From the NCBI RefSeq assembly GCF_051903065.1, contig NZ_CP178438.1: a stretch of DNA of 64,000 nucleotides. One strand, 5' to 3'. Position numbers and translations under genes: made by a program. This document shows positions 1-64,000 of the stretch, one piece after another. How positions within the stretch are numbered: position 1 is the first letter of the stretch; each line of letters starts with the position of its first letter. The DNA is from Escherichia coli. GTDB lineage: Bacteria > Pseudomonadota > Gammaproteobacteria > Enterobacterales > Enterobacteriaceae. The notes under the pieces are model-generated. The model saw nothing but the letters and a program-made list of their open reading frames with translations. It did not search any database and had not been told where the DNA came from.

Positions 1-1682
<1,682 letters not shown>

Positions 1683-1813
1683 GAAAATAAAACCTTGCAG
1701 GAAAAACGGCGATAGCACCGGGTGAGAACAATACCCGAGAAGCGATATCCATACAAACAGATGAAGATTGCAGCCGTAACGTCTATAATCAGCGCCCCAC
1801 ACAGAGGTAGAAC

Positions 1814-3148
1814 ATGACTGTAACGACTTTTTCCGAACTTGAACTCGACGAAAGCCTGCTGGAAGCCCTCCAGGATAAAGGTTTCACTCGCCCGACCGCC
1901 ATTCAGGCTGCCGCCATTCCGCCTGCGCTCGATGGCCGTGATGTACTCGGTTCTGCGCCGACAGGCACCGGTAAAACGGCGGCGTATCTGCTGCCAGCGT
2001 TGCAGCACCTGCTCGATTTCCCGCGTAAGAAATCCGGTCCGCCGCGTATTTTGATCCTCACCCCAACTCGCGAGCTGGCGATGCAGGTGGCCGATCATGC
2101 CCGCGAACTGGCGAAACATACGCATCTGGATATCGCCACCATCACCGGCGGCGTAGCCTATATGAACCACGCGGAAGTGTTCAGCGAAAATCAGGACATC
2201 GTGGTCGCCACGACCGGACGTCTGCTGCAATACATAAAAGAAGAGAACTTCGATTGCCGCGCGGTTGAAACGCTGATCCTCGACGAAGCAGACCGTATGC
2301 TGGATATGGGCTTCGCTCAGGATATCGAACATATTGCTGGCGAAACGCGCTGGCGTAAACAGACCCTGCTCTTTTCGGCAACTCTGGAAGGCGATGCGAT
2401 TCAGGACTTTGCCGAGCGTCTGCTGGAAGATCCGGTGGAGGTTTCTGCCAATCCGTCCACCCGTGAGCGCAAAAAAATTCATCAGTGGTATTACCGCGCC
2501 GATGACCTGGAACATAAAACCGCATTGCTGGTGCATCTGTTAAAACAGCCGGAAGCGACCCGCTCAATTGTGTTTGTGCGTAAGCGTGAGCGTGTGCATG
2601 AGCTGGCAAACTGGCTGCGCGAAGCGGGCATCAACAACTGCTATCTCGAAGGTGAGATGGTACAAGGCAAGCGTAACGAAGCGATCAAGCGTTTGACCGA
2701 AGGTCGCGTAAACGTACTGGTTGCAACCGATGTTGCCGCGCGCGGTATCGACATTCCTGACGTCAGCCACGTCTTTAACTTCGATATGCCGCGCAGTGGC
2801 GATACTTATTTGCACCGTATCGGACGTACCGCGCGCGCCGGTCGTAAAGGCACCGCAATTTCGCTGGTAGAAGCCCATGACCATCTGCTGCTGGGCAAAG
2901 TTGGTCGCTATATTGAAGAGCCAATTAAAGCTCGCGTGATTGATGAGTTACGCCCGAAAACGCGTGCGCCAAGCGAGAAGCAGACCGGCAAGCCATCGAA
3001 GAAAGTACTGGCAAAACGCGCCGAGAAGAAAAAAGCTAAAGAGAAAGAGAAGCCGCGGGTGAAAAAACGCCATCGCGATACCAAAAATATTGGTAAGCGC
3101 CGTAAACCAAGCGGAACGGGCGTGCCACCGCAAACGACAGAAGAGTAA
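1814..3148 (+). CDS. srmB: DEAD-box ATP-dependent RNA helicase SrmB
   Basis: 444 aa; motifs [25 protein letters not shown]; basic C-terminal tail. Confidence 0.95.
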
Positions 3149-3180
3149 TCTCAATGCCGGGTTTAAGCCCGGCATTATTT

Positions 3181-4062
3181 TTATCCCGGCAAAAAACACT
3201 CTTCAACACACTGAATAAAAATGTGCATCGCCGGGCTAACCGCTTTTCCAGCATGATGTGCGCACATTGCCGTAATGGTCTGCGACTGTTCGCCAAAAGG
3301 CAATTCAATTAATTCTCCGCTCTCAAGCTCTTTTTCCACCGCAAAGCGGGGCAAGTAACTGACACCGATATTCGCCGCGACACAACGTTTGATACTTTCA
3401 ATGCTTAACAGCTCAATGGTGTTTTCCACCGTGCTCCGCCGCTGGCGCAATGTGCTTTCAAAGATCTGCCGAAAGACACATTGCGGTTCGTTGATAATAA
3501 AGCTACAGGCGTTATGTCTTCCCGGCTCAGTAAAATCGACATCTGCAATTTGCGGTGAAGCTACCAGCACCAGCGATTGCTCACCCAATTCTCGTCGGTT
3601 CAGGGCATCATCATTCCCTACGCGATAAAAAACCCCGACATCGGCCTCATCATTCAGTAGCGCATCACGGATCACGTAACAGTTCAGAGACTGCAACGAT
3701 AAACGCACTTTTGGGGCGCGTTGCCGAAAACGCTGCAACACCTGCGGCATTCGGTAAGAGAGCAACGTTTCGCCCGAAACAACGCGTAGTTCCCCGTCCG
3801 GATCCGACTCCTTTTTGGCAGCCTCACGAAGGGTATCCATCACTCTGGTGAGTTCATAAATGTGCGGCAGCAGCTTTTTACCTTCGCGAGTGAGGCACAT
3901 CCGTCGGCCAATTTTCTCAAATAACTGTACCGAGAACTCCTGCTCAAGCTGCTGAATATGAAAAGTCACCGTCGATTGTGTACAGCACAATTTTTGCGAA
4001 GCTCGCAAAAAGGAACCCTCTTCCACCACGGTTTTAAGCGTAATAAAACGGCGCAGATCCAT
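3181..4062 (-). CDS. yfiE: LysR-family transcriptional regulator
   Basis: 293 aa from ATG at 4062 (MDLRRFITLK...), N-terminal HTH plus LysR substrate domain; divergent from eamB. Confidence 0.85.
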   Translation of the reverse strand: MDLRRFITLKTVVEEGSFLRASQKLCCTQSTVTFHIQQLEQEFSVQLFEKIGRRMCLTREGKKLLPHIYELTRVMDTLREAAKKESDPDGELRVVSGETLLSYRMPQVLQRFRQRAPKVRLSLQSLNCYVIRDALLNDEADVGVFYRVGNDDALNRRELGEQSLVLVASPQIADVDFTEPGRHNACSFIINEPQCVFRQIFESTLRQRRSTVENTIELLSIESIKRCVAANIGVSYLPRFAVEKELESGELIELPFGEQSQTITAMCAHHAGKAVSPAMHIFIQCVEECFLPG

Positions 4063-4164
4063 AACCCCAAACCTATCGAAAATATCGAATTTAGAATGTA
4101 AAAACATTCATTTTTTTAAATGTTCCGTGTCGGGTACTGTCTACCAAAACAGAGGAGATAACAA

Positions 4165-4752
4165 GTGACACCGACCCTTTTAAGTGCTTTTTGGACTTAC
4201 ACCCTGATTACCGCCATGACGCCAGGACCGAACAATATTCTCGCCCTTAGCTCAGCCACAACGCACGGATTTCGTCAGAGTACCCGCGTGCTGGCAGGGA
4301 TGAGTCTGGGATTTTTAATAGTCATGTTGCTGTGTGCGGGCATTTCGTTTTCACTGGCTGTTATCGACCCGGCAGCTGTGCATCTGTTGAGTTGGGCGGG
4401 GGCGGCATATATTGTCTGGCTGGCGTGGACAATCGCTACCAGTCCAACAAAGGAAGACGGGCTTCAGACAAAACCAATCAGTTTTTGGGCCAGCTTTGCT
4501 TTGCAGTTTGTGAACGTCAAAATCATTTTGTACGGTGTTACGGCACTGTCGACATTTGTTCTGCCGCAAACACAGGCGTTAAGCTGGATAGTTGGCGTCA
4601 GCGTTTTGCTGGCAATGATTGGGACGTTTGGTAATGTGTGCTGGGCGCTGGCGGGGCATCTGTTTCAGCGATTGTTTCGCCAGTATGGTCGCCAGTTGAA
4701 TATCGTGCTGGCGCTGCTGCTGATCTATTGCGCAGTACGCATTTTCTATTAA
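4165..4752 (+). CDS. eamB: LysE-family cysteine/O-acetylserine exporter
   Basis: 195 aa, GTG start, multi-TM RhtB/LysE-like protein. Confidence 0.88.
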   Translation: MTPTLLSAFWTYTLITAMTPGPNNILALSSATTHGFRQSTRVLAGMSLGFLIVMLLCAGISFSLAVIDPAAVHLLSWAGAAYIVWLAWTIATSPTKEDGLQTKPISFWASFALQFVNVKIILYGVTALSTFVLPQTQALSWIVGVSVLLAMIGTFGNVCWALAGHLFQRLFRQYGRQLNIVLALLLIYCAVRIFY

Positions 4753-4807
4753 TGAAAAAAAGCGGAAGAGGTCGCCCTCTTCCGCTTAGTAACTTGCTAC
4801 TTAAGCC

Positions 4808-5191
4808 TTACAGGCTTTCAGTAAAGGTACGAGCGATAACGTCGCGCTGCTGTTCCGGAGTCAGAGAGTTAAAGCGAACTGCATAACCGGATACACGGAT
4901 GGTCAGCTGCGGATATTTTTCCGGATGCTTAACTGCATCTTCCAGAGTTTCACGACGCAGAACGTTAACGTTCAGGTGCTGACCACCTTCAACGCGAACT
5001 TCTGGTTTCACTTCTACTGGAACTTCACGGTACTCAATGTCACCCAGTTTGCTTACTGCAACCACTTCGTCTTCTGCAAAACCTGCTTTCGCAACGATGC
5101 AACGTGCTTCGCCTTTTTCGCTGTCCAGCAGCCAGAAAGAGTTCAGCAGATCGTCGTTAGCGGCTTTAGTAATCTGGATACCTGTAATCAT
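4808..5191 (-). CDS. grcA: autonomous glycyl-radical cofactor
   Basis: 127 aa from ATG at 5191 ([10 protein letters not shown]...), glycyl-radical motif RVSGYAV near C-terminus. Confidence 0.92.
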
Positions 5192-5495
5192 GTGATGCCT
5201 CCCCGGCAAAATTATTTGATTTGTTCAGCCTGTCGCGGCCAATTGGTAAAACCATTGTTGCTTGAGTGTATATATACTCCTCAAACACCCTTGATTCTTT
5301 GATTTAAATCAATAAAAACCACACATCGATTGTGGTCGCAAATGGATTTTATTGTTTTACATCAACTTATGCGGGTGTGAAATTTTACCAATTTACATTT
5401 TTTTGCACTCGTTTAAGTCTAAAAAATGAGCATGATTTTGTTCTGTAGAAAGAAGCAGTTAAGCTAGGCGGATTGAAGATTCGCAGGAGAGCGAG

Positions 5496-6185
5496 ATGGC
5501 TAACGAATTAACCTGGCATGACGTGCTGGCTGAAGAAAAGCAGCAACCCTATTTTCTTAATACCCTTCAGACCGTCGCCAGCGAGCGGCAGTCCGGCGTC
5601 ACTATCTATCCACCACAAAAAGATGTCTTTAACGCGTTCCGCTTTACCGAGTTGGGTGACGTTAAAGTGGTGATTCTCGGCCAGGATCCTTATCACGGAC
5701 CGGGACAGGCGCATGGGCTGGCATTTTCCGTTCGCCCCGGAATCGCCACTCCTCCGTCACTGCTGAATATGTATAAAGAGCTGGAAAATACTATTCCGGG
5801 CTTCACCCGCCCTAATCATGGTTATCTTGAAAGCTGGGCGCGTCAGGGCGTTCTGCTACTCAATACTGTGTTGACGGTACGCGCAGGTCAGGCGCATTCC
5901 CACGCCAGCCTCGGCTGGGAAACCTTCACCGATAAAGTGATCAGCCTGATTAACCAGCATCGCGAAGGCGTGGTGTTTTTGTTGTGGGGATCGCATGCGC
6001 AAAAGAAAGGGGCGATTATAGATAAGCAACGCCATCACGTACTGAAAGCACCGCATCCGTCACCGCTTTCTGCGCATCGTGGATTCTTTGGCTGTAACCA
6101 TTTTGTGCTGGCAAATCAGTGGCTGGAACAACGTGGCGAGACGCCGATTGACTGGATGCCAGTATTACCGGCAGAGAGTGAGTAA
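5496..6185 (+). CDS. ung: uracil-DNA glycosylase
   Basis: 229 aa; motifs GQDPYH and HPSPLS. Confidence 0.95.
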
Positions 6186-6232
6186 ATTTGCGGGAAAATG
6201 CCGGATGGCAGAGTTGTCACCCGGCTGATTTA

Positions 6233-7270
6233 TCAGGCTTTATTCTGACGCCACCATTCACCAAGCAAAACGCCTGTTGCAACAGAGATATTCAGCCCGG
6301 CAACGTTGCCCGTACCGTCAATCTTCACGCGCAGATCGTTCGGATCGCGTGCGGCATCCGGTAACCCTTCATATTCCTGACCCAGCACCAGTACCATTTT
6401 CGCTGGCAGACTGGTTTTGAACAGCGGCTTACCCTGCTCGCTGGAAGTTGTCACTACGGTGTAACCCGCCTGACGGAAATCATCCAGCACGTTAACAATG
6501 TTGTCGCCAGTAATCGGCTGAACGTGCTCTGCGCCGCCTTCTGCGGTACGGATAGCCGCACCCGACTCCAGCAGTGCCGCATCCTGCACCACAACGCCTT
6601 TCACGCCGAAGTGCGCGCAGCTGCGCATCATGCCACCCAGGTTATGCGGGTTAGATTCGTTTTCCAGTGCTAGAACGCAATCCTGCGCACCTGCCTGGCT
6701 TACCCACTGCTGCACGGTTGTGCCATTACGCTTTTTGATCAGGAAGCAAACGCCGCCGTGATGTTCCGTGCCTGACGCTTTTGTCAATTCCGCTTCATCC
6801 ACCACATGGTACGCTTTTCGGTTTGCCGCCATCCAGCGCAAGGCTTCTTTAAAACGTGGCGTTACGCTCTGGATAAACCAGGCGCGAACAATCGCTTCCG
6901 GACGGCTCTGGAACAGTGCCTGACATGCATTTTCGCCGTAGACGCGGGTTTCTTCCGCACGCTGACGACGCAAAACTTCTGGATCAATAAAACTTTTACC
7001 ACTGATGCCACCGTGATCGGCCTTTTCCGGCGTCTCATCACCCGGCGCGCGGGAAACCGTGCGCCACGGCGAATCTTCCCACTTGCGGTCACGGGGCTGA
7101 CTCTGTTTGTCATCGCGGGCGGGGCGACGGCCACCGTCAGCACGAGATTTTCCTGGACGCCCGCCCCCTTTCCCGGTACGCGGGTTGTGGGTACGTTTAT
7201 CAGAATCATCATCACTGCGGACATACATCACTTTGACCTTGCCGCTTTTACCTTTCATTTCATCGTTCAT
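6233..7270 (-). CDS. yfiF: SpoU/TrmH-family RNA 2'-O-methyltransferase
   Basis: 345 aa from ATG at 7270 ([10 protein letters not shown]...), basic Arg/Gly-rich N-terminal region plus SpoU methylase domain. Confidence 0.85.
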
Positions 7271-7476
7271 GCTTTTCTCCACCAGCGCTGCGCGAAGCGC
7301 GCAGATTACCCGAAGTCCGCGCGGTTCGCCATGATTTCGTACCAAAGCCTGCGACTATCATACCTATTGAATAAAACAGATTGTTGTCTGGAACAATGTC
7401 CCCGATAATATGTAACATATTAGAAACATACCGGCGTCGTTGCCGATAAGTCTCCTTACTCATCCCGAGGTTAGTT

Positions 7477-7896
7477 ATGAATACCGTTTGTACCCATTGT
7501 CAGGCCATCAATCGCATTCCCAACGATCGGATCGAAGATGCGGCAAAATGCGGACGCTGCGGTCACGACTTGTTTGACGGAGAGGTGATTAATGCGACCG
7601 GTGAAACGCTCGACAAATTGCTGAAAGATGATCTACCTGTGGTGATCGACTTCTGGGCACCGTGGTGCGGCCCCTGCCGTAATTTCGCACCAATTTTTGA
7701 AGATGTCGCGCAAGAGCGTAGCGGTAAAGTGCGCTTTGTGAAAGTGAATACCGAAGCTGAACGTGAATTGAGCAGTCGCTTTGGAATTCGTAGTATACCG
7801 ACGATCATGATTTTCAAAAACGGTCAGGTTGTCGACATGCTTAATGGCGCAGTACCGAAAGCGCCGTTCGATAGCTGGCTGAACGAATCTCTTTAA
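7477..7896 (+). CDS. trxC: thioredoxin 2
   Basis: 139 aa; N-terminal Zn-finger CxxC...CxxC and WCGPC active site. Confidence 0.95.
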
Positions 7897-7964
7897 TCTT
7901 ACCGGGGCACATCTTGTGCCCCGTTTTCTCCTCTGCGACAATGGCGTTTTTTCGACGCTCTCTT

Positions 7965-8663
7965 ATGACCGAAAACGCTGTTCTCCAGTTACGCGCCGAG
8001 CGTATTGCGCGCGCAACACGTCCTTTTCTTGCCCGCGGTAATCGCGTTCGTCGCTGCCAACGCTGTCTTTTGCCAGAGAAATTATGTCTCTGTTCGACAA
8101 TTACCCCAGCACAAGCAAAAAGTCGCTTCTGTTTGCTGATGTTCGACACCGAGCCAATGAAGCCCAGTAATACCGGGCGTCTGATTGCTGATATTTTGCC
8201 TGATACCGTTGCGTTTCAATGGTCGCGTACCGAACCCTCGCAGGATTTGCTGGATCTGGTACAAAACCCGGATTATCAGCCAATGGTGGTCTTTCCCGCC
8301 TCGTATGCTGATGAGCAACGGGAAGTGATCTTCACACCACCTGCCGGTAAGCCACCGCTGTTTATCATGCTCGATGGTACCTGGCCGGAAGCTCGCAAGA
8401 TGTTTCGTAAAAGTCCGTATCTGGATAATTTTCCCGTCATTTCCGTCGATCTTTCCCGGCTTTCTGCCTATCGCCTGCGTGAAGCCCAGGCTGAAGGCCA
8501 ATATTGTACTGCCGAGGTAGCCATCGCACTGTTAGATATGGCCGGCGATACCGGGGCGGCAGCAGGGTTAGGCGAGCATTTTACCCGCTTTAAAACACGC
8601 TATCTGGCAGGAAAAACGCAACATCTGGGTAGCATCACAGCAGAACAGTTAGAAAGCGTTTAA
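7965..8663 (+). CDS. tapT: DTW-domain tRNA-uridine aminocarboxypropyltransferase
   Basis: 232 aa from ATG at 7965; DTW motif (MLDGTWPEA); start chosen by length recalled for K-12 YfiP. Confidence 0.8.
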   Translation: MTENAVLQLRAERIARATRPFLARGNRVRRCQRCLLPEKLCLCSTITPAQAKSRFCLLMFDTEPMKPSNTGRLIADILPDTVAFQWSRTEPSQDLLDLVQNPDYQPMVVFPASYADEQREVIFTPPAGKPPLFIMLDGTWPEARKMFRKSPYLDNFPVISVDLSRLSAYRLREAQAEGQYCTAEVAIALLDMAGDTGAAAGLGEHFTRFKTRYLAGKTQHLGSITAEQLESV

Positions 8664-8694
8664 AATCATTCGGTCACTTCTGCGGGAGACCGGT

Positions 8695-11355
8695 ATGAGT
8701 CAGCGAGGACTGGAAGCACTACTGCGACCAAAATCGATAGCGGTAATTGGCGCGTCGATGAAACCCAATCGCGCAGGTTACCTGATGATGCGTAACCTGC
8801 TGGCGGGAGGCTTTAACGGACCGGTACTCCCGGTGACGCCAGCCTGGAAAGCGGTGTTGGGTGTGTTGGCCTGGCCAGATATTGCCAGCTTGCCCTTTAC
8901 ACCCGACCTTGCGGTTTTATGTACCAATGCCAGCCGTAATCTTGCTCTTCTGGAAGAGCTCGGCGAGAAAGGCTGTAAAACCTGCATTATTCTTTCCGCC
9001 CCGGCATCGCAACACGAAGATCTCCGCGCCTGCGCCCTGCGCCATAACATGCGCCTGCTTGGACCAAACAGTCTGGGTTTACTGGCTCCCTGGCAAGGTC
9101 TGAATGCCAGCTTTTCGCCTGTGCCGATTAAACGCGGCAAGCTGGCGTTTATTTCACAATCGGCTGCCGTCTCCAACACCATCCTCGACTGGGCGCAACA
9201 GCGTGAGATGGGCTTTTCCTACTTTATTGCGCTCGGCGACAGCCTGGATATCGACGTTGATGAATTGCTCGACTATCTGGCGCGCGACAGTAAAACCAGC
9301 GCCATCCTGCTCTATCTCGAACAGTTAAGCGACGCGCGACGCTTTGTTTCGGCGGCCCGTAGTGCCTCGCGCAATAAACCGATTCTGGTAATTAAAAGCG
9401 GACGTAGCCCGGCGGCTCAACGTCTGTTGAACACCACGGCAGGAATGGATCCGGCGTGGGATGCGGCTATTCAGCGTGCCGGTTTGTTGCGGGTACAGGA
9501 CACCCACGAACTGTTTTCGGCGGTAGAAACCCTTAGCCATATGCGCCCGCTGCGTGGCGACCGGTTGATGATTATCAGCAACGGTGCTGCGCCTGCCGCG
9601 CTGGCGCTGGATGCCTTATGGTCACGCAATGGCAAGCTGGCAACACTAAGCGAAGAAACCTGCCAGAAACTGCGCGATGCACTGCCAGGACATGTGGCAA
9701 TCTCTAACCCGCTCGATCTGCGCGATGACGCCAGCAGCGAGCATTATGTCAAAACGCTGGACATTCTGCTCCATAGCCAGGATTTTGATGCGCTGATGGT
9801 TATTCATTCGCCCAGCGCCGCTGCTCCCGCAACAGAAAGTGCGCAAGCATTAATTGAAGCGGTAAAGCATCATCCCCGCAGCAAGTATGTTTCTCTGCTG
9901 ACGAACTGGTGCGGCGAGCACTCCTCGCAAGAGGCACGACGTTTATTCAGCGAAGCCGGGCTGCCGACCTACCGTACCCCGGAAGGAACCATCACTGCTT
10001 TTATGCATATGGTGGAGTACCGGCGTAATCAGAAGCAACTACGCGAAACGCCGGCGTTGCCCAGCAATCTGACTTCCAATACCGCAAAAGCGCATCTTCT
10101 GTTGCAACAGGCGATTGCCGAAGGGGCTACGTCGCTCGATACCCATGAAGTTCAGCCCATCCTGCAAGCGTATGGCATGAACACGCTCCCTACCTGGATT
10201 GCCAGTGATAGCACGGAAGCGGTGCATATTGCCGAACAGATTGGTTATCCGGTGGCGCTGAAATTGCGTTCGCCGGATATTCCACATAAATCGGAAGTTC
10301 AGGGCGTCATGCTTTACTTGCGCACAGCCAATGAAGTCCAGCAAGCGGCAAACGCTATTTTCGATCGCGTAAAAATGACCTGGCCGCAGGCGCGGGTCCA
10401 CGGCCTGTTGGTGCAAAGTATGGCTAACCGTGCTGGCGCTCAGGAGTTGCGGGTTGTGGTTGAGCACGATCCGGTTTTTGGGCCGTTGATCATGCTGGGT
10501 GAAGGCGGTGTGGAGTGGCGTCCTGAAGATCAAGCCGTCGTCGCACTGCCGCCGCTGAATATGAACCTGGCCCGCTATCTGGTTATTCAGGGGATCAAAA
10601 GTAAAAAGATTCGTGCGCGCAGTGCGCTACGCCCATTGGATGTTGCAGGCTTGAGCCAGCTTCTGGTGCAGGTTTCCAACTTGATTGTCGATTGCCCGGA
10701 AATTCAGCGTCTGGATATTCATCCTTTGCTGGCTTCTGGCAGTGAATTTACCGCGCTGGATGTCACGCTGGATATCGCGCCGTTTGAAGGCGATAACGAG
10801 AGTCGGCTGGCAGTGCGCCCTTATCCGCATCAGCTGGAAGAATGGGTAGAATTGAAAAACGGTGAACGCTGCTTGTTCCGCCCGATTTTGCCAGAAGATG
10901 AGCCACAACTTCAGCAATTCATTTCGCGAGTCACCAAAGAAGATCTTTATTACCGCTACTTTAGCGAGATCAACGAATTTACCCATGAAGATTTAGCCAA
11001 CATGACGCAGATCGACTACGATCGGGAAATGGCGTTTGTAGCGGTACGACGTATTGATCAAACGGAAGAGATCCTCGGCGTCACGCGTGCGATCTCCGAC
11101 CCTGATAACATCGATGCCGAATTTGCCGTGCTGGTTCGCTCGGATCTCAAAGGGTTAGGCTTAGGTCGACGCTTAATGGAAAAGTTGATTACCTATACGC
11201 GAGATCACGGACTACAACGTCTGAATGGTATTACGATGCCAAATAATCGTGGCATGGTGGCGCTGGCCCGCAAGCTCGGGTTTAACGTTGATATCCAGCT
11301 CGAAGAGGGGATCGTTGGGCTTACGCTAAATCTTGCCCAACGCGAGGAATCATGA
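8695..11355 (+). CDS. patZ: protein lysine acetyltransferase (acyl-CoA synthetase-like plus GNAT)
   Basis: 886 aa; CoA-binding/ATP-grasp-like N-terminal region and C-terminal GNAT domain. Confidence 0.9.
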   Translation: MSQRGLEALLRPKSIAVIGASMKPNRAGYLMMRNLLAGGFNGPVLPVTPAWKAVLGVLAWPDIASLPFTPDLAVLCTNASRNLALLEELGEKGCKTCIILSAPASQHEDLRACALRHNMRLLGPNSLGLLAPWQGLNASFSPVPIKRGKLAFISQSAAVSNTILDWAQQREMGFSYFIALGDSLDIDVDELLDYLARDSKTSAILLYLEQLSDARRFVSAARSASRNKPILVIKSGRSPAAQRLLNTTAGMDPAWDAAIQRAGLLRVQDTHELFSAVETLSHMRPLRGDRLMIISNGAAPAALALDALWSRNGKLATLSEETCQKLRDALPGHVAISNPLDLRDDASSEHYVKTLDILLHSQDFDALMVIHSPSAAAPATESAQALIEAVKHHPRSKYVSLLTNWCGEHSSQEARRLFSEAGLPTYRTPEGTITAFMHMVEYRRNQKQLRETPALPSNLTSNTAKAHLLLQQAIAEGATSLDTHEVQPILQAYGMNTLPTWIASDSTEAVHIAEQIGYPVALKLRSPDIPHKSEVQGVMLYLRTANEVQQAANAIFDRVKMTWPQARVHGLLVQSMANRAGAQELRVVVEHDPVFGPLIMLGEGGVEWRPEDQAVVALPPLNMNLARYLVIQGIKSKKIRARSALRPLDVAGLSQLLVQVSNLIVDCPEIQRLDIHPLLASGSEFTALDVTLDIAPFEGDNESRLAVRPYPHQLEEWVELKNGERCLFRPILPEDEPQLQQFISRVTKEDLYYRYFSEINEFTHEDLANMTQIDYDREMAFVAVRRIDQTEEILGVTRAISDPDNIDAEFAVLVRSDLKGLGLGRRLMEKLITYTRDHGLQRLNGITMPNNRGMVALARKLGFNVDIQLEEGIVGLTLNLAQREES

Positions 11356-11468
11356 GTAAGGTACTGGAAATGTTGACCACTTAATCGGGACTGGTGTTAT
11401 TATTGCCCGCTTATGTCGTCTGCATTGCACAGAGGACCCTTCAATGAACAGAGAAGAAATGCACTGTG

Positions 11469-12824
11469 ATGTTGTCAAAATTTAAGCGTAATAAACATCA
11501 ACAACACCTTGCCCAACTACCCAAGATTTCTCAATCAGTTGATGATGTCGATTTCTTTTACGCTCCCGCCGACTTCCGGGAGACGCTGCTGGAAAAAATA
11601 GCCAGCGCGAAGCAGCGCATTTGCATTGTCGCCCTGTATCTCGAACAGGATGACGGTGGCAAAGGCATTCTGAACGCGTTGTATGAAGCTAAAAGGCAGC
11701 GTCCGGAACTGGATGTGCGGGTGCTGGTCGACTGGCATCGTGCACAACGTGGACGCATTGGCGCTGCGGCATCTAACACTAACGCTGACTGGTACTGCCG
11801 CATGGCGCAGGAAAATCCGGGCGTAGATGTTCCGGTTTATGGCGTTCCAATCAATACCCGTGAAGCCCTTGGTGTTCTGCACTTTAAAGGCTTTATCATC
11901 GACGATAGCGTACTTTATAGCGGTGCCAGCCTGAACGATGTTTACCTGCATCAGCACGATAAATATCGCTACGACCGTTATCATCTTATCCGTAACCGTA
12001 AGATGTCAGACATTATGTTTGAATGGGTTACACAGAATATTATGAATGGCCGCGGCGTTAATCGTCTGGATGATGTTAATCGGCCAAAAAGCCCGGAAAT
12101 CAAGAACGATATTCGTCTGTTCCGCCAGGAGCTGCGTGATGCCGCTTATCATTTCCAGGGCGATGCCGACAACGATCAGCTTTCCGTAACGCCGCTAGTG
12201 GGGCTGGGGAAATCGAGTCTGTTGAACAAGACCATTTTCCATCTTATGCCTTGTGCCGAGCAGAAACTAACCATCTGTACGCCATACTTCAACCTGCCAG
12301 CAATCCTTGTGCGCAATATTATCCAGTTGCTGCGCGAAGGGAAAAAGGTCGAAATTATTGTTGGTGATAAAACCGCGAACGACTTCTACATTCCGGAAGA
12401 TGAACCTTTCAAGATAATTGGCGCATTGCCTTATCTCTATGAGATCAATCTGCGTCGTTTCCTGAGCCGTTTGCAGTATTACGTCAATACTGACCAGCTA
12501 GTGGTTCGGTTATGGAAAGATGACGACAACACCTATCACCTAAAAGGGATGTGGGTTGATGATAAGTGGATGTTGATCACCGGTAATAACCTGAACCCGC
12601 GCGCCTGGCGTCTGGATCTGGAAAACGCCATTTTGATCCACGATCCACAACTGGAGCTTGCGCCGCAGCGAGAGAAAGAACTGGAGCTGATCCGCGAGCA
12701 TACCACCATCGTTAAGCACTATCGCGATCTGCAAAGTATTGCCGATTATCCGGTGAAGGTTCGTAAACTCATCCGCCGTTTGCGCCGTATCCGCATCGAC
12801 CGATTAATTAGCCGCATCCTGTAA
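11469..12824 (+). CDS. pssA: phosphatidylserine synthase (PLD-type)
   Basis: 451 aa from ATG at 11469; two HxK(x)4D-type PLD motifs (HFKGFIID, HLKGMWVDD). Confidence 0.93.
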   Translation: MLSKFKRNKHQQHLAQLPKISQSVDDVDFFYAPADFRETLLEKIASAKQRICIVALYLEQDDGGKGILNALYEAKRQRPELDVRVLVDWHRAQRGRIGAAASNTNADWYCRMAQENPGVDVPVYGVPINTREALGVLHFKGFIIDDSVLYSGASLNDVYLHQHDKYRYDRYHLIRNRKMSDIMFEWVTQNIMNGRGVNRLDDVNRPKSPEIKNDIRLFRQELRDAAYHFQGDADNDQLSVTPLVGLGKSSLLNKTIFHLMPCAEQKLTICTPYFNLPAILVRNIIQLLREGKKVEIIVGDKTANDFYIPEDEPFKIIGALPYLYEINLRRFLSRLQYYVNTDQLVVRLWKDDDNTYHLKGMWVDDKWMLITGNNLNPRAWRLDLENAILIHDPQLELAPQREKELELIREHTTIVKHYRDLQSIADYPVKVRKLIRRLRRIRIDRLISRIL

Positions 12825-12869
12825 TCACAACCCCGTCCTGTACGGGGTTTGTTTTTTGGAGGCCACGTT

Positions 12870-13193
12870 TTGCGTATTCTTTTTGTCTGTTCGCTATTGT
12901 TACTTTCTGGATGCAGCCATATGGCTAACGATAGCTGGAGCGGGCAGGATAAAGCTCAACACTTTATCGCCTCGGCGATGCTTTCCGCCGCCGGAAATGA
13001 ATATTCACAGCATCAGGGGATGAGCCGGGATCGCAGTGCCATGTTTGGATTGATGTTCTCTGTCAGTTTGGGGGCGTCAAAAGAGCTTTGGGATAGCCGC
13101 CCCGAAGGGAGCGGCTGGAGCTGGAAGGATTTGGCCTGGGATGTCGCCGGTGCAAGCACCGGCTATACCGTCTGGCAACTGACCCGTCACTAA
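12870..13193 (+). CDS. yfiM: small lipoprotein YfiM
   Basis: Lipobox LLLSGC; probable TTG start at 12870 with GGAGG 7 nt upstream; start uncertain. Confidence 0.7.
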
Positions 13194-14488
13194 AGACGCA
13201 TCCCCTTCCCTTTGCGATGTAGCATCAAAGAAACCAGAAACGCCACCACGGCCATCAAGGTCACATACCAGAAGAAGGCTGTTTCCATTCCTATTGATTT
13301 CAGCGACAACGCTACGTACTCCGCCGAACCACCAAATATAGCATTAGCGACCGCATATGACAGACCAACGCCTAATGCGCGAACCTGTGCCGGGAACATC
13401 TCAGCCTTCAGTATTCCACTGATTGATGTATAAAAACTCACTATCAGCAGGGCACACATCACCAGACCAAAAGCGGCATAAGGCGAGGAAACGTTTTGCA
13501 ATGCTGAGAGAATAGGAACGGTAAAAACGGCTGCCAGCGAACCGAAACATAACATTGAGGTACGGCGACCAATCTTATCCGACAGCGCGCCAATGAGTGG
13601 TTGAATAAGCATGAATACAAACAATGCGGCAGTCATAATGCCACTCGCCACGTTGGCATGCATTCCCGCAGTATTTACCAGATACTTCTGCATATAAGTG
13701 GTGAAGGTATAGAAACAAAGGGAGCCCGCAGCGGTAAAACCGAGAACCATGATGAATGCACGGCGATTACGCCATAATCCTTTCAGAGATCCAGCTTCTT
13801 TTAAAGCGCGCGTTTCTTGTTGCGAAGTTTCATCTAACTGACGACGTAACCACAACGCCACAACAGCTAACACAGCTCCTAACGCGAAAGGAATACGCCA
13901 TCCCCACTCTCTGAGTGCTGCGTCTTCCATGGTGTGTTGTAAAACCACGACAACCAGTAGGGCTAGCAGTTGTCCGCCGATCAACGTCACATACTGAAAT
14001 GATGCGTAAAAACCTTTGCGCCCTTCAACGGCAACTTCACTCATATAGGTGGCGCTGGTGCCATATTCTCCGCCAACGGATAATCCCTGAAATAAACGCG
14101 CGAGAAGCAATAATGCCGGAGCCCACGTACCGATTGTTTCATAACCAGGCAAACAGGCTATTACCAGTGAGCCGAAACACATCATACACACCGATAGCAG
14201 CATCGATTTTTTGCGACCATGTTTATCGGCTATGCGGCCAAATAGCCAACCGCCTATTGGGCGCATCAGGAATCCCGCAGCAAAAACACCTGCTGTTTGT
14301 AGTAGTTGAGTCGTCGTGTTCCCGGAAGGGAAGAAGATGTGGGCAAAGTAGAGTGAACAGAACGAGTAGACATAGAAATCGAACCACTCGACCAGATTAC
14401 CTGAAGAGGCCCCCACAATCGCCCAAATGCGGCGACGAGTATCACTACTTGTCAGTTTGCTGTCTGCCGTTACAGTACTTTCAGCCAT
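13190..14488 (-). CDS. kgtP: alpha-ketoglutarate:H+ symporter (MFS)
   Basis: 432 aa from ATG at 14488 ([10 protein letters not shown]...), 12-TM MFS protein. Confidence 0.93.
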
Positions 14489-14762
14489 GCCATTATGTCT
14501 CCTGCCGTAATCCGATGCTTTTGTCGGTCGCTTTTGTTTATTTTTTTTGGTAAAGGAAATGTTATACATTTGTTGCACATCATTATGCAACCTTAACCAT
14601 GAATTTAGTTAGCAGGAAAATGGTTATTGAGAAGCTTAAGGATAAATTTCTGGTAAGGAGAACACGTATGGAAGTAGGCAAGTTGGGGAAACCGTATCCG
14701 TTGCTGAATCTGGCATATGTGGGAGTATAAGACGCGCAGCGTCGCATCAGGTATTTTTTTCA

Positions 14763-14797
14763 CCAACGCAAAAAGGCCATCCGTCAGGATGGCCTTT
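14763..14797 (-). terminator. rRNA operon terminator downstream of 5S rRNA
   Basis: GC-rich hairpin (AAAGGCCATCC/GGATGGCCTTT) followed by T-run on the minus strand. Confidence 0.7.
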
Positions 14798-14808
14798 CGC
14801 TTTATTTG

Positions 14809-14928
14809 ATGCCTGGCAGTTCCCTACTCTCGCATGGGGAGACCCCACACTACCATCGGCGCTACGGCGTTTCACTTCTGAGTTCGGCATGGGGTCAGGT
14901 GGGACCACCGCGCTACGGCCGCCAGGCA
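14809..14928 (-). rRNA. rrfG: 5S ribosomal RNA
   Basis: 120 nt, reverse complement of TGCCTGGCGGCC...CTGCCAGGCAT. Confidence 0.97.
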
Positions 14929-15021
14929 AATTCTGTTTTATCAGACCGCTTCTGCGTTCTGATTTAATCTGTATCAGGCTGAAAATCTTCTCTCAATCCG
15001 CCAAAACAGCTTCGGCGTTGT

Positions 15022-17923
<2,902 letters not shown>

Positions 17924-18107
17924 TCACAACCCGAAGATGTTTCACTTCAGAGTTGCGAAAATTTGAGAGACTCACGAACAACTTTCGTTGTTCAGTGTTT
18001 CAATTTTCAGCTTGATCCAGATTTTTAAAGAGCAAATATCTCAAACATCACCCGAAGATGAGTTTTGAGATATTGAGGTCGGCGACTTTCACTCACAAAC
18101 CAGCAAG

Positions 18108-18183
18108 TGGCGTCCCCTAGGGGATTCGAACCCCTGTTACCGCCGTGAAAGGGCGGTGTCCTGGGCCTCTAGACGAAGGGGAC
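18108..18183 (-). tRNA. gltW: tRNA-Glu (UUC) in the 16S-23S spacer
   Basis: 76 nt, reverse complement of GTCCCCTTCGTCTAGAGG...GGGGACGCCA. Confidence 0.97.
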
Positions 18184-18268
18184 GTATCAGTCTGCTTCGC
18201 AAGACGCCTTGCTTTTCACTTTCTATCAGACAATCTGTGTGAGCACTGCAAAGCACAGTTCTTTAAGG

Positions 18269-19810
<1,542 letters not shown>

Positions 19811-19991
19811 AAAAGTTTGATGCTCAAAGAATTAAACTTCGTAATGAATTACGTGTTCACTCTTGAGACTTGGTATTCATTTTTCGTCTTGCGACGTTAA
19901 GAATCCGTATCTTCGAGTGCCCACACAGATTGTCTGATAAATTGTTAAAGAGCAGTGCCGCTTCGCTTTTTCTCAGCGGCGCGGGGTGTGC

Positions 19992-20019
19992 ATAATACGC
20001 TTTCCCGCTACAGAGTCAA
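19992..20019 (-). promoter_or_regulatory. rRNA operon promoter P2 (-35 TTGACT, -10 TATTAT, 16-bp spacer)
   Basis: Hexamers read on the minus strand about 180-210 bp upstream of the mature 16S 5' end. Confidence 0.6.
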
Positions 20020-20100
20020 GCATTTATTTTTGCTTTCTCTGCCGGAATTCTCAGGAGAACCCCGCTGACCCGGCGGCGTGTTTGCCGTTGTTCCGTGTCA

Positions 20101-20150
20101 GTGGTGGCGCATTATAGGGAGTTATTCCGGCCTGACAAGCGAAAAATATA
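20101..20150 (-). promoter_or_regulatory. rRNA operon promoter P1 (-35 TTGTCA, -10 TATAAT, 16-bp spacer) with A/T-rich UP element
   Basis: Consensus-like hexamers on the minus strand with an A/T tract immediately upstream. Confidence 0.65.
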
Positions 20151-20221
20151 AAAACTTTATCGCTCGCTCACTTTTCAGGCAAAACATCTTAAATATAGTC
20201 TTTTCCGTCTAACTTATAGAC

Positions 20222-20249
20222 AAAAACGAGCCCCGAAGGGCTCGTTTTA
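20222..20249 (-). terminator. clpB terminator (palindrome)
   Basis: AAAACGAGCCC-CGAA-GGGCTCGTTTT just after the clpB stop. Confidence 0.75.
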
Positions 20250-20253
20250 TCAT

Positions 20254-22827
20254 TTACTGGACGGCGACAATCCGGTCTTCATTAACTTCCAGGCGAATCA
20301 CTTTACCCGGAACCAATTCACCAGACAGTATTTGCTGTGCCAGCGGGTTTTCGATCTGCTGCTGAATTGCACGTTTCAGAGGACGTGCACCATAGACCGG
20401 ATCGTAACCGTTCTCGCTCAGTAGTTTCAGCGCCTCGTCAGAAATGTGGATTTCATAACCACGTTCTTCCAGACGTTTATACAGACGTTTCAACTGAATC
20501 TGCGCAATCGACGCAATGTGCTGTTCACCCAGCGGATGGAAGACCACCACTTCATCGATACGGTTAATGAATTCCGGACGGAAGTTATGGCTAACCACAC
20601 CGAGCACCAGCTCTTTCATGTGCGCATAATCCAGTTCACCGAAGCGTTCCTGAATCAGATCGGAACCGAGGTTAGAGGTCATAATGACAACCGTATTACG
20701 GAAGTCGACCGTTCTCCCCTGCCCGTCAGTCAGACGCCCATCATCCAGTACCTGCAACAGAATATTGAAGACATCCGGATGCGCTTTTTCCACTTCATCC
20801 AGCAGGATGACGGAATACGGACGACGACGCACAGCTTCGGTCAGGTAGCCACCTTCTTCATAACCGACATATCCCGGAGGCGCACCAACCAGACGAGACA
20901 CCGAGTGTTTCTCCATAAACTCGGACATATCGATACGGACCATCGCCTCGTCGCTATCAAACATAAAGTTCGCCAGCGCCTTACAAAGCTCTGTTTTCCC
21001 CACACCAGTTGGGCCGAGGAACAGGAATGAACCAATCGGGCGATTTGGATCCGCCAGCCCCGCACGGCTACGACGAATAGCGTTAGATACCGCATCAACC
21101 GCTTCGTTCTGACCAATTACGCGATGGTGCAGTTCTTGCTCCATACGCAGCAGTTTTTCGCGCTCGCTTTCCATCATGCGAGAAACCGGAATCCCCGTCC
21201 AACGCGCCAGCACTTCAGCAATTTCGGCGTCGGTCACTTTATTACGCAACAGACGCATAGTTTTGCCTTCGAGCTGCGTTGCGGCTTCCAGTTGCTTTTC
21301 CAGTTCCGGGATTTTGCCGTATTGCAGTTCAGACATCCGCGCCAGGTCCCCCACACGGCGAGCCTGTTCAATAGCGATTTTCGCCTGTTCCAGTTCCGCT
21401 TTAATGGTCTGCGTACCAGAAAGCGATGCCTTCTCTGCTTTCCACTCTTCTTCTAACTCGGAGTACTGACGTTCTTTGTCGCTCAGTTCTTCGTTGAGCA
21501 TATCCAGGCGTTTTTTACTGGCTTCATCAGACTCTTTCATTAACGCCTGTTGTTCCAGTTTGAGCTGGATGATACGACGATCGAGTCGGTCGAGTTCTTC
21601 TGGTTTTGAGTCAATCTGCATACGAATGCTGGATGCTGCTTCATCGATCAGGTCGATGGCTTTATCCGGCAGCTGACGGTCAGCAATGTAGCGATGAGAC
21701 AACGTCGCCGCTGCAACAATTGCCGGGTCAGTAATTTGCACATGGTGGTGCAATTCGTAACGTTCTTTCAGGCCACGCAGAATCGCAATGGTATCTTCAA
21801 CAGAAGGCTCGGCAACAAACACTTTCTGGAAACGACGTTCCAGCGCAGCATCTTTTTCGATGTACTGGCGATATTCGTCAAGCGTCGTGGCACCTACGCA
21901 GTGCAATTCACCACGCGCCAGCGCCGGTTTCAGCATGTTTCCGGCGTCCATTGCGCCATCGGCTTTACCCGCGCCGACCATGGTATGTAATTCGTCGATA
22001 AACAGGATGACGTTGCCTTCCTGTTTGGCAAGATCGTTAAGCACGCCTTTTAAACGTTCTTCAAACTCACCGCGATATTTCGCCCCAGCCACCAGCGCGC
22101 CCATATCCAGCGCCAGTACCCGGCGGCCTTTCAACCCTTCCGGCACTTCGCCGTTGATAATACGCTGCGCCAGACCTTCAACGATGGCAGTTTTACCGAC
22201 GCCGGGTTCACCAATCAGTACCGGGTTATTTTTAGTACGACGTTGCAGCACCTGAATGGTACGGCGAATTTCTTCATCACGACCAATCACCGGATCGAGT
22301 TTGCCCTGTTCGGCTCGTTCGGTAAGGTCGATGGTATATTTTTTCAAAGCCTGACGTTGGTCTTCAGCACCTTGATCGTTCACGCTTTCACCTCCACGCA
22401 TTTGTTCAATCGCTTGAGTAATGTTGGCGGTGGTCGCCCCTGCTGCTTTCAGGATGTCGGCCAGCGTGCCGCGAGACTCAAGTGCCGCCAGAACGAACAG
22501 TTCTGACGAGATAAAGTTATCACCACGTTTTTGCGCCAGCTTGTCGCAAAGATTAAGAACGCGCACCAGATCCTGTGATGGCTGGACATCACCACCAGTA
22601 CCTTCAACCTGCGGTAAACGATTTAATGCCTGATTGATATCTGTGCGCAACTGGCCAGCATTTATGCCAGCTGATGTTAACAAAGGACTAACCGAACCCC
22701 CTTCCTGATTCAGCAGGGCGCTCATTAAATGAAGTGGTTCGATGAATTGGTTGTCGTGCCCGAGTGCAAGTGATTGGGCATCGGCAAGAGCAAGCTGGAA
22801 TTTATTAGTAAGACGATCCAGACGCAT
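20254..22827 (-). CDS. clpB: ClpB disaggregase (Hsp100)
   Basis: 857 aa from ATG at 22827 ([10 protein letters not shown]...); two AAA+ modules with Walker A GEPGVGKT and GPTGVGKT. Confidence 0.96.
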
Positions 22828-22956
22828 AACTCCTCCCATAACGGATCAAAGTTGCTACTGGAGATTAAATGAGGTCATCCCTCAATTATTCAAGGTTATT
22901 GACCAGATTAATGTGAAAAGAAAATCACGCGTACCGGATCGTCTTGATTCTTTAGG

Positions 22957-23688
22957 TTATATCAGCCAAATGAAACTTGCCATACGACCGGTGGTCTTGT
23001 CGCGACGATAAGAGAAGAAAGTCTCATTTTCCGTATATGTACAACGGTCGCCGCCGAAAATTTGCTCAACACCAACGCTCGCCAGACGCTGGCGAGCAAG
23101 CTGATAAATATCCGCCAGATATTTATCACCATGCTGAATGAAAGCTGCACTCGCGTTGGCGTCTACTGCCATAAACGCCTCGCGAACCTCCGCCCCCACT
23201 TCAAACGCGCGTGGGCCAATTGCCGGCCCTAACCAGGCGAGAATATTTTCTGGATTATCAGCAAAACAGGAAACTGTCTCTTCCAGCACGCCTGCGCACA
23301 GTCCACGCCAGCCAGCATGAGCGGCGGCGACTTCCGTTCCCGCTCGATTGCAAAACAGCACAGGGAGGCAGTCGGCAGTCATCACTGCGCAAACCGTGCC
23401 GGGCGTATTGCTATAAGAGGCATCTGCTCGTTTTGAGGCATAAGGTTCGCCAGTAAGATTAAGCACATCTTTGCCGTGTACCTGCTCAAGCCAGACCGGT
23501 TTAGAAGGCAAATTGCCCGCAGCAAAAAGTCGCTTGCGATTCTCCTCAACGTGATCCGGGTTATCGCCACAATGGGCACCGAGGTTGAGCGAGTCATACG
23601 GGGGCAAGCTCACGCCGCCGATACGAGTAGAGCTACAGGCCGCAACACCTTTTGGCAGCGGCCACTGCGGGACAATCAGCTTACTCAT
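22957..23688 (-). CDS. pgeF: purine nucleoside phosphorylase / laccase-like YfiH
   Basis: 243 aa DUF152-type protein; 4-nt overlap with rluD. Confidence 0.88.
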   Translation of the reverse strand: MSKLIVPQWPLPKGVAACSSTRIGGVSLPPYDSLNLGAHCGDNPDHVEENRKRLFAAGNLPSKPVWLEQVHGKDVLNLTGEPYASKRADASYSNTPGTVCAVMTADCLPVLFCNRAGTEVAAAHAGWRGLCAGVLEETVSCFADNPENILAWLGPAIGPRAFEVGAEVREAFMAVDANASAAFIQHGDKYLADIYQLARQRLASVGVEQIFGGDRCTYTENETFFSYRRDKTTGRMASFIWLI

Positions 23689-24665
23689 AACCAGTCCACT
23701 TCATCTTTATGCTCTTCGAAATCGGCGCGCATCACCTCAATCAGCTCCACCATATCTTGTGGAATAGGCGCATGCCATTCCATTTCGATACCGGAGATCG
23801 GGTGATAAAGACGCAGCATGGTTGCATGAAGCGCCTGGCGGTCAAATTTACGCAGCGTGGAGATAAACGCTTCCGAAGCACCTTTTGGCGGACGCGGACG
23901 GCCACCATAAACCGGATCGCCCACCAGCGGATGAGTGATATGGGCCATATGCACGCGGATCTGGTGCGTACGTCCAGTTTCCAGACGCAACCGCAGACGC
24001 GTGTGCACACGGAAGTGTTCCATGATGCGATAGTGAGTCACCGCCGGTTTGCCCATCGGATGCACCGCCATGTGAGTACGTTTGGTCGGGTGGCGGCTGA
24101 TTGGTTCATCTACTGTACCGCCAGCGGTCATATGACCAATTGCCACCGCTTCATACTCACGAGTAATTTCACGCCTTTGCAAAGATTCGACTAAACGCGT
24201 CTGAGCCGGAACGGTTTTTGCCACAACCATCAGGCCAGTGGTGTCTTTATCCAGACGATGGACGATGCCTGCACGCGGTACATCAGCAATGGGCGGATAG
24301 TAATGAAGTAACGCATTCAGTACCGTGCCATCCGGGTTACCCGCGCCAGGATGTACCACCAGATCGCGCGGTTTATTAATGACGATGATATCTTCATCTT
24401 CATAGACGATATCCAGCGGGATATCCTGCGGTTCAAAACGCGCTTCTTCTTCAATCTCAGCGTTGATGGCAACCTGCTCGCCACCCAATACTTTTTCTTT
24501 CGGCTTATCACAAACTTTGCCGTTTACCAGCACGCGCTGGTCGAGGATCCATTCTTTTATTCGCGAACGTGAATAATCCGGGAACATTTCGGCCAAAGCC
24601 TGATCTAAGCGTTGTCCGAGTTGGTTTTCGGACACCGTTGCAGTGAGCTGTACTCGTTGTGCCAT
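23685..24665 (-). CDS. rluD: 23S rRNA pseudouridine synthase D
   Basis: 326 aa; S4 domain plus RluA-family catalytic motif HRLDKDTTG. Confidence 0.95.
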   Translation of the reverse strand: MAQRVQLTATVSENQLGQRLDQALAEMFPDYSRSRIKEWILDQRVLVNGKVCDKPKEKVLGGEQVAINAEIEEEARFEPQDIPLDIVYEDEDIIVINKPRDLVVHPGAGNPDGTVLNALLHYYPPIADVPRAGIVHRLDKDTTGLMVVAKTVPAQTRLVESLQRREITREYEAVAIGHMTAGGTVDEPISRHPTKRTHMAVHPMGKPAVTHYRIMEHFRVHTRLRLRLETGRTHQIRVHMAHITHPLVGDPVYGGRPRPPKGASEAFISTLRKFDRQALHATMLRLYHPISGIEMEWHAPIPQDMVELIEVMRADFEEHKDEVDWL

Positions 24666-24799
24666 ATATACTGCTTCTTCGTTTATCGTTGGGGTTTTAC
24701 GGCTTTGCCGTTTAATATAGTGTGCTATTGTAGCTGGTCTTAACCGGGAGCAGGAACAGAGAATCTCCCGTATTACATTTTGAGGAAAGTCAAAACGTC

Positions 24800-25537
24800 A
24801 TGACGCGCATGAAATATCTGGTGGCAGCCGCCACACTAAGCCTGTTTTTGGCGGGTTGCTCGGGGTCAAAGGAAGAAGTACCTGATAATCCGCCAAATGA
24901 AATTTACGCGACTGCACAACAAAAGCTGCAGGACGGTAACTGGAGACAGGCAATAACGCAACTGGAAGCGTTAGATAATCGCTATCCGTTTGGTCCGTAT
25001 TCGCAGCAGGTGCAGCTGGATCTCATCTACGCCTACTATAAAAACGCCGATTTGCCGTTAGCACAGGCTGCCATCGATCGTTTTATTCGCCTTAACCCGA
25101 CCCATCCAAATATCGATTATGTCATGTACATGCGTGGCCTGACCAATATGGCGCTGGATGACAGTGCGCTGCAAGGGTTCTTTGGCGTCGATCGTAGCGA
25201 TCGCGATCCTCAACATGCACGAGCTGCGTTTAGTGACTTTTCCAAACTGGTGCGCGGCTATCCGAACAGTCAGTACACCACCGATGCCACCAAACGTCTG
25301 GTATTCCTGAAAGATCGTCTGGCGAAATATGAATACTCCGTTGCCGAGTACTATACAGAACGTGGCGCATGGGTTGCCGTCGTTAACCGCGTAGAAGGCA
25401 TGTTGCGCGACTACCCGGATACCCAGGCTACGCGTGATGCGCTGCCGCTGATGGAAAATGCATACCGTCAGATGCAGATGAATGCGCAAGCTGAAAAAGT
25501 AGCGAAAATCATCGCCGCAAACAGCAGCAATACATAA
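24800..25537 (+). CDS. bamD: outer-membrane assembly lipoprotein BamD
   Basis: 245 aa; lipobox [11 protein letters not shown]-like repeats. Confidence 0.93.
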
Positions 25538-25753
25538 CAGAAACCTGAAACACAAAACGGCAGCCCTTGAGCTGCCGTTTTTTTATTCTGTTAGTTGTGA
25601 AACTGAAGCGATTTAGTCGCTATCGATCTCATCAAATATGGCTCGCTTTGAGATATTCCTCAAGTAAAAAAACACCTCTTCCTGCGATTTCTCACAAAAA
25701 AGATTCGTTGACAAAAAGTGACAAAATTATGAGATTTCCATCACACATTTTGA

Positions 25754-26149
<396 letters not shown>

Positions 26150-26252
26150 TCCTTTATATTGAGTGTATCGCCAACGCGCCTTCGGGCGCGTTTTTTGTTG
26201 ACAGCGTGAAAACAGTACGGGTACTGTACTAAAGTCACTTAAGGAAACAAAC

Positions 26253-26300
26253 ATGAAACACACACCGTTTTTCTTCGCATTCTTTTTTACCTTCCCCTGA
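26253..26300 (+). CDS. pheL: pheA leader peptide (Phe-rich, 15 aa)
   Basis: MKHTPFFFAFFFTFP, seven Phe codons, directly upstream of pheA. Confidence 0.9.
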   Translation: MKHTPFFFAFFFTFP

Positions 26301-26347
26301 ATGGGAGGCGTTTCGTCGTGTGAAACAGAATGCGAAGACGAACAATA

Positions 26348-26377
26348 AGGCCTCCCAAATCGGGGGGCCTTTTTTAT
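26348..26377 (+). terminator. pheA attenuator terminator
   Basis: Hairpin AGGCCTCCC...GGGGGGCCT followed by TTTTTTAT between pheL and pheA. Confidence 0.8.
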
Positions 26378-26398
26378 TGATAACAAAAAGGCAACACT

Positions 26399-27559
26399 AT
26401 GACATCGGAAAACCCGTTACTGGCGCTGCGAGAGAAAATCAGCGCGCTGGATGAAAAATTATTAGCATTACTCGCAGAGCGGCGCGAACTGGCCGTCGAG
26501 GTGGGAAAAGCCAAACTGCTCTCGCATCGCCCGGTACGTGATATTGATCGTGAACGCGATTTACTGGAAAGATTAATTACGCTCGGTAAAGCGCACCATC
26601 TGGACGCCCATTACATTACTCGCCTGTTCCAGCTCATCATTGAAGATTCCGTATTAACTCAGCAGGCTTTGCTCCAACAAAATCTCAATAAAATTAATCC
26701 GCACTCAGCACGCATCGCTTTTCTCGGCCCCAAAGGTTCTTATTCCCATCTTGCGGCGCGCCAGTATGCTGCCCGTCACTTTGAGCAATTCATTGAAAGT
26801 GGCTGCGCCAAATTTGCCGATATTTTTAATCAGGTGGAAACCGGCCAGGCCGACTATGCCGTCGTACCGATTGAAAATACCAGCTCCGGTGCCATAAATG
26901 ACGTTTACGATCTGCTGCAACATACCAGCTTGTCGATTGTTGGCGAGATGACGTTAACTATCGACCATTGTTTGTTAGTCTCCGGCACGACTGATTTATC
27001 CACCATCAATACGGTCTACAGCCATCCGCAGCCATTCCAGCAATGCAGCAAATTCCTTAATCGTTATCCGCACTGGAAGATTGAATATACCGAAAGTACG
27101 TCTGCGGCAATGGAAAAGGTTGCACAGGCAAAATCACCGCATGTTGCTGCGTTGGGAAGCGAAGCTGGCGGCACTTTGTACGGTTTGCAGGTACTGGAGC
27201 GGATTGAAGCGAATCAGCGACAAAACTTCACCCGATTTGTGGTGTTGGCGCGTAAAGCCATTAACGTGTCTGATCAGGTTCCGGCGAAAACGACGTTGTT
27301 AATGGCGACCGGGCAACAAGCCGGTGCGCTGGTTGAAGCGTTGCTGGTACTGCGCAACCACAATCTGATTATGACCCGTCTGGAATCACGCCCGATTCAC
27401 GGTAATCCATGGGAAGAGATGTTTTATCTGGATATTCAGGCCAATCTTGAATCAGCGGAAATGCAAAAAGCATTGAAAGAGTTAGGGGAAATCACCCGTT
27501 CAATGAAGGTATTGGGCTGTTACCCAAGCGAGAACGTAGTGCCTGTTGATCCAACCTGA
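26399..27559 (+). CDS. pheA: chorismate mutase / prephenate dehydratase
   Basis: 386 aa bifunctional P-protein. Confidence 0.96.
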
Positions 27560-27601
27560 TGAAAAAGTGCCGGATGATGTGAATCATCCGGCACTGGATT
27601 A

Positions 27602-28723
27602 TTACTGGCGATTGTCATTCGCCTGACGCAATAACACGCGGCTTTCACTCTGAAAACGCTGTGCGTAATCGCCGAACCAGTGCTCCACCTTGCGGAAACT
27701 GTCAATAAACGCCTGCTTATCGCCCTGCTCCAGCAACTCAATCGCCTCGCCGAAACGCTTATAGTAACGTTTGATTAACGCCAGATTACGCTCTGACGAC
27801 ATAATAATGTCGGCATAAAGCTGCGGATCCTGAGCGAACAGTCGCCCGACCATCGCCAGCTCAAGGCGGTAAATCGGCGAAGAGAGCGCCAGAAGTTGCT
27901 CAAGCTGAACATTTTCTTCTGCCAGGTGCAGCCCGTAAGCAAAAGTAGCAAAGTGGCGCAGTGCCTGAATAAACGCCATATTCTGATCGTGCTCGACGGC
28001 GCTAATACGATGCAACCGAGCGCCCCAGACCTGAATTTGCTCCAGAAACCATTGGTATGCTTCCGGTTTACGTCCATCACACCAGACCACAACTTGCTTT
28101 GCCAGGCTACCGCTGTCCGGACCGAACATTGGGTGTAACCCCAGTACCGGGCCATCGTGCGCCGCCAGCATGGCCTGTAATGGTCCATTTTTCACTGATG
28201 CCAGATCAACCAGAATACAATCTTTCGGTAAAGGCGGTAATTTGCCAATAACTTGCTCAGTAACGTGGATTGGCACACTAACAATCACCATTCCGGCATC
28301 GGCAACAATATCAGCCGCTCGATCCCAGTCATGTTGCTCCAGAATCCGCACCTGATAACCCGAGAGTGTCAGCATCTTCTCGAACAGACGTCCCATCTGA
28401 CCGCCGCCGCCAACGATAACTACCGGGCGTAACGCAGGACAAAGCGTTTTAAATCCTTTGTCGTTTTCACTGGAGTAAGATTCACGCATCACCCGACGCA
28501 AAACATCCTCAATCAGATCTGGCGGTACACCCAGAGCTTCCGCCTCTGCACGACGCGAGGCCAACATAGATGCCTCTCGCTCCGGAACATAAATAGGCAG
28601 TCCAAAGCGGCTTTTCACCTCTCCCACTTCAGCAACCAGTTCCAGACGCTTCGCTAATAAATTCAGCAGCGCTTTATCGACTTCATCAATTTGATCGCGT
28701 AATGCGGTCAATTCAGCAACCAT
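27602..28723 (-). CDS. tyrA: chorismate mutase / prephenate dehydrogenase
   Basis: 373 aa T-protein; NAD-binding [10 protein letters not shown]. Confidence 0.96.
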
Positions 28724-28733
28724 AATAAACCTC

Positions 28734-29804
28734 TTAAGCCACGCGAGCCGTCAGCTGCCCGTTCAGATCCTGATGAATTTCACGCAGCAAGGCATCGGTC
28801 ATTTCCCAGCTAATGCAGGCATCGGTTACGGATACACCGTATTTCATTTCACTGCGCGGTTGCTCGGAAGACTGATTGCCCTCGTGGATATTACTTTCGA
28901 TCATCAGACCAATAATTGAGCGATTGCCATCTTTGATTTGAGCAACCACGGATTCTGCCACCGCAGGCTGACGGCGATAATCTTTATTGGAATTACCGTG
29001 GCTGCAATCTACCATCAGAGACGGGCGCAGTCCCGCCTGTTCCATCTCTTTTTCACATTGCGCAACATCCGCAGGGCTATAGTTCGGCGCTTTACCACCG
29101 CGCAGGATGACATGTCCGTCCGGATTCCCCTGAGTTTGTAGCAACGCAACCTGCCCTGCTTGGTTAATGCCAACAAAACGGTGCGGCTGGGCGGCGGCGC
29201 GCATAGCGTTAATTGCTGTTGCCAGACTGCCGTCGGTGCCGTTTTTAAAACCAACCGGCATGGAAAGCCCGGAGGCCATTTCACGGTGAGTTTGCGATTC
29301 CGTTGTACGAGCACCAATTGCTGACCAGCTAAACAGATCGCCCAGGTATTGCGGGCTATTCGGATCTAACGCTTCCGTCGCCAGTGGCAGTCCCATATTC
29401 ACCAGCTCAAGCAGCAATTTACGCGCGATCTGCAGCCCGGCTTCTACATCAAAAGAGCCATCCATACGGGGATCGTTAATTAACCCTTTCCAGCCGACAG
29501 TGGTACGGGGTTTTTCAAAATAGACGCGCATTACCAGATAGAGGCTATCGCTGACCTCTGCGGCAAGGGCTTTAAATCGACGAGCATATTCCAGAGCAGT
29601 TTCCGGATCATGAATGGAACAAGGGCCACATACTACCAGCAGACGAGGATCGCGCCCGGCGATAATATCTGAAATGGTTTTACGCGAGTCAGCAATCTGG
29701 GCTTCTTGTTGCAGGCTTAATGGAAAAGCGGCCTTCAGTTGTGCCGGAGTCATTAAAACCTGTTCGTCGGTAATATGTACGTTATTCAGCGCGTCTTTTT
29801 GCAT
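28734..29804 (-). CDS. aroF: DAHP synthase, Tyr-sensitive
   Basis: 356 aa from ATG at 29804 ([10 protein letters not shown]...); forms aroF-tyrA operon. Confidence 0.95.
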
Positions 29805-29894
29805 GATGGCGATCCTGTTTATGCTCGTTTGCGATAGTTGATCCTCAGCGAGGATGACGTAACGATAACACATAAAGTAAAGTTTTCAATCCAT

Positions 29895-29970
29895 ATTTCG
29901 TACACCTTTCTTTACATAAGCAATTTATTCGCGCTTTCAATCCTTGATTCTGTATAGAAAAATTTACACC
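29895..29970 (-). promoter_or_regulatory. aroF promoter region with TyrR-box-like dyads
   Basis: TGTATA-N6-TTTACA at 29951-29968 and a weaker GTACAC-N6-TTACAT around 29899-29917, upstream of aroF. Confidence 0.55.
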
Positions 29971-30013
29971 ACCTTTGAAAACAATCCGCTATGCTTTGAA
30001 AAAGGAGAAAGAA

Positions 30014-30379
30014 ATGATGAAAAAGTTTATCGCCCCCTTGTTGGCTTTACTGGTTAGCGGATGCCAGATTGATCCTTATACTCACGCGCCAACCTTGACC
30101 AGCACCGACTGGTATGATGTTGGTATGGAAGATGCGATATCGGGCAGCGCCATAAAAGATGACGATGCATTTAGCGATTCACAGGCGGATCGCGGTCTAT
30201 ACCTTAAAGGATATGCCGAAGGACAAAAGAAAACTTGCCAGACCGATTTTACTTATGCCCGAGGACTTTCCGGTAAAAGCTTTCCTGCCAGCTGCAACAA
30301 TGTTGAAAATGCCAGCCAACTGCATGAAGTATGGCAAAAAGGGGCTGATGAAAATGCCAGCGCAATACGATTAAATTAA
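30014..30379 (+). CDS. yfiL: lipoprotein YfiL
   Basis: 121 aa from ATG at 30014; lipobox LLVSGC. Confidence 0.8.
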   Translation: MMKKFIAPLLALLVSGCQIDPYTHAPTLTSTDWYDVGMEDAISGSAIKDDDAFSDSQADRGLYLKGYAEGQKKTCQTDFTYARGLSGKSFPASCNNVENASQLHEVWQKGADENASAIRLN

Positions 30380-30528
30380 TTAAAACCCCACAAATAAATT
30401 AAACATAAGATTTTACTCATTATGTTTTATTTCTCACAATGATGACGACCGCATGAAATAATGATATTTTAATGAGCATTCTGAAAAAATATCGATGCAT
30501 TTCGAGCGAAGATGGTGGGGATCCCTGA

Positions 30529-31047
30529 ATGCGTTTTTCTCACCGACTGTTCTTACTTCTGATTCTCCTGCTGACGGGAGCACCAATACTCGCTCAGGAG
30601 CCTTCTGACGTTGCGAAAAACGTGCGTATGATGGTTTCCGGTATTGTCAGTTACACCCGCTGGCCTGCGCTATCAGGGCCACCAAAGTTATGTATCTTTT
30701 CATCTTCACGTTTTAGTACCGCCCTACAAGAGAATGGCGCGACATCTTTGCCTTATCTGCCTGTCATCATTCACACTCAACAAGAGGCGATGATTTCAGG
30801 CTGCAATGGTTTTTATTTTGGCAACGAGTCACCGACATTCCAGATGGAATTAACCGAACAATATCCGTCAAAGGCGTTATTATTAATTGCCGAACAAAAT
30901 ACCGAGTGCATTATTGGTAGCGTCTTTTGTCTAATCATCCACAATAATGACGTCAGATTTGCCGTAAACCTGGATGCCTTATCGCGTAGCGGTGTAAAGG
31001 TCAACCCGGATGTCTTGATGCTCGCACGGAAGAAAAATGATGGATAA
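30529..31047 (+). CDS. yfiR: periplasmic repressor of DgcN
   Basis: 172 aa, signal peptide; first gene of yfiR-dgcN-yfiB. Confidence 0.88.
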
Positions 31048-32263
31048 CGATAATTCTCTTAATAAGCGCCCCACGTTTAAAAGAGCATTACGCAACATCA
31101 GTATGACCAGCATATTTATCACTATGATGCTGATCTGGTTGCTGCTTTCCGTGACCTCGGTGCTGACCCTGAAACAGTACGCGCAAAAAAACCTGGCACT
31201 GACAGCAGCAACAATGACTTACAGTCTGGAAGCAGCTGTCGTTTTTGCCGATGGCCCTGCAGCAACTGAAACACTGGCAGCGCTGGGCCAGCAAGGGCAA
31301 TTTTCAACTGCAGAAGTACGTGATAAGCAGCAAAATATTCTGGCATCCTGGCATTACACCCGTAAGGATCCAGGCGATACTTTCAGCAATTTCATAAGCC
31401 ACTGGCTCTTCCCTGCTCCCATCATTCAGCCGATTCGTCACAATGGCGAAACCATTGGCGAAGTACGCTTAACCGCTCGCGACAGTTCAATCAGCCATTT
31501 TATCTGGTTTTCGCTCGCCGTACTGACCGGTTGTATTCTGCTGGCATCAGGAATCGCAATTACCCTCACCCGCCATTTGCACAATGGCCTGGTGGAAGCA
31601 CTGAAAAATATCACCGATGTCGTACATGATGTGCGTTCCAACCGCAATTTTTCCCGACGAGTTTCGGAAGAACGTATCGCTGAGTTTCACCGCTTCGCTC
31701 TCGACTTCAACAGTCTGCTGGATGAAATGGAAGAGTGGCAGCTTCGTTTACAGGCCAAAAATGCGCAGCTTCTGCGTACCGCGCTACATGACCCATTAAC
31801 CGGGCTGGCTAACCGCGCAGCGTTTCGTAGCGGCATCAATACGTTGATGAACAATTCCGATGCCCGAAAAACGTCGGCGTTACTATTTCTTGATGGCGAT
31901 AATTTCAAATATATCAATGATACCTGGGGTCATGCGACGGGCGATAGAGTCTTGATTGAAATCGCAAAACGGTTAGCTGAATTTGGCGGGCTGCGACATA
32001 AAGCATACCGCCTGGGCGGCGATGAATTCGCTATGGTGCTCTATGATGTACAGTCGGAATCTGAAGTGCAGCAGATATGCTCAGCACTGACACAAATCTT
32101 TAATCGCCCGTTTGATCTTCATAATGGCCATCAGACCACCATGACATTAAGCATTGGTTACGCAATGACCATTGCGCACGCTTCTGCGGAAAAATTACAA
32201 GAGCTGGCCGATCACAATATGTATCAGGCCAAACACCAGCGTGCCGAAAAGCTGGTGAGATAA
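31037..32263 (+). CDS. dgcN: diguanylate cyclase (GGDEF) DgcN
   Basis: 408 aa, two TM segments, HAMP-like region, GGDEF motif (RLGGDEF). Confidence 0.93.
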
Positions 32264-32278
32264 CAAGGATATATCGAT

Positions 32279-32761
32279 ATGATAAAGCACCTGGTAGCAC
32301 CCCTGATTTTCACCTCACTAATACTGACTGGCTGCCAGTCCCCTCAGGGAAAGTTTACTCCTGAGCAAGTCGCCGCTATGCAATCTTATGGATTTACTGA
32401 ATCCGCCGGCGACTGGTCGCTGGGCTTATCAGATGCCATTCTGTTCGCAAAAAATGACTACAAATTGCTCCCGGAAAGCCAGCAACAGATCCAAACCATG
32501 GCAGCCAAATTGGCCTCGACAGGGCTAACACATGCCCGTATGGATGGACACACCGATAACTATGGTGAAGACAGTTACAACGAAGGCTTATCATTGAAAC
32601 GGGCGAATGTCGTGGCCGATGCATGGGCTATGGGTGGACAAATTCCACGCAGCAATCTCACCACACAGGGTTTAGGAAAAAAATATCCCATAGCCAGTAA
32701 CAAGACCGCCCAGGGCCGCGCCGAGAACCGCCGCGTCGCAGTGGTGATTACTACCCCTTAA
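32279..32761 (+). CDS. yfiB: OmpA-family outer-membrane lipoprotein YfiB
   Basis: 160 aa; lipobox LTGC, OmpA-like peptidoglycan-binding C-terminus (NRRV). Confidence 0.92.
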   Translation: MIKHLVAPLIFTSLILTGCQSPQGKFTPEQVAAMQSYGFTESAGDWSLGLSDAILFAKNDYKLLPESQQQIQTMAAKLASTGLTHARMDGHTDNYGEDSYNEGLSLKRANVVADAWAMGGQIPRSNLTTQGLGKKYPIASNKTAQGRAENRRVAVVITTP

Positions 32762-32837
32762 AACACGAGCAAACAGATAAAAAAAGGGCCAGCCAATTGG
32801 CCAGCCCTTCTTAACAGGATGTCGCTTAAGCGAAATC

Positions 32838-33188
<351 letters not shown>

Positions 33189-33226
33189 TTAATCTCTTAT
33201 CCTGGGTAAACTGATATCTCGGGGGC

Positions 33227-33994
33227 TTACGCCATCCCATCATGTTTATGTTGCTGTTGTGCGTGTTCCGTTTTGAACTCCGCCAGCAACCTTGCTTGCT
33301 CTTCAGTCAGAGCCAGGTTTTCCAGAAGTTCAGGTCTTCTAAGCCAGGTACGGCCCAGCGACTGTTTCAAACGCCAGCGACGTATCTCGGCATGGTTGCC
33401 CGACAGTAACACTGGCGGAACTTCCATCCCTTCTAACACCTCAGGCCGCGTATAGTGCGGGCAATCCAGCAATCCTTCAGCAAAGGAATCTTCCGTTGCC
33501 GAGGCTTCATGTCCCAGTACTCCCGGAATAAACCGGGAAACGGAGTCAATCAGCGTCATTGCTGGTAACTCACCACCACTGAGAACGTAATCGCCGATTG
33601 ACCATTCTTCGTCAATTTCGGTTTGGATCACGCGCTCATCTATACCTTCGTAGCGACCGCACACCAGAATCAATTTTTGATTCGTTGCCAGTTCGCTGAC
33701 GCCCGCTTGATCAAGCTTGCGTCCCTGTGGTGAAAGATAAATCACCTTTGCGCCTTCACCCGCCGCGGCTTTTGCTGCATGAATGGCGTCCCGCAAGGGT
33801 TGCACCATCATTAACATCCCCGGTCCGCCGCCGTAAGGACGATCGTCCACGGTACGGTGCCGGTCATGCGTGAAGTCGCGAGGACTCCAGCTCTGGATGC
33901 TCAGCAGGCCATTTTTAACTGCCCGGCCAGTTACCCCGTAATCGGTAATTGCGCGGAACATTTCAGGAAACAGGCTAATTATGCCAATCCACAT
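33227..33994 (-). CDS. trmD: tRNA (guanine37-N1)-methyltransferase
   Basis: 255 aa SPOUT-knot methyltransferase. Confidence 0.96.
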
Positions 33995-34024
33995 AGCGCC
34001 GTCTTTTACCGTTTATCCGGTGGT

Positions 34025-34573
34025 TTAAAAACCAGGATCCCAATCTACTTCGATTGAACGAGTAGTGAGATCGACTTTCTTGATAACCTGCCCATCGAGG
34101 AACGGTACGAGACGTTCCTTGATACCAAACGCATCTTTCAGGTTTGCCTTAATGACGAGAACGTCATTGGATCCGGTTTCCATCATATCGACGACTTTAC
34201 CGAGATCGTAGCCTTCAGTGGTTACTACCTGGCAGCCCATCAGGTCTTTCCAGTAGTAGTCACCCTCTTCAAGCTGAGGCAGCTGCGATGAATCCACGAC
34301 AATTTCACAATTCGTCAGCAGGTTCGCCGCATCACGATCGTCAACGCCTTTCAGCTTGATGATCATGTCCTGATTGTGGTGCTTCCAGCTTTCCAGCTGG
34401 ACTTGCTGCCACTGACCCGCCTTCTGGATAAACCAAGGCTGATAGTCAAAAATGCTTTCGGCGTCTTCGGTGGAAGAAAACACTCTGAGCCACCCACGAA
34501 TACCGTAAGACGAACCCATTTTTCCCAAAACGATGGGATCAACAGGTGCTTGCGCGGTGAGTTGTTTGCTCAT
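34025..34573 (-). CDS. rimM: 16S rRNA processing protein RimM
   Basis: 182 aa from ATG at 34573 ([10 protein letters not shown]...). Confidence 0.93.
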
Positions 34574-34591
34574 CATGACCACCGTGACAGA

Positions 34592-34918
<327 letters not shown>

Positions 34919-34976
34919 TTACTGATTTCTGGAGAAAATGCAATCAGCAGTTAATAACTCTGTCGCATAAGGTCAT

Positions 34977-36338
34977 TTAGCGACCAGGAAATCCCGGCGG
35001 CATCATCCCCTTCATGCTTCTCATCATCTTCGCCATTCCGCCCTTCTTCATTTTCTTCATCATGCGCTGCATGTCGTCGAACTGTTTCAGAAGACGGTTA
35101 ACGTCCTGCACCTGCATACCGCAACCGGCAGCAATACGGCGTTTACGCGAACCTTTGATGATTTCTGGCTTAGCGCGCTCTTTCATCGTCATCGAGTTGA
35201 TGATGGCTTCCATACGCACCAGCACTTTATCGTCCATCTGTGACTTGACGTTATCCGGGATCTGCCCCATGCCCGGCAGCTTGCCCATCAGGCTAGCCAT
35301 GCCGCCCATATTTTTCATCTGGCGCAGCTGCTCAAGAAAGTCGTTGAGATCGAAGCCGTCACCTTTTTTCAGCTTGCTGGCTAATTTCTCTGCCTGCGCG
35401 CGGTCAACTTTGCTTTCGATATCTTCGATCAGCGACAGTACGTCGCCCATGCCGAGAATACGCGACGCGATGCGGTCCGGATGGAACGGCTCCAGCGCCT
35501 CAGTTTTCTCGCCAACACCGAGGAACTTGATCGGTTTGCCAGTGATGTGACGAATAGAGAGCGCCGCACCGCCGCGGGCATCGCCGTCCACTTTGGTCAA
35601 CACTACGCCGGTAAGCGGTAACGCTTCATTGAATGCTTTTGCCGTATTGGCCGCATCCTGACCGGTCATGGCGTCAACCACAAACAGGGTTTCAACCGGG
35701 TTAATCGACGCATGGACTTGTTTGATCTCGTCCATCATCGCTTCGTCAACGTGCAGACGACCAGCGGTATCCACCAGCAGCACGTCGTAGAATTTCAGTT
35801 TGGCTTCTTTCAGCGCCGCGTTAACGATATCTACCGGCTTCTGACCAACATCAGAAGGGAAGAAATCAACGCCCACCTGCTCTGCCAGCGTCTCAAGCTG
35901 TTTGATTGCCGCCGGGCGATAAACGTCGGCAGAAACCACCAGCACTTTCTTCTTGTGCTTCTCGCGCAGGAACTTACCGAGTTTACCAACGCTGGTTGTT
36001 TTACCGGCACCTTGCAGGCCCGCCATCAGCACGACCGCTGGCGGTTGCGCAGCCAGGTTCAGGGTCTGGTTCTCTTCGCCCATCGCCGCAACCAGTTCGT
36101 TACGGACGATTTTGACGAACTCCTGCCCCGGCGTCAGGCTCTTATTAACTTCATGACCAACCGCTTTCTCTTTTACGCGATTGATAAACTCACGCACTAC
36201 CGGCAGAGCGACGTCCGCCTCCAGCAGCGCCATGCGCACTTCGCGCAGCGTATCTTTTACGTTGTCTTCAGTGAGGCGTCCACGGCCACTGATATTGCGC
36301 AGCGTGCGCGACAAACGATCGGTTAAATTATCAAACAT
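34977..36338 (-). CDS. ffh: signal recognition particle protein Ffh
   Basis: 453 aa; SRP GTPase motifs (GLQGAGKTT, DTAGR), Met-rich M domain. Confidence 0.97.
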   Translation of the reverse strand: MFDNLTDRLSRTLRNISGRGRLTEDNVKDTLREVRMALLEADVALPVVREFINRVKEKAVGHEVNKSLTPGQEFVKIVRNELVAAMGEENQTLNLAAQPPAVVLMAGLQGAGKTTSVGKLGKFLREKHKKKVLVVSADVYRPAAIKQLETLAEQVGVDFFPSDVGQKPVDIVNAALKEAKLKFYDVLLVDTAGRLHVDEAMMDEIKQVHASINPVETLFVVDAMTGQDAANTAKAFNEALPLTGVVLTKVDGDARGGAALSIRHITGKPIKFLGVGEKTEALEPFHPDRIASRILGMGDVLSLIEDIESKVDRAQAEKLASKLKKGDGFDLNDFLEQLRQMKNMGGMASLMGKLPGMGQIPDNVKSQMDDKVLVRMEAIINSMTMKERAKPEIIKGSRKRRIAAGCGMQVQDVNRLLKQFDDMQRMMKKMKKGGMAKMMRSMKGMMPPGFPGR

Positions 36339-36504
36339 TGTCTCTCGCCTGGGGTGGAAACGGTTGGCCGCAATCGCGACACATCATCAGTATTTTGCCG
36401 CAGTATAACATGAAGGCGTCTTTGTTGTTATGCAACGGTTGGAGCAGCGTTCACCTGACGCTATACTGCTTCTCTTTCTTATTGCTCAAACTGTCGACAT
36501 TACT

Positions 36505-37296
36505 ATGCCCGTTTTTGCTCTGCTCGCGCTTGTCGCCTACTCCGTCAGTCTTGCGCTGATTGTTCCCGGTCTGCTGCAAAAAAACGGCGGCTGGCGGCGC
36601 ATGGCTATTATTTCTGCGGTCATTGCGCTGGTCTGCCACGCAATCGCTCTGGAAGCCCGCATCCTGCCCGACGGTGATAGCGGACAAAACCTCAGCCTGC
36701 TGAACGTTGGTTCATTGGTCAGTTTGATGATCTGTACGGTAATGACCATTGTGGCTTCTCGCAATCGTGGCTGGTTGCTGCTACCCATTGTCTATGCCTT
36801 TGCGCTTATCAACCTGGCGCTGGCGACCTTCATGCCCAATGAATACATCACCCATCTGGAAGCAACGCCTGGGATGCTGGTGCACATTGGCTTATCGCTC
36901 TTTTCCTATGCCACGCTAATTATCGCCGCCCTGTACGCGCTGCAACTGGCGTGGATTGATTACCAACTGAAGAACAAGAAGCTGGCGTTTAACCAGGAAA
37001 TGCCGCCATTGATGAGTATCGAGCGTAAAATGTTCCACATCACGCAGATTGGCGTGGTGCTGCTAACGCTCACGCTTTGCACTGGCCTGTTCTACATGCA
37101 CAACTTATTTAGCATGGAAAATATCGACAAGGCTGTGCTCTCTATCGTGGCGTGGTTTGTCTATATTGTGCTGCTGTGGGGACATTATCATGAAGGATGG
37201 CGTGGACGTCGCGTCGTCTGGTTTAACGTTGCGGGTGCAGTCATTCTGACACTGGCCTACTTCGGCAGCCGAATTGTCCAGCAGTTAATCAGCTAA
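36505..37296 (+). CDS. ypjD: inner-membrane protein (cytochrome c assembly-like)
   Basis: 263 aa from ATG at 36505; polytopic membrane protein. Confidence 0.8.
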   Translation: MPVFALLALVAYSVSLALIVPGLLQKNGGWRRMAIISAVIALVCHAIALEARILPDGDSGQNLSLLNVGSLVSLMICTVMTIVASRNRGWLLLPIVYAFALINLALATFMPNEYITHLEATPGMLVHIGLSLFSYATLIIAALYALQLAWIDYQLKNKKLAFNQEMPPLMSIERKMFHITQIGVVLLTLTLCTGLFYMHNLFSMENIDKAVLSIVAWFVYIVLLWGHYHEGWRGRRVVWFNVAGAVILTLAYFGSRIVQQLIS

Positions 37297-37316
37297 ACCC
37301 AGAAAAGGAGTTTCCC

Positions 37317-38603
37317 CTGGAACACATTTCTACTACTACGTTGATCATTATTCTGATCATCATGGTGGTCATTTCAGCCTATTTTTCCGGGTCCGAAACC
37401 GGAATGATGACCCTCAACCGCTATCGTCTGCGACATATGGCGAAACAGGGTAATCGCTCGGCCAAACGCGTCGAAAAATTGCTGCGTAAGCCAGACCGCC
37501 TGATAAGCCTGGTGTTAATCGGCAATAACCTGGTCAATATTCTTGCCTCCGCGCTCGGCACTATTGTTGGGATGCGTTTGTACGGCGATGCGGGCGTGGC
37601 AATTGCGACTGGTGTGCTGACTTTTGTCGTACTGGTTTTTGCTGAGGTATTGCCGAAAACCATTGCCGCGCTGTACCCGGAAAAAGTCGCTTATCCAAGT
37701 AGTTTTCTGCTGTCTCCGCTGCAAATTTTGATGATGCCGCTGGTCTGGTTGCTGAATGCTATCACCCGTATGCTGATGCGCATGATGGGTATCAAAACCG
37801 ATATCGTGGTTAGCGGCTCTTTGAGCAAAGAAGAGTTGCGCACTATCGTGCACGAATCGCGCTCACAAATTTCCCGTCGCAATCAGGATATGCTGCTGTC
37901 GGTGCTCGATCTGGAAAAAATGACCGTTGATGACATCATGGTGCCGCGCAGTGAAATTATCGGTATTGATATCAACGATGACTGGAAATCTATTCTGCGC
38001 CAACTCTCCCACTCACCTCACGGGCGCATCGTGCTCTACCGTGATTCGCTGGACGACGCCATCAGTATGCTGCGAGTACGTGAAGCCTGGCGGTTGATGT
38101 CGGAGAAAAAAGAGTTCACCAAAGAAACCATGCTGCGCGCCGCGGACGAGATCTATTTTGTGCCGGAAGGTACGCCGCTCAGCACGCAGTTGGTAAAGTT
38201 TCAGCGCAACAAAAAGAAAGTCGGCCTGGTCGTCAACGAGTATGGAGACATTCAGGGGCTGGTGACGGTTGAAGATATTCTGGAAGAGATTGTCGGCGAT
38301 TTCACTACGTCGATGTCGCCAACACTTGCCGAAGAGGTCACGCCGCAAAACGACGGTTCGGTGATTATCGATGGCACCGCCAACGTGCGGGAAATCAACA
38401 AAGCCTTTAACTGGCATCTACCGGAAGATGATGCCCGCACGGTTAATGGCGTCATTCTTGAGGCACTGGAAGAGATCCCTGTCGCAGGCACCCGCGTGCG
38501 TATTGGCGAGTACGATATCGATATTCTCGACGTACAGGACAATATGATTAAGCAGGTAAAAGTTTTTCCTGTGAAACCGCTGCGCGAGAGTGTGGCGGAG
38601 TAA
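37317..38603 (+). CDS. yfjD: CNNM/CorC-family membrane protein (DUF21, CBS pair, CorC-HlyC)
   Basis: Frame open from 37317 (CTG, AAAAGGAG 7 nt upstream); later candidate starts TTG 37341 and ATG 37362; start uncertain. Confidence 0.8.
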   Translation: MEHISTTTLIIILIIMVVISAYFSGSETGMMTLNRYRLRHMAKQGNRSAKRVEKLLRKPDRLISLVLIGNNLVNILASALGTIVGMRLYGDAGVAIATGVLTFVVLVFAEVLPKTIAALYPEKVAYPSSFLLSPLQILMMPLVWLLNAITRMLMRMMGIKTDIVVSGSLSKEELRTIVHESRSQISRRNQDMLLSVLDLEKMTVDDIMVPRSEIIGIDINDDWKSILRQLSHSPHGRIVLYRDSLDDAISMLRVREAWRLMSEKKEFTKETMLRAADEIYFVPEGTPLSTQLVKFQRNKKKVGLVVNEYGDIQGLVTVEDILEEIVGDFTTSMSPTLAEEVTPQNDGSVIIDGTANVREINKAFNWHLPEDDARTVNGVILEALEEIPVAGTRVRIGEYDIDILDVQDNMIKQVKVFPVKPLRESVAE

Positions 38604-38657
38604 CGAAAACGGCCCTGCATTCGCATGCAAGGCCGTGAATTATTACGAAAACAGAAA

Positions 38658-39284
<627 letters not shown>

Positions 39285-39373
39285 CTAACTTCGCTTATTA
39301 TGGGGATCAGTTTCAGGGTTTCAAGGGAAGCACTCACATTGTCATCAATCTTCGCAACAAGGACCTCGGAAAA

Positions 39374-40252
39374 ATGAATAATCATTTCAAGTGTATTGGC
39401 ATTGTGGGACACCCACGGCACCCTACTGCACTGACAACACATGAAATGCTCTACCGCTGGCTGTGCACAAAAGGTTACGAGGTCATCGTTGAGCAACAAA
39501 TCGCTCACGAACTGCAACTGAAGAATGTGAAAACTGGCACGCTCGCGGAGATTGGGCAACTGGCTGATCTCGCGGTAGTCGTTGGTGGCGACGGTAATAT
39601 GCTGGGCGCGGCACGCACACTCGCCCGTTACGATATTAAAATTATTGGAATCAACCGTGGCAACCTGGGTTTCCTGACTGACCTTGACCCCGATAACGCC
39701 CAGCAACAGTTAGCCGATGTGCTGGAAGGCCACTACATCAGCGAGAAACGTTTTTTGCTGGAAGCGCAAGTCTGTCAGCAAGATTGCCAGAAACGCATCA
39801 GCACCGCGATAAATGAAGTGGTACTTCATCCAGGCAAAGTGGCGCATATGATAGAGTTCGAAGTGTATATCGACGAGATCTTTGCGTTTTCTCAGCGATC
39901 TGATGGGCTAATTATTTCGACGCCAACAGGCTCCACCGCCTATTCCCTCTCTGCGGGCGGTCCTATTCTGACCCCCTCTCTGGATGCGATTACCCTGGTG
40001 CCCATGTTCCCGCATACGTTGTCAGCACGACCACTGGTCATAAACAGCAGCAGCACGATCCGTCTGCGTTTTTCGCATCGCCGTAACGACCTGGAAATCA
40101 GTTGCGACAGCCAGATAGCACTGCCGATTCAGGAAGGTGAAGATGTCCTGATTCGTCGCTGTGATTACCATCTGAATCTGATTCATCCGAAAGATTACAG
40201 TTATTTCAATATATTAAGCACCAAGCTCGGCTGGTCAAAAAAATTATTCTAA
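39374..40252 (+). CDS. nadK: NAD kinase
   Basis: 292 aa; GGDG motif ([11 protein letters not shown]). Confidence 0.96.
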
Positions 40253-40259
40253 TTTTACG

Positions 40260-40301
40260 CCAGCCTCTTTACTGTATATAAAACCAGTTTATACTGTACA
40301 C
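40260..40301 (+). promoter_or_regulatory. tandem LexA (SOS) boxes upstream of recN
   Basis: CTGTATATAAAACCAG (40262-40277) and CTGTACACAATAACAG (40284-40299) fit CTGT-N8-ACAG. Confidence 0.85.
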
Positions 40302-40337
40302 AATAACAGTAATGGTTTTTCATACAGGAAAACGACT

Positions 40338-41999
40338 ATGTTGGCACAACTGACCATCAGCAACTTTGCTATCGTTCGTGAGCTTGAGATTGATTTTCAT
40401 AGCGGCATGACCGTAATAACTGGCGAGACCGGCGCGGGTAAATCTATTGCAATAGATGCCCTCGGTCTTTGTCTCGGTGGTCGCGCTGAAGCCGACATGG
40501 TGCGTACCGGCGCTGCTCGCGCTGACCTGTGCGCCCGTTTTTCTCTGAAAGATACGCCAGCGGCTCTGCGCTGGCTGGAAGAAAACCAGCTTGAAGACGG
40601 GCATGAATGTTTGCTTCGTCGCGTGATCAGCAGCGATGGTCGCTCCCGTGGTTTCATCAACGGTACAGCTGTTCCTCTGTCACAACTGCGCGAACTGGGT
40701 CAGTTGCTGATTCAGATCCATGGTCAGCACGCTCATCAGTTACTCACCAAACCCGAGCACCAAAAGTTCCTGCTTGATGGCTATGCCAATGAAACCTCTC
40801 TACTCCAGGAAATGACCGCACGTTATCAGTTGTGGCATCAAAGCTGCCGTGACCTCGCGCATCATCAACAGTTAAGTCAGGAACGCGCCGCCCGTGCGGA
40901 ACTGCTGCAATACCAATTAAAAGAACTTAACGAATTTAATCCGCAGCCCGGAGAGTTTGAGCAAATCGACGAAGAGTACAAACGTCTGGCGAACAGCGGT
41001 CAATTGCTGACCACCAGCCAGAATGCTTTGGCATTAATGGCCGACGGTGAAGACGCAAACCTGCAAAGTCAGCTTTACACGGCTAAACAACTGGTGAGCG
41101 AATTGATTGGCATGGACAGCAAACTGTCCGGCGTACTTGATATGCTGGAAGAAGCTACCATCCAGATTGCTGAAGCCAGCGACGAACTGCGCCACTACTG
41201 CGATCGTTTGGATCTCGATCCCAACCGGCTGTTTGAACTTGAACAACGCATCTCAAAACAGATTTCGCTGGCACGTAAACATCACGTCAGCCCTGAGGCA
41301 TTACCACAGTATTACCAGTCGCTACTGGAAGAACAGCAGCAACTGGACGATCAGGCCGACTCACAAGAAACGCTCGCGCTGGCGGTAACGAAACATCATC
41401 AGCAGGCACTGGAAACCGCGCGCGCATTACACCAACAACGCCAGCAATATGCAGAAGAACTTGCACAGCTGATCACCGACAGTATGCATGCGCTCTCAAT
41501 GCCGCATGGGCAGTTTACGATCGATGTTAAATTTGACGAACATCACCTGGGCGCTGACGGTGCCGATCGTATTGAGTTTCGGGTAACCACCAACCCAGGT
41601 CAGCCAATGCAGCCTATTGCCAAAGTCGCATCCGGTGGTGAATTGTCCCGCATCGCACTGGCAATCCAGGTCATCACAGCGCGTAAAATGGAAACCCCGG
41701 CACTGATTTTTGATGAAGTGGATGTAGGGATTAGCGGTCCAACAGCGGCAGTTGTCGGCAAACTGCTGCGTCAACTCGGCGAATCAACTCAGGTGATGTG
41801 TGTTACCCACCTGCCACAAGTCGCGGGATGTGGTCATCAACACTATTTTGTCAGCAAAGAAACCGATGGTGCGATGACAGAAACGCATATGCAATCTCTG
41901 GATAAAAAAGCGCGGTTACAAGAGCTGGCGCGCCTGCTTGGTGGCAGTGAAGTCACACGTAACACACTGGCGAATGCGAAAGAACTGCTTGCGGCGTAA
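40338..41999 (+). CDS. recN: DNA repair protein RecN (SMC-like)
   Basis: 553 aa; Walker A GETGAGKS, long coiled-coil. Confidence 0.97.
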
Positions 42000-42147
42000 A
42001 CTTTTTTCCTGCTTCACGGTCAGAGTAAACAGCAAAACGCCGTAAGACCGGAAAGCAAAAGGTTTTAAAGTGATGAAAGGTCTATTATCATCGGCATATT
42101 ACAGATGAGCCACGTACTGCTCGGGCCCGAAAAGGAATCAAATCACT

Positions 42148-42489
42148 ATGCGCTGTAAAACGCTGACTGCTGCAGCAGCAGTACTATTGATGTTGACCGC
42201 AGGCTGTTCCACTCTGGAGCGAGTGGTTTACCGTCCTGACATCAACCAGGGGAACTATCTGACCGCTAACGACGTATCCAAAATACGTGTTGGCATGACG
42301 CAACAACAAGTTGCGTACGCATTGGGTACACCGCTGATGTCCGATCCATTTGGTACGAATACCTGGTTCTATGTCTTCCGCCAGCAACCAGGTCATGAAG
42401 GTGTAACGCAGCAAACGCTGACGCTAACCTTTAACAGTAGCGGTGTGTTGACCAATATTGATAACAAACCTGCGCTGAGTGGTAACTAA
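42148..42489 (+). CDS. bamE: outer-membrane assembly lipoprotein BamE
   Basis: 113 aa; lipobox LTAGCS. Confidence 0.93.
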
Positions 42490-42550
42490 TAATAAAGTTG
42501 CTCTCAAAGACGTTAAAAAAGGTGCTCAATGAGCACCTTTTTTCTGTCCG

Positions 42551-42841
42551 TTATTTATTCGCTGATTTTTCTGCTCGTTGCCTGCGAAGCTCTTTCGGAT
42601 CGGCAATGAGAGGGCGATAAATCTCCACCCGATCGCCATCATGCACACTATCGCTTAGTTTTGCCGGACGGCTGTAAATGCCGACTTTGTTTTTAGTTAA
42701 ATCGATATCGGTACGCAATTCCAGCAAGCCACTGGCGCGAATAGCTTCTTCAACCGTCGCGCCCTCCTGCAGCGTCACGCGCTGCAGGTACTGCTTCTCA
42801 GGTAGCGCATAAGCCACCTCAACGGCAATTTTACCTGGCAC
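42551..42841 (-). CDS. ratB: RatB (UPF0125) protein
   Basis: 96 aa from GTG at 42841 ([10 protein letters not shown]...), 11-nt overlap with ratA stop. Confidence 0.8.
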
Positions 42842-43307
42842 TGTAAACCTCTTTCGCACGAACCGTAAAAGCCTGGACCATATTAGCCGCCAGCTCTTTA
42901 AACACGCGACCAAAGGCGAGTTCAATCAACTTATTGGTAAACTCAAAGTCGAGATGAAACTCGATACGACACGCCTCCTGGCTCAGCGGCGTAAACTTCC
43001 ATCCACCGATCAATTTCTTGAACGGCCCATCCACCAGATTCATAAGAATACTTTGGTTACTGGTCAACTGGTTGCGGGTAGTAAACGTTTTGCTGATCCC
43101 AGCCTTAGAGACATCTACCGCCGCAGTCATCTGCCCAGGAGTGGACTCCAGAATCCGACTTCCGGTACAACCCGGCAAAAACTGAGGATAAGACTGAACG
43201 TCATTCACTAACTGATACATTTGCTCCGCGCTGTAGGGTACCAGTGCGGTCCGGCTAATCTGAGGCATAACAATTTCCATCAACAAAAATCCAACAAATA
43301 ATATCAT
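42831..43307 (-). CDS. ratA: ribosome-association toxin RatA (SRPBCC/polyketide-cyclase-like)
   Basis: 158 aa; conserved partner upstream of ratB. Confidence 0.85.
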
Positions 43308-43438
43308 TTATCCTGCTGTAAAAAAAACGCTATCCCGGCGCTGGGTAACATCGGGTTCATGCTAAGATAGAGCCTTGTCCCCCGCAGGATTGATATGGGG
43401 TGTTTTCGATTTCAGATTACCGATGATTCACGACGCTT

Positions 43439-43921
43439 ATGACGAAGAAAAAAGCACATAAACCTGGTTCAGCGACCATCGCGCTTAACAAGCGCGCCCG
43501 TCACGAATACTTTATCGAAGAAGAGTTCGAAGCGGGACTTGCCCTGCAAGGCTGGGAAGTTAAATCCCTGCGCGCAGGAAAAGCCAATATCAGCGACAGC
43601 TACGTCCTTCTGCGTGACGGAGAGGCATTTCTGTTTGGCGCTAACATCACGCCAATGGCCGTGGCCTCCACGCATGTGGTGTGCGATCCTACCCGTACCC
43701 GCAAGTTACTTCTCAACCAGCGCGAACTGGACTCATTGTACGGTCGCGTCAATCGAGAAGGCTATACCGTAGTGGCGCTCTCCCTGTACTGGAAAAATGC
43801 CTGGTGCAAAGTGAAAATCGGCGTCGCCAAAGGTAAGAAACAGCACGATAAACGTTCAGATATCAAAGAGCGCGAATGGCAGGTGGATAAAGCGCGTATC
43901 ATGAAAAACGCCCACCGTTAA
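43439..43921 (+). CDS. smpB: SsrA-binding protein SmpB
   Basis: 160 aa ([25 protein letters not shown]...). Confidence 0.97.
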
Positions 43922-44135
43922 ACCTGCACTCCAATTATTGACCAGTTCCTCACCGCGCCTCCCTCTCCGGCGGCGCGAATGAACATCTTATTGGTTATCA
44001 CATCCGACACAAATGTTGCCATTCCATTGCTTAATCGAATAAAAATCAGGCTACATGGGTGCTAAATCTTTAACGATAACGCCATTGAGGCTGGTCATGG
44101 CGCTCATAAATCTGGTATACTTACCTTTACACATT

Positions 44136-44498
44136 GGGGCTGATTCTGGATTCGACGGGATTTGCGAAACCCAAGGTGCATGCCGAGGGGCGGTTGGCCT
44201 CGTAAAAAGCCGCAAAAAATAGTCGCAAACGACGAAAACTACGCTTTAGCAGCTTAATAACCTGCTTAGAGCCCTCTCTCCCTAGCCTCCGCTCTTAGGA
44301 CGGGGATCAAGAGAGGTCAAACCCAAAAGAGATCGCGTGGAAGCCCTGCCTGGGGTTGAAGCGTTAAAACTTAATCAGGCTAGTTTGTTAGTGGCGTGTC
44401 CGTCCGCAGCTGGCAAGCGAATGTAAAGACTGACTAAGCATGTAGTACCGAGGATGTAGGAATTTCGGACGCGGGTTCAACTCCCGCCAGCTCCACCA
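44136..44498 (+). ncRNA. ssrA: tmRNA (transfer-messenger RNA)
   Basis: 363 nt from GGGGCTGATTCTGGATTCGACGGG to ...GGTTCAACTCCCGCCAGCTCCACCA; tag-ORF region present. Confidence 0.97.
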
Positions 44499-44508
44499 AA
44501 TAAATCAA

Positions 44509-44540
44509 GGGGTTACGTGAAAGCGTAGCCCCTTTTTCTT
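44509..44540 (+). terminator. intrinsic terminator downstream of ssrA
   Basis: Hairpin GGGGTTACG...CGTAGCCCC (one G:U) followed by TTTTTCTTT. Confidence 0.7.
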
Positions 44541-44621
44541 TGGTAGTGGCGGCAAAATGGCGACAGACTTTTGCGTCCATCTTGCCTGTCGCCATCTTGA
44601 AATCATGCAAAGAGGTTTCAC

Positions 44622-45104
44622 ATGGAAGAACTTCACTTTGTTTACATCAATGCAAATGGTCGTATCGGTGTTCACTCAATACAGAGCATCAGTTATAGCG
44701 AAAATCATATACAGGGCATTTGTAAGAACACCGATCGAATAAAAACCTTCCGAAAAGACCGCATTCTTAAACAGTACGATTCACCAGAACAAGCCATTCA
44801 GGAATGCGCGTCATTCCTCCCCGAAAACTACTCACATCTCACTAAGCAGTCTGGTCCGAAAAAAAATACATTCGATGTGTGCTTCACCGGATTTAAGAAA
44901 GCAGATAAAGAAAGATTGGTTGATAAGGCGAATGAACAAGGATTAACGGTAAGAACCTCTGTAACCCAAAGCCTTCAGATGCTCTGTTGCGGTTACAATG
45001 CAGGCCCATCAAAAGTATCGGCAGCCAGGATGAAAGGCACAATCATCATAGATGAGCCTGGCTTTATACATTTTCTTGAAACGGGTGAGATCCCAGATGA
45101 ATAA
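44622..45104 (+). CDS. hypothetical prophage cargo protein, WYL-like N-terminal domain plus BRCT-like C-terminal domain
   Basis: 160-aa ORF with AGAGG 10 nt upstream of ATG; N-terminal ...DRIKTFRKDRI resembles the WYL-domain RxFRxDRI strand; C-terminal FDVCFTGF...GLTV...GPSKVSAARMKGTIIIDEPGF resembles the LigA-type BRCT fold pattern. Confidence 0.6.
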   Translation: MEELHFVYINANGRIGVHSIQSISYSENHIQGICKNTDRIKTFRKDRILKQYDSPEQAIQECASFLPENYSHLTKQSGPKKNTFDVCFTGFKKADKERLVDKANEQGLTVRTSVTQSLQMLCCGYNAGPSKVSAARMKGTIIIDEPGFIHFLETGEIPDE

Positions 45105-45107
45105 AAA

Positions 45108-45125
45108 CCTGCCGTAGCAGGTTCT
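45108..45125. terminator. bidirectional terminator between the cargo gene and ogr
   Basis: Hairpin AACCTGC-CGTA-GCAGGTT flanked by A/T runs between convergent stops. Confidence 0.6.
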
Positions 45126-45130
45126 CTTTC

Positions 45131-45349
45131 TCAAAAATTCATATGCCCCTGACCACCTGGCAATGGATGTGGAGGGGCTGTAGCAATCAATGCAGGTGTC
45201 ACAATAAACCGGACCACTGTTTCATGGGTAACAAAAGTGCTCCCGCAGTTAATATTTTGGCACTGGCAGTAACGCTCTTTGGTGCTTTCTGTTACTTGAA
45301 AACTGCTCCTTGTGTGCGCCGCATGACCACACTTCGGACAATTCATCAT
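45131..45349 (-). CDS. ogr: Ogr-type zinc-finger late-gene activator
   Basis: From ATG at 45349 (or 45346): MMNCPKCGHAAHTRSS...KERYCQCQNINCGSTF...PHPLPGGQ matches the P2 Ogr CxxC-N22-CxxxxC pattern; ORF-track GTG extension rejected. Confidence 0.85.
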   Translation of the reverse strand: MMNCPKCGHAAHTRSSFQVTESTKERYCQCQNINCGSTFVTHETVVRFIVTPALIATAPPHPLPGGQGHMNF

Positions 45350-45417
45350 ATCCAGATCCCTACCTTTGCTATCAGAATCATTGTAATGATACACAAAATA
45401 TCAATATTGAGAACACT

Positions 45418-46518
45418 TTATTCCATTTCAAGATCATCAATCTTCACTTCGAGTTCAATACTGGTTGTAAAACCGTTATCCGGGCTGACGGTATGTGTCA
45501 GAGTCGTAATGGTCCATTCCGCATCATCTATCGGCTGTTTAAAGCCACTGACTTTCACTGGCATTTCCGTGTAGAGATCTGCCCGACCTTCCGCCAGTTG
45601 TAGCGAGAATGACGCAACGCCGCGTTGCAGGCGTTCCCACTGCATTTTCGCTGCCCGTTCAGCGTTGCTCCGGTTGGCATAAGTGCGATTAAGTACCAGC
45701 ACGTTTTCATCCGTACCCACCAGGTAATCGCCCTGCTTTGCTTCCGGCTCTTTCTTCTGCTTTGCGGTCCTGCGCTTACGCTTCACCGTGGTGCTTTCTT
45801 TCTTCGCGGGTTCGCGGGTATGCAACCAACTGGCAATTACGCCCGTATAGGCTCCGCGATCTGCCAGGGTAAAGCGGTGACTGTCGCCGTCCTTGCGTGT
45901 GATAGTGATCACCGGCAGAGGTTTACCGCTGGCGCTTTTGCCCTGTCCCTGCCGGATGAATAACAGATTGCCATTTTTCACCGACGCAATAGCACCGTAC
46001 TGGCGCGCCAGCCGCATCAGAAAACTGCCGTCACTCTCATTGGTCTGGTCTATATGTTCCACGGGCTTATCCGACAGGTCTTTACCCAGTGCCATCTTCA
46101 GCTTGTGCCGCGCGGCTATTTCCTTCACCACTTCCCCGACGGTGGTCTTGTGCCACGACTTTTCACGACGGGTATTCAGCGTTTCCCGAAAATCAGCACT
46201 TCGCGCCCGGATAGTCAGGCGGTCCGGTGCGCCAGTGTGTTCAATCTCGTCCACCGTGAATGCCCCTTTAGGGAAAAGCGGCTGCCCCTTCCAGCCCAGC
46301 GCCAGCGTAATGACCGCACCACGGCGCGGCAGCACGATTTTTCCGTCGGCGTCGTCCAGCTCCAGATCAAGCTGGTCCGCTTCAAAGCCCCGATTGTCCG
46401 TCAGAGTCAAACTCATCAGGCGGTTATCCAGCACAGTGGTGATATCCCTGCCCTCAATACTGATGCTGAATGCGGGAGTTTTGTTGCCTTTGTTAAGCAG
46501 TTCAGAGCTGAAATTCAC
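45418..46518 (-). CDS. D: tail protein D (P2 gpD-like)
   Basis: 366 aa at the position downstream of U; overlapping stop/start with U. Confidence 0.8.
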   Translation of the reverse strand: MNFSSELLNKGNKTPAFSISIEGRDITTVLDNRLMSLTLTDNRGFEADQLDLELDDADGKIVLPRRGAVITLALGWKGQPLFPKGAFTVDEIEHTGAPDRLTIRARSADFRETLNTRREKSWHKTTVGEVVKEIAARHKLKMALGKDLSDKPVEHIDQTNESDGSFLMRLARQYGAIASVKNGNLLFIRQGQGKSASGKPLPVITITRKDGDSHRFTLADRGAYTGVIASWLHTREPAKKESTTVKRKRRTAKQKKEPEAKQGDYLVGTDENVLVLNRTYANRSNAERAAKMQWERLQRGVASFSLQLAEGRADLYTEMPVKVSGFKQPIDDAEWTITTLTHTVSPDNGFTTSIELEVKIDDLEME

Positions 46519-47000
46519 GACAGCAGCCCTCCCACCGTTTTACTGATATCACTTAAGGCAGATGTTGCCGTGTCCTGCAGATTATTCAGTTGCGTACTGA
46601 GATCACCGAACATATCGGACAGGGATTCATCCACCCGTTTGAGCGACAGGGTGAACTCAATCCGGCGCGGCATACCGTCGCGGAAAAACTCCGTTTTAGT
46701 CAGATTCAGTCCCTCAATCACATACATGCCGTAAATCGTGCCGCTGCCTTCAATCAGGGGCCATGCTTTTCCCTGTTCTGCCATCTGCTCCAGAGCCAGC
46801 AACGACAGCCTGCCGCCCGTTATCTCCGGCATAAGAACACCAGAAAGCGTCAGCATGTCGTTGTCCGGTCCCAGAAACTGCGTGGACGGACGACGGTTTA
46901 CCCGGCTGTTTGCCGCATGTCGCCAGCTGCGTTGATACTGCAGTTCCTGATACGGAACGGTGCGCAGCATAAACACGTACAATCCCAGCACCATCATCAT
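46515..47000 (-). CDS. U: tail protein U (P2 gpU-like)
   Basis: 161 aa, position and size as P2 gpU; 4-nt overlaps with T and D. Confidence 0.8.
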   Translation of the reverse strand: MMMVLGLYVFMLRTVPYQELQYQRSWRHAANSRVNRRPSTQFLGPDNDMLTLSGVLMPEITGGRLSLLALEQMAEQGKAWPLIEGSGTIYGMYVIEGLNLTKTEFFRDGMPRRIEFTLSLKRVDESLSDMFGDLSTQLNNLQDTATSALSDISKTVGGLLS

Positions 47001-50000
47001 GCGTCGTATCCCCCCTGATCGCTGTAGTTACTCCTGGCTTTTGCCTTCAGCCTGCGTTCACGTTCATCAAGCTGGCGTGCCACCTCCCGCGCAATATCCT
47101 GCGCACTTTGTCCTGGCTGCGTCTGAATGATGATCTGCGTCGGTGCCTCAATCCGGTGAACGGGCGGCACAGTGGCTGCACGACTCACCATCGCTTCGCC
47201 GCCTTTCGCGGGAAGTGCCAAAGGATGCAACGGTGGAAGCTCTGCAGGCGCGGCAGCAACGCCCATCATTCCGGCAACAACGGCAGCCAGTGCAGCTGTA
47301 TTTCTCCGGCTGGTCACATTTGCCGGGCCGTTAACAATTTCCGGCCCGTTTTCACCGACGATGCCAAACTGCCCGCGCGGGATATAGCCGCCGCTGTCAT
47401 ACATCCCCGCAAAGCCATATCCCCATGACGGAAAACCACCCGGTGGCATCATCACTTTACCGTCTGCATTCACCGTCGCAGGTTGCTGACGCGTCACTCT
47501 TTCCGGCAGTTTCGCCTTTGCAGCCTCTTTACTGACAATGCCGAGTTTCTCCAGCAACCAGGAAACGCCGGATTTCAGGGAGTCCAGCGGATGCATGACC
47601 ATATTCAGCCCTTCCGCCAGTGCCTCCCCGAATCGTCGCCCCATTGCCGCTGCGCTCTGCAGTTCGGCAGAGGTCGACTTAACGGGCGTCAGCAGATCAG
47701 TAAACCAGCCCCACAACGCCTGCACTTTGTCGCCAATCCACTGAAACACAGGCTTAAGTGGTTCGAATGCTGCACTGATGGGACCTGCCGCCGCTTTGAA
47801 TCCTTCCACCACACCAGCGAGAAATGCGGTGATGGGTTGCCAGTATTTCCAGACAACCAGCGCCACGCCCGCCAGTGCAGTAACCACAAGACCTATCGGA
47901 CTGAGCAGAGCACCTAACAGACCAGATATGGCATACAGGGCAACGCGCAGCATCGCCAGCGGACCAGATGCAAGCACACGAAGCACCGCGCCTGCGGCAG
48001 CCAGTCCACCGCGCAGTACCGCCAGAGGATTCATAAACATCACAGCAACCGCACGTAAACCGGATAATCCAGACCGCAATAGTGCAACCGGCGCACCTGC
48101 TACAGTTTTCAGGACATTTCCCGTCAGTGATGCCGTACGGCGCAAAGACGACAACGGCGCAGTAAGTAAACCCGCTGCGTTACCCGATGAAGCAAGCCCG
48201 CGTCGCAGCACTGCCAGTGGTGCGCCTGCCAGCCAGGACAAAGCGTTGCTGGTTCGGGTTACTGCTGCCGTAACGGAAGGTAACGTTTTGATACCCAGCA
48301 CAGAGAGTCCCAGACGGATGACTGCCAGCGGCCCCAGCACTGCAGCCAGCGCCACCGCTAAGGTGCCGAGGCCCACGGTAACGGCAGCCACCACTGCGGC
48401 TACTTTCATCAGAGTGCCCGTCAGTTCCGGGTTAGCTTCCACCCAGCGACGCAACGCCCCCGTGACGCTTTTCACCGTGTACAGAATATCCATCAGCGGC
48501 TGGCGCAGCGTTTCGCCCAGGCTGCTGAAGGTGTTCTGTGCTCCGGTTTTGACCAGCAACCACTGAGCAGAAAGTGAGTCTTTGTTGATGTCGGATTCTT
48601 TCTGCATGGAGCCGAGCGCATCATTGCCCGCAGTCAGTTTTAGCTGGCGCTGTAGTTCCGGCAGGTTGTTTGCCAGTTTCGCCGCGTCATCGCCAAACTC
48701 TTTACCAAACAACATGGTCATGGCAGACAGACGCTTATCCTGCGGCAGTGCGTTCACCTTCTCCAGCACACGCTGGATAGTTCCCATCGCATCCTTCGTC
48801 ATCTGCTTTTCAATCACTTCAGGATTGAGTTTCAGCAGATTCATCCCTTCAAAGAAACTCTTGCTTTGCATGGTGGCAATGGACAATTCACGCACCATCG
48901 CGTTTGCTGCACTGGCTGCAACCTCCGGCGCAGCGCCCAGTGTCAGAAAGGTGGAACCCAGTGCCGCAGCTTTACGATAATCCAAACGGTCAGCCACACC
49001 ACCCAGGCGTTGCATGACATCAATAATGTCCGCCCCTTTCGACATGGCGTTATCATCCAGATAGTTCAGCGCATCACCGAGCTGTTCAATATTGCGGGTA
49101 GGGATTTTGTAGAGCTGGGCGATTTTCCCCAGACTTTCTGACAGTTCATCCGCTGGCAGCTCAAAGGCTGTTGCCGCCTTTGCTGCCGTACTGGCGAAGG
49201 CCAGCAGGTCACGTTTCTGGTCCTCCCAGCTGTCGTCAGGGTTTGCGACGTTCATGCGCGCCCCACCTTCAACCAGTGCAGCGAAATCCACCGCACCGTT
49301 TTCCATCGGCAACTGTTCGCTGGCAGCCTTGATGGCATCCTGCATTTCATAAAAACGTGCAGTGGGGTTGCCATTATCGTCACGCAGACCATTGACCTGC
49401 TTTGCCACACCTTTCATGGCATCTTCCATGCTGGTATAGATTTTTACTGCCGCCATCACTGGTGCGCCCATTGCCAGCCCTGCAGCCGTGGTGGTGGCTC
49501 CGGCACCTGCAATACGATCACGCACCTCCAGCGAACGGGCATAACTGGCACGCGCTGCATTCATCCTGCGCTGAGCTTCCCCCAGTCGCTTCAGCCGCGC
49601 CTCCTGTTTCGAAAGTTCCTGGTTATAACGTGATGTTTCACGGGCTAAACGGGCAGTTGCTCCCGCATCATCTTTCGCAGAAATTCCCGCCCGGTACAGT
49701 TCAGCACGCACAAGCGCCGTTTGCTTCTGCAAATATTTTTGTTGTTCTTCCAGGCGTTGGACTGCCAGCGTTTGCCGACCTAAAGCCACAAGATGCCTTT
49801 GTGATGGTTGCTCCATCGCCTCCAGCTCAGAGCTAAGCAAATTAGCCTTCTGTCTGGCATAGTTCAGCCTGTCGCCTAACTTCTTGTTATCAGCCTGCAG
49901 CTTGCGAAATTTTTCCAGGCTGTTACCCGCCTGATTGAGTTGCTTTAATGCGTCACGGGAGTTTCTGATTGCGCCAGCCAGCTCTTTCGAACTGGCCTGT

Positions 50001-50074
50001 GCAGCACGGAATGGGCGGGTGAGTTTGTCAACCGCATTAAGAATGACCTGCAGGCGCAGGTTGTTATCACTCAT
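46997..50074 (-). CDS. T: tail tape-measure protein (P2 gpT-like)
   Basis: 1025 aa, coiled-coil N-terminal part, hydrophobic repeat region, C-terminal Gly-rich part; downstream of E/E'. Confidence 0.88.
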   Translation of the reverse strand: MSDNNLRLQVILNAVDKLTRPFRAAQASSKELAGAIRNSRDALKQLNQAGNSLEKFRKLQADNKKLGDRLNYARQKANLLSSELEAMEQPSQRHLVALGRQTLAVQRLEEQQKYLQKQTALVRAELYRAGISAKDDAGATARLARETSRYNQELSKQEARLKRLGEAQRRMNAARASYARSLEVRDRIAGAGATTTAAGLAMGAPVMAAVKIYTSMEDAMKGVAKQVNGLRDDNGNPTARFYEMQDAIKAASEQLPMENGAVDFAALVEGGARMNVANPDDSWEDQKRDLLAFASTAAKAATAFELPADELSESLGKIAQLYKIPTRNIEQLGDALNYLDDNAMSKGADIIDVMQRLGGVADRLDYRKAAALGSTFLTLGAAPEVAASAANAMVRELSIATMQSKSFFEGMNLLKLNPEVIEKQMTKDAMGTIQRVLEKVNALPQDKRLSAMTMLFGKEFGDDAAKLANNLPELQRQLKLTAGNDALGSMQKESDINKDSLSAQWLLVKTGAQNTFSSLGETLRQPLMDILYTVKSVTGALRRWVEANPELTGTLMKVAAVVAAVTVGLGTLAVALAAVLGPLAVIRLGLSVLGIKTLPSVTAAVTRTSNALSWLAGAPLAVLRRGLASSGNAAGLLTAPLSSLRRTASLTGNVLKTVAGAPVALLRSGLSGLRAVAVMFMNPLAVLRGGLAAAGAVLRVLASGPLAMLRVALYAISGLLGALLSPIGLVVTALAGVALVVWKYWQPITAFLAGVVEGFKAAAGPISAAFEPLKPVFQWIGDKVQALWGWFTDLLTPVKSTSAELQSAAAMGRRFGEALAEGLNMVMHPLDSLKSGVSWLLEKLGIVSKEAAKAKLPERVTRQQPATVNADGKVMMPPGGFPSWGYGFAGMYDSGGYIPRGQFGIVGENGPEIVNGPANVTSRRNTAALAAVVAGMMGVAAAPAELPPLHPLALPAKGGEAMVSRAATVPPVHRIEAPTQIIIQTQPGQSAQDIAREVARQLDERERRLKAKARSNYSDQGGYDA

Positions 50075-50503
50075 CGTTGGCCCCGCATCTCTGAATCGCT
50101 TTATACCGCCATTCCAGCACTTCGGTCAGCGGCATAACGTCAGTAACGGATGGCGGCCAGTGAAAAATGGTGGCGATATCTGCCACCAGATCGTCAACCG
50201 TCAGGCTGTCGGTAAACCGGCAAGTACCGACTTCTTCAACAAAAAAGTGACAACCTCAACCGACATAGCGGTGAGATCTGCCGGGTCCATCTCTGCAATT
50301 TCCTGTGCAGTCAGTGCCGGGCTGGAGATGCGGGGGATCACGGTCATCATCGCGTTCACATCCATATCCATAATGGCCTGCAGGCGTGTACCGCGCAGTG
50401 CACCGGACTGCGGTTTACGCAGCACAATTTCGGTGATTTCCGTTTTACCGCGCTTGATAGGGGTATCCAGTTGAATAGTCTTTTCAGTCTGCTTATCGCT
50501 CAT
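50067..50503 (-). CDS. E': tail assembly chaperone E' (E plus -1 frameshift extension, about 145 aa)
   Basis: -1 frame is open from the slippery site T-TTT-TTG (50246-50240) to a TGA at 50069-50067, overlapping the T start codon by 8 nt. Confidence 0.7.
50201..50503 (-). CDS. E: tail assembly chaperone E (P2 gpE-like)
   Basis: 100-aa ORF between FII and T containing the slippery heptamer near its 3' end. Confidence 0.8.
   Translation of the reverse strand: MSDKQTEKTIQLDTPIKRGKTEITEIVLRKPQSGALRGTRLQAIMDMDVNAMMTVIPRISSPALTAQEIAEMDPADLTAMSVEVVTFLLKKSVLAGLPTA
50240..50246 (-). promoter_or_regulatory. programmed -1 ribosomal frameshift slippery heptamer TTTTTTG
   Basis: Heptamer in X-XXY-YYZ register within E (codons ACT-TTT-TTG). 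Confidence 0.7.
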
Positions 50504-50557
50504 TTTTCTGTCCTGTAAATTGGGTTCTGGCGCGGCATTCCGCGCCGTTCAGATACA

Positions 50558-51073
50558 TCAGAGGCCGAGTGCGTTGCGGTGCGCTTCCATCAGGTCCACA
50601 CCGTCCACAATTTCCACCATGTTGATAAGGTCCACTTCATAGAGCACCTCACCATTGATAGTCAGCTTCGCGTAGCTGTTGGTACTGGTCACTTTGGTGG
50701 TGTTGCTTTCGCCCGTCTTCCACTCGCCGGAATCCACTTCTTTGTGACGTCCACGCACCACAAGCTCCACGGCCTGCACTTCTCCGGTATCGTCACGCTG
50801 GATAGAGCCGGTGAAGCGCAACTGGATGCCATCCACCGTGGCTTTGCCCATCTGTTTAAACAGCAGCAGTTCAGTACCACCAATGGAAAATTCTGTGTCC
50901 AGCGCACTGTCATCAAGCCCCAGATCCACATCCACTGCACCCGGCATTCCGCCGCCGCGATACTTCTCATATTTGCGGGTGAATTTCGGCAGCGTCAGCG
51001 ACTCAACGATCCCCTGCCAGTTGTTCCCGTCATTAAACAGGTTCAGGTGTTTTAATTTGCGTGGTAAAGCCAT
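50558..51073 (-). CDS. FII: tail tube protein (P2 gpFII-like)
   Basis: 171 aa immediately downstream of the sheath gene. Confidence 0.85.
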   Translation of the reverse strand: MALPRKLKHLNLFNDGNNWQGIVESLTLPKFTRKYEKYRGGGMPGAVDVDLGLDDSALDTEFSIGGTELLLFKQMGKATVDGIQLRFTGSIQRDDTGEVQAVELVVRGRHKEVDSGEWKTGESNTTKVTSTNSYAKLTINGEVLYEVDLINMVEIVDGVDLMEAHRNALGL

Positions 51074-51082
51074 GTTGTCCCC

Positions 51083-52255
51083 TTACGCGCTGACCTGGCT
51101 GGAGAAATTCACCAGGTACTGATCGGTGATGCGCTGACGCAGCATCAGGTTTTCAAGTGGCGGCACTGGCGTGTAGTCGTAGTCGATGGTGAGTTTTCCG
51201 GCTTTCAGCGTGTCTTTGTCGTTCACCGACTCATCCAGCCAGCAATCACCACCAATGAGATAGCCCTGACTGACCAGGCTGCGCATTTTGGCGCGGATAC
51301 CCTCGATAATGTCGCGGGCCAGCGACGGATTCAGCGGTTTATCCACCGCCCACATGTGCGCTTCTGCCATCGTGTCCGTCAGCACCTGCGCCGTGCGGGT
51401 GTAGTTTTCGAAGGCAAAGAGCGGGTCATCACTCAGGCAGCGGGAACCCCAGAAGCGAAAACCGTCTTTGCGGATAAGGGTGGTGACGTCGTTCTGGTTC
51501 AGCAGTCCCGCATCGGTTGCCGGGTCCTGCAGATCCCAGAACACATCAGCAGAAATTCCGGTGACACCGTTAACGCCCACGTTGGACAGGCTTTTGTGCC
51601 ATCCGGTCTGCTCGTCAATTTTGGCGCGCAGACCAAGCGCACGGGCGGTGGCATAAGCCGTTGCTTCGGCATTCAGCACCGTGTCCCAGCCAGTAAAGTC
51701 GGGCCAGATCAGCATTCCTTCGCGCTGGCTGAAGTTTTCACGGTAAGTGATCGCCTCCTGTACCGTCTTGCAGCCATACGCTGACAGGTAGGCAAACCCA
51801 CGCAGGCTTTGCGCCACGCTCAGCAACTCAGTAGCAACGGCTTTGTTATCGTGACCTGGCACGCCGAGAATGCGCGGTTTAACGCCGAGCTGTGTCTGGG
51901 CAGATAACAGGGCTTTCATGCCTGTTTTTTTACCTTCAGCAGTCACTGCGCCGATGATATTGGTCGTGGTTTCTTCTTCCGTTTCACCCTGCGGCACACG
52001 CACAACAACGGTCACTGGTTTTGCCTGGTCAGCGATGGCATCCAGCGAACGGGCCAGCGTGCCGGACTCACCCGCTTTACCGCTGGCAGTCAGCACATCA
52101 GTGATCAGCACGGGTTTATTAAGAGGAAACATTTTTGCATCGGCATCATCGCCCGTGCAGACCATACCCACGATGGCGGTGCTCACCGTGGTAATGGATC
52201 GGGTGCCTTCGTTGACTTCAGCAACGCGCACCCCGTGGTGGTAATCCTGAGCCAT
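51083..52255 (-). CDS. FI: contractile tail sheath protein (P2 gpFI-like)
   Basis: 390 aa, sheath-like sequence, first gene of the FI-FII-E-T-U-D operon. Confidence 0.88.
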
Positions 52256-52331
52256 AGTGGCGAACCTCCTGATTGGATTAGGCTTCGCCCTATGTTGAAG
52301 TGATTGTGCCTGACAAACAGCTAAGCACAGT

Positions 52332-52349
52332 TGTGTCGTTATTCACACA
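52332..52349. promoter_or_regulatory. Ogr-box-type dyad TGT-N12-ACA upstream of FI (late promoter candidate)
   Basis: TGTGTGAATAACGACACA on the minus strand, centred about 85 bp upstream of the FI start. Confidence 0.55.
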
Positions 52350-52397
52350 AAATGACGGTATTTGTCCGCTTACAGGAAAAATCAAAATAATACTGAC

Positions 52398-52964
52398 TCA
52401 GGGCGATTCATTGCTCTCATTCGCCGGAAATTTTCTATAAATGGTAGAAACGCCCACATCAAAAATCAGTGCAATACGCTGTCTTGATTCTCCGGCCTCG
52501 AGTAAACGTCCAATCTGTGCCCACTGTTCGGTGGTCAACTTAGGACGGCGTCCACCTACTCTGCCTTTGGCACGAGCTGCAGCCAGCCCTGCTCTGGTAC
52601 GTTCAACTATCAGTTCACGTTCCATTTCAGCCAGAGCCCCCATGACGTGAAAAAAGAAACGGCCCATTGGGGTACTGGTATCAATACTGTCAGTCAGGCT
52701 TCGGAAATTCACACCACGCTGGCGCAACTCTTCTATCAGCGTAACAAGATGCCGCATACTGCGCCCCAGTCTATCCAGCTTCCAGACAACCAGCGTGTCT
52801 CCTGCCGATAGTGTCCTGAGCAGTTTTTTAAGCCCCGGTCTGTCGGACTTAGTGCCACTGATTTTATCCTCAAAAATCCGCTCACATCCCGCGCAGTTCA
52901 GTGCATTACGTTGCAAATCGGTGTTCTGGTCATTTGTTGACACGCGTACATAGCCAATAAGCAT
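52398..52964 (-). CDS. serine DNA invertase (Hin/Gin/Pin family)
   Basis: 188 aa from ATG at 52964: MLIGYVRVSTNDQNTDLQ... with catalytic Ser region and C-terminal HTH (GVSTIYRKF); ORF-track upstream extension rejected. Confidence 0.9.
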   Translation of the reverse strand: MLIGYVRVSTNDQNTDLQRNALNCAGCERIFEDKISGTKSDRPGLKKLLRTLSAGDTLVVWKLDRLGRSMRHLVTLIEELRQRGVNFRSLTDSIDTSTPMGRFFFHVMGALAEMERELIVERTRAGLAAARAKGRVGGRRPKLTTEQWAQIGRLLEAGESRQRIALIFDVGVSTIYRKFPANESNESP

Positions 52965-53019
52965 GATCAATCCCCTGAATAAAAACCGGGGATGATGCCA
53001 GTTAGCCATTATCTCTGCA

Positions 53020-53045
53020 TTTTCTTAAACGTTGGTTTGGGAGAA
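53020..53045. repeat. hix/gix-like 26-bp inversion site (left)
   Basis: TTTTCTTAAACG-TT-GGTTTGGGAGAA; bottom strand reads TTCTCCCAAACC-AA-CGTTTAAGAAAA; shares 14 bp with the right site in inverted orientation. Confidence 0.75.
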
Positions 53046-53468
53046 GGTTCGGCATTACCCGTTGGTGTGCCTGTTCCGTGGCCTTCTGCAATACCGCCTA
53101 CTGGCTGGCTGAAATGTAACGGTGCGGCTTTTTCTGCCGTTGAATATCCTAAACTGGCGAGGGTTTACCCGACAAATAAATTACCTGATTTACGCGGTGA
53201 GTTTATTCGTGGCTGGGATGATGGGCGTGGAGTGGATAGTGGGCGCGCGTTATTATCAACTCAAACAGATGAATTTAAATCACATAGTCATTATTTCGAA
53301 AGAACATGGGCACAAACTGGATTTGATACAACAGGTGGATATTATCTTTTAGCCGCTGATGTTTCTGGCTCAGTAAATCAACAGAGATCCGATAGCACTA
53401 ACTCGGTGGGGGGGAGAGAATCTCGCCCTCGTAATATTGCATTTAACTATATTGTGAGAGCTGTGTAA
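53033..53468 (+). CDS. alternative tail-fibre C-terminal segment, promoterless in this orientation
   Basis: Frame continuous through the left site; encodes GLGEGSALPVGVPVPWP...LPDLRG...SHSHYF...NIAFNYIVRAV, the P2 gpH-type C-terminal pattern. Confidence 0.75.
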
Positions 53469-54073
53469 TGGATAATGCTGTATTAAATAGCGAACATATT
53501 GCTACGAAGGCTGGAAATGTTACTGTTTATAACTTTGACGGTGAAACGCGAGAGTATATTTCCCCATCTATTGAATATATTGCCGTTGGTGTCGGTATTC
53601 CGGCATATTCATGTTTAGATGCTCCTGCCACACGTAAAGATGGTTATGCTATTTGCCGTTCTGCAGGCTTAAACTCATGGGAATATATACCAGACCATCG
53701 CAGTGAAATTGTCTATAGCACTGAAACAGGAGAATCAAAAGAAATCACAGCTCTGGGGGATTACCCTGAAAATACAACCATTATCGCCCCATTAACGCCA
53801 TACGATAAATGGGATGGTGAGAAATGGGTGACGGATACCGAGGCACAGCGTAGCGCCGCAGTAGACGCGGCAGAAGCACAGCGCCAGTCGCTGATTGATG
53901 CTGCTATGGCTTCCATTAGCCTGCTTCAACTGAAATTACAGGCCGGACGGAAGCTGACGCAAGCAGAAACAACCCGACTAAACGCCGTGCTGGATTACAT
54001 TGACGCGGTGATGGCAACGGATACCAGCAACGCGCCGGGGGTTATCTGGCCAGTTCCACCTGAGATGGTTTAA
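53468..54073 (+). CDS. tail-fibre assembly chaperone (Tfa/gpG-like) for the alternative fibre segment
   Basis: 201 aa, start overlaps upstream stop (TAATG); C-terminal pattern ...TDTSNAPGVIWPVPPEMV typical of Tfa proteins. Confidence 0.8.
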   Translation: MDNAVLNSEHIATKAGNVTVYNFDGETREYISPSIEYIAVGVGIPAYSCLDAPATRKDGYAICRSAGLNSWEYIPDHRSEIVYSTETGESKEITALGDYPENTTIIAPLTPYDKWDGEKWVTDTEAQRSAAVDAAEAQRQSLIDAAMASISLLQLKLQAGRKLTQAETTRLNAVLDYIDAVMATDTSNAPGVIWPVPPEMV

Positions 54074-54225
54074 TCTCAATCAGAATGGGTTCGCCCTTCT
54101 CGTTAACAGATATTTCCATTCCTTCAGGGATTTCAGATGCAGTAAAAAACCAGTTATCTTCTGGTAATTCAACAGCCCCGGTCACGTCATGAAGACCGGG
54201 GATTACTTCAGTCAAAGTAACAGGA
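54042..54225 (-). CDS. short ORF downstream of H (possible truncated or non-canonical Tfa); uncertain
   Basis: Only about 61 codons are open after the H stop in this frame and no ATG with a clear RBS is present; the track's 95-aa ORF overlaps H. Confidence 0.25.
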
Positions 54226-55617
54226 TTAAACAGGCGCACAATAAACTCTCCAAGAAAAAGCACTTGTTGATGGTCTTCCGTCGTACATCTGGCAGCGGAC
54301 ATAAAAACCGGTATTAGTGACCTGGTCATCCACGATCATTGAAACGTGAACGTTATTAGATGTGCTCCCGTAATCCGTTCTTATTCTTTCCGCTATGCTG
54401 ATAAAACGTGAAAGCTTAGGTAGCGCAATTGGATAAACGACTTTAGCCAGTCCATTATCATTAGAACCACCCGTTCCAAAGACTTCTATTGCACCATCTG
54501 ACCAGCGTATCCATGCACCATTGGCATTAGCTCCTCGTTGAATGACATATCTGGCTTCTCCCAAACCAAGGTATGCGAGAAGACCAGCTACATCCTTTCC
54601 ACTCAAATTGGTAAGCGTATTGTCCAGCGGTTGTTTACCTGCCAGCGCATTAAGCATTGTCGTGGCAAAGTTCGGATCATTCCCCAGTGCCGCCGCCAGT
54701 TCGTTCAGTGTATCCAGTGCCGCAGGTGCAGAACCCACCATTGCTGCAATCGCTGATTTCACAAAAGCCGTGGTGGCAATCTGTGTATTGTTGACCGACT
54801 GTGCCGCAGTAGGTGCGGTTGGCGTTCCGGTGAGTGCCGGACTCGACAGCGGCGCTTTCAGTGCCAGTGCATTGTTAATGGTGGTACTGAATTTCGGATC
54901 ATTGTTAATGGCTGCGGCTATTTCTTTCAGCGTGTCCAGCGTGGCTGGCGCACCATTAATAAGAGCCGTCAGAGCCGCCTGAACAAACGCGGTGGTCGCA
55001 ATCTGCGTGGTGTTATTCCCTGCTGCTGGCGTTGGCGCTTTGGGTGTCCCGGTAAACGTCGGACTTTCTTTGGGTGCATACTGTGAATGCGGGTCCGGTG
55101 CGGCAAGATGTTTTGCCATCTGATCATCCGCGTACACCTTCAGCTCCAGTGCCTTGTCATCCACATACTTGCGGGTTGCCAGCACTACAGCAGGGTCGAT
55201 TTTCAGGGTGATATTGTCCGTGCTGCTGGTAATCAGCACCATGCGCACGGTCTGAGTGCGCCCGCTACCTTCAGCCAGTTGCGGCTTATAGCTTTCCGGG
55301 CAGTTGCCCACGGCAATCAATGCCTCGGACTCATCAAACAGGCCCACTTCACGAATCCACCAACCGCCCTCGTTTTCAGGGATCACCTGTTCGGCAATAA
55401 TCTGGCTGCTGTTCTGCGGGTCGATATAGAGCATATTCAGCGCAGCCCGGCGTTTCTCATTTACCAGTGCAGTCTGCTTTGAGTCTGGCGTTGGCAATAC
55501 TCCGCCGCCATCGCCGACCGCCATATGGGTAATTTTTAGCGGCACACCGAGCGCGGCGGCGCTGGCAAGTTTCGCCGCGCCAATATCCGTCAGCAGGGTA
55601 TAAAATTTTGTGCTCAT
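54226..55617 (-). CDS. H: tail fibre protein (P2 gpH-like), currently expressed variant
   Basis: 463 aa; conserved N-terminal part, two about 70-aa Ala/Thr-rich repeats, junction ...AYLGLGEA at the right inversion site, then a distinct C-terminal domain ending YCAPV. Confidence 0.88.
   Translation of the reverse strand: MSTKFYTLLTDIGAAKLASAAALGVPLKITHMAVGDGGGVLPTPDSKQTALVNEKRRAALNMLYIDPQNSSQIIAEQVIPENEGGWWIREVGLFDESEALIAVGNCPESYKPQLAEGSGRTQTVRMVLITSSTDNITLKIDPAVVLATRKYVDDKALELKVYADDQMAKHLAAPDPHSQYAPKESPTFTGTPKAPTPAAGNNTTQIATTAFVQAALTALINGAPATLDTLKEIAAAINNDPKFSTTINNALALKAPLSSPALTGTPTAPTAAQSVNNTQIATTAFVKSAIAAMVGSAPAALDTLNELAAALGNDPNFATTMLNALAGKQPLDNTLTNLSGKDVAGLLAYLGLGEARYVIQRGANANGAWIRWSDGAIEVFGTGGSNDNGLAKVVYPIALPKLSRFISIAERIRTDYGSTSNNVHVSMIVDDQVTNTGFYVRCQMYDGRPSTSAFSWRVYCAPV
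54546..54571. repeat. hix/gix-like 26-bp inversion site (right), inside H
   Basis: TTCTCCCAAACC-AA-GGTATGCGAGAA; 12-bp imperfect inverted half-sites around a central AA, close to hixL as recalled. Confidence 0.75.
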
Positions 55618-56219
55618 GGATTCACTCTCATTGTGTCAATAACATGGACCGCCCCGCCTTCATGCGCGGTGCCGCCAGAAATAATTGTTTCGTTGATATA
55701 CGGATAGATCGTGATTTCTTCGCCAAGATAGCTGGCGGCTCCCACCCAATGCGGGCCGCTGGTCTGCAGATTGATGGACATGCCGATCATGTGGCGGCTA
55801 CATGGTTTGGCATCGCTTATCAGTCGCTCAAGTTCCAGATAGGTATCTTCAGTGATGCCCTGGTCCTGCACGCCGATATCCAGGCGAAACGTGCCCGGAG
55901 CCTCTCCGGTCTGCCACCACTCAATAATGCGGATCAGGAATCCGAACGGTTCCACCACCCGCCGCACGGCACTGGTGGTTCCTTTATGCTGATGAATATA
56001 AAAAGCATCCTTCACTACCTGGCGTTTGACGCTTTCTGTCCAGCCCTCGTCCCAGCGATCCACAGAGAACGCCCAGGCGAGATAAGGCAGGAAGCTGACC
56101 GGGCAGGTAGCCGGATTCCACAAGTCACGCAGCGGCACCTGCAGATCAGAAATCCCGCTACAGGTTTGCGCCAGTCGGCGCTCCAGTGAAGTTGAACCCG
56201 GTGGCAGCAGACTATTCAT
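55614..56219 (-). CDS. I: baseplate protein I (P2 gpI-like)
   Basis: 201 aa between J and H, overlapping start/stop on both sides. Confidence 0.8.
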   Translation of the reverse strand: MNSLLPPGSTSLERRLAQTCSGISDLQVPLRDLWNPATCPVSFLPYLAWAFSVDRWDEGWTESVKRQVVKDAFYIHQHKGTTSAVRRVVEPFGFLIRIIEWWQTGEAPGTFRLDIGVQDQGITEDTYLELERLISDAKPCSRHMIGMSINLQTSGPHWVGAASYLGEEITIYPYINETIISGGTAHEGGAVHVIDTMRVNP

Positions 56220-57120
56220 CCGTTCCTCCGTTGGTTACGCTCCACTGCGTACATGATGCCGCCTGTGTTTTGTTCAGGACCACATCCGCCAGAGGAGAAG
56301 CCAGCTCCACACGCTGCACACCCTCAACATGCAGGGCGGCAAAGATGGCGCTACGGCGAATATCCCGACCAAGACGCGTCTGACTGGCGATGTACTTCTG
56401 CAGGCTGGCTTTTGCCGCTGCCATTACCGGCTCTGCTTCCGGTCCCGGATAGAGAAAAATGGTGGCTTCCACGCGATACGGGATGATTTCTGCGCTGCGA
56501 ACCGTCAGACGGTCAGCCACCGGGCGGACGTTCTCACTGTTCAGAGCTTTTTCCACCACGTCCAGCAGGTCTTTTTCTGCAGTTCCATCGCCTTCGCGGC
56601 TAAGGACAGTCAGCACCACCTCTGCAGGTGCCGGGCTGGTTGCACTGGCATCCGCCACCCGACCGTCGGCGCTTCGGGCATGAAATTCATAAGCTGCAGT
56701 TGGCCCCGCAACAGAAAGCCCTTCAAAGGCTGCAGGCACACGCAGGCGTAACGCTTCATCGCTTTCCATCACAGCTGCAACGGGCGGCACAGCATCATTA
56801 TCAGCAGGCGTCACCGTCAGGCGTGTCACGTTGTAGTTGGCAGCGAGCTGGTCAAGATCGCCGCCCATCGCGTAAGCCACCATCACCGCCTGCGCGGCTT
56901 CGTTAATGCGCTGGCGCAGAAGCAACTCACGGTAAGCGTTCTCCTGCAACAATTTAGTGACGGGTTCAGATTCCAGTTCCAGCGTTCGGATCACGGCTTC
57001 CTGCTCATCTTTCGGATGAAGCGCCACAAATTCTGCCTTGCGTTCGGCAAGCAGCGTCTCAAAGTCCGGCACATCCACAATCTGCGGTGCAGGCAACTGC
57101 GAAAGGTCAATCACTGCCAT
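56212..57120 (-). CDS. J: baseplate protein J (P2 gpJ-like)
   Basis: 302 aa from ATG at 57120 (MAVIDLSQLPAPQIV...), matches the gpJ sequence pattern recalled for P2. Confidence 0.88.
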   Translation of the reverse strand: MAVIDLSQLPAPQIVDVPDFETLLAERKAEFVALHPKDEQEAVIRTLELESEPVTKLLQENAYRELLLRQRINEAAQAVMVAYAMGGDLDQLAANYNVTRLTVTPADNDAVPPVAAVMESDEALRLRVPAAFEGLSVAGPTAAYEFHARSADGRVADASATSPAPAEVVLTVLSREGDGTAEKDLLDVVEKALNSENVRPVADRLTVRSAEIIPYRVEATIFLYPGPEAEPVMAAAKASLQKYIASQTRLGRDIRRSAIFAALHVEGVQRVELASPLADVVLNKTQAASCTQWSVTNGGTDE

Positions 57121-57466
57121 TCTCTGCTCCTGTTGATACGGAAAGGGACACAGGCACACCGTTATTCCGCCGCCCGGTCAGCTCCACCACCATAGAACCG
57201 TCAAAGTTGCTGTTGATGGTGATGGAATCCAGCGTCAGCCGTGGCTCCCAGCGACTCAGCGCCACATACACTGCCGACATGACCTGCAGGCGTAATGCCG
57301 GATTTTGTGGCTGATCTATTAAAACCGACAGGAGGGAACCATATTCCCGGCGGGCAATACGGCTACCCTGCGGTGTCAGCAGAATGTCCCGCACCGACTG
57401 GCGCAGATGATCAATATCAGTAATGACTTTGCCGCTGGTATTGTTCATCCCGCTATAAAGCGTCAT
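57107..57466 (-). CDS. W: baseplate protein W (P2 gpW-like)
   Basis: About 115-119 aa, motif SRWEPRLTL; position between V and J. Confidence 0.85.
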   Translation of the reverse strand: MTLYSGMNNTSGKVITDIDHLRQSVRDILLTPQGSRIARREYGSLLSVLIDQPQNPALRLQVMSAVYVALSRWEPRLTLDSITINSNFDGSMVVELTGRRNNGVPVSLSVSTGAENGSD

Positions 57467-58041
57467 ACCGGGCCTCCGGTTGTATCGCCGCCTTTCAGGA
57501 CGCCAGTATGCTGATGCGCATCAACCACGATCCCGTTAGAACTCATCGCTCCGCCGCCCTGGGTAACGCCACCATTGATCACCACTTCGCTGTTAATGCG
57601 CGTGCGGTCAGCCTCCAGTACAAACTCACTGGTTTTCATGGTGATGTTGTCAGCAGCCTCAATGACCATTGATTTGATGCCCCTGACATACCAGCGCCCG
57701 GTGGCGGGTTCGTATTCAAACCAGCCACCGTCAGGATGTTCTGTCACGCAGGCGTCCGCCGACGTCGACGGTGGTGCGAACTGATTCGAATAGACAGCGG
57801 GCAGCGCAAAGGCGGTTTCCAGATTGCCGCCCAGACTCAGCAGCACCACCTGCTCACCTTCCGATGGTCGCCACCATGTACGGGCATTCCCGGCACGCAG
57901 CGTCAGCCAGCTGATCCAGTTGGTTTCAAGCTCGCCCGTTTTCACCCGGCAAAGCCAGTTTTCCCTGTCCACTTCGGTGACTACCCCTGTGCGGATCAGG
58001 TTGGTGATAAGGCGCATGATTTCGGTTAATTGTGCGTTCAT
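57463..58041 (-). CDS. V: baseplate spike/assembly protein V (P2 gpV-like)
   Basis: 192 aa; first gene downstream of a TGT-N12-ACA dyad. Confidence 0.82.
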   Translation of the reverse strand: MNAQLTEIMRLITNLIRTGVVTEVDRENWLCRVKTGELETNWISWLTLRAGNARTWWRPSEGEQVVLLSLGGNLETAFALPAVYSNQFAPPSTSADACVTEHPDGGWFEYEPATGRWYVRGIKSMVIEAADNITMKTSEFVLEADRTRINSEVVINGGVTQGGGAMSSNGIVVDAHQHTGVLKGGDTTGGPV

Positions 58042-58087
58042 AGGGAAAGGTTGCCATCAGGGGAAGAAAGGCGGCAATGCTGCAACT

Positions 58088-58105
58088 TGTATCAGTGCTG
58101 ATACA
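58088..58105. promoter_or_regulatory. Ogr-box-type dyad TGT-N12-ACA upstream of V (late promoter candidate)
   Basis: TTGTATCAG-TGCTGA-TACAA; extended perfect 9-bp inverted arms; centred about 55 bp upstream of the V start. Confidence 0.6.
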
Positions 58106-58109
58106 AAGA

Positions 58110-58556
58110 TCACCCCGCCAGCCATTGCAGAATCATGTCACGGGTCATTGCCTCAACATCATCATTTACACCCAGAAGGCGACGCTCTGCGTAACGCACC
58201 TCCGGTCCCTTACGACTGACGCGATCTCGCAGGCCGTAATGGTGAACGCGGGCAATGCGCTGCACCTTGCCTTCAAACTGCACGCTGGCAGAGTCGGTGC
58301 TGGCGGCAGTTTTCAGGTATTTTGTGGTGCGCAGCTTTGCAAACATCTGACGTTTGATACGGCCTTTTTTACTGCGTGCTGTTACCCGTCGCGGTTCATA
58401 GCTGCTGCCGTCAGGGTTGCGCTGCATCCTGATATTCTGCTGCTGTGTCCGGCGAAGTTCCTGCGCCAGCTGGCGCATCATGCGGCTTCTCGTGGCTGGT
58501 TCCAGATTCGCCAGCAAGGCACTCAGCCAGTCGTCCACCTTCTGCAGTTCAGCCAC
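58110..58556 (-). CDS. S: tail completion protein S (P2 gpS-like)
   Basis: 148 aa; position and size. Confidence 0.78.
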   Translation of the reverse strand: MAELQKVDDWLSALLANLEPATRSRMMRQLAQELRRTQQQNIRMQRNPDGSSYEPRRVTARSKKGRIKRQMFAKLRTTKYLKTAASTDSASVQFEGKVQRIARVHHYGLRDRVSRKGPEVRYAERRLLGVNDDVEAMTRDMILQWLAG

Positions 58557-59001
58557 GTTTCACCGTCCACATTTCTTCAGGTGCATCAGGTTCCGCTATA
58601 GCTTCAACGCTCGACACACTGCCGTCAGTGCTGACCAGCACACGCTCCGTCAGTTGCAGGTTCAGGCTGATATCACAGACATCGTTGCGCAGAATATCCA
58701 CCTCAAAGGTGAATAACTTTTCCCGTAAAGCTGGATTATTGATGGCATCGGGCTGGTTATCCCGCAGCCACAGCAAAACCGGGGCCATCAGCAGATTCTG
58801 GTCGCCGCTGAAATCCTCAATCACCACGTTCAGGGTGTAGCGGTACTCCCATGACATGGAGCTGGCCCCCGTGGCAACCAGCGAACCGTTATCCACAAAC
58901 AGATGCAGTTTGTCCGGGTTATTGCGGACATAAGGCACCGCCTTATTGAGTGCGTGGCGCAGGGATTGTGGTTTGTTCACTATTTCGCTCCTGACACGCA
59001 A
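58549..59001 (-). CDS. R: tail completion protein R (P2 gpR-like)
   Basis: 150 aa; position and size. Confidence 0.78.
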   Translation of the reverse strand: MRVRSEIVNKPQSLRHALNKAVPYVRNNPDKLHLFVDNGSLVATGASSMSWEYRYTLNVVIEDFSGDQNLLMAPVLLWLRDNQPDAINNPALREKLFTFEVDILRNDVCDISLNLQLTERVLVSTDGSVSSVEAIAEPDAPEEMWTVKRG

Positions 59002-59233
59002 TAATCATGTCCACTTTGTCTGCACAGACCGCCCAGGCGGCCTCCGTTTCATCCAGCAACGCGTTCAGATCACCGTTAGTGTGCGGCGCTGTCTGATCCA
59101 GCCGACACGGCGTCACTCGCGGACAGCCACTGACGGTAAGCTGCACCTCCGGTGAATGCCGGGCGTTTCCGCAGCCGGATAATGTCAGCAGGCAAAGGAG
59201 TATCAGCCCAGCGGCGTAAATCCTCGTTCTCAC
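58943..59233 (-). CDS. lysC: outer-membrane spanin lipoprotein (LysC/Rz1-like), embedded in lysB in another frame
   Basis: Lipobox LLTLSGC, Pro-rich mature part; starts within lysB and runs into R. Confidence 0.6.
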   Translation of the reverse strand: MRTRIYAAGLILLCLLTLSGCGNARHSPEVQLTVSGCPRVTPCRLDQTAPHTNGDLNALLDETEAAWAVCADKVDMIIACQERNSEQTTIPAPRTQ

Positions 59234-59504
59234 GTTTCAGTTCCTCGATCCGGTGTTGTCGTTGACTCAGCAGCGCGCTAGTCTGTTCTGCTTCGGCATA
59301 GAGCCGCGCCTGCTCCCGGTTATTGGTTTCAGCCAGAATGGACAGACCGATCAGCTGGCTGTTTTTCTTCGTCAGTTCCTGCGCTTTACTTTTCAGCGCC
59401 GTGCGCTGCGTTTCGATGGTGTGGCTGGCGCTGTTAAGCCGCCACGACTGCCAGCCCAGCGCAACGAGTGCCAGCGCCACCACTACTGCCAGTGCACGCG
59501 TCAT
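59076..59504 (-). CDS. lysB: inner-membrane spanin (LysB/Rz-like)
   Basis: 142 aa; N-terminal TM segment, coiled-coil periplasmic part. Confidence 0.75.
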   Translation of the reverse strand: MTRALAVVVALALVALGWQSWRLNSASHTIETQRTALKSKAQELTKKNSQLIGLSILAETNNREQARLYAEAEQTSALLSQRQHRIEELKRENEDLRRWADTPLPADIIRLRKRPAFTGGAAYRQWLSASDAVSAGSDSAAH

Positions 59505-60016
59505 AGTCCAGCTCCTTTAAGGCACCAGGCCATCTCCCGCGCACGGCGGTTATCCAGCCCCTGATTAAACACACCTTTTACATACACCCAGCGCGGCAAC
59601 TGTCGGCACGCATCCGCCCAGCGCCGCTGATTGAGCAATTTCACCAGCGTGGAACTACAGGCATTGCCCGTCCCCACGTTGAAGGCAAACGACACCGTAG
59701 CGTCATACACCTTCTGCGGTGGCTGTTGCTTCACACACCTTTCCAGCGCCCGCTCCACACGTAGCACGTTGGAGATCAGCCCTTCCGCTGCCTGTCGTTC
59801 CGTAATGGTTTTGCCTGGAATGACGCCAGATGTATTACCAATGCCGTCGGTCCAGACACCCGCGCTGCACTGATACGGCTGCAGACGACAGCCTTCGTAA
59901 TCGGCAATCAGTTTCAGCCCCTCCACGGAGGTGTGAAGCTGCTGAAAACCCGGCAGCGTGGCAGCAATAGCCAGCACGGCCCCGACAAGGCAGCGTTTAA
60001 CGATTGATGGATTCAT
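59501..60016 (-). CDS. K: endolysin, T4-lysozyme-like with SAR-type N-terminal segment
   Basis: 171 aa; N-terminal Ala/Gly-rich hydrophobic stretch CLVGAVLAIAATLPG then EG-x-RL...Y...GVWT-GIG lysozyme pattern. Confidence 0.8.
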   Translation of the reverse strand: MNPSIVKRCLVGAVLAIAATLPGFQQLHTSVEGLKLIADYEGCRLQPYQCSAGVWTDGIGNTSGVIPGKTITERQAAEGLISNVLRVERALERCVKQQPPQKVYDATVSFAFNVGTGNACSSTLVKLLNQRRWADACRQLPRWVYVKGVFNQGLDNRRAREMAWCLKGAGL

Positions 60017-60212
60017 AGTCCTCCCGCGAGATCTGCCCGTCGCGCAGAAGCTGGTAGGCTTTGTGTTTGTAGTACCAGTTGATAGCCAGCATCAGCACAC
60101 CAATCATCAGGCCGCCCAGCGTTGAGGCATCCTTGATGGACAAATCGCCCAGCCAGGCCAGCACAACGGCGATGCAGTACGTGATAAAGGCGCTGATTCG
60201 CTCAAGCGTCAT
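59997..60212 (-). CDS. small two-TM holin (pinholin-like)
   Basis: 71 aa, two hydrophobic helices and charged C-terminus, immediately upstream of the endolysin. Confidence 0.7.
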   Translation of the reverse strand: MTLERISAFITYCIAVVLAWLGDLSIKDASTLGGLMIGVLMLAINWYYKHKAYQLLRDGQISREDYESINR

Positions 60213-60215
60213 AAT

Positions 60216-60419
60216 TCAGTCCCATAGCTGGACGGTCTGCACGGTGGTGGTGGTCGGAATGTCCGGCAGCTCCACCTGCAGCCCGTGAGGTAAAAAGGGG
60301 CCATATTCGGCAAGCCCCGGATTTGCCTTCAGTACCTGCTCCGTGACACCCTGCGTGCGCCCGTAATGACGCCAGCAAAGCGCGTCCACCGTGTCATACT
60401 GATGCGCACGCACTTTCAT
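60216..60419 (-). CDS. X: tail protein X (P2 gpX-like)
   Basis: 67 aa, same size and position as P2 gpX. Confidence 0.75.
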   Translation of the reverse strand: MKVRAHQYDTVDALCWRHYGRTQGVTEQVLKANPGLAEYGPFLPHGLQVELPDIPTTTTVQTVQLWD

Positions 60420-60946
60420 CAGATAAGCTCCACTGTGCAGTGCGGCGCATCCTGCACCCGGCTGATGGCCCAGCGGGCGTCACGCCACAAATCACCGCTT
60501 GATTCCGCCAGTTCCTCGCTCCGCTTCACACCGGATGCCGTGGCGTCATAGTCCTGGTAACGTTCGTTGAGCATGGCGCGAGCCCAGCAGTAAACCGCGT
60601 TGAAATAGTGCTGAATGCGCTCACTTTTCCCGTCCAGCTGTTCCGCCGGAACCTCAGCCAGCGACGCATACCCCAGCATCTGCTGGCGTCTGCGAAACTC
60701 ATACAGCTCTGCGTTAACCTCCGAAATTGCCGACAGCGCAACCTGCTTTAAACGCGGCTGCGTCACCGTGCCGTCAGTGCGCATGACACTGCGAAACTCC
60801 GACAGGTCCACATCAGGCCAGAACGGCGTATTCCTGATGATTTCCGCCTGTTCCGGTGCCTGTTCTGGCGCAACAAACTTCATGCTGCTTTCTCCTGAAA
60901 TAGAGGGCGGTGGACGGGGTTTTGATGTGGCAGTGCCTTTCGCCAC
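60419..60946 (-). CDS. L: head completion protein L (P2 gpL-like)
   Basis: 175 aa; position downstream of M. Confidence 0.78.
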   Translation of the reverse strand: MAKGTATSKPRPPPSISGESSMKFVAPEQAPEQAEIIRNTPFWPDVDLSEFRSVMRTDGTVTQPRLKQVALSAISEVNAELYEFRRRQQMLGYASLAEVPAEQLDGKSERIQHYFNAVYCWARAMLNERYQDYDATASGVKRSEELAESSGDLWRDARWAISRVQDAPHCTVELI

Positions 60947-60978
60947 CCCGTGCCGCCCGTGCGCGGGGGCACGTTCTG

Positions 60979-61629
60979 TCAGCGGCTGTCATTGCGCAGT
61001 CTGCGCTCCAGCTGCTGTTTGTCTTTTTTCACGCCACAGCGGGGATCGAGCTGTAGCGCATGGTTGAGATGATTAAGGGCGAACGCCGGATTGTTTTCAC
61101 TCAGAACAGCGCCAATCGCTTTATGCAGACGCGCCCGTGACTGGTCCGGCATATCCATACCGTCTGTCAGCTCCAGCGTCTGCAGCAACAGATCGGCATC
61201 AAAGCCGGTGGCGGCAAGCATTGCGCTCTGGGCTGCATCTGCCATTTCCTCTGCCAGCACGGTCTGCACGTTGCGGTTACCCAACGGCATCACCCAGCCA
61301 TGACGCAGGGCGTGACGCCCGATCTCCAGCGCCCCGGCATAATCTCCGGCATCAATGCGCCACAGCATCACGTACATCAGCACGTCATCCTGCTGTACGC
61401 CTCCGGCAGTCAGGACACCCTCTGCCCAGGCGGCGTACTTCGGCAGCAGTTCCACCTTAATTTCCGCTTTTTTGACCGTGGACTGAACGCCCTTGAGACG
61501 GCGGCGGTCTTCCGCCAGTTGCAGCAGCATCAGGTCATAGCCCGACGCGTGGCGAACGCTGCCGCCCTCGCGGGCGGCCTGTTCAGCCTGAACGCGCAGG
61601 CGATGCTGCCGTGCGGGACTCAGGCTCAT
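60979..61629 (-). CDS. M: terminase small (endonuclease) subunit M (P2 gpM-like)
   Basis: 216 aa; position between N and L. Confidence 0.78.
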   Translation of the reverse strand: MSLSPARQHRLRVQAEQAAREGGSVRHASGYDLMLLQLAEDRRRLKGVQSTVKKAEIKVELLPKYAAWAEGVLTAGGVQQDDVLMYVMLWRIDAGDYAGALEIGRHALRHGWVMPLGNRNVQTVLAEEMADAAQSAMLAATGFDADLLLQTLELTDGMDMPDQSRARLHKAIGAVLSENNPAFALNHLNHALQLDPRCGVKKDKQQLERRLRNDSR

Positions 61630-61632
61630 GGG

Positions 61633-62691
61633 TTACGCTCCGGCTTCTGCTGCAGCGGCGCTGAAATCGCCAATCTGGATGTTTTCCACCAGTGCGGCGC
61701 AGCGGTAATCCTCAACCACATAGGCTTCGTTAACGGATTCAAAGTTTTCAATCCGGTCACGTTTCGGGTTGTCGATAACTGAACGGCGGCGGGTGTCTTC
61801 CTGCCAGTAGATGGACAGGTTATCCAGACGGGTGATCAGCAGCGCATTCGGCGGGAAGAACGGCGCACGCACGGCCTGCAGGCCACCCATGCGTTTCTGG
61901 CTGATGATCATATCGGCAGCCAGTTTTTCACTGTTTTCCTGCTCTTTGTTGACCAGCGGGAAATACTTGTCAGACAGCAGTTCACGACCGCAAATCACCA
62001 CCAGATCGTCATCGTCCTGGTAGACCACGTCGATAAGCTCATTGACGGCATCCATCACCACGGCGTCCAGGTTGGCATATTCGCCACCTTTACCGACTTT
62101 CACCGCACCCGGTGTGGTTTCACCGCCCGTGGTGGTGCTGCCCATGACGTGATCCGGTGCATCTTCACGGATTTTCTGCAGCCAGCCTTTGTTCACATCC
62201 TGCAGCAGCGGGCTTTCGCTACGGTTGGAGGTTTTCGCACGCTTCACGCCGTTAAAGCCGATCATGATGCGGTCCAGTGCCTGACGTTTTACGATGGCGT
62301 CACGGATACGCACCTGGAAATCCTGAAACTTCGCCCACAGGTCCAGCTTCGCGTAGGTCAGCACCGTGTCAAAGTTAGTCTGCTCGCATTTATATTCCAC
62401 ATCGACCATCAGCGTCGGATCGACAGGCTCACGCTCTTTAGCTGTGGTATCAGTGGTTCCGGCAATGGTGCTGCCAACACCCAGCCCCAGCAACTGACCA
62501 GACTGCTCAGTCACTGGCGTGACGTTAATCAGCGTCAGGAATGCGGCGGACTGCTGGATCTGATCTTCCAGCGTCTGCTGCACAGACGGCTCTACAGTGA
62601 ACTTGCTGGACAGTTCTTCAACGGCCACACCGTTCAGACGCGCCAGCTGCTGCAGGTAAGCGTTAAAAGCAAAGCGGGTATTCTTCTTCAT
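61633..62691 (-). CDS. N: major capsid protein N (P2 gpN-like)
   Basis: 352 aa; size and position. Confidence 0.85.
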   Translation of the reverse strand: MKKNTRFAFNAYLQQLARLNGVAVEELSSKFTVEPSVQQTLEDQIQQSAAFLTLINVTPVTEQSGQLLGLGVGSTIAGTTDTTAKEREPVDPTLMVDVEYKCEQTNFDTVLTYAKLDLWAKFQDFQVRIRDAIVKRQALDRIMIGFNGVKRAKTSNRSESPLLQDVNKGWLQKIREDAPDHVMGSTTTGGETTPGAVKVGKGGEYANLDAVVMDAVNELIDVVYQDDDDLVVICGRELLSDKYFPLVNKEQENSEKLAADMIISQKRMGGLQAVRAPFFPPNALLITRLDNLSIYWQEDTRRRSVIDNPKRDRIENFESVNEAYVVEDYRCAALVENIQIGDFSAAAAEAGA

Positions 62692-62707
62692 CGGGTTTTG
62701 TGCTCCA

Positions 62708-63541
62708 TCAGCAATTGGTCAGAGTGTCAGCGTGGGCGTTACCGCCTGTTGCACGCTGGCGGTAGTCCTGGCGGCTGTCTTCATGACTCAGCTTATTCAC
62801 CAGTTCGTTAAAGGCGGTCTGCTGTGCCTGCAGGGCAGTCTCCAGCTCAGACAGACGTTCTTCCTGCTCAGACAGGGATTTTTCGGTGCGTGCGCTCAGG
62901 TTTTGCTGCTCAGTGGCGACCAGCTCCACGGCCTTATGCACATCAGAGAACCGGGCATCGTCGGACTGCTCTTTTTTGGTGAACAGCGCCGTGACGCGGG
63001 CAAACAGGGACGGCTTGTCCTCCTGGATTTCTTCCAGTTCGATCACCGTTTCCTCTGCGGCGGTAAAGAGATTGGCGGGATTCTGCTTGCGGTTTGCCAG
63101 CGGGTTATGGGCTGCACTGGCGCTGAATGTCAGCATTTCAGTGCCCAGACTGGCAGGGTCATCAGTGGCAGCCAGGCCGACCAGGTAGGCTTTGCCCGTA
63201 TCAGCAAACTTCGGGCTGACTTCCATAGAGGTGAATAATTTCTGGCCTTTTTTCACCAGTTCCACCAGGGATTCCGTTGGCTCAACGTCGGCATACAGCG
63301 CCATCTTGCCTGCCAACGGACCTTCCGTGATTTCTTCAGCAAACAGCGCCGTCACCTTGCCGTAGCGGTTAAAGGTGCTGTCCGGCAGATAAGACTTGAT
63401 GTGCTCAAGGTTAATCAGCGCGGTATACACCGCCGGGTTGTAGCTGGCTGCCATCTGTTCCAGCCATTCACGCTGGATTTCGCGTCCGTCGGTGGTGGCA
63501 CCTTCCACCCCGATGCGAAAACGCTTTGCTTTCACTGTCAT
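62708..63541 (-). CDS. O: capsid scaffolding protein O (P2 gpO-like)
   Basis: 277 aa, coiled-coil acidic C-terminal part; first gene of the O-N-M-L operon. Confidence 0.82.
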   Translation of the reverse strand: MTVKAKRFRIGVEGATTDGREIQREWLEQMAASYNPAVYTALINLEHIKSYLPDSTFNRYGKVTALFAEEITEGPLAGKMALYADVEPTESLVELVKKGQKLFTSMEVSPKFADTGKAYLVGLAATDDPASLGTEMLTFSASAAHNPLANRKQNPANLFTAAEETVIELEEIQEDKPSLFARVTALFTKKEQSDDARFSDVHKAVELVATEQQNLSARTEKSLSEQEERLSELETALQAQQTAFNELVNKLSHEDSRQDYRQRATGGNAHADTLTNC

Positions 63542-63618
63542 GAGCCGTGCTCCGTTAGAAAAAACTTACTGGAGCCTTATGGTTGCGGTGATGGGGGCAG
63601 TGAAACAATGCGCGGTAT

Positions 63619-63636
63619 TTGTACCGACAACCACAC
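63619..63636. promoter_or_regulatory. Ogr-box-type dyad TGT-N12-ACA in the divergent O/P intergenic region
   Basis: TGTACCGACAACCACACA, about 86 bp from the O start and 55 bp from the P start. Confidence 0.5.
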
Positions 63637-63682
63637 AAACCGCAGGCGGGGAAAGCCTTCATTCAAGGCTGTAGGTTTGTGC

Positions 63683-64000
63683 CATGAACACCACACTGAC
63701 ACCCGCAGATCTCGATCCCCGTCGGCAGGCCATGCTGCTGTACTTTCAGGGATACCGCGTCGCCCGCATTGCTGAAATGCTAGGCGAGAAAGTTGCAACC
63801 GTTCACAGCTGGAAAAAACGCGACAAGTGGGGTGACTATGGGCCGCTGGATCAGATGCAGCTCACCACCGCCGCACGCTACTGCCAGCTCATTATGAAGG
63901 AGCACAAAGAAGGGAAAGATTTCAAAGAGATTGACCTGCTGGCGCGCCAGTCGGAGCGCCACGCGCGGATCGGCAAGTTTAACAATGGCGGCAACGAAGC
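63683..64000 (+). CDS. P: terminase ATPase subunit P (P2 gpP-like), N-terminal part; continues beyond window
   Basis: MNTTLTPADLDPRRQAMLLYFQGYRVARIAEMLGE...HSWKKRDKWGDYGPLD matches the gpP N-terminal pattern; no stop within window. Confidence 0.85.

What the first reader, a model, noticed from the sequence alone, without database searches (positions are those of the whole stretch)
37317..37365. Ambiguous non-canonical start for yfjD
The frame is open upstream of the first ATG (37362); a CTG at 37317 has the best Shine-Dalgarno spacing (AAAAGGAG), and a TTG at 37341 is also possible. The true N-terminus affects the first TM helix.
Basis: seen in the sequence. Interest (0 to 1): 0.15.

Follow-up and report, generated by a model that had tools for sequence, protein, structure and literature searches.

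The report
Known CTG start codon of yfjD

Summary
Every sequence detail in the finding is confirmed. CTG is at 37317, TTG at 37341 (codon 9) and the first ATG at 37362 (codon 16). AAAAGGAG lies at 37303-37310, 6 nt before the CTG, and the frame is open back to TAA 37224. The start is not ambiguous. EcoGene 3.0 (PMC3531124) reports mutagenesis and protein fusions confirming the yfjD CTG start, with no effect from mutating the TTG at codon 9. K-12 MG1655 and three other RefSeq E. coli genomes annotate the 428-aa CDS from this CTG. The aligned codon is always NTG (35 CTG, 29 TTG, 15 GTG, no ATG). Codons 2-8 are conserved as protein and vary almost only at third positions. Upstream, all codon positions vary and in-frame stops are common. 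Codon 9 is an ordinary Leu codon, usually CTG/CTC/CTA/CTT. Only the CTG has a Shine-Dalgarno sequence (-8.2 kcal/mol, against about +2.4 and +0.6 for the other two). Verdict: already known, low interest. The one mildly new point is that no sampled species uses ATG here, which suggests a deliberately weak start.

The parts
37303..37310 (+). Shine-Dalgarno sequence AAAAGGAG (core AGGAG at 37306-37310), 6 nt upstream of the CTG
   Evidence: One search gives the sequence. One search gives an anti-SD duplex energy of -8.2 kcal/mol, reached by 1.07% of random 20-mers in the window. An AAGGA(G/A)-type SD is present at the same place in all 79 other species (mean -7.0, worst -5.3 kcal/mol).
37317..37319 (+). 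CTG initiation codon of yfjD (decoded as fMet)
   Evidence: It is the annotated start in K-12 MG1655 NC_000913.3 (b4461, 2748774..2750060) and in three other RefSeq E. coli genomes. EcoGene 3.0 mutagenesis confirms it (PMC3531124). The aligned codon is NTG in all 79 other species: 35 CTG, 29 TTG, 15 GTG.
37317..38603 (+). yfjD coding sequence, 428 aa plus stop; a CNNM/CorB (HlyC/CorC) family inner-membrane transporter
   Evidence: Searches give the ORF. Pfam finds CNNM at residues 11-184, CBS at 278-326 and CorC_HlyC at 344-418. It is 99.6% nt-identical to K-12 yfjD with one amino-acid difference, A133S.
37320..37340 (+). Codons 2-8 (EHISTTT), translated and under purifying selection
   Evidence: positions 1 and 2 of these codons have entropy 0-0.29 bits and position 3 has 0.10-1.63 bits. 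The amino acids are identical in 75-79 of 79 distinct sequences.
37341..37343 (+). TTG, codon 9: an internal Leu codon and the formerly annotated start, not a start
   Evidence: Across species this codon is CTG 50, CTC 11, TTG 8, CTA 6, CTT 4. There is no SD upstream (+2.4 kcal/mol). Mutating it had no effect on expression (PMC3531124).
37362..37364 (+). ATG, codon 16: an invariant internal Met inside TM helix 1, not the start
   Evidence: There is no SD upstream (+0.6 kcal/mol). It lies 5 residues inside the Pfam CNNM domain. Protein-level conservation extends 15 codons upstream of it.
36505..37296 (+). Upstream gene ypjD (RefSeq start ATG 36505, stop TAA 37294-37296), 20 nt before the yfjD CTG; probable operon partner and translational-coupling partner
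   Evidence: Searches give the annotation. The gap from ypjD stop to yfjD start is 10-30 nt in 74 of 80 sequences, with a mode of 18 nt. No terminator-like or promoter-like site lies between the two genes on the + strand.

Best explanation
Translation of yfjD starts at the CTG at 37317. Shown here: this is the only start-capable codon with a Shine-Dalgarno sequence (AGGAG, 6-nt spacer). It is the first start-capable codon after the upstream in-frame stop. Protein-level purifying selection begins at the very next codon. Taken from a paper: mutating this codon, but not the TTG at codon 9, affects expression. Inferred from established initiation biology: the 30S subunit docks on the SD and places CUG in the P site. 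Initiator fMet-tRNA reads CUG with a first-position mismatch, so the protein begins with fMet rather than Leu. IF3 proofreading keeps initiation inefficient; reporter assays give CUG 1-2% of AUG (bioRxiv 10.1101/063800). The ypjD stop codon 20 nt upstream probably supplies terminating ribosomes that help initiation by translational coupling. The product is the 428-aa CorB-type transporter, with a 9-residue N-terminal tail (MEHISTTTL) ahead of the region that aligns to TM helix 1 of solved homologues. The weak start most likely keeps this membrane transporter at a low level.
For: Sequence anatomy is. SD energies are -8.2 kcal/mol for the CTG against +2.4 for TTG-9 and +0.6 for ATG-16. RefSeq/PGAP and the curated K-12 record start the CDS at the CTG. 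EcoGene 3.0, section 'CTG start codon verification' (PMC3531124), reports that the CTG was confirmed by mutagenesis and protein fusions, and that mutating the TTG at codon 9 had no effect. In 79 species the aligned codon is always NTG. Third-position-only variation starts at codon 2, while upstream all three positions vary. Sixty of 80 sequences have an in-frame stop within 8 codons upstream, and 77 of 80 have no ATG/GTG/TTG between that stop and codon 1. YfjD residue 10 aligns to residue 9-11 of solved CorB/CorC chains. Of 120 public protein cluster representatives, 110 begin MEHISTT. The ypjD stop to yfjD start spacing is 10-30 nt in 74 of 80 sequences.
Against: The mutagenesis is cited in the EcoGene paper as unpublished results, with no data shown. 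I found no ribosome-profiling or N-terminal peptide evidence for YfjD. The TRAINSPOTTER N-terminomics supplements and the TetRP supplements do not list it, and the Ribo-RET supplements are not held. Translational coupling and the purpose of the weak start are inferences. Six species with 118-159 nt inserts between ypjD and yfjD still use CTG, so tight coupling is not essential.
Confidence: 0.93

Rival explanations
1. Translation starts at the TTG at 37341 (codon 9), giving a 420-aa protein. This was the older annotation and is the first canonical start in the ORF.
For: It is the first ATG/GTG/TTG in the open frame. It would still retain the whole Pfam CNNM domain, residues 11-184.
Against: There is no SD upstream (+2.4 kcal/mol). 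In other species the codon is CTG 50, CTC 11, CTA 6, CTT 4 and TTG only 8, so in at least 21 of 79 it cannot initiate at all. The seven codons upstream of it are conserved as protein with synonymous changes. Mutating it had no effect on expression (PMC3531124). None of the 120 public cluster representatives starts there.
Confidence: 0.02
2. Translation starts at the first ATG, 37362 (codon 16), giving a 413-aa protein. Some automatic gene callers predict this.
For: The ATG is invariant in all 79 distinct sequences. Nine of 120 public cluster representatives begin at this Met; the six printed come from the Logan or ENA collections.
Against: There is no SD upstream (+0.6 kcal/mol). It lies 5 residues inside the CNNM domain profile and 6 residues inside the stretch that aligns to solved CorB structures. 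That would leave only 8 residues before the conserved FSGSE motif, which I judge too short for a membrane-spanning helix. Fifteen upstream codons are under protein-level constraint. The EcoGene fusions identify the CTG as the start.
Confidence: 0.02
3. Dual initiation: the CTG makes the main 428-aa form, and a minor N-terminally shortened proteoform arises from TTG-9 or ATG-16, perhaps under stress such as after mRNA cleavage inside codons 3-4.
For: Closely spaced alternative starts are reported as common in E. coli (PMC13245402). The MazF-regulon study lists yfjD with a cleaved ACA 17 nt before its start (PMC5001579). That distance fits the ACA at 37324 relative to TTG 37341.
Against: Neither downstream codon has an SD. 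Codon 9 is not conserved as a start codon. A form shortened to Met16 would lack part of TM1. There is no direct evidence of a second proteoform.
Confidence: 0.03

Closest known systems
yfjD (b4461) CTG start as curated in EcoGene 3.0 and GenBank U00096.3 / RefSeq NC_000913.3
   Same: It is the same gene and the same codon. The start context is identical to K-12, and the CDS is 99.6% nt-identical with one amino-acid difference, A133S. EcoGene describes it as the second confirmed CTG start in the E. coli K-12 genome.
   Different: Nothing of substance differs; the window comes from another E. coli strain.
[quoted passage not shown]
   Same: It also uses a near-cognate CUG codon to start a chromosomal E. 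coli gene, and its start was initially misannotated at a downstream canonical codon.
   Different: It is an unrelated protein, a DnaA-inactivation factor rather than a membrane transporter. I did not examine the hda locus here.
infC (IF3) AUU start codon
   Same: It is a conserved weak, non-canonical start codon whose use is limited by IF3 discrimination. This rests on established knowledge, and AUU sits in the same 1-2%-of-AUG class as CUG in bioRxiv 10.1101/063800.
   Different: For infC the weak codon forms a demonstrated autoregulatory loop. No regulatory role has been shown for the yfjD CTG.

Membership tests
Bacterial genes initiated at a near-cognate CUG start codon | A CTG codon in frame with the ORF, preceded by a Shine-Dalgarno sequence at 5-9 nt | tested here: met
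   AGGAG at 37306-37310, a 6-nt spacer and CTG at 37317; anti-SD duplex -8.2 kcal/mol, in the top 1.07% of the window.
Bacterial genes initiated at a near-cognate CUG start codon | No canonical in-frame start further upstream that could explain the conserved N-terminus | tested here: met
   There is no ATG/GTG/TTG between the in-frame TAA at 37224 and 37341. In 77 of 80 sequences there is none between the nearest upstream in-frame stop and codon 1, and 60 of 80 have that stop within 8 codons.
Bacterial genes initiated at a near-cognate CUG start codon | Protein-coding constraint (third-position variation, conserved amino acids) begins immediately after the proposed start and not before it | tested here: met
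   Per-position entropies across 79 distinct sequences: codons 2-30 vary almost only at position 3, and codons -8 to -1 vary at all three positions.
Bacterial genes initiated at a near-cognate CUG start codon | The aligned codon in orthologues is a start-capable codon | tested here: met
   CTG 35, TTG 29, GTG 15 in 79 species, with positions 2 and 3 (TG) invariant.
Bacterial genes initiated at a near-cognate CUG start codon | Expression is lost when the CTG is mutated, or an N-terminal fMet peptide or initiation footprint is seen at the CTG | not testable with these tools
   Mutagenesis and fusion confirmation is reported in PMC3531124 as unpublished results. No YfjD entry appears in the N-terminomics or TetRP supplements that are held.
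CNNM/CorB (HlyC/CorC) family transporters | N-terminal CNNM (DUF21) transmembrane domain | tested here: met
   PF01595, residues 11-184, E = 5.5e-54. Residues 10-326 align to archaeal CorB 7m1t/7m1u.
CNNM/CorB (HlyC/CorC) family transporters | Cytosolic CBS-pair domain | tested here: met
   PF00571, residues 278-326. Residues 201-330 match the CBS-domain crystal structure 3hf7 at E = 2e-74.
CNNM/CorB (HlyC/CorC) family transporters | C-terminal CorC_HlyC transporter-associated domain | tested here: met
   PF03471, residues 344-418, E = 2.3e-19.
CNNM/CorB (HlyC/CorC) family transporters | Mg2+/Co2+ transport activity | not testable with these tools
   Not addressed here. Some sources name orthologues 'Mg2+/Co2+ transporter CorB'.

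The most novel reading that the evidence does not exclude
The weak, non-AUG start of yfjD is held by selection and is not an accident. In all 79 sampled Enterobacteriaceae species the start is CTG, TTG or GTG. The first base has changed at least 9 independent times and never to A, even though GTG-to-ATG is a single transition. This could mean that the level of the CorB-type transporter must be kept low, or that it is made sensitive to IF3 activity or to translation of the upstream ypjD.
Probability: 0.3. Interest if true: 0.3.

Novelty: already known. Interest (0 to 1): 0.08.

Why it matters
It matters mainly for annotation quality. CTG starts are extremely rare in E. coli, and gene callers that exclude CTG shorten YfjD by 15 residues, cutting into its first membrane helix. 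Nine of 120 public protein clusters carry that truncated form. The comparative analysis here gives independent, data-backed support for a start that the literature confirms only through results cited as unpublished. It answers no open biological question.

Tried and rejected
1. I looked for direct initiation-site evidence. The bioRxiv version of the Ribo-RET paper has no supplements held. The TRAINSPOTTER N-terminomics supplements and the TetRP supplements contain no yfjD, b4461 or P37908 entry. None of this counts for or against the CTG start.

2. The homologous-protein search returned only relatives at 87% identity or above among the 120 listed. It could not show what more distant orthologues such as Yersinia, Serratia or Vibrio use as a start. 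It was useful only for the census of N-termini.

3. I checked for RNA structure around the start. An 80-nt fold gives -12.2 kcal/mol and z = -0.64, no different from shuffled sequence, so there is no evidence for a regulatory hairpin.

4. The promoter and terminator scan of 36300-38750 found nothing on the + strand between ypjD and yfjD. This is weak support for co-transcription and nothing more.

5. I considered that the codon at 37317 might be an internal Leu/Val codon of a longer ORF. I rejected this because in-frame stops lie within 8 codons upstream in 60 of 80 sequences.

Full report
**What is there.** The window carries the E. coli ffh(-), ypjD(+), yfjD(+), grpE(-), nadK(+) neighbourhood. 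CTG is at 37317, TTG at 37341 (in-frame codon 9) and the first in-frame ATG at 37362 (codon 16). AAAAGGAG is at 37303-37310, leaving 6 nt between the AGGAG core and the CTG. The frame is open upstream to TAA at 37224. No ATG, GTG or TTG lies between that stop and 37341, which is why a mechanical ORF list starts the gene at the TTG with 420 aa. From the CTG to the stop at 38603 is 1287 nt, or 428 aa.

**Is it more than chance?** The anti-Shine-Dalgarno duplex energy upstream of the CTG is -8.2 kcal/mol. Random 20-mers from the window average -2.1 (sd 2.3), and 1.07% reach -8.2. The sequences upstream of TTG 37341 and ATG 37362 give +2.4 and +0.6 kcal/mol, so neither has an SD.

**What is already known.** A literature search for yfjD and CTG led to EcoGene 3.0 (PMC3531124). 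Its section 'CTG start codon verification' says the CTG start of yfjD was predicted from sequence conservation and ribosome-binding-site inspection. [quoted passage not shown] Mutating the previously annotated TTG at codon 9 had no effect on expression. The paper calls it the second confirmed CTG start in the E. coli K-12 genome, after hda. These experiments are cited as unpublished results.

The annotation follows that paper.
- The curated K-12 MG1655 record NC_000913.3 annotates yfjD (b4461) at 2748774..2750060, and that position is the CTG.
- PGAP starts the 1287-nt CDS at the same CTG in the three other RefSeq E. coli genomes I opened, at 100%, 95.4% and 93.9% identity to the query.
- The region is present in 5425 of 5426 complete E. 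coli genomes.

I fetched yfjD loci from 80 species-representative genomes of Enterobacteriaceae; 79 were usable at the 5' end. Codon by codon:
- **Codon 1.** The codon aligned to 37317 is NTG in every species: CTG 35, TTG 29, GTG 15, ATG 0. Its second and third bases are invariant.
- **Codons 2-8 (EHISTTT).** These are essentially invariant as amino acids. Entropy is 0-0.29 bits at positions 1 and 2, against 0.10-1.63 bits at position 3. This is the signature of translated sequence.
- **Codons -8 to -1.** All three positions vary, with entropies of roughly 0.55-1.9 bits. The exception is the conserved AAGGA(G/A) Shine-Dalgarno block, which overlaps codons -4 and -3.
- **Upstream stops.** Sixty of 80 sequences have an in-frame stop within 8 codons upstream. 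In 77 of 80 there is no ATG/GTG/TTG between that stop and codon 1.
- **Codon 9.** The TTG in E. coli is CTG 50, CTC 11, TTG 8, CTA 6, CTT 4 across species, so it is an ordinary Leu codon that often cannot initiate.
- **Codon 16.** The ATG is invariant but has no SD in any species (mean +0.5 kcal/mol).

That condition is not met, because the pattern starts at 37320.

**Protein-level consistency.** Pfam finds CNNM (DUF21) at residues 11-184, CBS at 278-326 and CorC_HlyC at 344-418. YfjD is therefore a CorB-type member of the CNNM/HlyC-CorC transporter family. In solved homologues, YfjD residue 10 aligns with residue 11 of archaeal CorB (7m1t, 7m1u) and with residue 10 or 9 of 7cff and 7cfg. The CTG-initiated form thus has the same short N-terminal tail as the crystallised proteins. 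A Met16 start would delete the first 5-6 aligned residues of TM helix 1. A TTG-9 start would leave only one residue ahead of the aligned region. Among 120 public protein cluster representatives, 110 begin MEHISTT, 9 begin at Met16 and none begins at codon 9. The six Met16 forms that were printed come from the Logan or ENA collections.

**How it most likely works.** The following are shown here:
- the SD and CTG geometry;
- the absence of any alternative start;
- protein-level constraint beginning at codon 2;
- the conserved closeness to the ypjD stop, at 20 nt in this window and 10-30 nt in 74 of 80 sequences, with a mode of 18 nt;
- no significant RNA structure around the start (z = -0.64).

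The mutational confirmation comes from PMC3531124. Reporter assays put CUG at about 1-2% of AUG (bioRxiv 10.1101/063800). The rest is inferred from established initiation biology. Initiator tRNA reads CUG with a first-position mismatch, so the N-terminus is fMet. IF3 proofreading keeps initiation inefficient. Ribosomes terminating on ypjD may assist by coupling, but six species with 118-159 nt inserts still use CTG, so tight coupling is not obligatory.

**A small new observation.** On a neighbour-joining tree of the CDS, the first base of the start codon has changed at least 9 times among C, T and G and never to A. Under a naive equal-rates model, the chance of no A in 9 changes is about (2/3)^9 = 0.03. 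This suggests, but does not demonstrate, selection for a weak start. The sample is a single bacterial family.

**What led nowhere.** I found no ribosome-profiling or N-terminomics record for YfjD in the papers and supplements that are held. Direct physical evidence for the N-terminus therefore still rests on the unpublished fusions cited by EcoGene.

**Verdict.** The preference for the CTG is correct, and the claimed ambiguity is already resolved. This is a known, correctly annotated feature, so it scores as already known with low interest.

Noticed in passing
window 37317 and the aligned codon in L004-L083: No sampled Enterobacteriaceae species uses ATG as the yfjD start (35 CTG, 29 TTG, 15 GTG). 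The first base has changed at least 9 independent times and never to A. This may reflect selection for weak initiation.
   Followed up: partly
window 37322-37326: The MazF-regulon paper (PMC5001579, Table 1) lists yfjD with a cleaved ACA 17 nt before its start. The only ACA at that distance is 37324, measured from the obsolete TTG start at 37341, and no ACA lies in the 37 nt upstream of the CTG. That supposed 5'-UTR cleavage site therefore probably lies inside codons 3-4 of the real CDS.
   Followed up: partly
window 36430-36505: The longest ypjD ORF starts at ATG 36430 (288 aa). RefSeq, including curated K-12, starts ypjD at ATG 36505 (263 aa). This is another gene in the window where the longest ORF is not the annotated one.
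   Followed up: no
L002 about 1698-1726 (E. coli ChlosBP-23-1), equivalent to window 37294-37302: A 9-bp tandem duplication (TAACCCCAG TAACCCCAG) sits between the ypjD stop and the yfjD SD. It lengthens the spacer without touching the SD or the CTG.
   Followed up: no
L009, L020, L025, L026, L029, L031, upstream of position 1501: Raoultella species, one Citrobacter amalonaticus strain and 'Enterobacter sp. 10-1' carry 118-159 nt of extra sequence between ypjD and yfjD and still keep a CTG start and SD. I did not examine what the insert is.
   Followed up: no
proteins P0002, P0006, P0007, P0010, P0013, P0018 and others: Nine of 120 public protein cluster representatives start at Met16 (MVVI...); the six printed come from the Logan or ENA collections. 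This looks like systematic N-terminal truncation by gene callers that do not allow CTG. P0002 is 640 aa, which suggests a stop-loss, fusion or assembly artefact.
   Followed up: no
window 37713-37715 (codon 133 of yfjD): The window's YfjD differs from K-12 MG1655 at a single residue, A133S. The CDS is 99.6% nt-identical.
   Followed up: no
window 38609-38636, - strand: A 12-bp-stem, GC-rich hairpin followed by a T-rich tail lies between the convergent yfjD and grpE genes. It looks like the grpE terminator and may act in both directions.
   Followed up: no

Follow-up and report, generated by a model that had tools for sequence, protein, structure and literature searches.

A three-box SOS operator upstream of recN in Escherichia coli

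The short intergenic region between nadK and recN on the Escherichia coli chromosome raises the question of how many LexA-binding sites precede recN, how strong each of them is and how they are placed over the promoter. A preliminary description of the DNA analysed here, a stretch of 64,000 nucleotides referred to below as the window, had placed tandem SOS boxes directly upstream of this gene. That claim is correct in substance and slightly wrong in its coordinates and in the spelling of the motif. The site is almost certainly the SOS operator of E. coli recN, comprising three LexA-binding sites. The sites, their scores, their placement relative to a predicted promoter and their conservation were computed, and the dependence on LexA and the size of the induction are taken from the literature.

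The open reading frame that follows the region (40338..41999, plus strand) encodes a protein of 553 amino acids, the translation of which scores above the cut-offs of two RecN equivalog models, NF008121 (1070.5 bits; cut-off 418) and TIGR00634 (576.9 bits; cut-off 407.85), each matched over residues 1-553. The initial assignment of this frame to recN is confirmed by the full-length match to NF008121 and by identical annotated chromosomes: the 301 nt around the boxes share 100% identity with many complete E. coli chromosomes annotated with nadK and recN at this place, and were found in 5425 of 5426 E. coli genomes. The upstream neighbor is the NAD kinase gene nadK (39374..40252, plus strand), an open reading frame that matches NCBIfam NF002893 with 565 bits, above the curated cut-off, and is annotated nadK in the identical E. 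coli records. At its stop codon begins a spacer of 85 nt (40253-40337) that holds all three boxes. The gene order at the locus is ypjD-yfjD-grpE-nadK-recN-bamE-yfjF-ratA-smpB.

In E. coli, recN is described as carrying three SOS boxes (PMC10714372; PMC3323433), as being tightly controlled by LexA and as encoding a protein turned over by ClpXP (PMC10714372). Tight LexA control, which had been proposed for this locus, agrees with that account (PMC10714372) and with the 128-fold rise of recN in a lexA-defective strain; mitomycin C raises it about 100-fold (PMC12211044). In response to ciprofloxacin, recN mRNA increases by log2 4.6 and RecN protein by log2 6.8 (PMC11002266), and the gene is among the most strongly induced of the SOS response at the level of both RNA and protein (PMC11002266; PMC3009722). 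It also ranks among the top UV-induced genes in a study that prints box 1 verbatim as the LexA motif of recN (PMC3009722). Direct binding of LexA at recN is credited by later papers (PMC10714372) to Rostas et al. (1987; Nucleic Acids Res 15:5041), a second-hand attribution. A literature search for a ChIP study of E. coli LexA returned nothing relevant.

Degradation of RecN by ClpXP proceeds through C-terminal signals (PMC10714372). The C-terminus encoded in the window, KELLAA (41976-41999), resembles the terminal part of the ssrA degradation tag. This tag, ANDENYALAA, is encoded by the tmRNA gene, which is found in the same window 2 kb downstream of recN (44136-44498).

The three boxes, to which no strand is assigned, are packed within 60 bp (40270-40329) as sites of 20 bp each. 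Box 1 (40270-40289) reads TACTGTATATAAAACCAGTT, with the core CTGTATATAAAACCAG at 40272-40287; box 2 (40292-40311) reads TACTGTACACAATAACAGTA, with the core CTGTACACAATAACAG at 40294-40309; and box 3 (40310-40329) reads TAATGGTTTTTCATACAGGA, with its core at 40312-40327. Their centers are 22 bp apart for boxes 1 and 2 and 18 bp apart for boxes 2 and 3, the 20-mers of the latter pair overlapping by 2 bp, and from the ends of the boxes to the recN ATG there are 48, 26, and 8 nt. Boxes 1 and 2 were also detected as a direct repeat with 22-bp spacing. Both fit a CTG-N10-CAG core within the 20-bp consensus TACTG(TA)5CAGTA, and box 3 fits in part: its arms are ATG and CAG, A replacing the C of the CTG arm, so that one arm is imperfect.

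The preliminary description had spoken of two strong CTGT-N8-ACAG elements in the interval 40260-40301, followed by a possible third, weaker box. The spelling holds exactly for box 2, the core of which is one of only three such matches in the window (0.87 expected), but the core of box 1 is CTGT-N8-CCAG, which fits CTG-N10-CAG and not CTGT-N8-ACAG. Box 1 falls entirely within the interval, box 2 only with its left half, and the weaker third box is indeed present, though wholly outside it. The loose core CTG-N10-CAG occurs 30 times in the window against 16.8 expected from dinucleotide shuffles; by itself it is a poor discriminator and proves little. In our explanation, this excess probably stems from the high frequency of the trinucleotides CTG and CAG.

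A more demanding measure is a symmetrised log-odds matrix built from 17 E. coli LexA sites, recN excluded, that lie upstream of UV-induced genes and were trimmed to 20 bp (PMC3009722, Table 4). The whole window was scanned with it (63,981 positions). Scoring against a LexA matrix had been suggested as the check on the boxes, with low scores as the outcome that would count against them; instead, box 1 (25.55 bits), box 2 (18.07 bits), and box 3 (13.54 bits) took ranks 1, 2, and 3 of the 63,981. The exact score distribution gives per-position probabilities of 1.3e-9, 3.6e-7, and 4.2e-6, and sites scoring at least as high are expected by chance 8.6e-5, 0.023, and 0.27 times per 64 kb, for boxes 1, 2, and 3, respectively. 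Among 200 first-order Markov simulations of 64 kb each, a score of 18.07 bits was attained in 3 and one of 13.54 bits in 33. It serves as a positive control that a matrix derived from published sites gives its three highest scores in 64 kb to exactly the recN boxes.

The leave-one-out scores of the training sites, which range from 4.5 to 28.7 bits with a median of 19.9, provide the scale on which box 1 is strong, box 2 is average, and box 3, on a par with dinG and dinB, stands at the low end of the accepted range. The heterology indices computed here are 4.2, 9.1, and 11.7 for boxes 1, 2, and 3; the published indices for recN are reportedly about 5.2, 9.4, and 11.5, the present set having been computed from a smaller training set. 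All three computed values are below 15, the customary cut-off (PMC11002266).

No other convincing LexA site was found by the matrix scan of the 63,981 positions, including the part of a P2-like prophage that the window covers. Rank 4 falls to 12.2 bits, at 4135-4154, and chance alone would yield about 0.5 such sites per 64 kb. This sequence, TACTGTCTACCAAAACAGAG, is an exact CTGT-N8-ACAG with a heterology index of 12.8. It is situated 10 nt before the GTG of a cysteine/O-acetylserine exporter gene (4165-4752; NF007653), overlapping the exporter ribosome-binding site, in a divergent spacer shared with a gene for a LysR-family regulator (3181-4107, minus strand). It may be meaningless or may represent a palindrome bound by the LysR protein itself.

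Directly after the tmRNA gene, 44500-64000 is occupied by the prophage, a member of the P2 family with genes for tail, baseplate, capsid, and tape-measure proteins. Escherichia phages 500465-1 and Cartapus match 89-96% of the stretch at about 96% identity, and within the window no LexA-matrix match in the prophage exceeds 8.1 bits. An open reading frame of 160 amino acids (44622-45104), located after the tmRNA gene and before the prophage late genes, has only weak matches, far below cut-offs, to the C-terminal region of NAD-dependent DNA ligase (E = 2e-4) and of a DEDDh exonuclease (4e-6); it may be a phage cargo gene. Ordinary landmarks of the window are an rRNA operon with tRNA-Glu in its spacer (14811-19810, minus strand) and a phenylalanine leader (26252-26377). 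The small RNA RyfD (22808-22946) adjoins a long minus-strand open reading frame of 861 amino acids (20254-22839).

The boxes had further been said to overlap the recN promoter, and all three do lie over the predicted promoter region, from the -35 hexamer through the -10 hexamer and the start region to the leader and its ribosome-binding site. A consensus scan of the plus strand yields a single sigma-70-like match in the spacer, TTTACT and TATACT separated by 16 nt. The predicted -35 hexamer TTTACT (40268..40273) shares its last four bases with the first four of box 1, and the predicted -10 hexamer TATACT (40290..40295) shares its last four with the first four of box 2. Box 1 consequently fills the predicted -35/-10 spacer and overlaps the -35 hexamer, and box 2 covers the predicted -10 hexamer together with the likely transcription start near 40302. 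Counted from that putative start, box 3 occupies about +9 to +28 of the leader, and its right arm contains the Shine-Dalgarno sequence AGGA of recN (40326..40329, plus strand), which can be read directly from the DNA 8 nt before the ATG and is at least 90% conserved.

An alternative promoter seen by eye, TTTACG (40254-40259) and TATAAA (40277-40282) separated by 17 nt, was judged unlikely because its -35 element falls in the poorly conserved part of the spacer and its -10 element is without the final T. Further upstream, an inverted repeat, GGCTGGTCAAAAA / TTTTACGCCAGCC (40229-40265), spans the nadK stop codon and is not followed by a T-run. Nor was a terminator-like site called in the interval from nadK to recN. 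With both the T-run and such a call absent, the sequence does not show how nadK transcription would end ahead of the recN operator.

Conservation was assessed in 120 recN loci of other gammaproteobacteria, drawn from species-representative genomes and retrieved with a degenerate pattern that lies wholly within the first 14 codons of recN. As the pattern is confined to the coding N-terminus, the retrieval is unbiased by the boxes; RecN N-termini are encoded at 120 of the 120 loci. At least one LexA-type box lies within about 100 nt of the ATG in all of them except two with insertions. The commonest layout, found at 37 loci in addition to the window itself, places the boxes 48, 26, and 8 nt before the ATG, and variants displaced by one or two bases (46/24/6 and 49/27/9) also occur. 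In Pasteurellaceae, Alteromonadales, and Tolumonas, the number of boxes is one or two and their distances are different.

When 83 unique upstream regions of the Enterobacterales type are aligned, a conserved island emerges at 40267-40331 that corresponds to the promoter and the three boxes; the adjacent 40253-40266 are poorly conserved. Within the island, the arms contacted by LexA are at least 90% conserved, and so are the two predicted hexamers, including their bases outside the boxes, TT at 40268-40269 and TA at 40290-40291. Box 1 is nearly invariant across Enterobacterales. Among 84 unique related loci, a box of at least 13.5 bits stands at +22 from box 1 in 65, and the median slot scores are 24.3, 19.3, and 9.3 bits for boxes 1, 2, and 3.

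Some recN leaders have been enlarged. In Xenorhabdus mauleonii (L098, 5245-5318) and also in X. ehlersii (L074), the leader contains tandem 19-nt units (ACGTTTTTTTATAAAAGCA-like), present in about three or more copies according to Tandem Repeats Finder and resembling the box 3 unit by eye. The array displaces boxes 1 and 2 to 172 and 150 nt from the ATG in the former species and to 94 and 72 nt in the latter. In Cedecea neteri (L091), an insertion of about 125 nt, located about 20-145 nt upstream of recN, splits the third box: it separates box 2 from the right arm of box 3, which is retained (TTCATACAGGA). This insertion is reminiscent of an enterobacterial repetitive intergenic (ERIC) element; when the Cedecea locus was scanned against Rfam, no match naming it was obtained.

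A different deviation is found in Erwinia, Pantoea, and Mixta (L023, L035, L037, L039, L043, L050, L072, L073, L087, L090, L092, L109, and L117). In these genera, the middle box is without its right arm (TACTGTATGAAAAACCATAT) and scores a median of 11.2 bits versus 20.3 elsewhere, and the leader box is a proper CTGT-N8-ACAG with a median of 12.4 versus 9.3 bits, reaching up to 19. It can tentatively be proposed that a scaffold of three slots (0, +22, and +40) is fixed across Enterobacterales and that the slots holding the strong sites have changed. If this were true, the weak box 3 of E. coli would be no relic but a maintained functional slot that serves as a roadblock downstream or as a helper site. 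Because the shift is confined to one clade, it may represent a single evolutionary event. The strengths of boxes 2 and 3 are negatively correlated overall (Spearman -0.24, p = 0.03), but a general compensation between the two was rejected, as the coefficient falls to -0.006 without Erwinia, Pantoea, and Mixta, which indicates a clade effect rather than a rule.

Other explanations of the region concern the boxes as a set, box 3, and the RNA. The intergenic DNA is AT-rich and CTG-N10-CAG is common in the window, so the boxes might be viewed as chance palindromes, or as the site of another regulator, unconnected to LexA. This view is refuted by the matrix scores and the conservation and has next to no probability: even under the AT-rich composition of the 85-nt spacer itself, only 1e-6, 1.3e-4, and 1.2e-3 sites as good as boxes 1, 2, and 3 are expected, the top three scores of 64 kb are all found within 60 bp, conservation across the order falls on exactly the LexA-contact arms, and recN is derepressed in lexA mutants (PMC12211044). 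The analysis produced no evidence against boxes 1 and 2 as LexA sites. It could still be argued that only these two work and that box 3 is a look-alike, conserved for the ribosome-binding site or the leader and not for LexA. Its 13.5 bits correspond to a chance expectation of 0.27 per 64 kb, the median of its slot across relatives is low, and its conserved ACAGGA includes the Shine-Dalgarno AGGA, so conservation could be partly translational. In addition, the Salmonella equivalent was missed by FIMO and added by hand by the authors (PMC8072944). However, the TG of its left arm lies outside the ribosome-binding site and is at least 90% conserved at an exact 10-nt spacing from the CAG. The skeleton nnnTGTnnnnnnnTACAGGA is retained at a fixed offset of +40 from box 1 in 74 of the 84 loci while the surrounding bases turn over, and the slot reaches at least 9 bits in 62 of them, against 0.001 per position further upstream. 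The full CTGT-N8-ACAG of Erwinia, Pantoea, and Mixta stands at this very position, and box 3 is counted as a LexA site in the literature (PMC8072944; PMC10714372; PMC3323433). A mere look-alike is thus unlikely, although it keeps a certain weight.

The nested dyad could also act at the level of RNA. Transcripts reading through from nadK would fold back, the arm of box 1 pairing with that of box 3 and the Shine-Dalgarno sequence, which seems very improbable; equally improbable is the corollary that read-through transcripts would hide the recN ribosome-binding site while those started at the promoter, being without the 5' arm, would be translated. Several features invite the idea: boxes 1 and 3 form an inverted repeat (40268-40286 / 40313-40331) that is 84% complementary over 19 nt with the palindromic box 2 in between, a 101-nt RNA folds at -24.6 kcal/mol (z = -3.77 versus shuffles), and terminator-like sites are absent between the two genes. 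Yet partition-function calculations in 83 species give median Shine-Dalgarno-to-AUG accessibilities of 0.38 for the long form, 0.40 for the promoter-started form, and 0.40 for the long form with shuffled upstream sequence. Accessibility is lower in the long form in only 43 of the 83 species, and in E. coli it is higher (0.45 versus 0.35). Hiding of the ribosome-binding site was rejected since no effect on accessibility appears across the 83 species. The complementarity of boxes 1 and 3 follows from the fact that the three sites each match one palindromic consensus.

With the region read as a LexA operator, a mode of action can be proposed. Without DNA damage, LexA dimers would sit on boxes 1 and 2 and exclude RNA polymerase from the promoter, and a third dimer, bound at box 3 shortly past the start, could add occupancy or block a polymerase that does start. 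Upon DNA damage, RecA on single-stranded DNA would provoke LexA to cleave itself, and the pool of free LexA would fall. The emptied sites would then permit transcription of recN at a high rate from a strong promoter. Where a good promoter carries several sites, basal expression would be expected to be very low and the induction ratio very large. In this scheme, we infer where exactly transcription begins, what each box contributes on its own, and any cooperativity between neighboring dimers.

Since 1987, the recN operator has served as a standard example of repression by LexA at multiple sites, and its promoter is in routine use as an SOS reporter. An operator with three boxes is already known for this gene, and the one in the window is real but ordinary. 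It is the same locus as the E. coli K-12 recN operator (Rostas et al., 1987), for which later compilations of SOS boxes list three, with a spacer that is 100% identical to that of many E. coli genomes and no detectable difference. In the recN operator of Salmonella enterica, too, there are three boxes; they end 8, 26, and 48 bp from the ATG, exactly the positions seen in the window, and the gene is strongly damage-induced, with 39-fold induction by nalidixic acid (PMC8072944). The order of strength differs: the lowest heterology index belongs to the Salmonella box at 26 bp (7.72 versus 8.82 at 48 bp), whereas E. coli has its strongest box at 48 bp.

Repression is similarly deepened by several LexA dimers at the lexA promoter, which has two boxes, and at colicin promoters, which have two overlapping boxes. 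In contrast to these, recN combines three sites at spacings of 22 and 18 bp, with 20-mers of boxes 2 and 3 that share 2 bp. The sequence of box 1 is close to that of the colicin E1 box, and cooperativity has reportedly been demonstrated for colicin operators. The single-box operators of recA, sulA, umuDC, and uvrB, which form part of the matrix training set, have the same CTG-N10-CAG and the same derepression by LexA cleavage, but unlike recN they offer one site, and one repressor dimer, per promoter.

Follow-up and report, generated by a model that had tools for sequence, protein, structure and literature searches.

The window, that is, the whole 64,000-nt stretch of Escherichia coli DNA that was analysed, is collinear with the K-12 chromosome from nadB to ssrA (base 1 to 44500, 96.8-99.3% identity), and the 44.5 kb lying 5' of ssrA include rrnG, clpB, pheA, ffh, recN and smpB, as in K-12. 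The ssrA gene was placed at 44136-44498 on the plus strand by both ARAGORN and Rfam RF00023 (295.8 bits; gathering score 47), encodes the tag peptide ANDENYALAA and is identical to its K-12 counterpart at 363/363 positions. Identity with K-12 ends at 44500, 2 nt past the ssrA CCA, and phage-only DNA begins at 44499. The features found from ssrA onwards were as follows.

44136-44498, plus strand: ssrA (tmRNA), the host gene that is the integration target
44454-44498, plus: attL core, 45 bp, within which strand exchange takes place; shared by ssrA, attP of the phage and, in relatives, the distal att copy
44507-44543, plus: intrinsic terminator with a 12-bp stem, 4-nt loop and U-run (hairpin 44507-44534; terminator scan, RNA fold)
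44547-44594, unstranded: ogr-side attP arm with candidate Int arm-type sites (motif search)
44622-45104, plus: accessory gene, 160 aa, with a tentatively WYL-like N-terminal and a BRCT C-terminal domain
45106-45123, unstranded: hairpin where the accessory gene and ogr converge, a candidate two-way terminator (terminator scan)
45131-45349, minus: ogr (homologue of 186 B), zinc-finger activator of late promoters (Pfam Ogr_Delta, 9e-21)
45418-46518, minus: gpD, tail/baseplate hub (Pfam Phage_GPD; 88% to Fels-2, 99% to Cartapus)
46515-47000, minus: gpU tail protein (here and below, "by homology" means to Fels-2/P2/186 and Cartapus; by homology)
46997-50074, minus: gpT tape measure, 1025 aa (PhageMin_Tail; 96% to 500465-1, 89% to Cartapus)
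50067-50503, minus: gpE (50201-50503) and E' extension (50067-50186), with slippery TTTTTTG at 50240-50246
50558-51073, minus: gpFII tail tube (95% to Fels-2)
51083-52255, minus: gpFI tail sheath (90% to Fels-2; 68-69% to P2 and 186)
52332-52349, unstranded: TGT-N12-ACA dyad preceding FI, a candidate site for Ogr at the F late promoter (motif and spacing)
52398-52964, minus: serine DNA invertase of Gin/Cin/Hin type (Resolvase PF00239, 2e-53; HTH_7 PF02796, 1e-15)
53020-54581, unstranded: invertible tail-fibre segment, with 27-nt inverted crossover sites at 53020-53046 and 54555-54581
54226-55617, minus: gpH tail fibre, 463 aa in the present orientation (Pfam Phage_tail_fib, 3e-64)
55614-56219, minus: gpI baseplate protein (by homology)
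56212-57159 (longest ORF), minus: gpJ baseplate protein, likely start near 57120, as relatives annotate
57107-57466, minus: gpW baseplate wedge (by homology)
57463-58041, minus: gpV baseplate spike (by homology)
58088-58105, unstranded: TGT-N12-ACA dyad TGTATCAGTGCTGATACA between V and S (gap of 68 bp), a candidate site for Ogr at the V late promoter
58110-59001, minus: tail completion genes gpS (58110-58556) and gpR (58549-59001) (by homology)
58943-60212, minus: lysis cassette (lysC within 58943-59233; lysB 59076-59504; endolysin K 59501-60016; holin Y 59997-60212)
60216-60946, minus: gpX (60216-60419) and gpL head completion (60419 to about 60883; longest ORF to 60946)
60979-63541, minus: gpM small terminase (60979-61629), gpN major capsid (61633-62691) and gpO scaffold (62708-63541)
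63620-63637, unstranded: TGT-N12-ACA dyad between the divergent O and P genes, in their promoter region (in P2, pO and pP share an activator site)
63684-64000, plus: gpP large terminase, first 105 codons, cut by the window end (Pfam Terminase_5, 2e-28)

The sequence-only reading had placed the end of the host chromosome exactly at the 3' end of ssrA. Homology to K-12 does end at 44500, but the joint cannot be pinned to 44499 and lies somewhere in the 45-bp core at 44454-44498 (ATGTAGGAATTTCGGACGCGGGTTCAACTCCCGCCAGCTCCACCA). The core agrees with the attP halves annotated in the record of Salmonella phage Fels-2 (NC_010463), and an attR probe matches phage-free E. coli genomes by these 45 nt only. 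Cartapus, a free, cos-ended E. coli phage, has an intact attP in which the identical 45 bp precede the same terminator hairpin; the 3' end of ssrA and the terminator are therefore phage-supplied, as had been proposed. The right flank in the window corresponds to the right arm of the Cartapus attP, and the left flank of attR in L001, one of two related E. coli genomes examined (the other being L016), corresponds to its left arm, with the 45-bp core in all three. Fels-2 has an identical core, and its ogr-side arm is near-identical over the first ~75 bp, the terminator included.

The terminator at 44507-44543 is kept in both Fels-2 and Cartapus. It starts 8 nt past the ssrA CCA, in phage DNA, and its fold has an energy of -19.8 kcal/mol (z -4.64). 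Transcription of ssrA in the lysogen is ended by this phage terminator, and, judging by its position, the cI-int transcript of the circular phage would stop there too. Further along the arm are candidate Int arm sites, TGGCGACAG at 44558 (plus) and 44586 (minus) and the related TGGCGGCAA at 44548. Their assignment to Int follows the arm-site annotation of phage 186 and is putative; in Cartapus, the motif search found candidate arm motifs clustered beside the core on both arms.

The accessory gene between attL and ogr is the sole non-routine item of the prophage. The C-terminal part of its product has a BRCT fold, which places it among the BRCT-domain proteins. The N-terminal half forms a five-stranded beta domain in a structure model and may be WYL-like, PF13280 (WYL) being matched by only 4/43 members of the family (best 1.5e-5). 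The gene is absent from Fels-2, 186 and P2, and the group of Cartapus and 500465-1 carries the same gene (99% protein identity).

The late genes were established from the ORF map, from tblastn against P2, 186 and Fels-2, and by comparison with Cartapus. They are full-length, collinear and mostly on the minus strand, in the P2/Fels-2 order O N M L X Y K lysB/C R S V W J I H ... FI FII E E' T U D ogr, and P is read away from O on the opposite strand. Pfam searches bore this out with hits to Ogr_Delta, Phage_GPD, PhageMin_Tail, Phage_tail_fib and Terminase_5. The earlier claim of a full P2-type late set in canonical order needs a small correction: P is cut after 105 codons by the end of the window, and Q and cos are located past 64000. 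The late proteins are 80-95% identical to those of Fels-2 and 84-100% to those of Cartapus, but only 28-69% to those of P2 and 186; gpM, gpN and gpO are 93%, 91% and 84% identical to Fels-2 and 96-99% to Cartapus. At the DNA level, 19.5 kb of the window show 96.5% identity to known phages, which is far beyond chance. The ogr product scored 74 bits with PF04606 (cutoff 26.3) and is 70%, 61% and 56% identical to Fels-2 Ogr, 186 B and P2 Ogr, respectively, and its gene ends 633 bp from the att core. Near the end of E is a T6G slippery site, with the E' ORF downstream; E+E' frameshifting is annotated in P2, and E' is probably expressed here by a -1 frameshift at this site.

Each of the three late-promoter gaps (3/3) contains a TGT-N12-ACA dyad with P2-like spacing to the start codon, a candidate Ogr site; over the whole 19.5-kb prophage part, eight such dyads were observed and 3.8 expected. 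In P2-family phages, late-promoter dyads of this kind are placed about 55 nt upstream of the transcription start. The centre of the dyad upstream of FI lies 85 nt from the FI ATG (83 nt for its P2 equivalent), and that of the V dyad 55.5 nt upstream of the V ATG, a geometry identical to that of P2. By analogy with P2 and 186, Ogr would activate these three promoters during lytic growth, the one in the O/P region being common to both divergent operons, and they would drive the head, lysis, tail and packaging genes, with E' made by the -1 frameshift.

The invertase (85% identical to that of Fels-2) adjoins a segment in which Pfam Collar and Caudo_TAP were found and which holds two alternative tail-fibre cassettes. 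The one in the expressed orientation (minus) contains the H C-terminus (54226-54554) and a small ORF (54042-54329), and the silent one (plus) an alternative H C-terminus reaching to 53468 followed by a tail-fibre assembly gene (53468-54073). Inversion in silico produced an in-frame H of 494 aa, with 354 N-terminal residues in common, followed by the assembly gene. The N-terminal three quarters of gpH are 98% identical to Cartapus, and the stretch without a Cartapus match is exactly 53047-54553. In 500465-1, a homologous cassette is in the expressed orientation; the C-terminal cassette now in that orientation in the window (54052-54554) had no match in Fels-2, Cartapus or 500465-1. By analogy with the G segment of Mu, the Gin-type invertase would flip the 1.5-kb segment so that two tail-fibre C-termini alternate, with consequences for host range. 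As in the Mu G segment with Gin and the P1 C segment with Cin, a serine invertase lies beside inverted crossover sites of about 26 nt inside the fibre gene, and there are two convergent cassettes, each with a fibre C-terminus and an accessory gene. Unlike in Mu and P1, the surrounding genome is of P2 type, with the segment at the fun(Z)/G position, and one cassette includes a normal assembly gene of 201 aa whereas the expressed one has a short ORF only (phrog_5400). Database records of related phages also liken the segment to Mu G/P1 C.

The distal (int) end of the copy in the window lies outside it, so that Q, cos, gpA, the immunity genes, int and attR are known from relatives alone. In L001, which is 99.6% identical at the junction, the late genes are followed by P, Q, cargo, dinI-like, A, dam, cII, apl-like, cI, int and further cargo, and after int comes a second perfect copy of the 45-bp core (36567-36611), 13.9 kb past the point that matches window position 64000. 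L016 likewise has two perfect cores, the second, at 20785, again following int. An integrase, immunity and replication end with a second att copy beyond the late genes is thus borne out in relatives, and in L001, the intact one, int and the att repeat fall within the 15 kb or so that had been predicted. The portal gene Q, cos and the gpA endonuclease are present in both L001 and Cartapus. The integrases of the relatives are 92-95% identical to Fels-2 Int and 54% and 39% to those of 186 and P2. The L001 CI is 95% identical to that of Fels-2, whereas the CI proteins of Cartapus and L001 share only 58% identity, indicating that immunity types vary within the group. Among 5,426 complete E. coli genomes, the left junction occurs in 169-187 (~3%) and the right-junction arm in 195. 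This exact prophage did not turn up in any genome or contig; the best match in the variable region was 94.5%, and the exact H protein was not on record.

Taken together, we consider it very probable (roughly 93%) that 44454-64000 is the attL and late-gene half of a Fels-2-like P2-family (Peduoviridae) prophage in the 3' end of ssrA. The sequence-only reading of a P2-family prophage seen from its ogr end agrees with the Fels-2 record, which has the same arrangement, att-ogr-D-U-T; "P2-family" is more precisely the Fels-2/186-like branch of Peduoviridae. The prophage is of a kind already known, well described and ordinary. In the likely course of its integration, a Fels-2-type tyrosine integrase would have recombined ssrA with an attP in which a copy of the ssrA 3' end, 45 bp long, is flanked by one arm on the int side and one on the ogr side. 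Since the crossover would fall inside the 45-bp identity, ssrA is left intact, but its part from the crossover to the CCA now comes from the phage, as does the terminator. The phage adjoins ssrA by its ogr end, and, judging from the relatives, the cI-int end and the second core would lie about 14 kb past the window.

Whether such a prophage could still be induced bears on a competing explanation, namely that it is a defective or cryptic remnant, with its left half intact but the part beyond 64000 deleted, IS-disrupted or without a working integrase, so that neither excision nor phage would result. L016 has the same junction and an internal deletion from FII through P, so an intact left half is no proof of an intact or inducible prophage; in addition, genes of the IS21 family lie within the gpA region of the 500465-1 record, and a further record, CP019275, has many frameshifts, possibly sequencing errors. 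Against this, all 27 late genes and the invertase in the window are full length when compared with the free phage Cartapus (27/27 late genes), there is no damage to the regulatory dyads, the slippery site or either crossover site, and the L001 gene set is complete. We regard a remnant as unlikely.

The deposition of CP019275 as a circular 37-kb "plasmid" with ssrA, smpB and this prophage could be taken to mean that the tmRNA gene is itself part of a mobile element, either as a phage-borne ssrA or with the whole block on a plasmid. That record, on which recN and bamE are also found, has the look of a misassembled piece of chromosome, and Cartapus holds only the last 45 bp of ssrA; with 44.5 kb of upstream DNA collinear with the K-12 chromosome and an ssrA identical to that of K-12, this explanation was rejected as extremely improbable. 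A P2-derived tail-only element (R-type tailocin) would account for the complete contractile-tail and lysis gene set but was equally implausible and was rejected, as capsid N, scaffold O, head completion L, terminase M and partial P are present, at 84-100% identity to free-phage proteins.

Among known phages, the Fels-2-like prophage in the window shares target and orientation (att-ogr-D-U-T...) with the Salmonella phages Fels-2 (Felsduovirus) and SopEPhi, both of which insert into ssrA according to Pelludat et al. (2003), as cited in PMC3448106. Fels-2 also has an invertase and an invertible tail-fibre segment at the same place, but the segment contents differ, its host is Salmonella rather than E. 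coli, and DNA identity is only ~82% over 84% of the region. The tape measure in the window is longer than that of Fels-2, and the small ORFs that Fels-2 has between endolysin and lysB are missing. Cartapus (NC_070909, Elveevirus) and 500465-1 (NC_049342, Wadgaonvirus) are closer, with 96-96.5% DNA identity over 90-96% of the prophage part, the same attP core, arm and terminator, and late genes that match one to one; they differ in the contents of the invertible segment and in part of T, and the V-S gap, empty in the window, contains a 176-aa ORF in Cartapus. Phages 186 (Eganvirus) and P2 (Peduovirus) have the same gene order, the Ogr/B activator, dyad late promoters, the E/E' frameshift and, as here, attP between ogr/B and int. 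Like the phage in the window, 186 inserts at the 3' end of a tRNA-like gene and restores the gene by means of a long core, but its target is ileY, whereas P2 has a 27-bp attP core that is not a tRNA-gene end. P2 also differs in having fun(Z) at the position of the invertase, and a C/Cox switch in place of the CI/Apl/CII switch of the relatives.

The same tmRNA gene 3' end is used by CP4-57 (IntA), a cryptic prophage of K-12, but neither that element nor its integrase is related to the phage here, and the CP4-57 int gene adjoins ssrA. In both L001 and L016, a CP4-57-type integrase gene directly follows the distal core copy, indicating that two elements lie in tandem at ssrA. Excision of CP4-57 has been reported to remove T357 of ssrA (PMC10107115); as both core copies are perfect in the relatives, excision of a Fels-2-like prophage should restore an intact ssrA.

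The window is collinear with the E. coli K-12 chromosome over 1-44500, from nadB to ssrA, at 96.8-99.3% identity, a stretch that includes rrnG, clpB, pheA, ffh, recN and smpB. ARAGORN found one tmRNA gene, encoding the tag ANDENYALAA, and the Rfam tmRNA model matched it end to end at identical coordinates (44136-44498, plus strand; 295.8 bits). The gene is identical to that of K-12 at 363/363 positions and similarity ends two bases past the CCA, which bears out the sequence-only reading that the conserved chromosome stops at the 3' end of ssrA. Directly past ssrA the G+C content is about 0.43, and it then rises to 0.54-0.59 over phage genes. Within the chromosomal part, collinearity is broken at only three sites, at each of which K-12 is longer by ~100-150 bp; these are probably small repeat elements:

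3153-3177, srmB-yfiE
18183-18204, gltW-rrsG spacer
34962-34977, rpsP-ffh

Beyond the junction, the long ORFs across 45131-63541 all lie on the minus strand and are followed by a divergent terminase gene:

45131-63541, minus strand, late genes in the order ogr, D, U, T, E', E, FII, FI, DNA invertase, H, I, J, W, V, S, R, lysC/lysB, K, Y, X, L, M, N, O
63684 onwards, divergent, P (large terminase), first 105 codons up to the window end

The region had been described as a full late-gene set, which was nearly right; most of P, together with Q and cos, lies beyond the window. Nearly all of the genes gave full-length collinear matches to Salmonella phage Fels-2 at 80-95% protein identity, the lower values being those of Ogr (70%) and the tape measure protein T (68% across two thirds of its length), with the match of H confined to its N-terminal part; P2 and 186 were more distant, at only 28-69%. 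The nearest DNA records (~96.5%) come from phages and prophages of E. coli. Compared with Cartapus (NC_070909), a cos-ended free phage, the late proteins are 84-100% identical over 98-100% of their length except for H, the C-terminus of which is encoded by an invertible segment. P2-type regulatory features are also evident. TGT-N12-ACA dyads occur in all three late-promoter gaps (63620, 58088 and 52332), and the 19.5 kb of the prophage part contain 8 of them, where base composition predicts 3.8. Their spacing from the start codons closely resembles that of the activator sites annotated in P2; here as in P2, the centre of the V dyad is 55.5 nt upstream of the ATG. Ogr carries a zinc-finger domain of the Ogr/Delta type, and a slippery TTTTTTG close to where E ends, preceding the E' ORF, is a predicted frameshift site.

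Parts of the late region differ among relatives. About 370 bp of the T gene (49533-49900) match 'Escherichia phage 500465-1' (NC_049342.1) and have no match in Cartapus or Fels-2, which points to local mosaicism inside an otherwise conserved gene. The V-S gap (58042-58109) is empty in the window, at 68 bp; it holds an AIPR-family gene in the related E. coli genome L001 (NZ_AP042483; 15098-16804) and a 176-aa ORF in Cartapus (9255-9785), and P2 has orf30 at the equivalent position. By this comparison it is a cargo hotspot, unoccupied in the window's copy. A plus-strand ORF nearby (58077-58601) was rejected as a gene, being the antisense shadow of gpS.

The window stops before the integrase end, and the distal end of the prophage was characterised solely in relatives. 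L001, which is 99.6% identical to the window across the junction, has a perfect second copy of the last 45 bp of ssrA, ATGTAGGAATTTCGGACGCGGGTTCAACTCCCGCCAGCTCCACCA, at 36567-36611, directly after a site-specific integrase gene and a single cargo gene and 13.9 kb beyond the point matching window position 64000. A second relative, L016 (NZ_CP035822.1), likewise has two perfect cores. The two best 'phage' matches, CP019275 and NC_049342, were uninformative on attP as they contain chromosomal genes (smpB to recN or ffh), and Cartapus was used instead. Its intact attP consists of an int-side arm that matches the left flank of attR in L001, the same 45-bp core, and an ogr-side arm that matches the window from 44499 on, the pattern expected of attP x attB recombination. 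In the Fels-2 record, the two annotated attP halves join into the same core plus AA, and Int of the E. coli relatives shares 92-95% identity with that of Fels-2, against 54% with that of 186 and ~39% with that of P2. Adjoining the core in the window are two exact copies of TGGCGACAG, oppositely oriented, and a related TGGCGGCAA, with similar motifs on the other attP arm in Cartapus; by analogy with the annotated arm sites of phage 186, these are candidate Int arm sites.

The left junction was found in 169-187 of 5,426 complete E. coli genomes. A 130-bp arm-plus-core probe detected the int-side arm joined to the core in 195 of the complete genomes, and in the remaining genomes it was matched by the 45 core bases only, at ssrA itself. 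This probe replaced an earlier 212-bp attR probe, which covered only 14 genomes because it extended into the variable cargo gene between int and att. When the variable region was compared with complete E. coli genomes the best match was 94.5%, and no identical strain was found.

The ssrA junction, late genes and att structure thus support the interpretation of the region as a real P2-family prophage at ssrA, seen from its ogr end. Both the phage group to which the element belongs and the integration site had been described before: PMC3448106, citing Pelludat et al. (2003), names ssrA as the integration target of Fels-2 and SopEPhi, and the gene is a known target of several elements, CP4-57 among them (PMC10107115). 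The prophage in the window may be incomplete or no longer inducible, though a defective element is the less likely case. A relative with the same ssrA junction carries an internal deletion: in L016 (7559-9002) the part from mid-FII to mid-P is gone (~15 kb), with both perfect att cores, cI and int kept, and this genome, judging from its sequence, holds a decaying copy of the same phage. Readings of the region as a phage-borne or plasmid-borne ssrA, or as a tailocin, were rejected. For annotation, the P2-family prophage reading fixes the left boundary (core at 44454-44498), the element type and the expected place of the other end.

The suggestion that the phage supplies the 3' end and terminator of ssrA was also supported. 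A hairpin with a 12-bp stem and a U-run (44507-44543; -19.8 kcal/mol, z -4.6) begins eight bases past the CCA, within phage DNA. It is kept in Fels-2 and Cartapus, whereas K-12 has a different sequence at this place, from CP4-57. In lysogens of such phages the tmRNA 3' end and terminator are phage-derived, which is relevant because excision of CP4-57, another ssrA-resident element, reportedly damages tmRNA and causes a switch of ribosome-rescue pathway (PMC10107115). As both core copies are perfect in the relatives, excision of the P2-like prophage should be harmless.

The invertase (52398-52964; Resolvase and HTH_7 domains) adjoins a segment with 27-nt inverted repeats at its two ends (53020-53046 and 54555-54581), the second of them within H. 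Simulated inversion gave an in-frame H of 494 aa, whose first 354 residues are those of the 463-aa H encoded at present, and placed a 201-aa tail-fibre assembly gene directly 3' of it. The sole large block without a Cartapus match (53047-54553) is exactly the DNA between the crossover sites. This DNA (within 53020-54581) is swapped as a unit among phages otherwise 96-99% identical. The cassette in the expressed orientation (54052-54554) had no match in Fels-2, Cartapus or 500465-1, and the exact H protein was absent from the records searched; the cassette is followed by a short ORF only (phrog_5400), in place of the standard tail-fibre assembly gene.

In an otherwise routine prophage, the sole lead to new biology is an accessory gene between attL and ogr, which is absent from Fels-2, 186 and P2. 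It belongs to a family of ~160-aa proteins across Enterobacterales (phrog_2561):

44622-45104, plus strand, WYL-like/BRCT gene of the window (160 aa; N-terminus tentatively WYL-like, plus a BRCT fold)
22813-23295, homologue in Cartapus
6001-6486, homologue in compared record L008
6001-6525, homologue in compared record L011
6001-6486, homologue in compared record L013
4001-4483, homologue in compared record L019
4001-4483, homologue in compared record L021

Public records label the family DNA ligase, exonuclease, BRCT protein or hypothetical; we rejected the first two labels, the BRCT domain being the sole part shared with LigA. PADLOC gave weak matches only (PDC-S48, 1.8e-7, over the BRCT part), and a literature search found no paper connecting WYL, BRCT and prophages. 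The family is linked to the att/lysogeny region in many P2/186-like prophages. In prophages of Yersinia (Y. ruckeri), Serratia and Xenorhabdus the homologue is part of the lysogenic operon. It comes directly after cI in Yersinia and Xenorhabdus, and in Serratia it follows a pair of genes, HTH and Flk_N; in the Serratia and Xenorhabdus prophages it is upstream of int, with the repressor-side genes on its other side. Members of the family from the E. coli, Citrobacter and Pantoea lineage adjoin the att end on the ogr side, the E. coli order being cI, int, cargo, attP, WYL-like/BRCT gene. Since the gene is across attP from cI-int, integration would sever it from that operon and place it downstream of the very strongly transcribed ssrA. 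It starts 123 bp downstream of ssrA, on the far side of the shared terminator; its ribosome-binding site is good, and a scan found no sigma-70 promoter between the terminator and its ATG. Speculatively, read-through from ssrA would drive it. That the gene belongs to the lysogenic (cI-int) unit and that integration switches its control to the host ssrA promoter is a long shot, to which we give roughly one chance in eight. If true, integration would be a switch passing a lysogeny factor to host promoter control, a mirror image of lambda sib retroregulation; conceivable roles for such a factor are the sensing of DNA damage or nucleic acids, or exclusion.

Each relative has its own cargo gene between int and the att core, in line with the int-att hotspot described in bioRxiv 10.64898/2026.02.27.708500:

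35552-36481, L001, 309-aa hypothetical protein
19663-20658, L016, HNH-motif protein
23583-24788, Cartapus, RES-domain protein

Directly past the distal core there is a CP4-57-type integrase gene in both L001 (36777-38006) and L016 (20996-22225), so that in these genomes the elements lie in tandem at ssrA, with the P2-like prophage nearest to the gene. In a Citrobacter genome (L018) the WYL-like/BRCT gene has another integrase gene immediately upstream, which would suggest the opposite order there. Two public records are mis-delimited: that of 500465-1 (Wadgaonvirus wv5004651), which has IS21-family genes within its replication region, includes ~9 kb of E. coli chromosome from smpB to ffh (30338-39179), and 'Plasmid p13P477T-2' (CP019275.1; 32851-37446) is a circularised chromosomal piece with ssrA, smpB and recN plus this prophage.

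What the first reader, a model, noticed from the sequence alone, without database searches (positions are those of the whole stretch)
44557..44595. 10-bp perfect inverted repeat between the ssrA terminator and the cargo gene
ATGGCGACAG ... CTGTCGCCAT with a 19-bp spacer lies 25-65 bp upstream of the cargo gene start codon, where its promoter or operator should be. It could be a repressor or IHF/Int binding site, or part of the prophage attachment region.
Basis: seen in the sequence. Interest (0 to 1): 0.35.

Follow-up and report, generated by a model that had tools for sequence, protein, structure and literature searches.

The report
Integrase arm sites at prophage junction
The inverted repeat is real, but its two halves are copies of the short motif that this P2/186-like prophage's integrase is predicted to grip on the arms of its attachment site, so it is an ordinary part of the prophage end and not a switch for the neighbouring cargo gene.

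Summary
The repeat is exactly as described: ATGGCGACAG at 44557-44566 and CTGTCGCCAT at 44586-44595, with a 19-bp spacer. It extends to 13 of 14 matches. A 10-bp inverted repeat alone is no more than chance gives, about 1.9 per window.

Its core is the 8-mer TGGCGRCA. This occurs three times here: 44547 (+), 44558 (+) and 44587 (-). The tandem pair, 11 bp apart, lies on both arms of the intact attP of related ssrA-integrating phages (Cartapus, Fels-2, SEN8, MLG42). It also lies at the distal junction of an E. coli prophage with an identical repeat region. It matches the published 186-type integrase arm-binding consensus, tgccGCCActt / YAYCGCCAYTY.

Coliphage 186 has the same layout on its B/ogr-side arm: two tandem sites plus one inverted.

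- **Left arm:** the conserved second arm-type site.
- **Right arm:** a lineage-specific inverted third copy. It is absent from diverged cargo homologues and is as polymorphic as the flanking DNA.

No sigma-70 promoter, IHF consensus or CI-operator similarity is found in the repeat. The Int-site / attachment-region guess is supported; the cargo promoter/operator guess is not. This is a known kind of feature and of low interest.

The parts
44454..44498 (+). Core identity region: the 3' 45 bp of ssrA shared by host and phage (ATGTAGGAATTTCGG...CCAGCTCCACCA). Strand exchange happens somewhere inside it.
   Evidence: The same 45 bp is present in the intact attP of phage Cartapus and is repeated at the distal junction of the prophage in E. 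coli FDAARGOS_1337 (L009 11733-11777). The tmRNA gene is 44136-44498.
44503..44515 (+). Match to the IHF consensus WATCAANNNNTTR (AATCAAGGGGTTA), overlapping the left stem of the terminator.
   Evidence: It is the only match in 44440-44640 on either strand. In 186 an IHF footprint is annotated between the core and the B-side arm sites. This is a consensus match only.
44507..44534 (+). Phage-borne intrinsic terminator hairpin. It ends ssrA in the lysogen and, in the free phage, would end the int (lysogenic) operon.
   Evidence: Terminator scan. The hairpin is present in the attP of Cartapus, Fels-2, SEN8, MLG42 and ESSI-2. The equivalent in 186 is annotated 'predicted terminator of lysogenic operon'.
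44547..44554 (+). Arm-type integrase site 1 (TGGCGGCA) of the ogr-side arm.
   Evidence: Among 21 haplotypes only one position varies, and the change (G>A) keeps the motif.
44558..44565 (+). Arm-type integrase site 2 (TGGCGACA). It lies 11 bp after site 1 and forms the core of the left arm of the inverted repeat (44557-44566).
   Evidence: The tandem pair is conserved in every related attP and junction examined. Homology with Fels-2, SopEPhi, RE2010, SEN8 and the Klebsiella phages ends at 44566-44572.
44587..44594 (-). Third copy of the motif (TGGCGACA on the minus strand). It forms the core of the right arm of the inverted repeat (44586-44595) and is a probable accessory arm-type site.
   Evidence: Its flanks match site 2 at 13/14 positions. 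186 has an inverted third site on the same arm. It is restricted to the E. coli cargo lineage. Three of its 10 positions segregate, and all three changes break the motif.
44572..44579 (-). Possible degenerate fourth copy (TGGACGCA on the minus strand, 6/8), part of the CCATCTTG direct repeat at 44577-84 and 44592-99.
   Evidence: (I7, D3). Positions 44573, 44578 and 44579 are polymorphic, so this is probably not functional.
44622..45104 (+). Cargo gene: a 160-aa protein with a weak BRCT-like C-terminal half. It is inserted between the arm sites and the ogr terminator.
   Evidence: ORF. Pfam BRCT E=1e-3, below the cut-off. phrog_2561 E=2e-77. PADLOC PDC-S48 C-terminus E=2e-7. Fels-2 and SEN8 lack the gene; there the ogr terminator follows the arm sites directly.
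45131..45349 (-). ogr (late-gene activator), the first conserved phage gene after the attachment arm.
   Evidence: ORF. Annotated as ogr/Delta-like in L009 3076-3294 and in Cartapus and Fels-2.

Best explanation
The repeat is part of the ogr-side arm of the attachment site of a Fels-2/186-type P2-like prophage integrated into ssrA. In P2/186 map convention this is the left or 'P' arm, now part of the ssrA-proximal junction.

The arm carries three copies of TGGCGRCA. This is the motif bound by the N-terminal (arm-binding) domain of 186-type tyrosine integrases. Two copies are tandem and 11 bp apart (44547, 44558). One is inverted (44587). The right arm is the inverted third site.

Proposed mechanism: Int monomers bind these arm sites with their N-terminal domains and the core in the ssrA 3' end with their other domains. 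The intervening DNA is bent, probably by IHF, to build the intasome for integration and excision. The tandem pair is the essential, conserved element. The inverted copy is an accessory site, as in coliphage 186. It should bind Int because it is identical to site 2 over 10 bp, but it is under weak or no constraint.

What is shown: motif identity, position on both arms, conservation, co-variation with integrase type, and the 186 precedent. What is inferred: physical Int binding and any role of the third site.
For: 1. Motif on both arms of attP. The pair TGGCGRCA-N3-TGGCGGCA lies just downstream of int or its cargo, about 135-145 bp before the core. The pair TGGCGGCA-AAA-TGGCGRCA lies about 48 bp after the ssrA 3' end. 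This holds in Cartapus, Fels-2, SEN8 and MLG42, and in three further intact attP among IMG/VR contigs at fixed distances.

2. Distal junction. In E. coli FDAARGOS_1337, which is 100% identical over 44430-45140, the distal junction carries the int-side pair followed by the duplicated ssrA 3' end.

3. Literature. Nilsson et al. [quoted passage not shown] They give the 186-type consensus as tgccGCCActt, the reverse complement of TGGCGGCA, and place Fels-2 and SopEPhi at ssrA.

4. The 186 record. The RefSeq record for 186 annotates predicted Int arm-type sites with consensus YAYCGCCAYTY, 3 on the B side and 2 on the int side. A scan with that consensus finds exactly two tandem plus one inverted on the B/ogr side (GAATGGCGGTG-7 bp-TACCGCCACTT) and two tandem on the int side.

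5. Co-variation with the integrase. ESSI-2 uses the same ssrA core but has P2-type repeats (TGTCCAC) on both arms. Its Int has D14/R16 where the TGGCG-type phages and 186 have E14/Y16. These match two of the three discriminator positions named in PMC3448106.

6. Third sites are common on this arm. There is a direct third copy 12-14 nt after the pair in about 20 of 86 distinct contexts with unrelated flanks. There are inverted third copies in several 186-like lineages, one at a spacing similar to the window's.

7. Constraint on the pair. Among 21 haplotypes the pair has 1 segregating site in 19 bp, and that change preserves the motif. The spacer has 5 in 19.
Against: - No experiment shows Int binding to these sequences. 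Even in 186 the sites are annotated as 'predicted'.
- The right arm shows no excess conservation: 3 of 10 positions segregate, and all three changes break the motif.
- The right arm is absent from phages carrying cargo homologues at 59-74% identity and from Klebsiella relatives. A third site is therefore not required in those lineages.
- Its spacing to site 2 is 32 bp centre to centre. This differs from 186 (18 bp) and from the direct third site of Fels-2 (about 19-21 bp).
- A third copy within 60 bp has a chance probability of about 0.02, which is small but not negligible.
Confidence: 0.62

Rival explanations
1. Only the left arm matters. Sites 1 and 2 are the functional integrase arm sites. 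The right arm is a fortuitous or relic copy, perhaps from a local inverted duplication that came in with the cargo module. It has no role, so the inverted repeat as a dyad has no function.
For: - The right arm is as polymorphic as the surrounding non-coding DNA: 3/10 positions against 5/19 and 5/26.
- It is absent from diverged cargo-bearing relatives, from Klebsiella phages and from the viable phage MLG42.
- Inverted third sites are visibly decayed in several 186-like lineages.
- The flank similarity of 13/14 is what a duplication would leave behind.
Against: - The sequence is identical to site 2 over 10 bp, so Int should bind it whether or not that matters.
- Third sites recur on this arm in many independent contexts, which suggests some benefit.
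- The polymorphism sample is small and includes decaying prophages.
Confidence: 0.3
2. The repeat is an operator or promoter element for the cargo gene, bound by a phage or host regulator.
For: It lies 26-65 bp upstream of the cargo ATG with a Shine-Dalgarno sequence (AAGAGG) in between. No other promoter is evident, so the gene's control is unexplained.
Against: - No sigma-70-like promoter in 44500-44622. The best hexamer pair is 7/12, with a -10 lacking A2 and T6.
- No Ogr-type TGT-N12-ACA element.
- The left arm is conserved in phages that have no cargo gene, such as Fels-2 and SEN8.
- The right arm is not conserved with the cargo gene.
- The half-site is absent from the cI-apl operator region of the same prophage type.
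- The cargo protein has no recognisable DNA-binding regulator domain.
Confidence: 0.05
3. The repeat acts at the RNA level, as a hairpin in a 5' leader of the cargo mRNA or in ssrA read-through transcripts.
For: RNA 44536-44625 folds to -27.4 kcal/mol, pairing the site 1-2 region with the right arm. The z-score is -2.0, and 5 of 200 shuffles fold as well.
Against: - A strong terminator sits immediately upstream, and no promoter lies between it and the repeat.
- The z-score is marginal.
- Natural variants carry uncompensated changes in the right arm.
- There is no T-run after the stem.
Confidence: 0.03

Closest known systems
Predicted Int arm-type recognition sites of coliphage 186 attP (consensus YAYCGCCAYTY; 3 sites on the B side, 2 on the int side)
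   Same: - The core motif is the same (CGCCA / TGGCG).
- Both have tandem pairs with 11-bp spacing on both arms.
- On the B/ogr-side arm both have two tandem sites plus one inverted.
- The order is the same: core, terminator, arm sites, B/ogr.
- The integrase is of the same type: Cartapus Int is 55% identical to 186 Int and shares E14/Y16.
   Different: - The motif variant is TGGCGRCA rather than TGGCGRTR.
- The inverted site is 32 bp rather than 18 bp from site 2, centre to centre.
- The core is the ssrA 3' end rather than tRNA-Ile.
- A cargo gene separates the arm sites from the ogr terminator.
attP of the Fels-2 / SopEPhi group (ssrA-integrating Peduoviridae)
   Same: - The core is identical.
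- The phage-borne terminator is the same.
- Tandem sites 1-2 are identical.
- Sequence identity to the window is 97-98% up to 44566.
- Nilsson et al. 2011 group them with the 186-type arm repeats.
   Different: - In Fels-2 and SEN8 the third copy is direct and starts 19 bp after site 2.
- It abuts the ogr terminator.
- There is no cargo gene.
P2 Int arm-binding sites (consensus tgTGGaCa) and lambda P/P' arm-type sites
   Same: The logic is the same: a heterobivalent tyrosine integrase, repeated arm sites on both sides of the core, accessory bending proteins, and a variable number of sites per arm. Lambda has P1-P2 and P'1-P'3 (established knowledge). ESSI-2 shows the P2-type motif at the same ssrA core.
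   Different: The motif sequence differs. P2 has two direct repeats per arm. In lambda the extra site has a demonstrated differential role in integration versus excision; no such role has been tested here.

Membership tests
Arm-type binding sites of a 186-type (Peduoviridae) tyrosine integrase | Sequence matches the family consensus (tgccGCCActt; YAYCGCCAYTY) | tested here: met
   The reverse complements of the three sites are TGCCGCCA, TGTCGCCA and TGTCGCCA. They match tgccGCCA at 8/8, 7/8 and 7/8 positions, and the 11-mer 186 consensus at 9-10/11.
Arm-type binding sites of a 186-type (Peduoviridae) tyrosine integrase | Repeats present on both sides of the core in attP, at a distance from it | tested here: met
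   Pairs are found on both arms in Cartapus, Fels-2, SEN8 and MLG42 and in three IMG/VR attP. A pair lies at the distal junction of the identical E. coli prophage. The int-side arm of the window's own prophage lies outside the window.
Arm-type binding sites of a 186-type (Peduoviridae) tyrosine integrase | At least two direct repeats per arm, in helical phase | tested here: met
   Sites 1 and 2 start 11 bp apart (44547, 44558). The 11-bp spacing is the same on the int-side arm and in 186.
Arm-type binding sites of a 186-type (Peduoviridae) tyrosine integrase | Motif type co-varies with the integrase N-terminal domain | tested here: met
   ESSI-2 has the same core but P2-type TGTCCAC repeats, and its Int has D14/R16. 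The TGGCG-type phages and 186 have E14/Y16 (discriminator positions from PMC3448106). There is only one contrasting phage, so this is limited.
Arm-type binding sites of a 186-type (Peduoviridae) tyrosine integrase | Purifying selection on the sites | tested here: inconclusive
   The tandem pair has 1 segregating site in 19 bp, and it preserves the motif. The inverted third copy has 3 in 10, all breaking the motif, which is no better than the flanks. The pair meets the criterion; the right arm does not.
Arm-type binding sites of a 186-type (Peduoviridae) tyrosine integrase | Physical binding by Int and a requirement in recombination | not testable with these tools
   This needs EMSA or footprinting and integration/excision assays. 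In the 186 record the sites are labelled 'predicted'.
Promoter/operator of the adjacent cargo gene | Recognisable promoter hexamers overlapping or next to the repeat | tested here: not met
   The consensus scan finds none on the + strand in 44500-44622. The best pair is 7/12, TTGCCT-18-TGCAAA. There is no TGT-N12-ACA element.
Promoter/operator of the adjacent cargo gene | Repeat travels with the regulated gene across homologues | tested here: not met
   Cargo homologues at 59-74% identity keep the tandem pair but lack the right arm. Phages without the cargo keep the left arm.
IHF binding site | Match to WATCAANNNNTTR | tested here: not met
   There is no match within 44557-44595. The only match nearby is at 44503-44515.
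Phage CI/Apl operator | Same half-site present at the cI-apl switch region | tested here: not met
   Nothing within 2 mismatches of either arm occurs in L009 7600-7800, the cI-apl intergenic region of a prophage with an identical repeat.
Intrinsic terminator / structured RNA | Stable stem with a short loop and a T-run, or covariation | tested here: not met
   The loop is 19 nt and no T-run follows. The fold z-score is -2.0. Variants in the right arm are uncompensated.

The most novel reading that the evidence does not exclude
The inverted third Int site was placed, together with the cargo module, directly over the cargo gene's otherwise promoter-less upstream region. Int occupancy, or intasome assembly at induction, would then gate cargo expression. 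Alternatively, the unusual 32-bp inverted geometry could bias integration versus excision differently from 186 and Fels-2. Either would couple a moron gene to the recombination machinery.
Probability: 0.06. Interest if true: 0.4.

Novelty: new member of a known kind. Interest (0 to 1): 0.13.

Why it matters
The main value is for annotation.

- It fixes the anatomy of the ssrA-proximal prophage junction: core, phage-borne terminator, then integrase arm sites.
- It shows that sequence after 44498 is phage DNA.
- It marks the exact boundary (after 44566) at which cargo modules are exchanged in this phage group.
- It removes a candidate regulatory site for the cargo gene, whose expression signal stays unknown.

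For people engineering P2/186-type integrases, the survey shows that the third arm site varies between lineages. It can be direct, inverted, variably spaced or absent. This suggests it is accessory.

Tried and rejected
- Looked for the other prophage end in the window. It is not there: the ssrA 3' end occurs once, and the window ends in the capsid genes. Cartapus attP and the FDAARGOS_1337 distal junction were used instead. In that strain the prophage is a deletion remnant, and the region just after int is cargo, not the arm. The arm was found further on.
- Sigma-70 promoter scans, the Ogr-type activator site and the IHF consensus found nothing within the repeat.
- A CI/Apl operator comparison found no similarity.
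- The RNA hairpin idea gave only a marginal z-score.
- Cargo protein domain searches gave only a weak BRCT-like signal and no DNA-binding regulator domain (Pfam, PADLOC, PHROGs, PDB sequence search). A self-regulated operator is therefore unlikely.
- Supplementary Fig. S4 of PMC3448106, which lists the repeats per phage, is not held.
- A second literature search found no paper with footprints of a Fels-2-type Int.

Full report
**Observation**

The window carries smpB (43439-43921) and the tmRNA gene ssrA (44136-44498). After these come a terminator hairpin (44507-44534), the reported repeat, a 160-aa ORF (44622-45104), and then on the minus strand ogr, gpD, gpU and the tape-measure gene. This is a P2-like prophage integrated into ssrA.

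The repeat is exactly as described: ATGGCGACAG at 44557-44566 and CTGTCGCCAT at 44586-44595, with a 19-bp spacer. It extends to 13 of 14 matches.

A perfect 10-bp inverted repeat with a spacer of up to 30 bp is expected about 1.9 times in a window of this size and composition. The repeat alone is therefore not remarkable.

**What the arms are**

The core of both arms is the 8-mer TGGCGRCA. It occurs three times within 48 bp: 44547-54 (+), 44558-65 (+) and 44587-94 (-).

BLAST against phage genomes shows that the region from the ssrA 3' end up to 44566-44572 is shared at 93-98% identity with Fels-2, SopEPhi, RE2010, SEN8 and Klebsiella phages. The cargo gene is shared only with Cartapus, 500465-1 and, at 71%, Yersinia phage MLG42.

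In phage genomes with an intact attP, the same tandem pair lies on both sides of the core:
- On the int side, TGGCGRCA-N3-TGGCGGCA lies about 135 bp before the ssrA-like core.
- On the ogr side, TGGCGGCA-AAA-TGGCGRCA lies about 48 bp after the CCA end.

Three more intact attP among IMG/VR contigs have pairs at the same distances.

E. coli FDAARGOS_1337 is 100% identical to the window over 44430-45140. Its distal junction carries the int-side pair followed by the duplicated ssrA 3' end.

**Link to known integrase sites**

Nilsson et al. [quoted passage not shown] They also report that P2-like phages fall into a P2 type (tgTGGaCa) and a 186 type (tgccGCCActt). The 186-type consensus is the reverse complement of TGGCGGCA.

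The RefSeq record of 186 annotates 'predicted Int arm-type recognition sequences; consensus YAYCGCCAYTY; 3 sites to left of attP and 2 sites to right'. Scanning 186 with that consensus gives exactly two tandem sites plus one inverted site on the B/ogr side (GAATGGCGGTG, 7 bp, TACCGCCACTT) and two tandem sites on the int side. The 'two direct plus one inverted' layout seen in the window therefore has a direct precedent.

The integrases of Cartapus, Fels-2 and MLG42 align with 186 Int and share E14/Y16. ESSI-2 uses the same ssrA core but has TGTCCAC (P2-type) repeats on both arms, and its Int has D14/R16. This agrees with two of the three discriminator positions proposed in PMC3448106.

**How conserved each half is**

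A survey anchored on the tandem pair gave 86 distinct contexts.
- A third direct copy lies 12-14 nt after the pair in about 20 contexts with unrelated flanks. These mostly sit just before the ogr terminator and have no cargo.
- An inverted third copy at +22 occurs only in the window's cargo lineage.

A 186-type survey shows inverted third sites in several lineages, decayed versions in others, and one at a spacing close to the window's.

A sample anchored on the cargo protein is unbiased with respect to the repeat. It gave 21 haplotypes of the E. coli lineage. Segregating sites per segment:

| Segment | Segregating sites | Note |
|---|---|---|
| Tandem pair (44547-44565) | 1 of 19 | change preserves the motif |
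| Spacer (44567-44585) | 5 of 19 | |
| Right arm (44586-44595) | 3 of 10 | all three break the motif |
| 44596-44621 | 5 of 26 | |

Cargo homologues at 59-74% identity keep the pair but have no right arm.

The left arm is therefore a conserved functional element. The right arm is a lineage-specific copy with no detectable constraint.

**Alternatives tested**

- Promoter: there is no sigma-70-like promoter between the terminator and the ATG (best 7/12) and no Ogr-type TGT-N12-ACA site.
- IHF: the repeat has no IHF consensus. The only one nearby is at 44503-44515, a position consistent with the IHF footprint annotated in 186.
- Repressor: the half-site is absent from the cI-apl switch region of the same prophage type.
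- RNA structure: an RNA fold of the region is only marginally better than shuffles (z -2.0), and a terminator lies immediately upstream.
- Self-regulation: the cargo protein has only a weak BRCT-like domain and no regulator domain.

**Mechanism, and what is inferred**

Comparative sequence evidence shows that the repeat lies in the ogr-side arm of the attachment site and consists of 186-type arm-site motifs.

The following is inferred from established knowledge of heterobivalent tyrosine integrases (lambda, P2, 186). Int N-terminal domains bind these sites while the catalytic and core-binding domains act on the ssrA 3' core. IHF bending would help assemble the intasome.

The right arm is identical to site 2 over 10 bp, so it should bind Int. 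Whether that matters for integration or excision is unknown. The evidence leans towards an accessory or dispensable role.

**Verdict**

The cargo promoter/operator, IHF and repressor alternatives are not. This is another instance of a known kind of feature, and interest is low.

Noticed in passing
window 44622-45104: The cargo protein (160 aa) belongs to phrog_2561. Public records call it 'DNA ligase', 'putative exonuclease' or 'levansucrase regulator'. It has only a weak BRCT-like C-terminal half (Pfam E=1e-3, below the cut-off). That half resembles the C-terminus of the PADLOC defence candidate PDC-S48 (E=2e-7). There is no ligase catalytic domain. No promoter for it could be identified.
   Followed up: partly
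window 44566/44567; L007 (Klebsiella phage), L002 (Fels-2), IMG/VR loci: Homology between phages of several genera breaks immediately after arm site 2. The slot between the arm sites and the ogr terminator holds different cargo in different lineages: the BRCT-like gene, a small signal-peptide protein in Klebsiella phages, other unrelated sequences, or nothing. It looks like a cargo hot spot bounded by the integrase sites.
   Followed up: partly
L001 1176-2381 (Cartapus); L009 9803-11536 (E. coli FDAARGOS_1337): There is a second cargo slot on the other arm, between int and the int-side arm sites. It holds a RES-domain protein in Cartapus and an 'anti-phage dCTP deaminase' in FDAARGOS_1337. Both flanks of attP therefore carry defence-like cargo.
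   Followed up: no
window 44503-44515: AATCAAGGGGTTA matches the IHF consensus WATCAANNNNTTR. It lies right after the ssrA CCA end and overlaps the terminator stem. It is the only match in 200 bp. In Fels-2 the equivalent sequence has one mismatch.
   Followed up: partly
window 44499-44534: The terminator that ends ssrA in this lysogen is supplied by the phage. It is conserved inside the attP of phages from Escherichia, Salmonella, Yersinia, Klebsiella and Cronobacter. In the free phage it would end the cI-int operon.
   Followed up: partly
window 44572-44599: On the minus strand, CAAGATGGCGACAG and CAAGATGGACGCAA form a 15-bp-spaced imperfect tandem (seen on the + strand as the CCATCTTG direct repeat). 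This hints that the inverted copy arose with a degenerate partner. The positions involved are polymorphic.
   Followed up: partly
L009 3363-4976 (E. coli FDAARGOS_1337): In this strain the prophage is a remnant. gpD is fused to the replication endonuclease gene and roughly 20 kb of late genes are deleted. Both att junctions and the repeat are still intact.
   Followed up: no
whole window: TGGCGRCA occurs 19 times, against 7.3 expected from shuffles. Most copies are inside coding regions on either side of ssrA. This is probably codon and composition bias rather than integrase sites.
   Followed up: no
CP019275.1 (phages collection, 37,446 bp, labelled plasmid p13P477T-2): This record is deposited as a circular plasmid. 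It contains ssrA, this prophage type with many frameshifted genes, and a chromosomal gene fragment. It looks like a mis-assembled or excised chromosomal segment rather than a plasmid.
   Followed up: no

What the first reader, a model, noticed from the sequence alone, without database searches (positions are those of the whole stretch)
44622..45104. Orphan cargo gene at the prophage end: small protein with a WYL-like domain fused to a BRCT-like domain
A 160-aa gene with its own RBS sits between the ssrA junction and ogr, where P2 itself has no gene, and is convergent with ogr, so it is transcribed independently of the late operon. Residues ~1-50 (...VHSIQSISYSENHIQGICKNTDRIKTFRKDRI) resemble the C-terminal strand of WYL domains (PafBC, BrxR/CapW, DriD type: R-x-F-R-x-D-R-I). 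Residues ~85-155 (FDVCFTGF-KKADKERLVDKANEQGLTV...GPSKVSAARMKGTIIIDEPGF) follow the BRCT pattern of bacterial NAD-ligase C-termini. WYL domains are ligand or ssDNA sensors that often control defence or DNA-damage loci, and BRCT domains mediate DNA-end or protein recruitment. I do not recognise a stand-alone WYL-BRCT protein as a characterised phage product. It may be a lysogenic-conversion, anti-phage or anti-defence module, or a DNA-damage-sensing regulator.
Basis: partly seen in the sequence, partly recalled or inferred. Interest (0 to 1): 0.82.

Follow-up and report, generated by a model that had tools for sequence, protein, structure and literature searches.

The report
Prophage WYL–BRCT protein, function untested
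The 160-residue gene at the ssrA end of this P2/186-like prophage is real and strongly conserved. It encodes a small non-enzymatic protein with a WYL-type sensor barrel and a BRCT domain, a family that tailed P2-like phages keep beside their lysogeny genes. Databases mislabel it "DNA ligase", and I found no report of anyone testing it.

Summary
ORF 44622-45104 (+), 160 aa, has a good RBS. It lies between the phage-supplied 3' end and terminator of ssrA and a terminator it shares with the convergent ogr gene. P2 has no gene at this position.

The domain reading is also supported:
- **Model:** AlphaFold pLDDT is 91.

The gene is not an orphan. It belongs to phrog_2561 and has about 200 strong (E <= 1e-30) 50%-identity clusters. 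It evolves under purifying selection (dN/dS 0.04-0.14). In P2-like phages of five or more host genera it sits directly after the cI repressor or after int-attP. Many relatives carry N-terminal transmembrane helices.

There is no ligase or exonuclease domain, no HTH, and no conserved partner gene. The function is inferred, not shown. Most likely it is a lysogen-expressed binder of ssDNA and 5'-phosphate DNA junctions that acts in superinfection exclusion or defence. No promoter was identified.

The parts
44136..44498 (+). ssrA (tmRNA) gene. From 44454 onward the sequence is identical to the attP region of the free phages Cartapus and MLG42, so this stretch is the att core and the hybrid 3' end.
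   Evidence: ARAGORN; alignment with phage attP regions
44507..44534 (+). Intrinsic terminator hairpin of ssrA (12-bp stem plus T-run). It is carried by the phage in its attP and insulates the ORF from ssrA transcription, and from int transcription in the free phage.
   Evidence: Terminator scan; the same hairpin is present in Cartapus and MLG42
44547..44566 (+). Direct repeat TGGCGGCA-aaa-TGGCGACA-g, a probable integrase arm-type (P-arm) binding site. It is invariant in 15 lineages, including ones with different tRNA att cores.
   Evidence: Invariant columns in alignment A5. By analogy with the annotated P2 P-arm direct repeats TGTGGTCAatgTGTGGAC beside ogr. Int binding is inferred, not tested.
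44587..44594 (-). Third, inverted copy of the TGGCGACA motif. It is present only in the window/Cartapus lineage and its function is unknown.
   Evidence: Read directly from the sequence; absent from the other lineages
44610..44615 (+). Shine-Dalgarno sequence AAGAGG, 6 nt upstream of the ATG
   Evidence: Sequence; purine-rich block and ATG context conserved
44622..45104 (+). WYL-BRCT protein gene, 160 aa, member of phrog_2561
44622..44777 (+). Residues 1-52: five-stranded Sm/SH3-like barrel of WYL type. It contains the KTFRKDRI strand and the invariant Y8 and T42.
44784..44840 (+). Residues 55-73: two short helices, followed by a lower-confidence linker (residues ~74-84)
   Evidence: AF2 secondary structure and pLDDT
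44874..45083 (+). Residues 85-154: BRCT domain with invariant T89-G90 and K131 (phosphate-pocket positions), nearly invariant K96, and a conserved ETGEIP tail
45106..45123 (.). Hairpin terminator shared by the ORF and the convergent ogr gene
   Evidence: Terminator scan
45131..45349 (-). ogr (late-gene activator), the convergent neighbour
   Evidence: RefSeq annotation of near-identical DNA
45418..46518 (-). Tail gene D, the syntenic anchor in all related loci

Best explanation
The gene encodes a small, non-enzymatic, two-domain nucleic-acid-recognition protein carried by P2/186-like temperate phages next to their lysogeny and integration module. The N-terminal WYL-type barrel most likely binds a short stretch of ssDNA or a related anionic ligand. 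The C-terminal BRCT belongs to the RFC1/LigA class, which grips DNA backbones and 5'-phosphate ends. Together the two domains would recognise ss/ds DNA junctions, nicks, gaps or ends carrying a 5' phosphate. I propose that it is made in the lysogen and acts on incoming or replicating foreign phage DNA. It would do this by occupying those structures (soluble forms, such as this one) or by holding or sensing them at the inner membrane (the relatives with N-terminal transmembrane helices). That would make it a superinfection-exclusion or defence factor, analogous in position to lambda rexAB or lactococcal sie2009. Shown here: gene reality, both folds, the conserved pocket residues, the absence of catalytic and HTH domains, and the genomic position. 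Inferred: the ligand, expression in the lysogen for this E. coli lineage, and the exclusion or defence role.
For: Folds and pocket:
- The family profile's best PDB sequence matches are the RFC1 BRCT (E 4e-5) and Thermus LigA BRCT.
- T89, G90 and K131 are invariant and K96 is nearly invariant in 49 sequences down to 31% identity.
- The isolated RFC1 BRCT binds DNA at ~10 nM and prefers a 5'-phosphate end with a 3' ssDNA overhang (PMC9293009).

Lysogeny-side position:
- The gene lies 4-33 nt downstream of cI in five independent lineages: PHL101, PV94, L008 and L009 and L095.
- It follows cI-int(-cargo)-attP in Cartapus and MLG42.
- It always reads away from the lysogeny genes toward tail gene D.

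Neighbours are variable and defence- or conversion-type: RES, SEFIR/TIR and NOV_C, HicAB, Mrr plus a methylase on an island, and lipoproteins.

Many relatives add 1-5 N-terminal TM helices to the same module. No conserved partner gene was found. Purifying selection is strong.
Against: - There is no experimental evidence for any phenotype.
- PADLOC gives only a BRCT-level hit to the candidate PDC-S48 (E 2e-7) and no match to a known system.
- No sigma-70-like promoter lies between the strong ssrA terminator and the ATG in this lineage. Expression in the E. coli lysogen is therefore unproven.
- The W-Y-L triad is H-I-Q here, and the two arginines that flank it and contact ssDNA in CapW are absent (N28 and G32). 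ssDNA may therefore not be the ligand.
- The soluble form has no recognisable effector.
- The gene is syntenic and diverges with the phage backbone (55-100% identity alongside D at 51-99%). That pattern resembles a lineage-conserved phage function more than a frequently swapped defence cassette.
- A recent survey of P2 defence hotspots does not list the ogr-att interval (10.64898/2026.02.27.708500).
Confidence: 0.4

Rival explanations
1. The protein is a DNA-damage or lysogeny-state sensor. It would bind ssDNA and 5'-P junctions generated by damage and modulate prophage induction or the host SOS response. It could do so by masking the gap or end junctions used for RecA loading, or by acting on the adjacent cI repressor. 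This would be a split, HTH-less counterpart of the PafBC, DriD and CapW regulators.
Against: There is no HTH or WCX domain. The HTH-like fusion is a single weak case (E 6e-3 and 1e-4). Membrane-anchored relatives fit poorly with a chromosomal damage sensor. In the Enterobacterales lineage the gene is separated from cI by int, attP and a terminator. P2 and 186 regulate lysogeny without it (one search found no homologue in either).
Confidence: 0.2
2. The protein protects the phage's own DNA or counters a host defence. It would bind the ends or nicks of the phage genome after injection or during replication to shield them from RecBCD or from a host system that senses DNA ends (Gam-like or a decoy).
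For: The predicted specificity is for DNA ends and junctions. The protein is small, has no effector and is a single gene, as many anti-defence proteins are.
Against: The gene sits on the lysogeny side and is co-transcribed with cI in several lineages, not in early lytic operons. The TM-anchored relatives are hard to reconcile with this role. There is no similarity to known anti-defence families in PHROGs.
Confidence: 0.12
3. The protein is an accessory architectural factor for site-specific recombination at attP/attR. It would bind DNA near the Int arm sites to influence integration or excision.
For: In Enterobacterales the gene abuts the invariant putative Int arm repeats and the att core. 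In other lineages it lies in the cI-int interval.
Against: Known P2/186 recombination needs only Int, IHF and Cox/Apl, as shown by the P2 annotation. P2 and 186 lack the gene. Neither BRCT nor WYL domains are known to bind specific duplex sites. Proximity to att is equally well explained by cargo accumulating at element ends.
Confidence: 0.08
4. The protein is an enzyme, as database names say: an NAD-dependent DNA ligase (PHROG, RefSeq phage records, JGI) or an exonuclease (Cartapus annotation).
For: phrog_2561 is labelled 'DNA ligase'. RefSeq phage records and JGI use the ligase name. Cartapus gp32 is annotated 'putative exonuclease protein'.
Against: All matches to ligase and DEDDh-exonuclease models cover only their C-terminal BRCT tails. 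Scores are 11-26 bits against curated cut-offs of 369-1051 bits. The 160 residues are fully accounted for by a WYL barrel, two helices and a BRCT. No adenylation, OB, zinc-finger, HhH or DEDD motifs are present.
Confidence: 0.02

Closest known systems
wHTH-WYL-WCX regulators (PafBC, DriD, CapW, BrxR)
   Different: This protein has no wHTH and no WCX domain, so it cannot be a transcription factor of that type. The WYL triad is H-I-Q, and the flanking arginines that contact ssDNA in CapW are missing. The output domain is a BRCT.
BRCT domains of RFC1 (p140) and bacterial NAD-dependent ligase LigA
   Same: These are the best sequence matches of the C-terminal half. The T-G...K pocket positions are conserved. 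This class binds DNA, with a preference for 5'-phosphate ends next to ssDNA.
   Different: Here the BRCT is not attached to a clamp-loader or ligase catalytic core. Similarity to E. coli LigA's own BRCT is weak (E 0.08), so it is not a close mimic of the host ligase.
Lysogen-expressed exclusion and defence genes placed beside the repressor (lambda rexAB, lactococcal sie2009, P2 old/tin/fun)
   Same: The position and orientation match: directly after cI or between cI and int, within the lysogenic transcription unit in several lineages. Some relatives are membrane-anchored. The comparison to rexAB and sie2009 rests on my own knowledge.
   Different: There is no sequence or fold relationship. No exclusion phenotype has been demonstrated. 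In this E. coli lineage the gene lies beyond attP and a terminator.
PADLOC candidate PDC-S48
   Same: It shares a C-terminal BRCT of the same subtype (E 2e-7 for the query, down to 1e-15 for relatives).
   Different: The match covers only profile positions ~330-406 of 411. The rest of PDC-S48 has no counterpart here. PDC-S48 is itself only a candidate.
WYL+BRCT domain combination catalogued by Makarova et al. 2014
   Same: The architecture is the same. It is listed once among WYL fusions (PMC4012209).
   Different: That paper gives no family description, phage context or function.

Membership tests
BRCT domain (PF00533) | Significant profile match | tested here: met
   The query is weak alone (i-E 0.0019, residues 84-145). 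Of 49 family members, 16 match at E <= 0.001 and 41 at E <= 0.1, with a best of 3e-6. The family profile hits RFC1 and LigA BRCTs in PDB.
BRCT domain (PF00533) | beta-alpha-beta-beta-alpha-beta-alpha fold | tested here: met
BRCT domain (PF00533) | Phosphate-binding pocket (S/T-G after beta1, K in alpha2) | tested here: met
   T89, G90 and K131 are invariant and K96 is nearly invariant. They align with the FTG...AGpsK positions of RFC1. The role of these residues is taken from my own knowledge of BRCA1 and RFC1 work. Binding itself was not tested.
WYL domain (PF13280) | Sm/SH3-like five-stranded barrel closest to solved WYL domains | tested here: met
WYL domain (PF13280) | Significant profile match | tested here: inconclusive
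   The query itself has no hit. 2/49 close relatives and 17/41 longer relatives match at E <= 0.001, with a best of 2.3e-8. PADLOC WYL models hit relatives. A PDB sequence search with the N-domain profile found no WYL chain.
WYL domain (PF13280) | W-Y-L signature and flanking basic residues that contact ssDNA (RWHVR in CapW) | tested here: not met
   The equivalent strand is N28-H-I-Q-G32, with family consensus [HY]-[IL]-Q-G. The CapW contacts S144, R164, R168 and R184 are given in PMC11662680. Only the later TFRKDR strand is retained. The equivalence is by sequence pattern, not by structural superposition.
wHTH-WYL-WCX transcription factors (PafBC/DriD/CapW/BrxR) | N-terminal winged HTH and C-terminal WCX domain | tested here: not met
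   The barrel starts at residue 3. After it come two helices and a BRCT. There is no HTH hit.
NAD-dependent DNA ligase (LigA) | Adenylation domain (KxDG), OB fold, Zn finger and HhH | tested here: not met
   NCBIfam LigA models match only their last ~70-100 positions, at 11-20 bits against cut-offs of 369-1051. A 160-aa protein has no room for these domains.
DEDDh exonuclease (PRK06063-type) | DnaQ-like exonuclease domain | tested here: not met
   The match covers only profile positions 229-307 of 331 (the BRCT tail), at 26 bits against a cut-off of 389.
Known anti-phage defence systems (PADLOC-DB 2.0) | Full-length match to a system component | tested here: not met
   Only BRCT-level hits to the candidate PDC-S48, plus a marginal SspE tail hit.
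phrog_2561 (phage protein family labelled 'DNA ligase') | Full-length profile match | tested here: met
   E 2.2e-77, residues 1-159 against profile positions 2-167 of 167. The family name is a mislabel (see the ligase rows).
Lysogenic-operon (moron/exclusion) genes | Transcription in the lysogen | not testable with these tools
   Operonic spacing after cI in five lineages supports it elsewhere. In this window a terminator precedes the gene and no promoter was found.

The most novel reading that the evidence does not exclude
WYL-BRCT proteins would be a previously unrecognised, widespread class of temperate-phage immunity factor. Each is a single polypeptide whose WYL barrel and 5'-phosphate-binding BRCT together detect the ss/ds DNA junctions or ends of an invading phage genome. 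The protein would then either block those structures directly (soluble form) or couple detection to the membrane through fused TM helices. In ssrA- and tRNA-integrating lineages, integration places the gene just downstream of a very highly transcribed host RNA gene.
Probability: 0.25. Interest if true: 0.72.

Novelty: new variant of a known kind. Interest (0 to 1): 0.52.

Why it matters
WYL domains are currently understood as ssDNA-sensing switches attached to HTH domains, where they control DNA-damage and defence operons. Bacterial BRCT domains are known almost only as appendages of ligases and exonucleases. Here the two are joined with nothing else. The combination is conserved under selection in the lysogeny region of P2-like phages across Enterobacterales, Pasteurellaceae, Vibrio, Burkholderia and Pseudomonas, and is often membrane-anchored. 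If the family is a defence or exclusion factor, it adds a new effector-less sensing logic. It would also add a new cargo position in P2-like prophages beyond the known old/tin and Z/fun hotspots. If instead it tunes induction or SOS, it would be a new way for prophages to read DNA damage. In practical terms, hundreds of database entries called 'DNA ligase' or 'exonuclease' are wrong. The protein is small, soluble and well predicted, so it is easy to test.

Tried and rejected
- **PDB sequence search, N-domain profile:** it gave only chance-level hits and no WYL chain. The WYL assignment therefore rests on fold comparison and on Pfam/PADLOC hits in relatives.
- **Promoter, consensus scan:** no sigma-70 site lies between 44535 and 44621.
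- **Promoter, relaxed weighted scan of 15 lineages:** no positionally conserved -35/-10 pair was found. The only recurrent candidate (TTCATn-N16-18-TGTAAT in the MLG42-like group) ends 13 nt before the ATG and would remove the RBS.
- **Promoter, late type:** by eye there is no P2 late-promoter element (TGT-N12-ACA) upstream.
- **Conserved partner gene:** all-against-all BLAST of 17 neighbours from 9 loci found only one unrelated shared lipoprotein.
- **Extra domains of longer relatives:** Pfam, PADLOC and PHROGs give no function for the 'GW-FAVP' domain (phrog_36782 and phrog_31886, unknown function).
- **Literature:** searches on WYL+BRCT(+prophage), BRCT+anti-phage, BRCT+defense system, and P2-like hotspots+ogr found only the 2014 catalogue mention. 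A search for the RFC p140 BRCT mutagenesis paper found nothing in the library.
- **Rejected ideas:** a ligase or exonuclease function; a fragment of a larger gene; and specific mimicry of the host LigA BRCT (E 0.08 only).

Full report
**1. Is the feature really there?**

Yes. The ORF listing gives an ATG ORF at 44622..45104 (+) of 160 aa with the quoted sequence. AAGAGG lies 6 nt upstream of the ATG. ARAGORN places tmRNA at 44136-44498 (+).

A 12-bp hairpin with a T-run at 44507-44534 is the ssrA terminator. A second hairpin at 45106-45123 separates the ORF from the convergent ogr gene (45131-45349) and tail gene D (45418-46518).

The annotated P2 genome has only terminator, Int P-arm, IHF site and attP core between ogr and int.

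The ORF is not a chance reading frame:
- The identical protein is recorded on at least 1000 contigs.
- 163 of 5426 complete E. coli genomes carry the same 1.5-kb ssrA-ORF-ogr arrangement.
- The start context CACATGGAAGAA is invariant in 15 diverged lineages.
- dN/dS is 0.04-0.14 for pairs whose dS is not saturated. For comparisons with the window sequence, dN is 0.20-0.36 and dS is saturated.

**2. What the protein is**

Pfam gives only a weak BRCT hit to the query (i-E 0.0019). The family is much clearer. phrog_2561 matches full length at E 2e-77. 122 homologues were found in the 90%-identity database. A profile search of 1.84 billion representatives found 2566 hits, 204 of them at E <= 1e-30.

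With a 49-sequence alignment, AlphaFold gives pLDDT 91.3:
- Residues 3-52 form five beta-strands.
- Residues 55-73 form two helices.
- A softer linker follows.
- Residues 85-154 form a beta-alpha-beta-beta-alpha-beta-alpha unit.

T89, G90 and K131 are invariant and K96 is nearly invariant across the family. They align with the FTG...AGpsK positions of RFC1, which form the phosphate pocket of BRCT domains (my own knowledge). The isolated RFC1 BRCT binds DNA at about 10 nM and prefers a 5'-phosphate end with a 3' ssDNA overhang (PMC9293009).

- CapW bound to ssDNA (6.0)
- BrxR (5.8 and 5.7)
- CapW (5.3)
- DriD (5.2, 5.2 and 5.1)

Generic Sm and Hfq barrels come next. Pfam WYL hits 2/49 close relatives and 17/41 longer relatives at E <= 0.001 (best 2.3e-8). 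PADLOC WYL models hit relatives as well.

There are caveats:
- The query itself does not reach Pfam WYL.
- The W-Y-L triad is H-I-Q here.
- The two arginines that flank the triad and contact ssDNA in CapW (RWHVR; PMC11662680) are N28 and G32 here.
- Only the KTFRKDRI strand is kept.

The ligand could therefore differ from that of the characterised WYL regulators.

**3. What it is not**

It is not a ligase or an exonuclease. NCBIfam LigA and DEDDh-exonuclease models match only their BRCT tails, at 11-26 bits against cut-offs of 369-1051. The labels 'DNA ligase' (PHROG, RefSeq phage records, JGI) and 'putative exonuclease' (Cartapus) are annotation carry-over from that tail.

It is not a WYL transcription factor, because it has no HTH and no WCX domain. 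It is not a fragment, because most representatives are 150-180 aa. It matches no known PADLOC system. There is only a BRCT-level match to the candidate PDC-S48.

**4. Anatomy of the locus**

I aligned the 200 bp upstream of the gene from 15 lineages, including the free phages Cartapus and MLG42. The phage attP carries the last ~45 nt of ssrA plus its terminator. Identity between the window and Cartapus begins at 44454. The prophage boundary therefore lies inside ssrA, and the phage restores the gene's 3' end.

Downstream lies an invariant direct repeat, TGGCGGCA-aaa-TGGCGACA (44547-44565). It is conserved even in lineages whose att core is a different tRNA 3' end. It resembles in form and position the annotated P2 P-arm Int sites, TGTGGTCAatgTGTGGAC, beside ogr. 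I read it as the Int arm-type site. This is an inference. Relative to P2, the WYL-BRCT gene is therefore inserted between the P arm and the ogr terminator.

I could not find a promoter. The consensus scan found none in 44535-44621. A relaxed scan across lineages found nothing positionally conserved. Expression in this lineage is the main open point. The candidate sources are read-through of the ssrA terminator, an atypical promoter overlapping the arm sites, and an unknown activator.

**5. Context elsewhere**

tblastn of 50,697 phage records finds the gene in only 28, all but one (a Pseudomonas phage record) from P2-like phages: Escherichia, Yersinia, Vibrio, Burkholderia and Mannheimia. P2 and 186 are not among them.

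| Phage or locus | Gene order |
|---|---|
| PHL101 | cI → gene (4-nt gap, RBS inside cI) |
| PV94 | cI → gene → small TM protein → int |
| Burkholderia phages | XRE repressor → hypothetical → gene → D (convergent) |
| MLG42 | cI → int → attP → gene |
| Cartapus | cI → int → RES-domain protein → attP → gene → ogr (convergent) |

Metagenomic and genomic relatives with extra domains sit in the same place:

| Locus | Gene order |
|---|---|
| L008 | S24-type cI → P0129 → int |
| L009 | CI_repr → P0215 (2 TM helices) → lipoprotein ... HicAB → D (convergent) |
| L095 | CI_repr → P0204 (5 TM helices) → 271 aa → SEFIR/TIR protein → int → NOV_C |
| L093 | P0183 → two unknown genes (299 and 261 aa) → D (convergent) |

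One distant stand-alone member lies on an integrative island next to an Mrr-type nuclease and a DNA methylase.

All 80 IMG/VR loci retrieved show gene → ogr/D, with ogr and D convergent on it. The WYL-BRCT protein is 55-100% identical across them, while D is 51-99% identical. Within Enterobacterales the gene is thus a long-standing syntenic resident rather than a recently swapped cassette. Its neighbours, in contrast, vary and are of defence or conversion type. No neighbour is conserved as a partner.

About three quarters of the N-terminally extended relatives carry 1-5 predicted TM helices. Others carry an unannotated 'GW-FAVP' domain (phrog_36782 and phrog_31886) or additional BRCTs.

**6. 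Mechanism**

Shown:
- The protein is non-catalytic and has two domains.
- One barrel belongs to the family that binds ssDNA in all characterised cases.
- The BRCT belongs to the DNA- and 5'-phosphate-binding class and has an intact, invariant pocket.
- The gene has a lysogeny-side, cI-linked position in many lineages.
- Some relatives are membrane-anchored.
- The gene is under strong purifying selection.

Inferred: the protein recognises ss/ds DNA junctions, nicks, gaps or ends bearing a 5' phosphate. It is produced in lysogens and interferes with superinfecting phage DNA, which would make it an exclusion or defence factor. I give this 0.4. The position is analogous to rexAB after lambda cI and to sie2009 between repressor and integrase in lactococcal phages (my own knowledge).

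Rivals:
- A DNA-damage or lysogeny sensor that affects induction or SOS (0.2). The WYL precedent, the cI linkage and the co-divergence with the phage favour it. The lack of an HTH, the TM variants and its absence from P2 and 186 count against it.
- Protection of the phage's own DNA ends, or counter-defence (0.12).
- An att-recombination accessory (0.08).
- An enzyme, as annotated (0.02; refuted at the domain level).

**7. Comparison with what is known, and novelty**

The WYL+BRCT combination appears once, in a list of WYL fusions, in Makarova et al. 2014 (PMC4012209). I found no paper that describes the family, its phage context or any phenotype.

A 2026 survey of P2 defence hotspots lists the GpA-GpO, post-GpL, int-primase and int-att intervals and the late genes, but not the ogr-att interval. 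All AFDB50 structural neighbours are uncharacterised 'BRCT/WYL domain-containing' or mis-named 'DNA ligase' proteins of Gamma- and Betaproteobacteria.

I therefore rate it a new variant of a known kind: a WYL ligand sensor with an unprecedented BRCT partner and no HTH or enzyme. Interest is moderate at 0.52. The candidate is solid, widespread and easy to test, but its function is unproven and its domains are individually familiar.

Noticed in passing
window 44454-44540; L007 (Cartapus) and L005 (MLG42) attP regions: The free phages carry the last ~45 nt of ssrA plus its terminator hairpin in attP. The prophage therefore replaces the 3' end and terminator of the host tmRNA gene with its own copy. 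Other lineages of the same gene carry a different tRNA 3' end at the equivalent place.
   Followed up: partly
window 44547-44565 (direct repeats) and 44587-44594 (inverted copy): The repeat TGGCGGCA-aaa-TGGCGACA is invariant in 15 lineages regardless of att core. It is probably the Int arm-type binding site, analogous to the P2 P-arm repeats. A third, inverted copy exists only in the window/Cartapus lineage, between the repeats and the RBS, where it could affect expression of the gene.
   Followed up: partly
L005 (Yersinia phage MLG42) 4023-4277; window 45143-45574 (+): The 'hypothetical protein' annotated downstream of the gene in MLG42 is the antisense reading frame of ogr. It is homologous to the spurious 143-aa ORF antisense to ogr in the window. 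That record appears to have missed ogr and called the wrong strand.
   Followed up: partly
L007 (Cartapus) 3008-4213; L056 20-1222; L017 5741-6658: A 401-aa protein annotated as RES domain (NAD+ binding) sits between int and attP in Cartapus and in some E. coli prophages. It is a second cargo gene on the other side of the att site. This fits the minor int-att defence hotspot reported for P2-like prophages.
   Followed up: no
L095 8222-9652 and 10668-11657: In a P2-like prophage whose WYL-BRCT gene carries five TM helices, the cI-int interval also holds a 476-aa SEFIR/TIR_2 protein, and a NOV_C protein follows int. These look like defence cargo within the lysogenic transcription unit.
   Followed up: no
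P0129, P0154, P0172, P0178 (C-terminal) and P0121, P0124, P0127 (N-terminal): A recurrent ~150-200-aa domain has motifs like GW-FAVP..F...LDI and WTQGH-F-F. It is fused on either side of the WYL-BRCT module and corresponds to phrog_36782 and phrog_31886 (unknown function). It has no Pfam, PADLOC or NCBIfam match and could be the missing effector or a further sensor.
   Followed up: partly
L017, L018, L057 (IMG/VR loci): In these loci the cI-int genes lie only 1-2.5 kb beyond gene D. They appear to be deleted prophage remnants or rearrangements that still retain the WYL-BRCT gene, ogr and D.
   Followed up: no
window 42831-43921: The host genes upstream are ratA (minus strand) and smpB (plus strand), the usual E. 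coli core neighbours of ssrA. RefSeq 'phage' record NC_049342 (500465-1) includes these host genes (recN, bamE, rnfH, ratA, smpB), so it is an over-extended prophage prediction rather than a packaged genome.
   Followed up: partly
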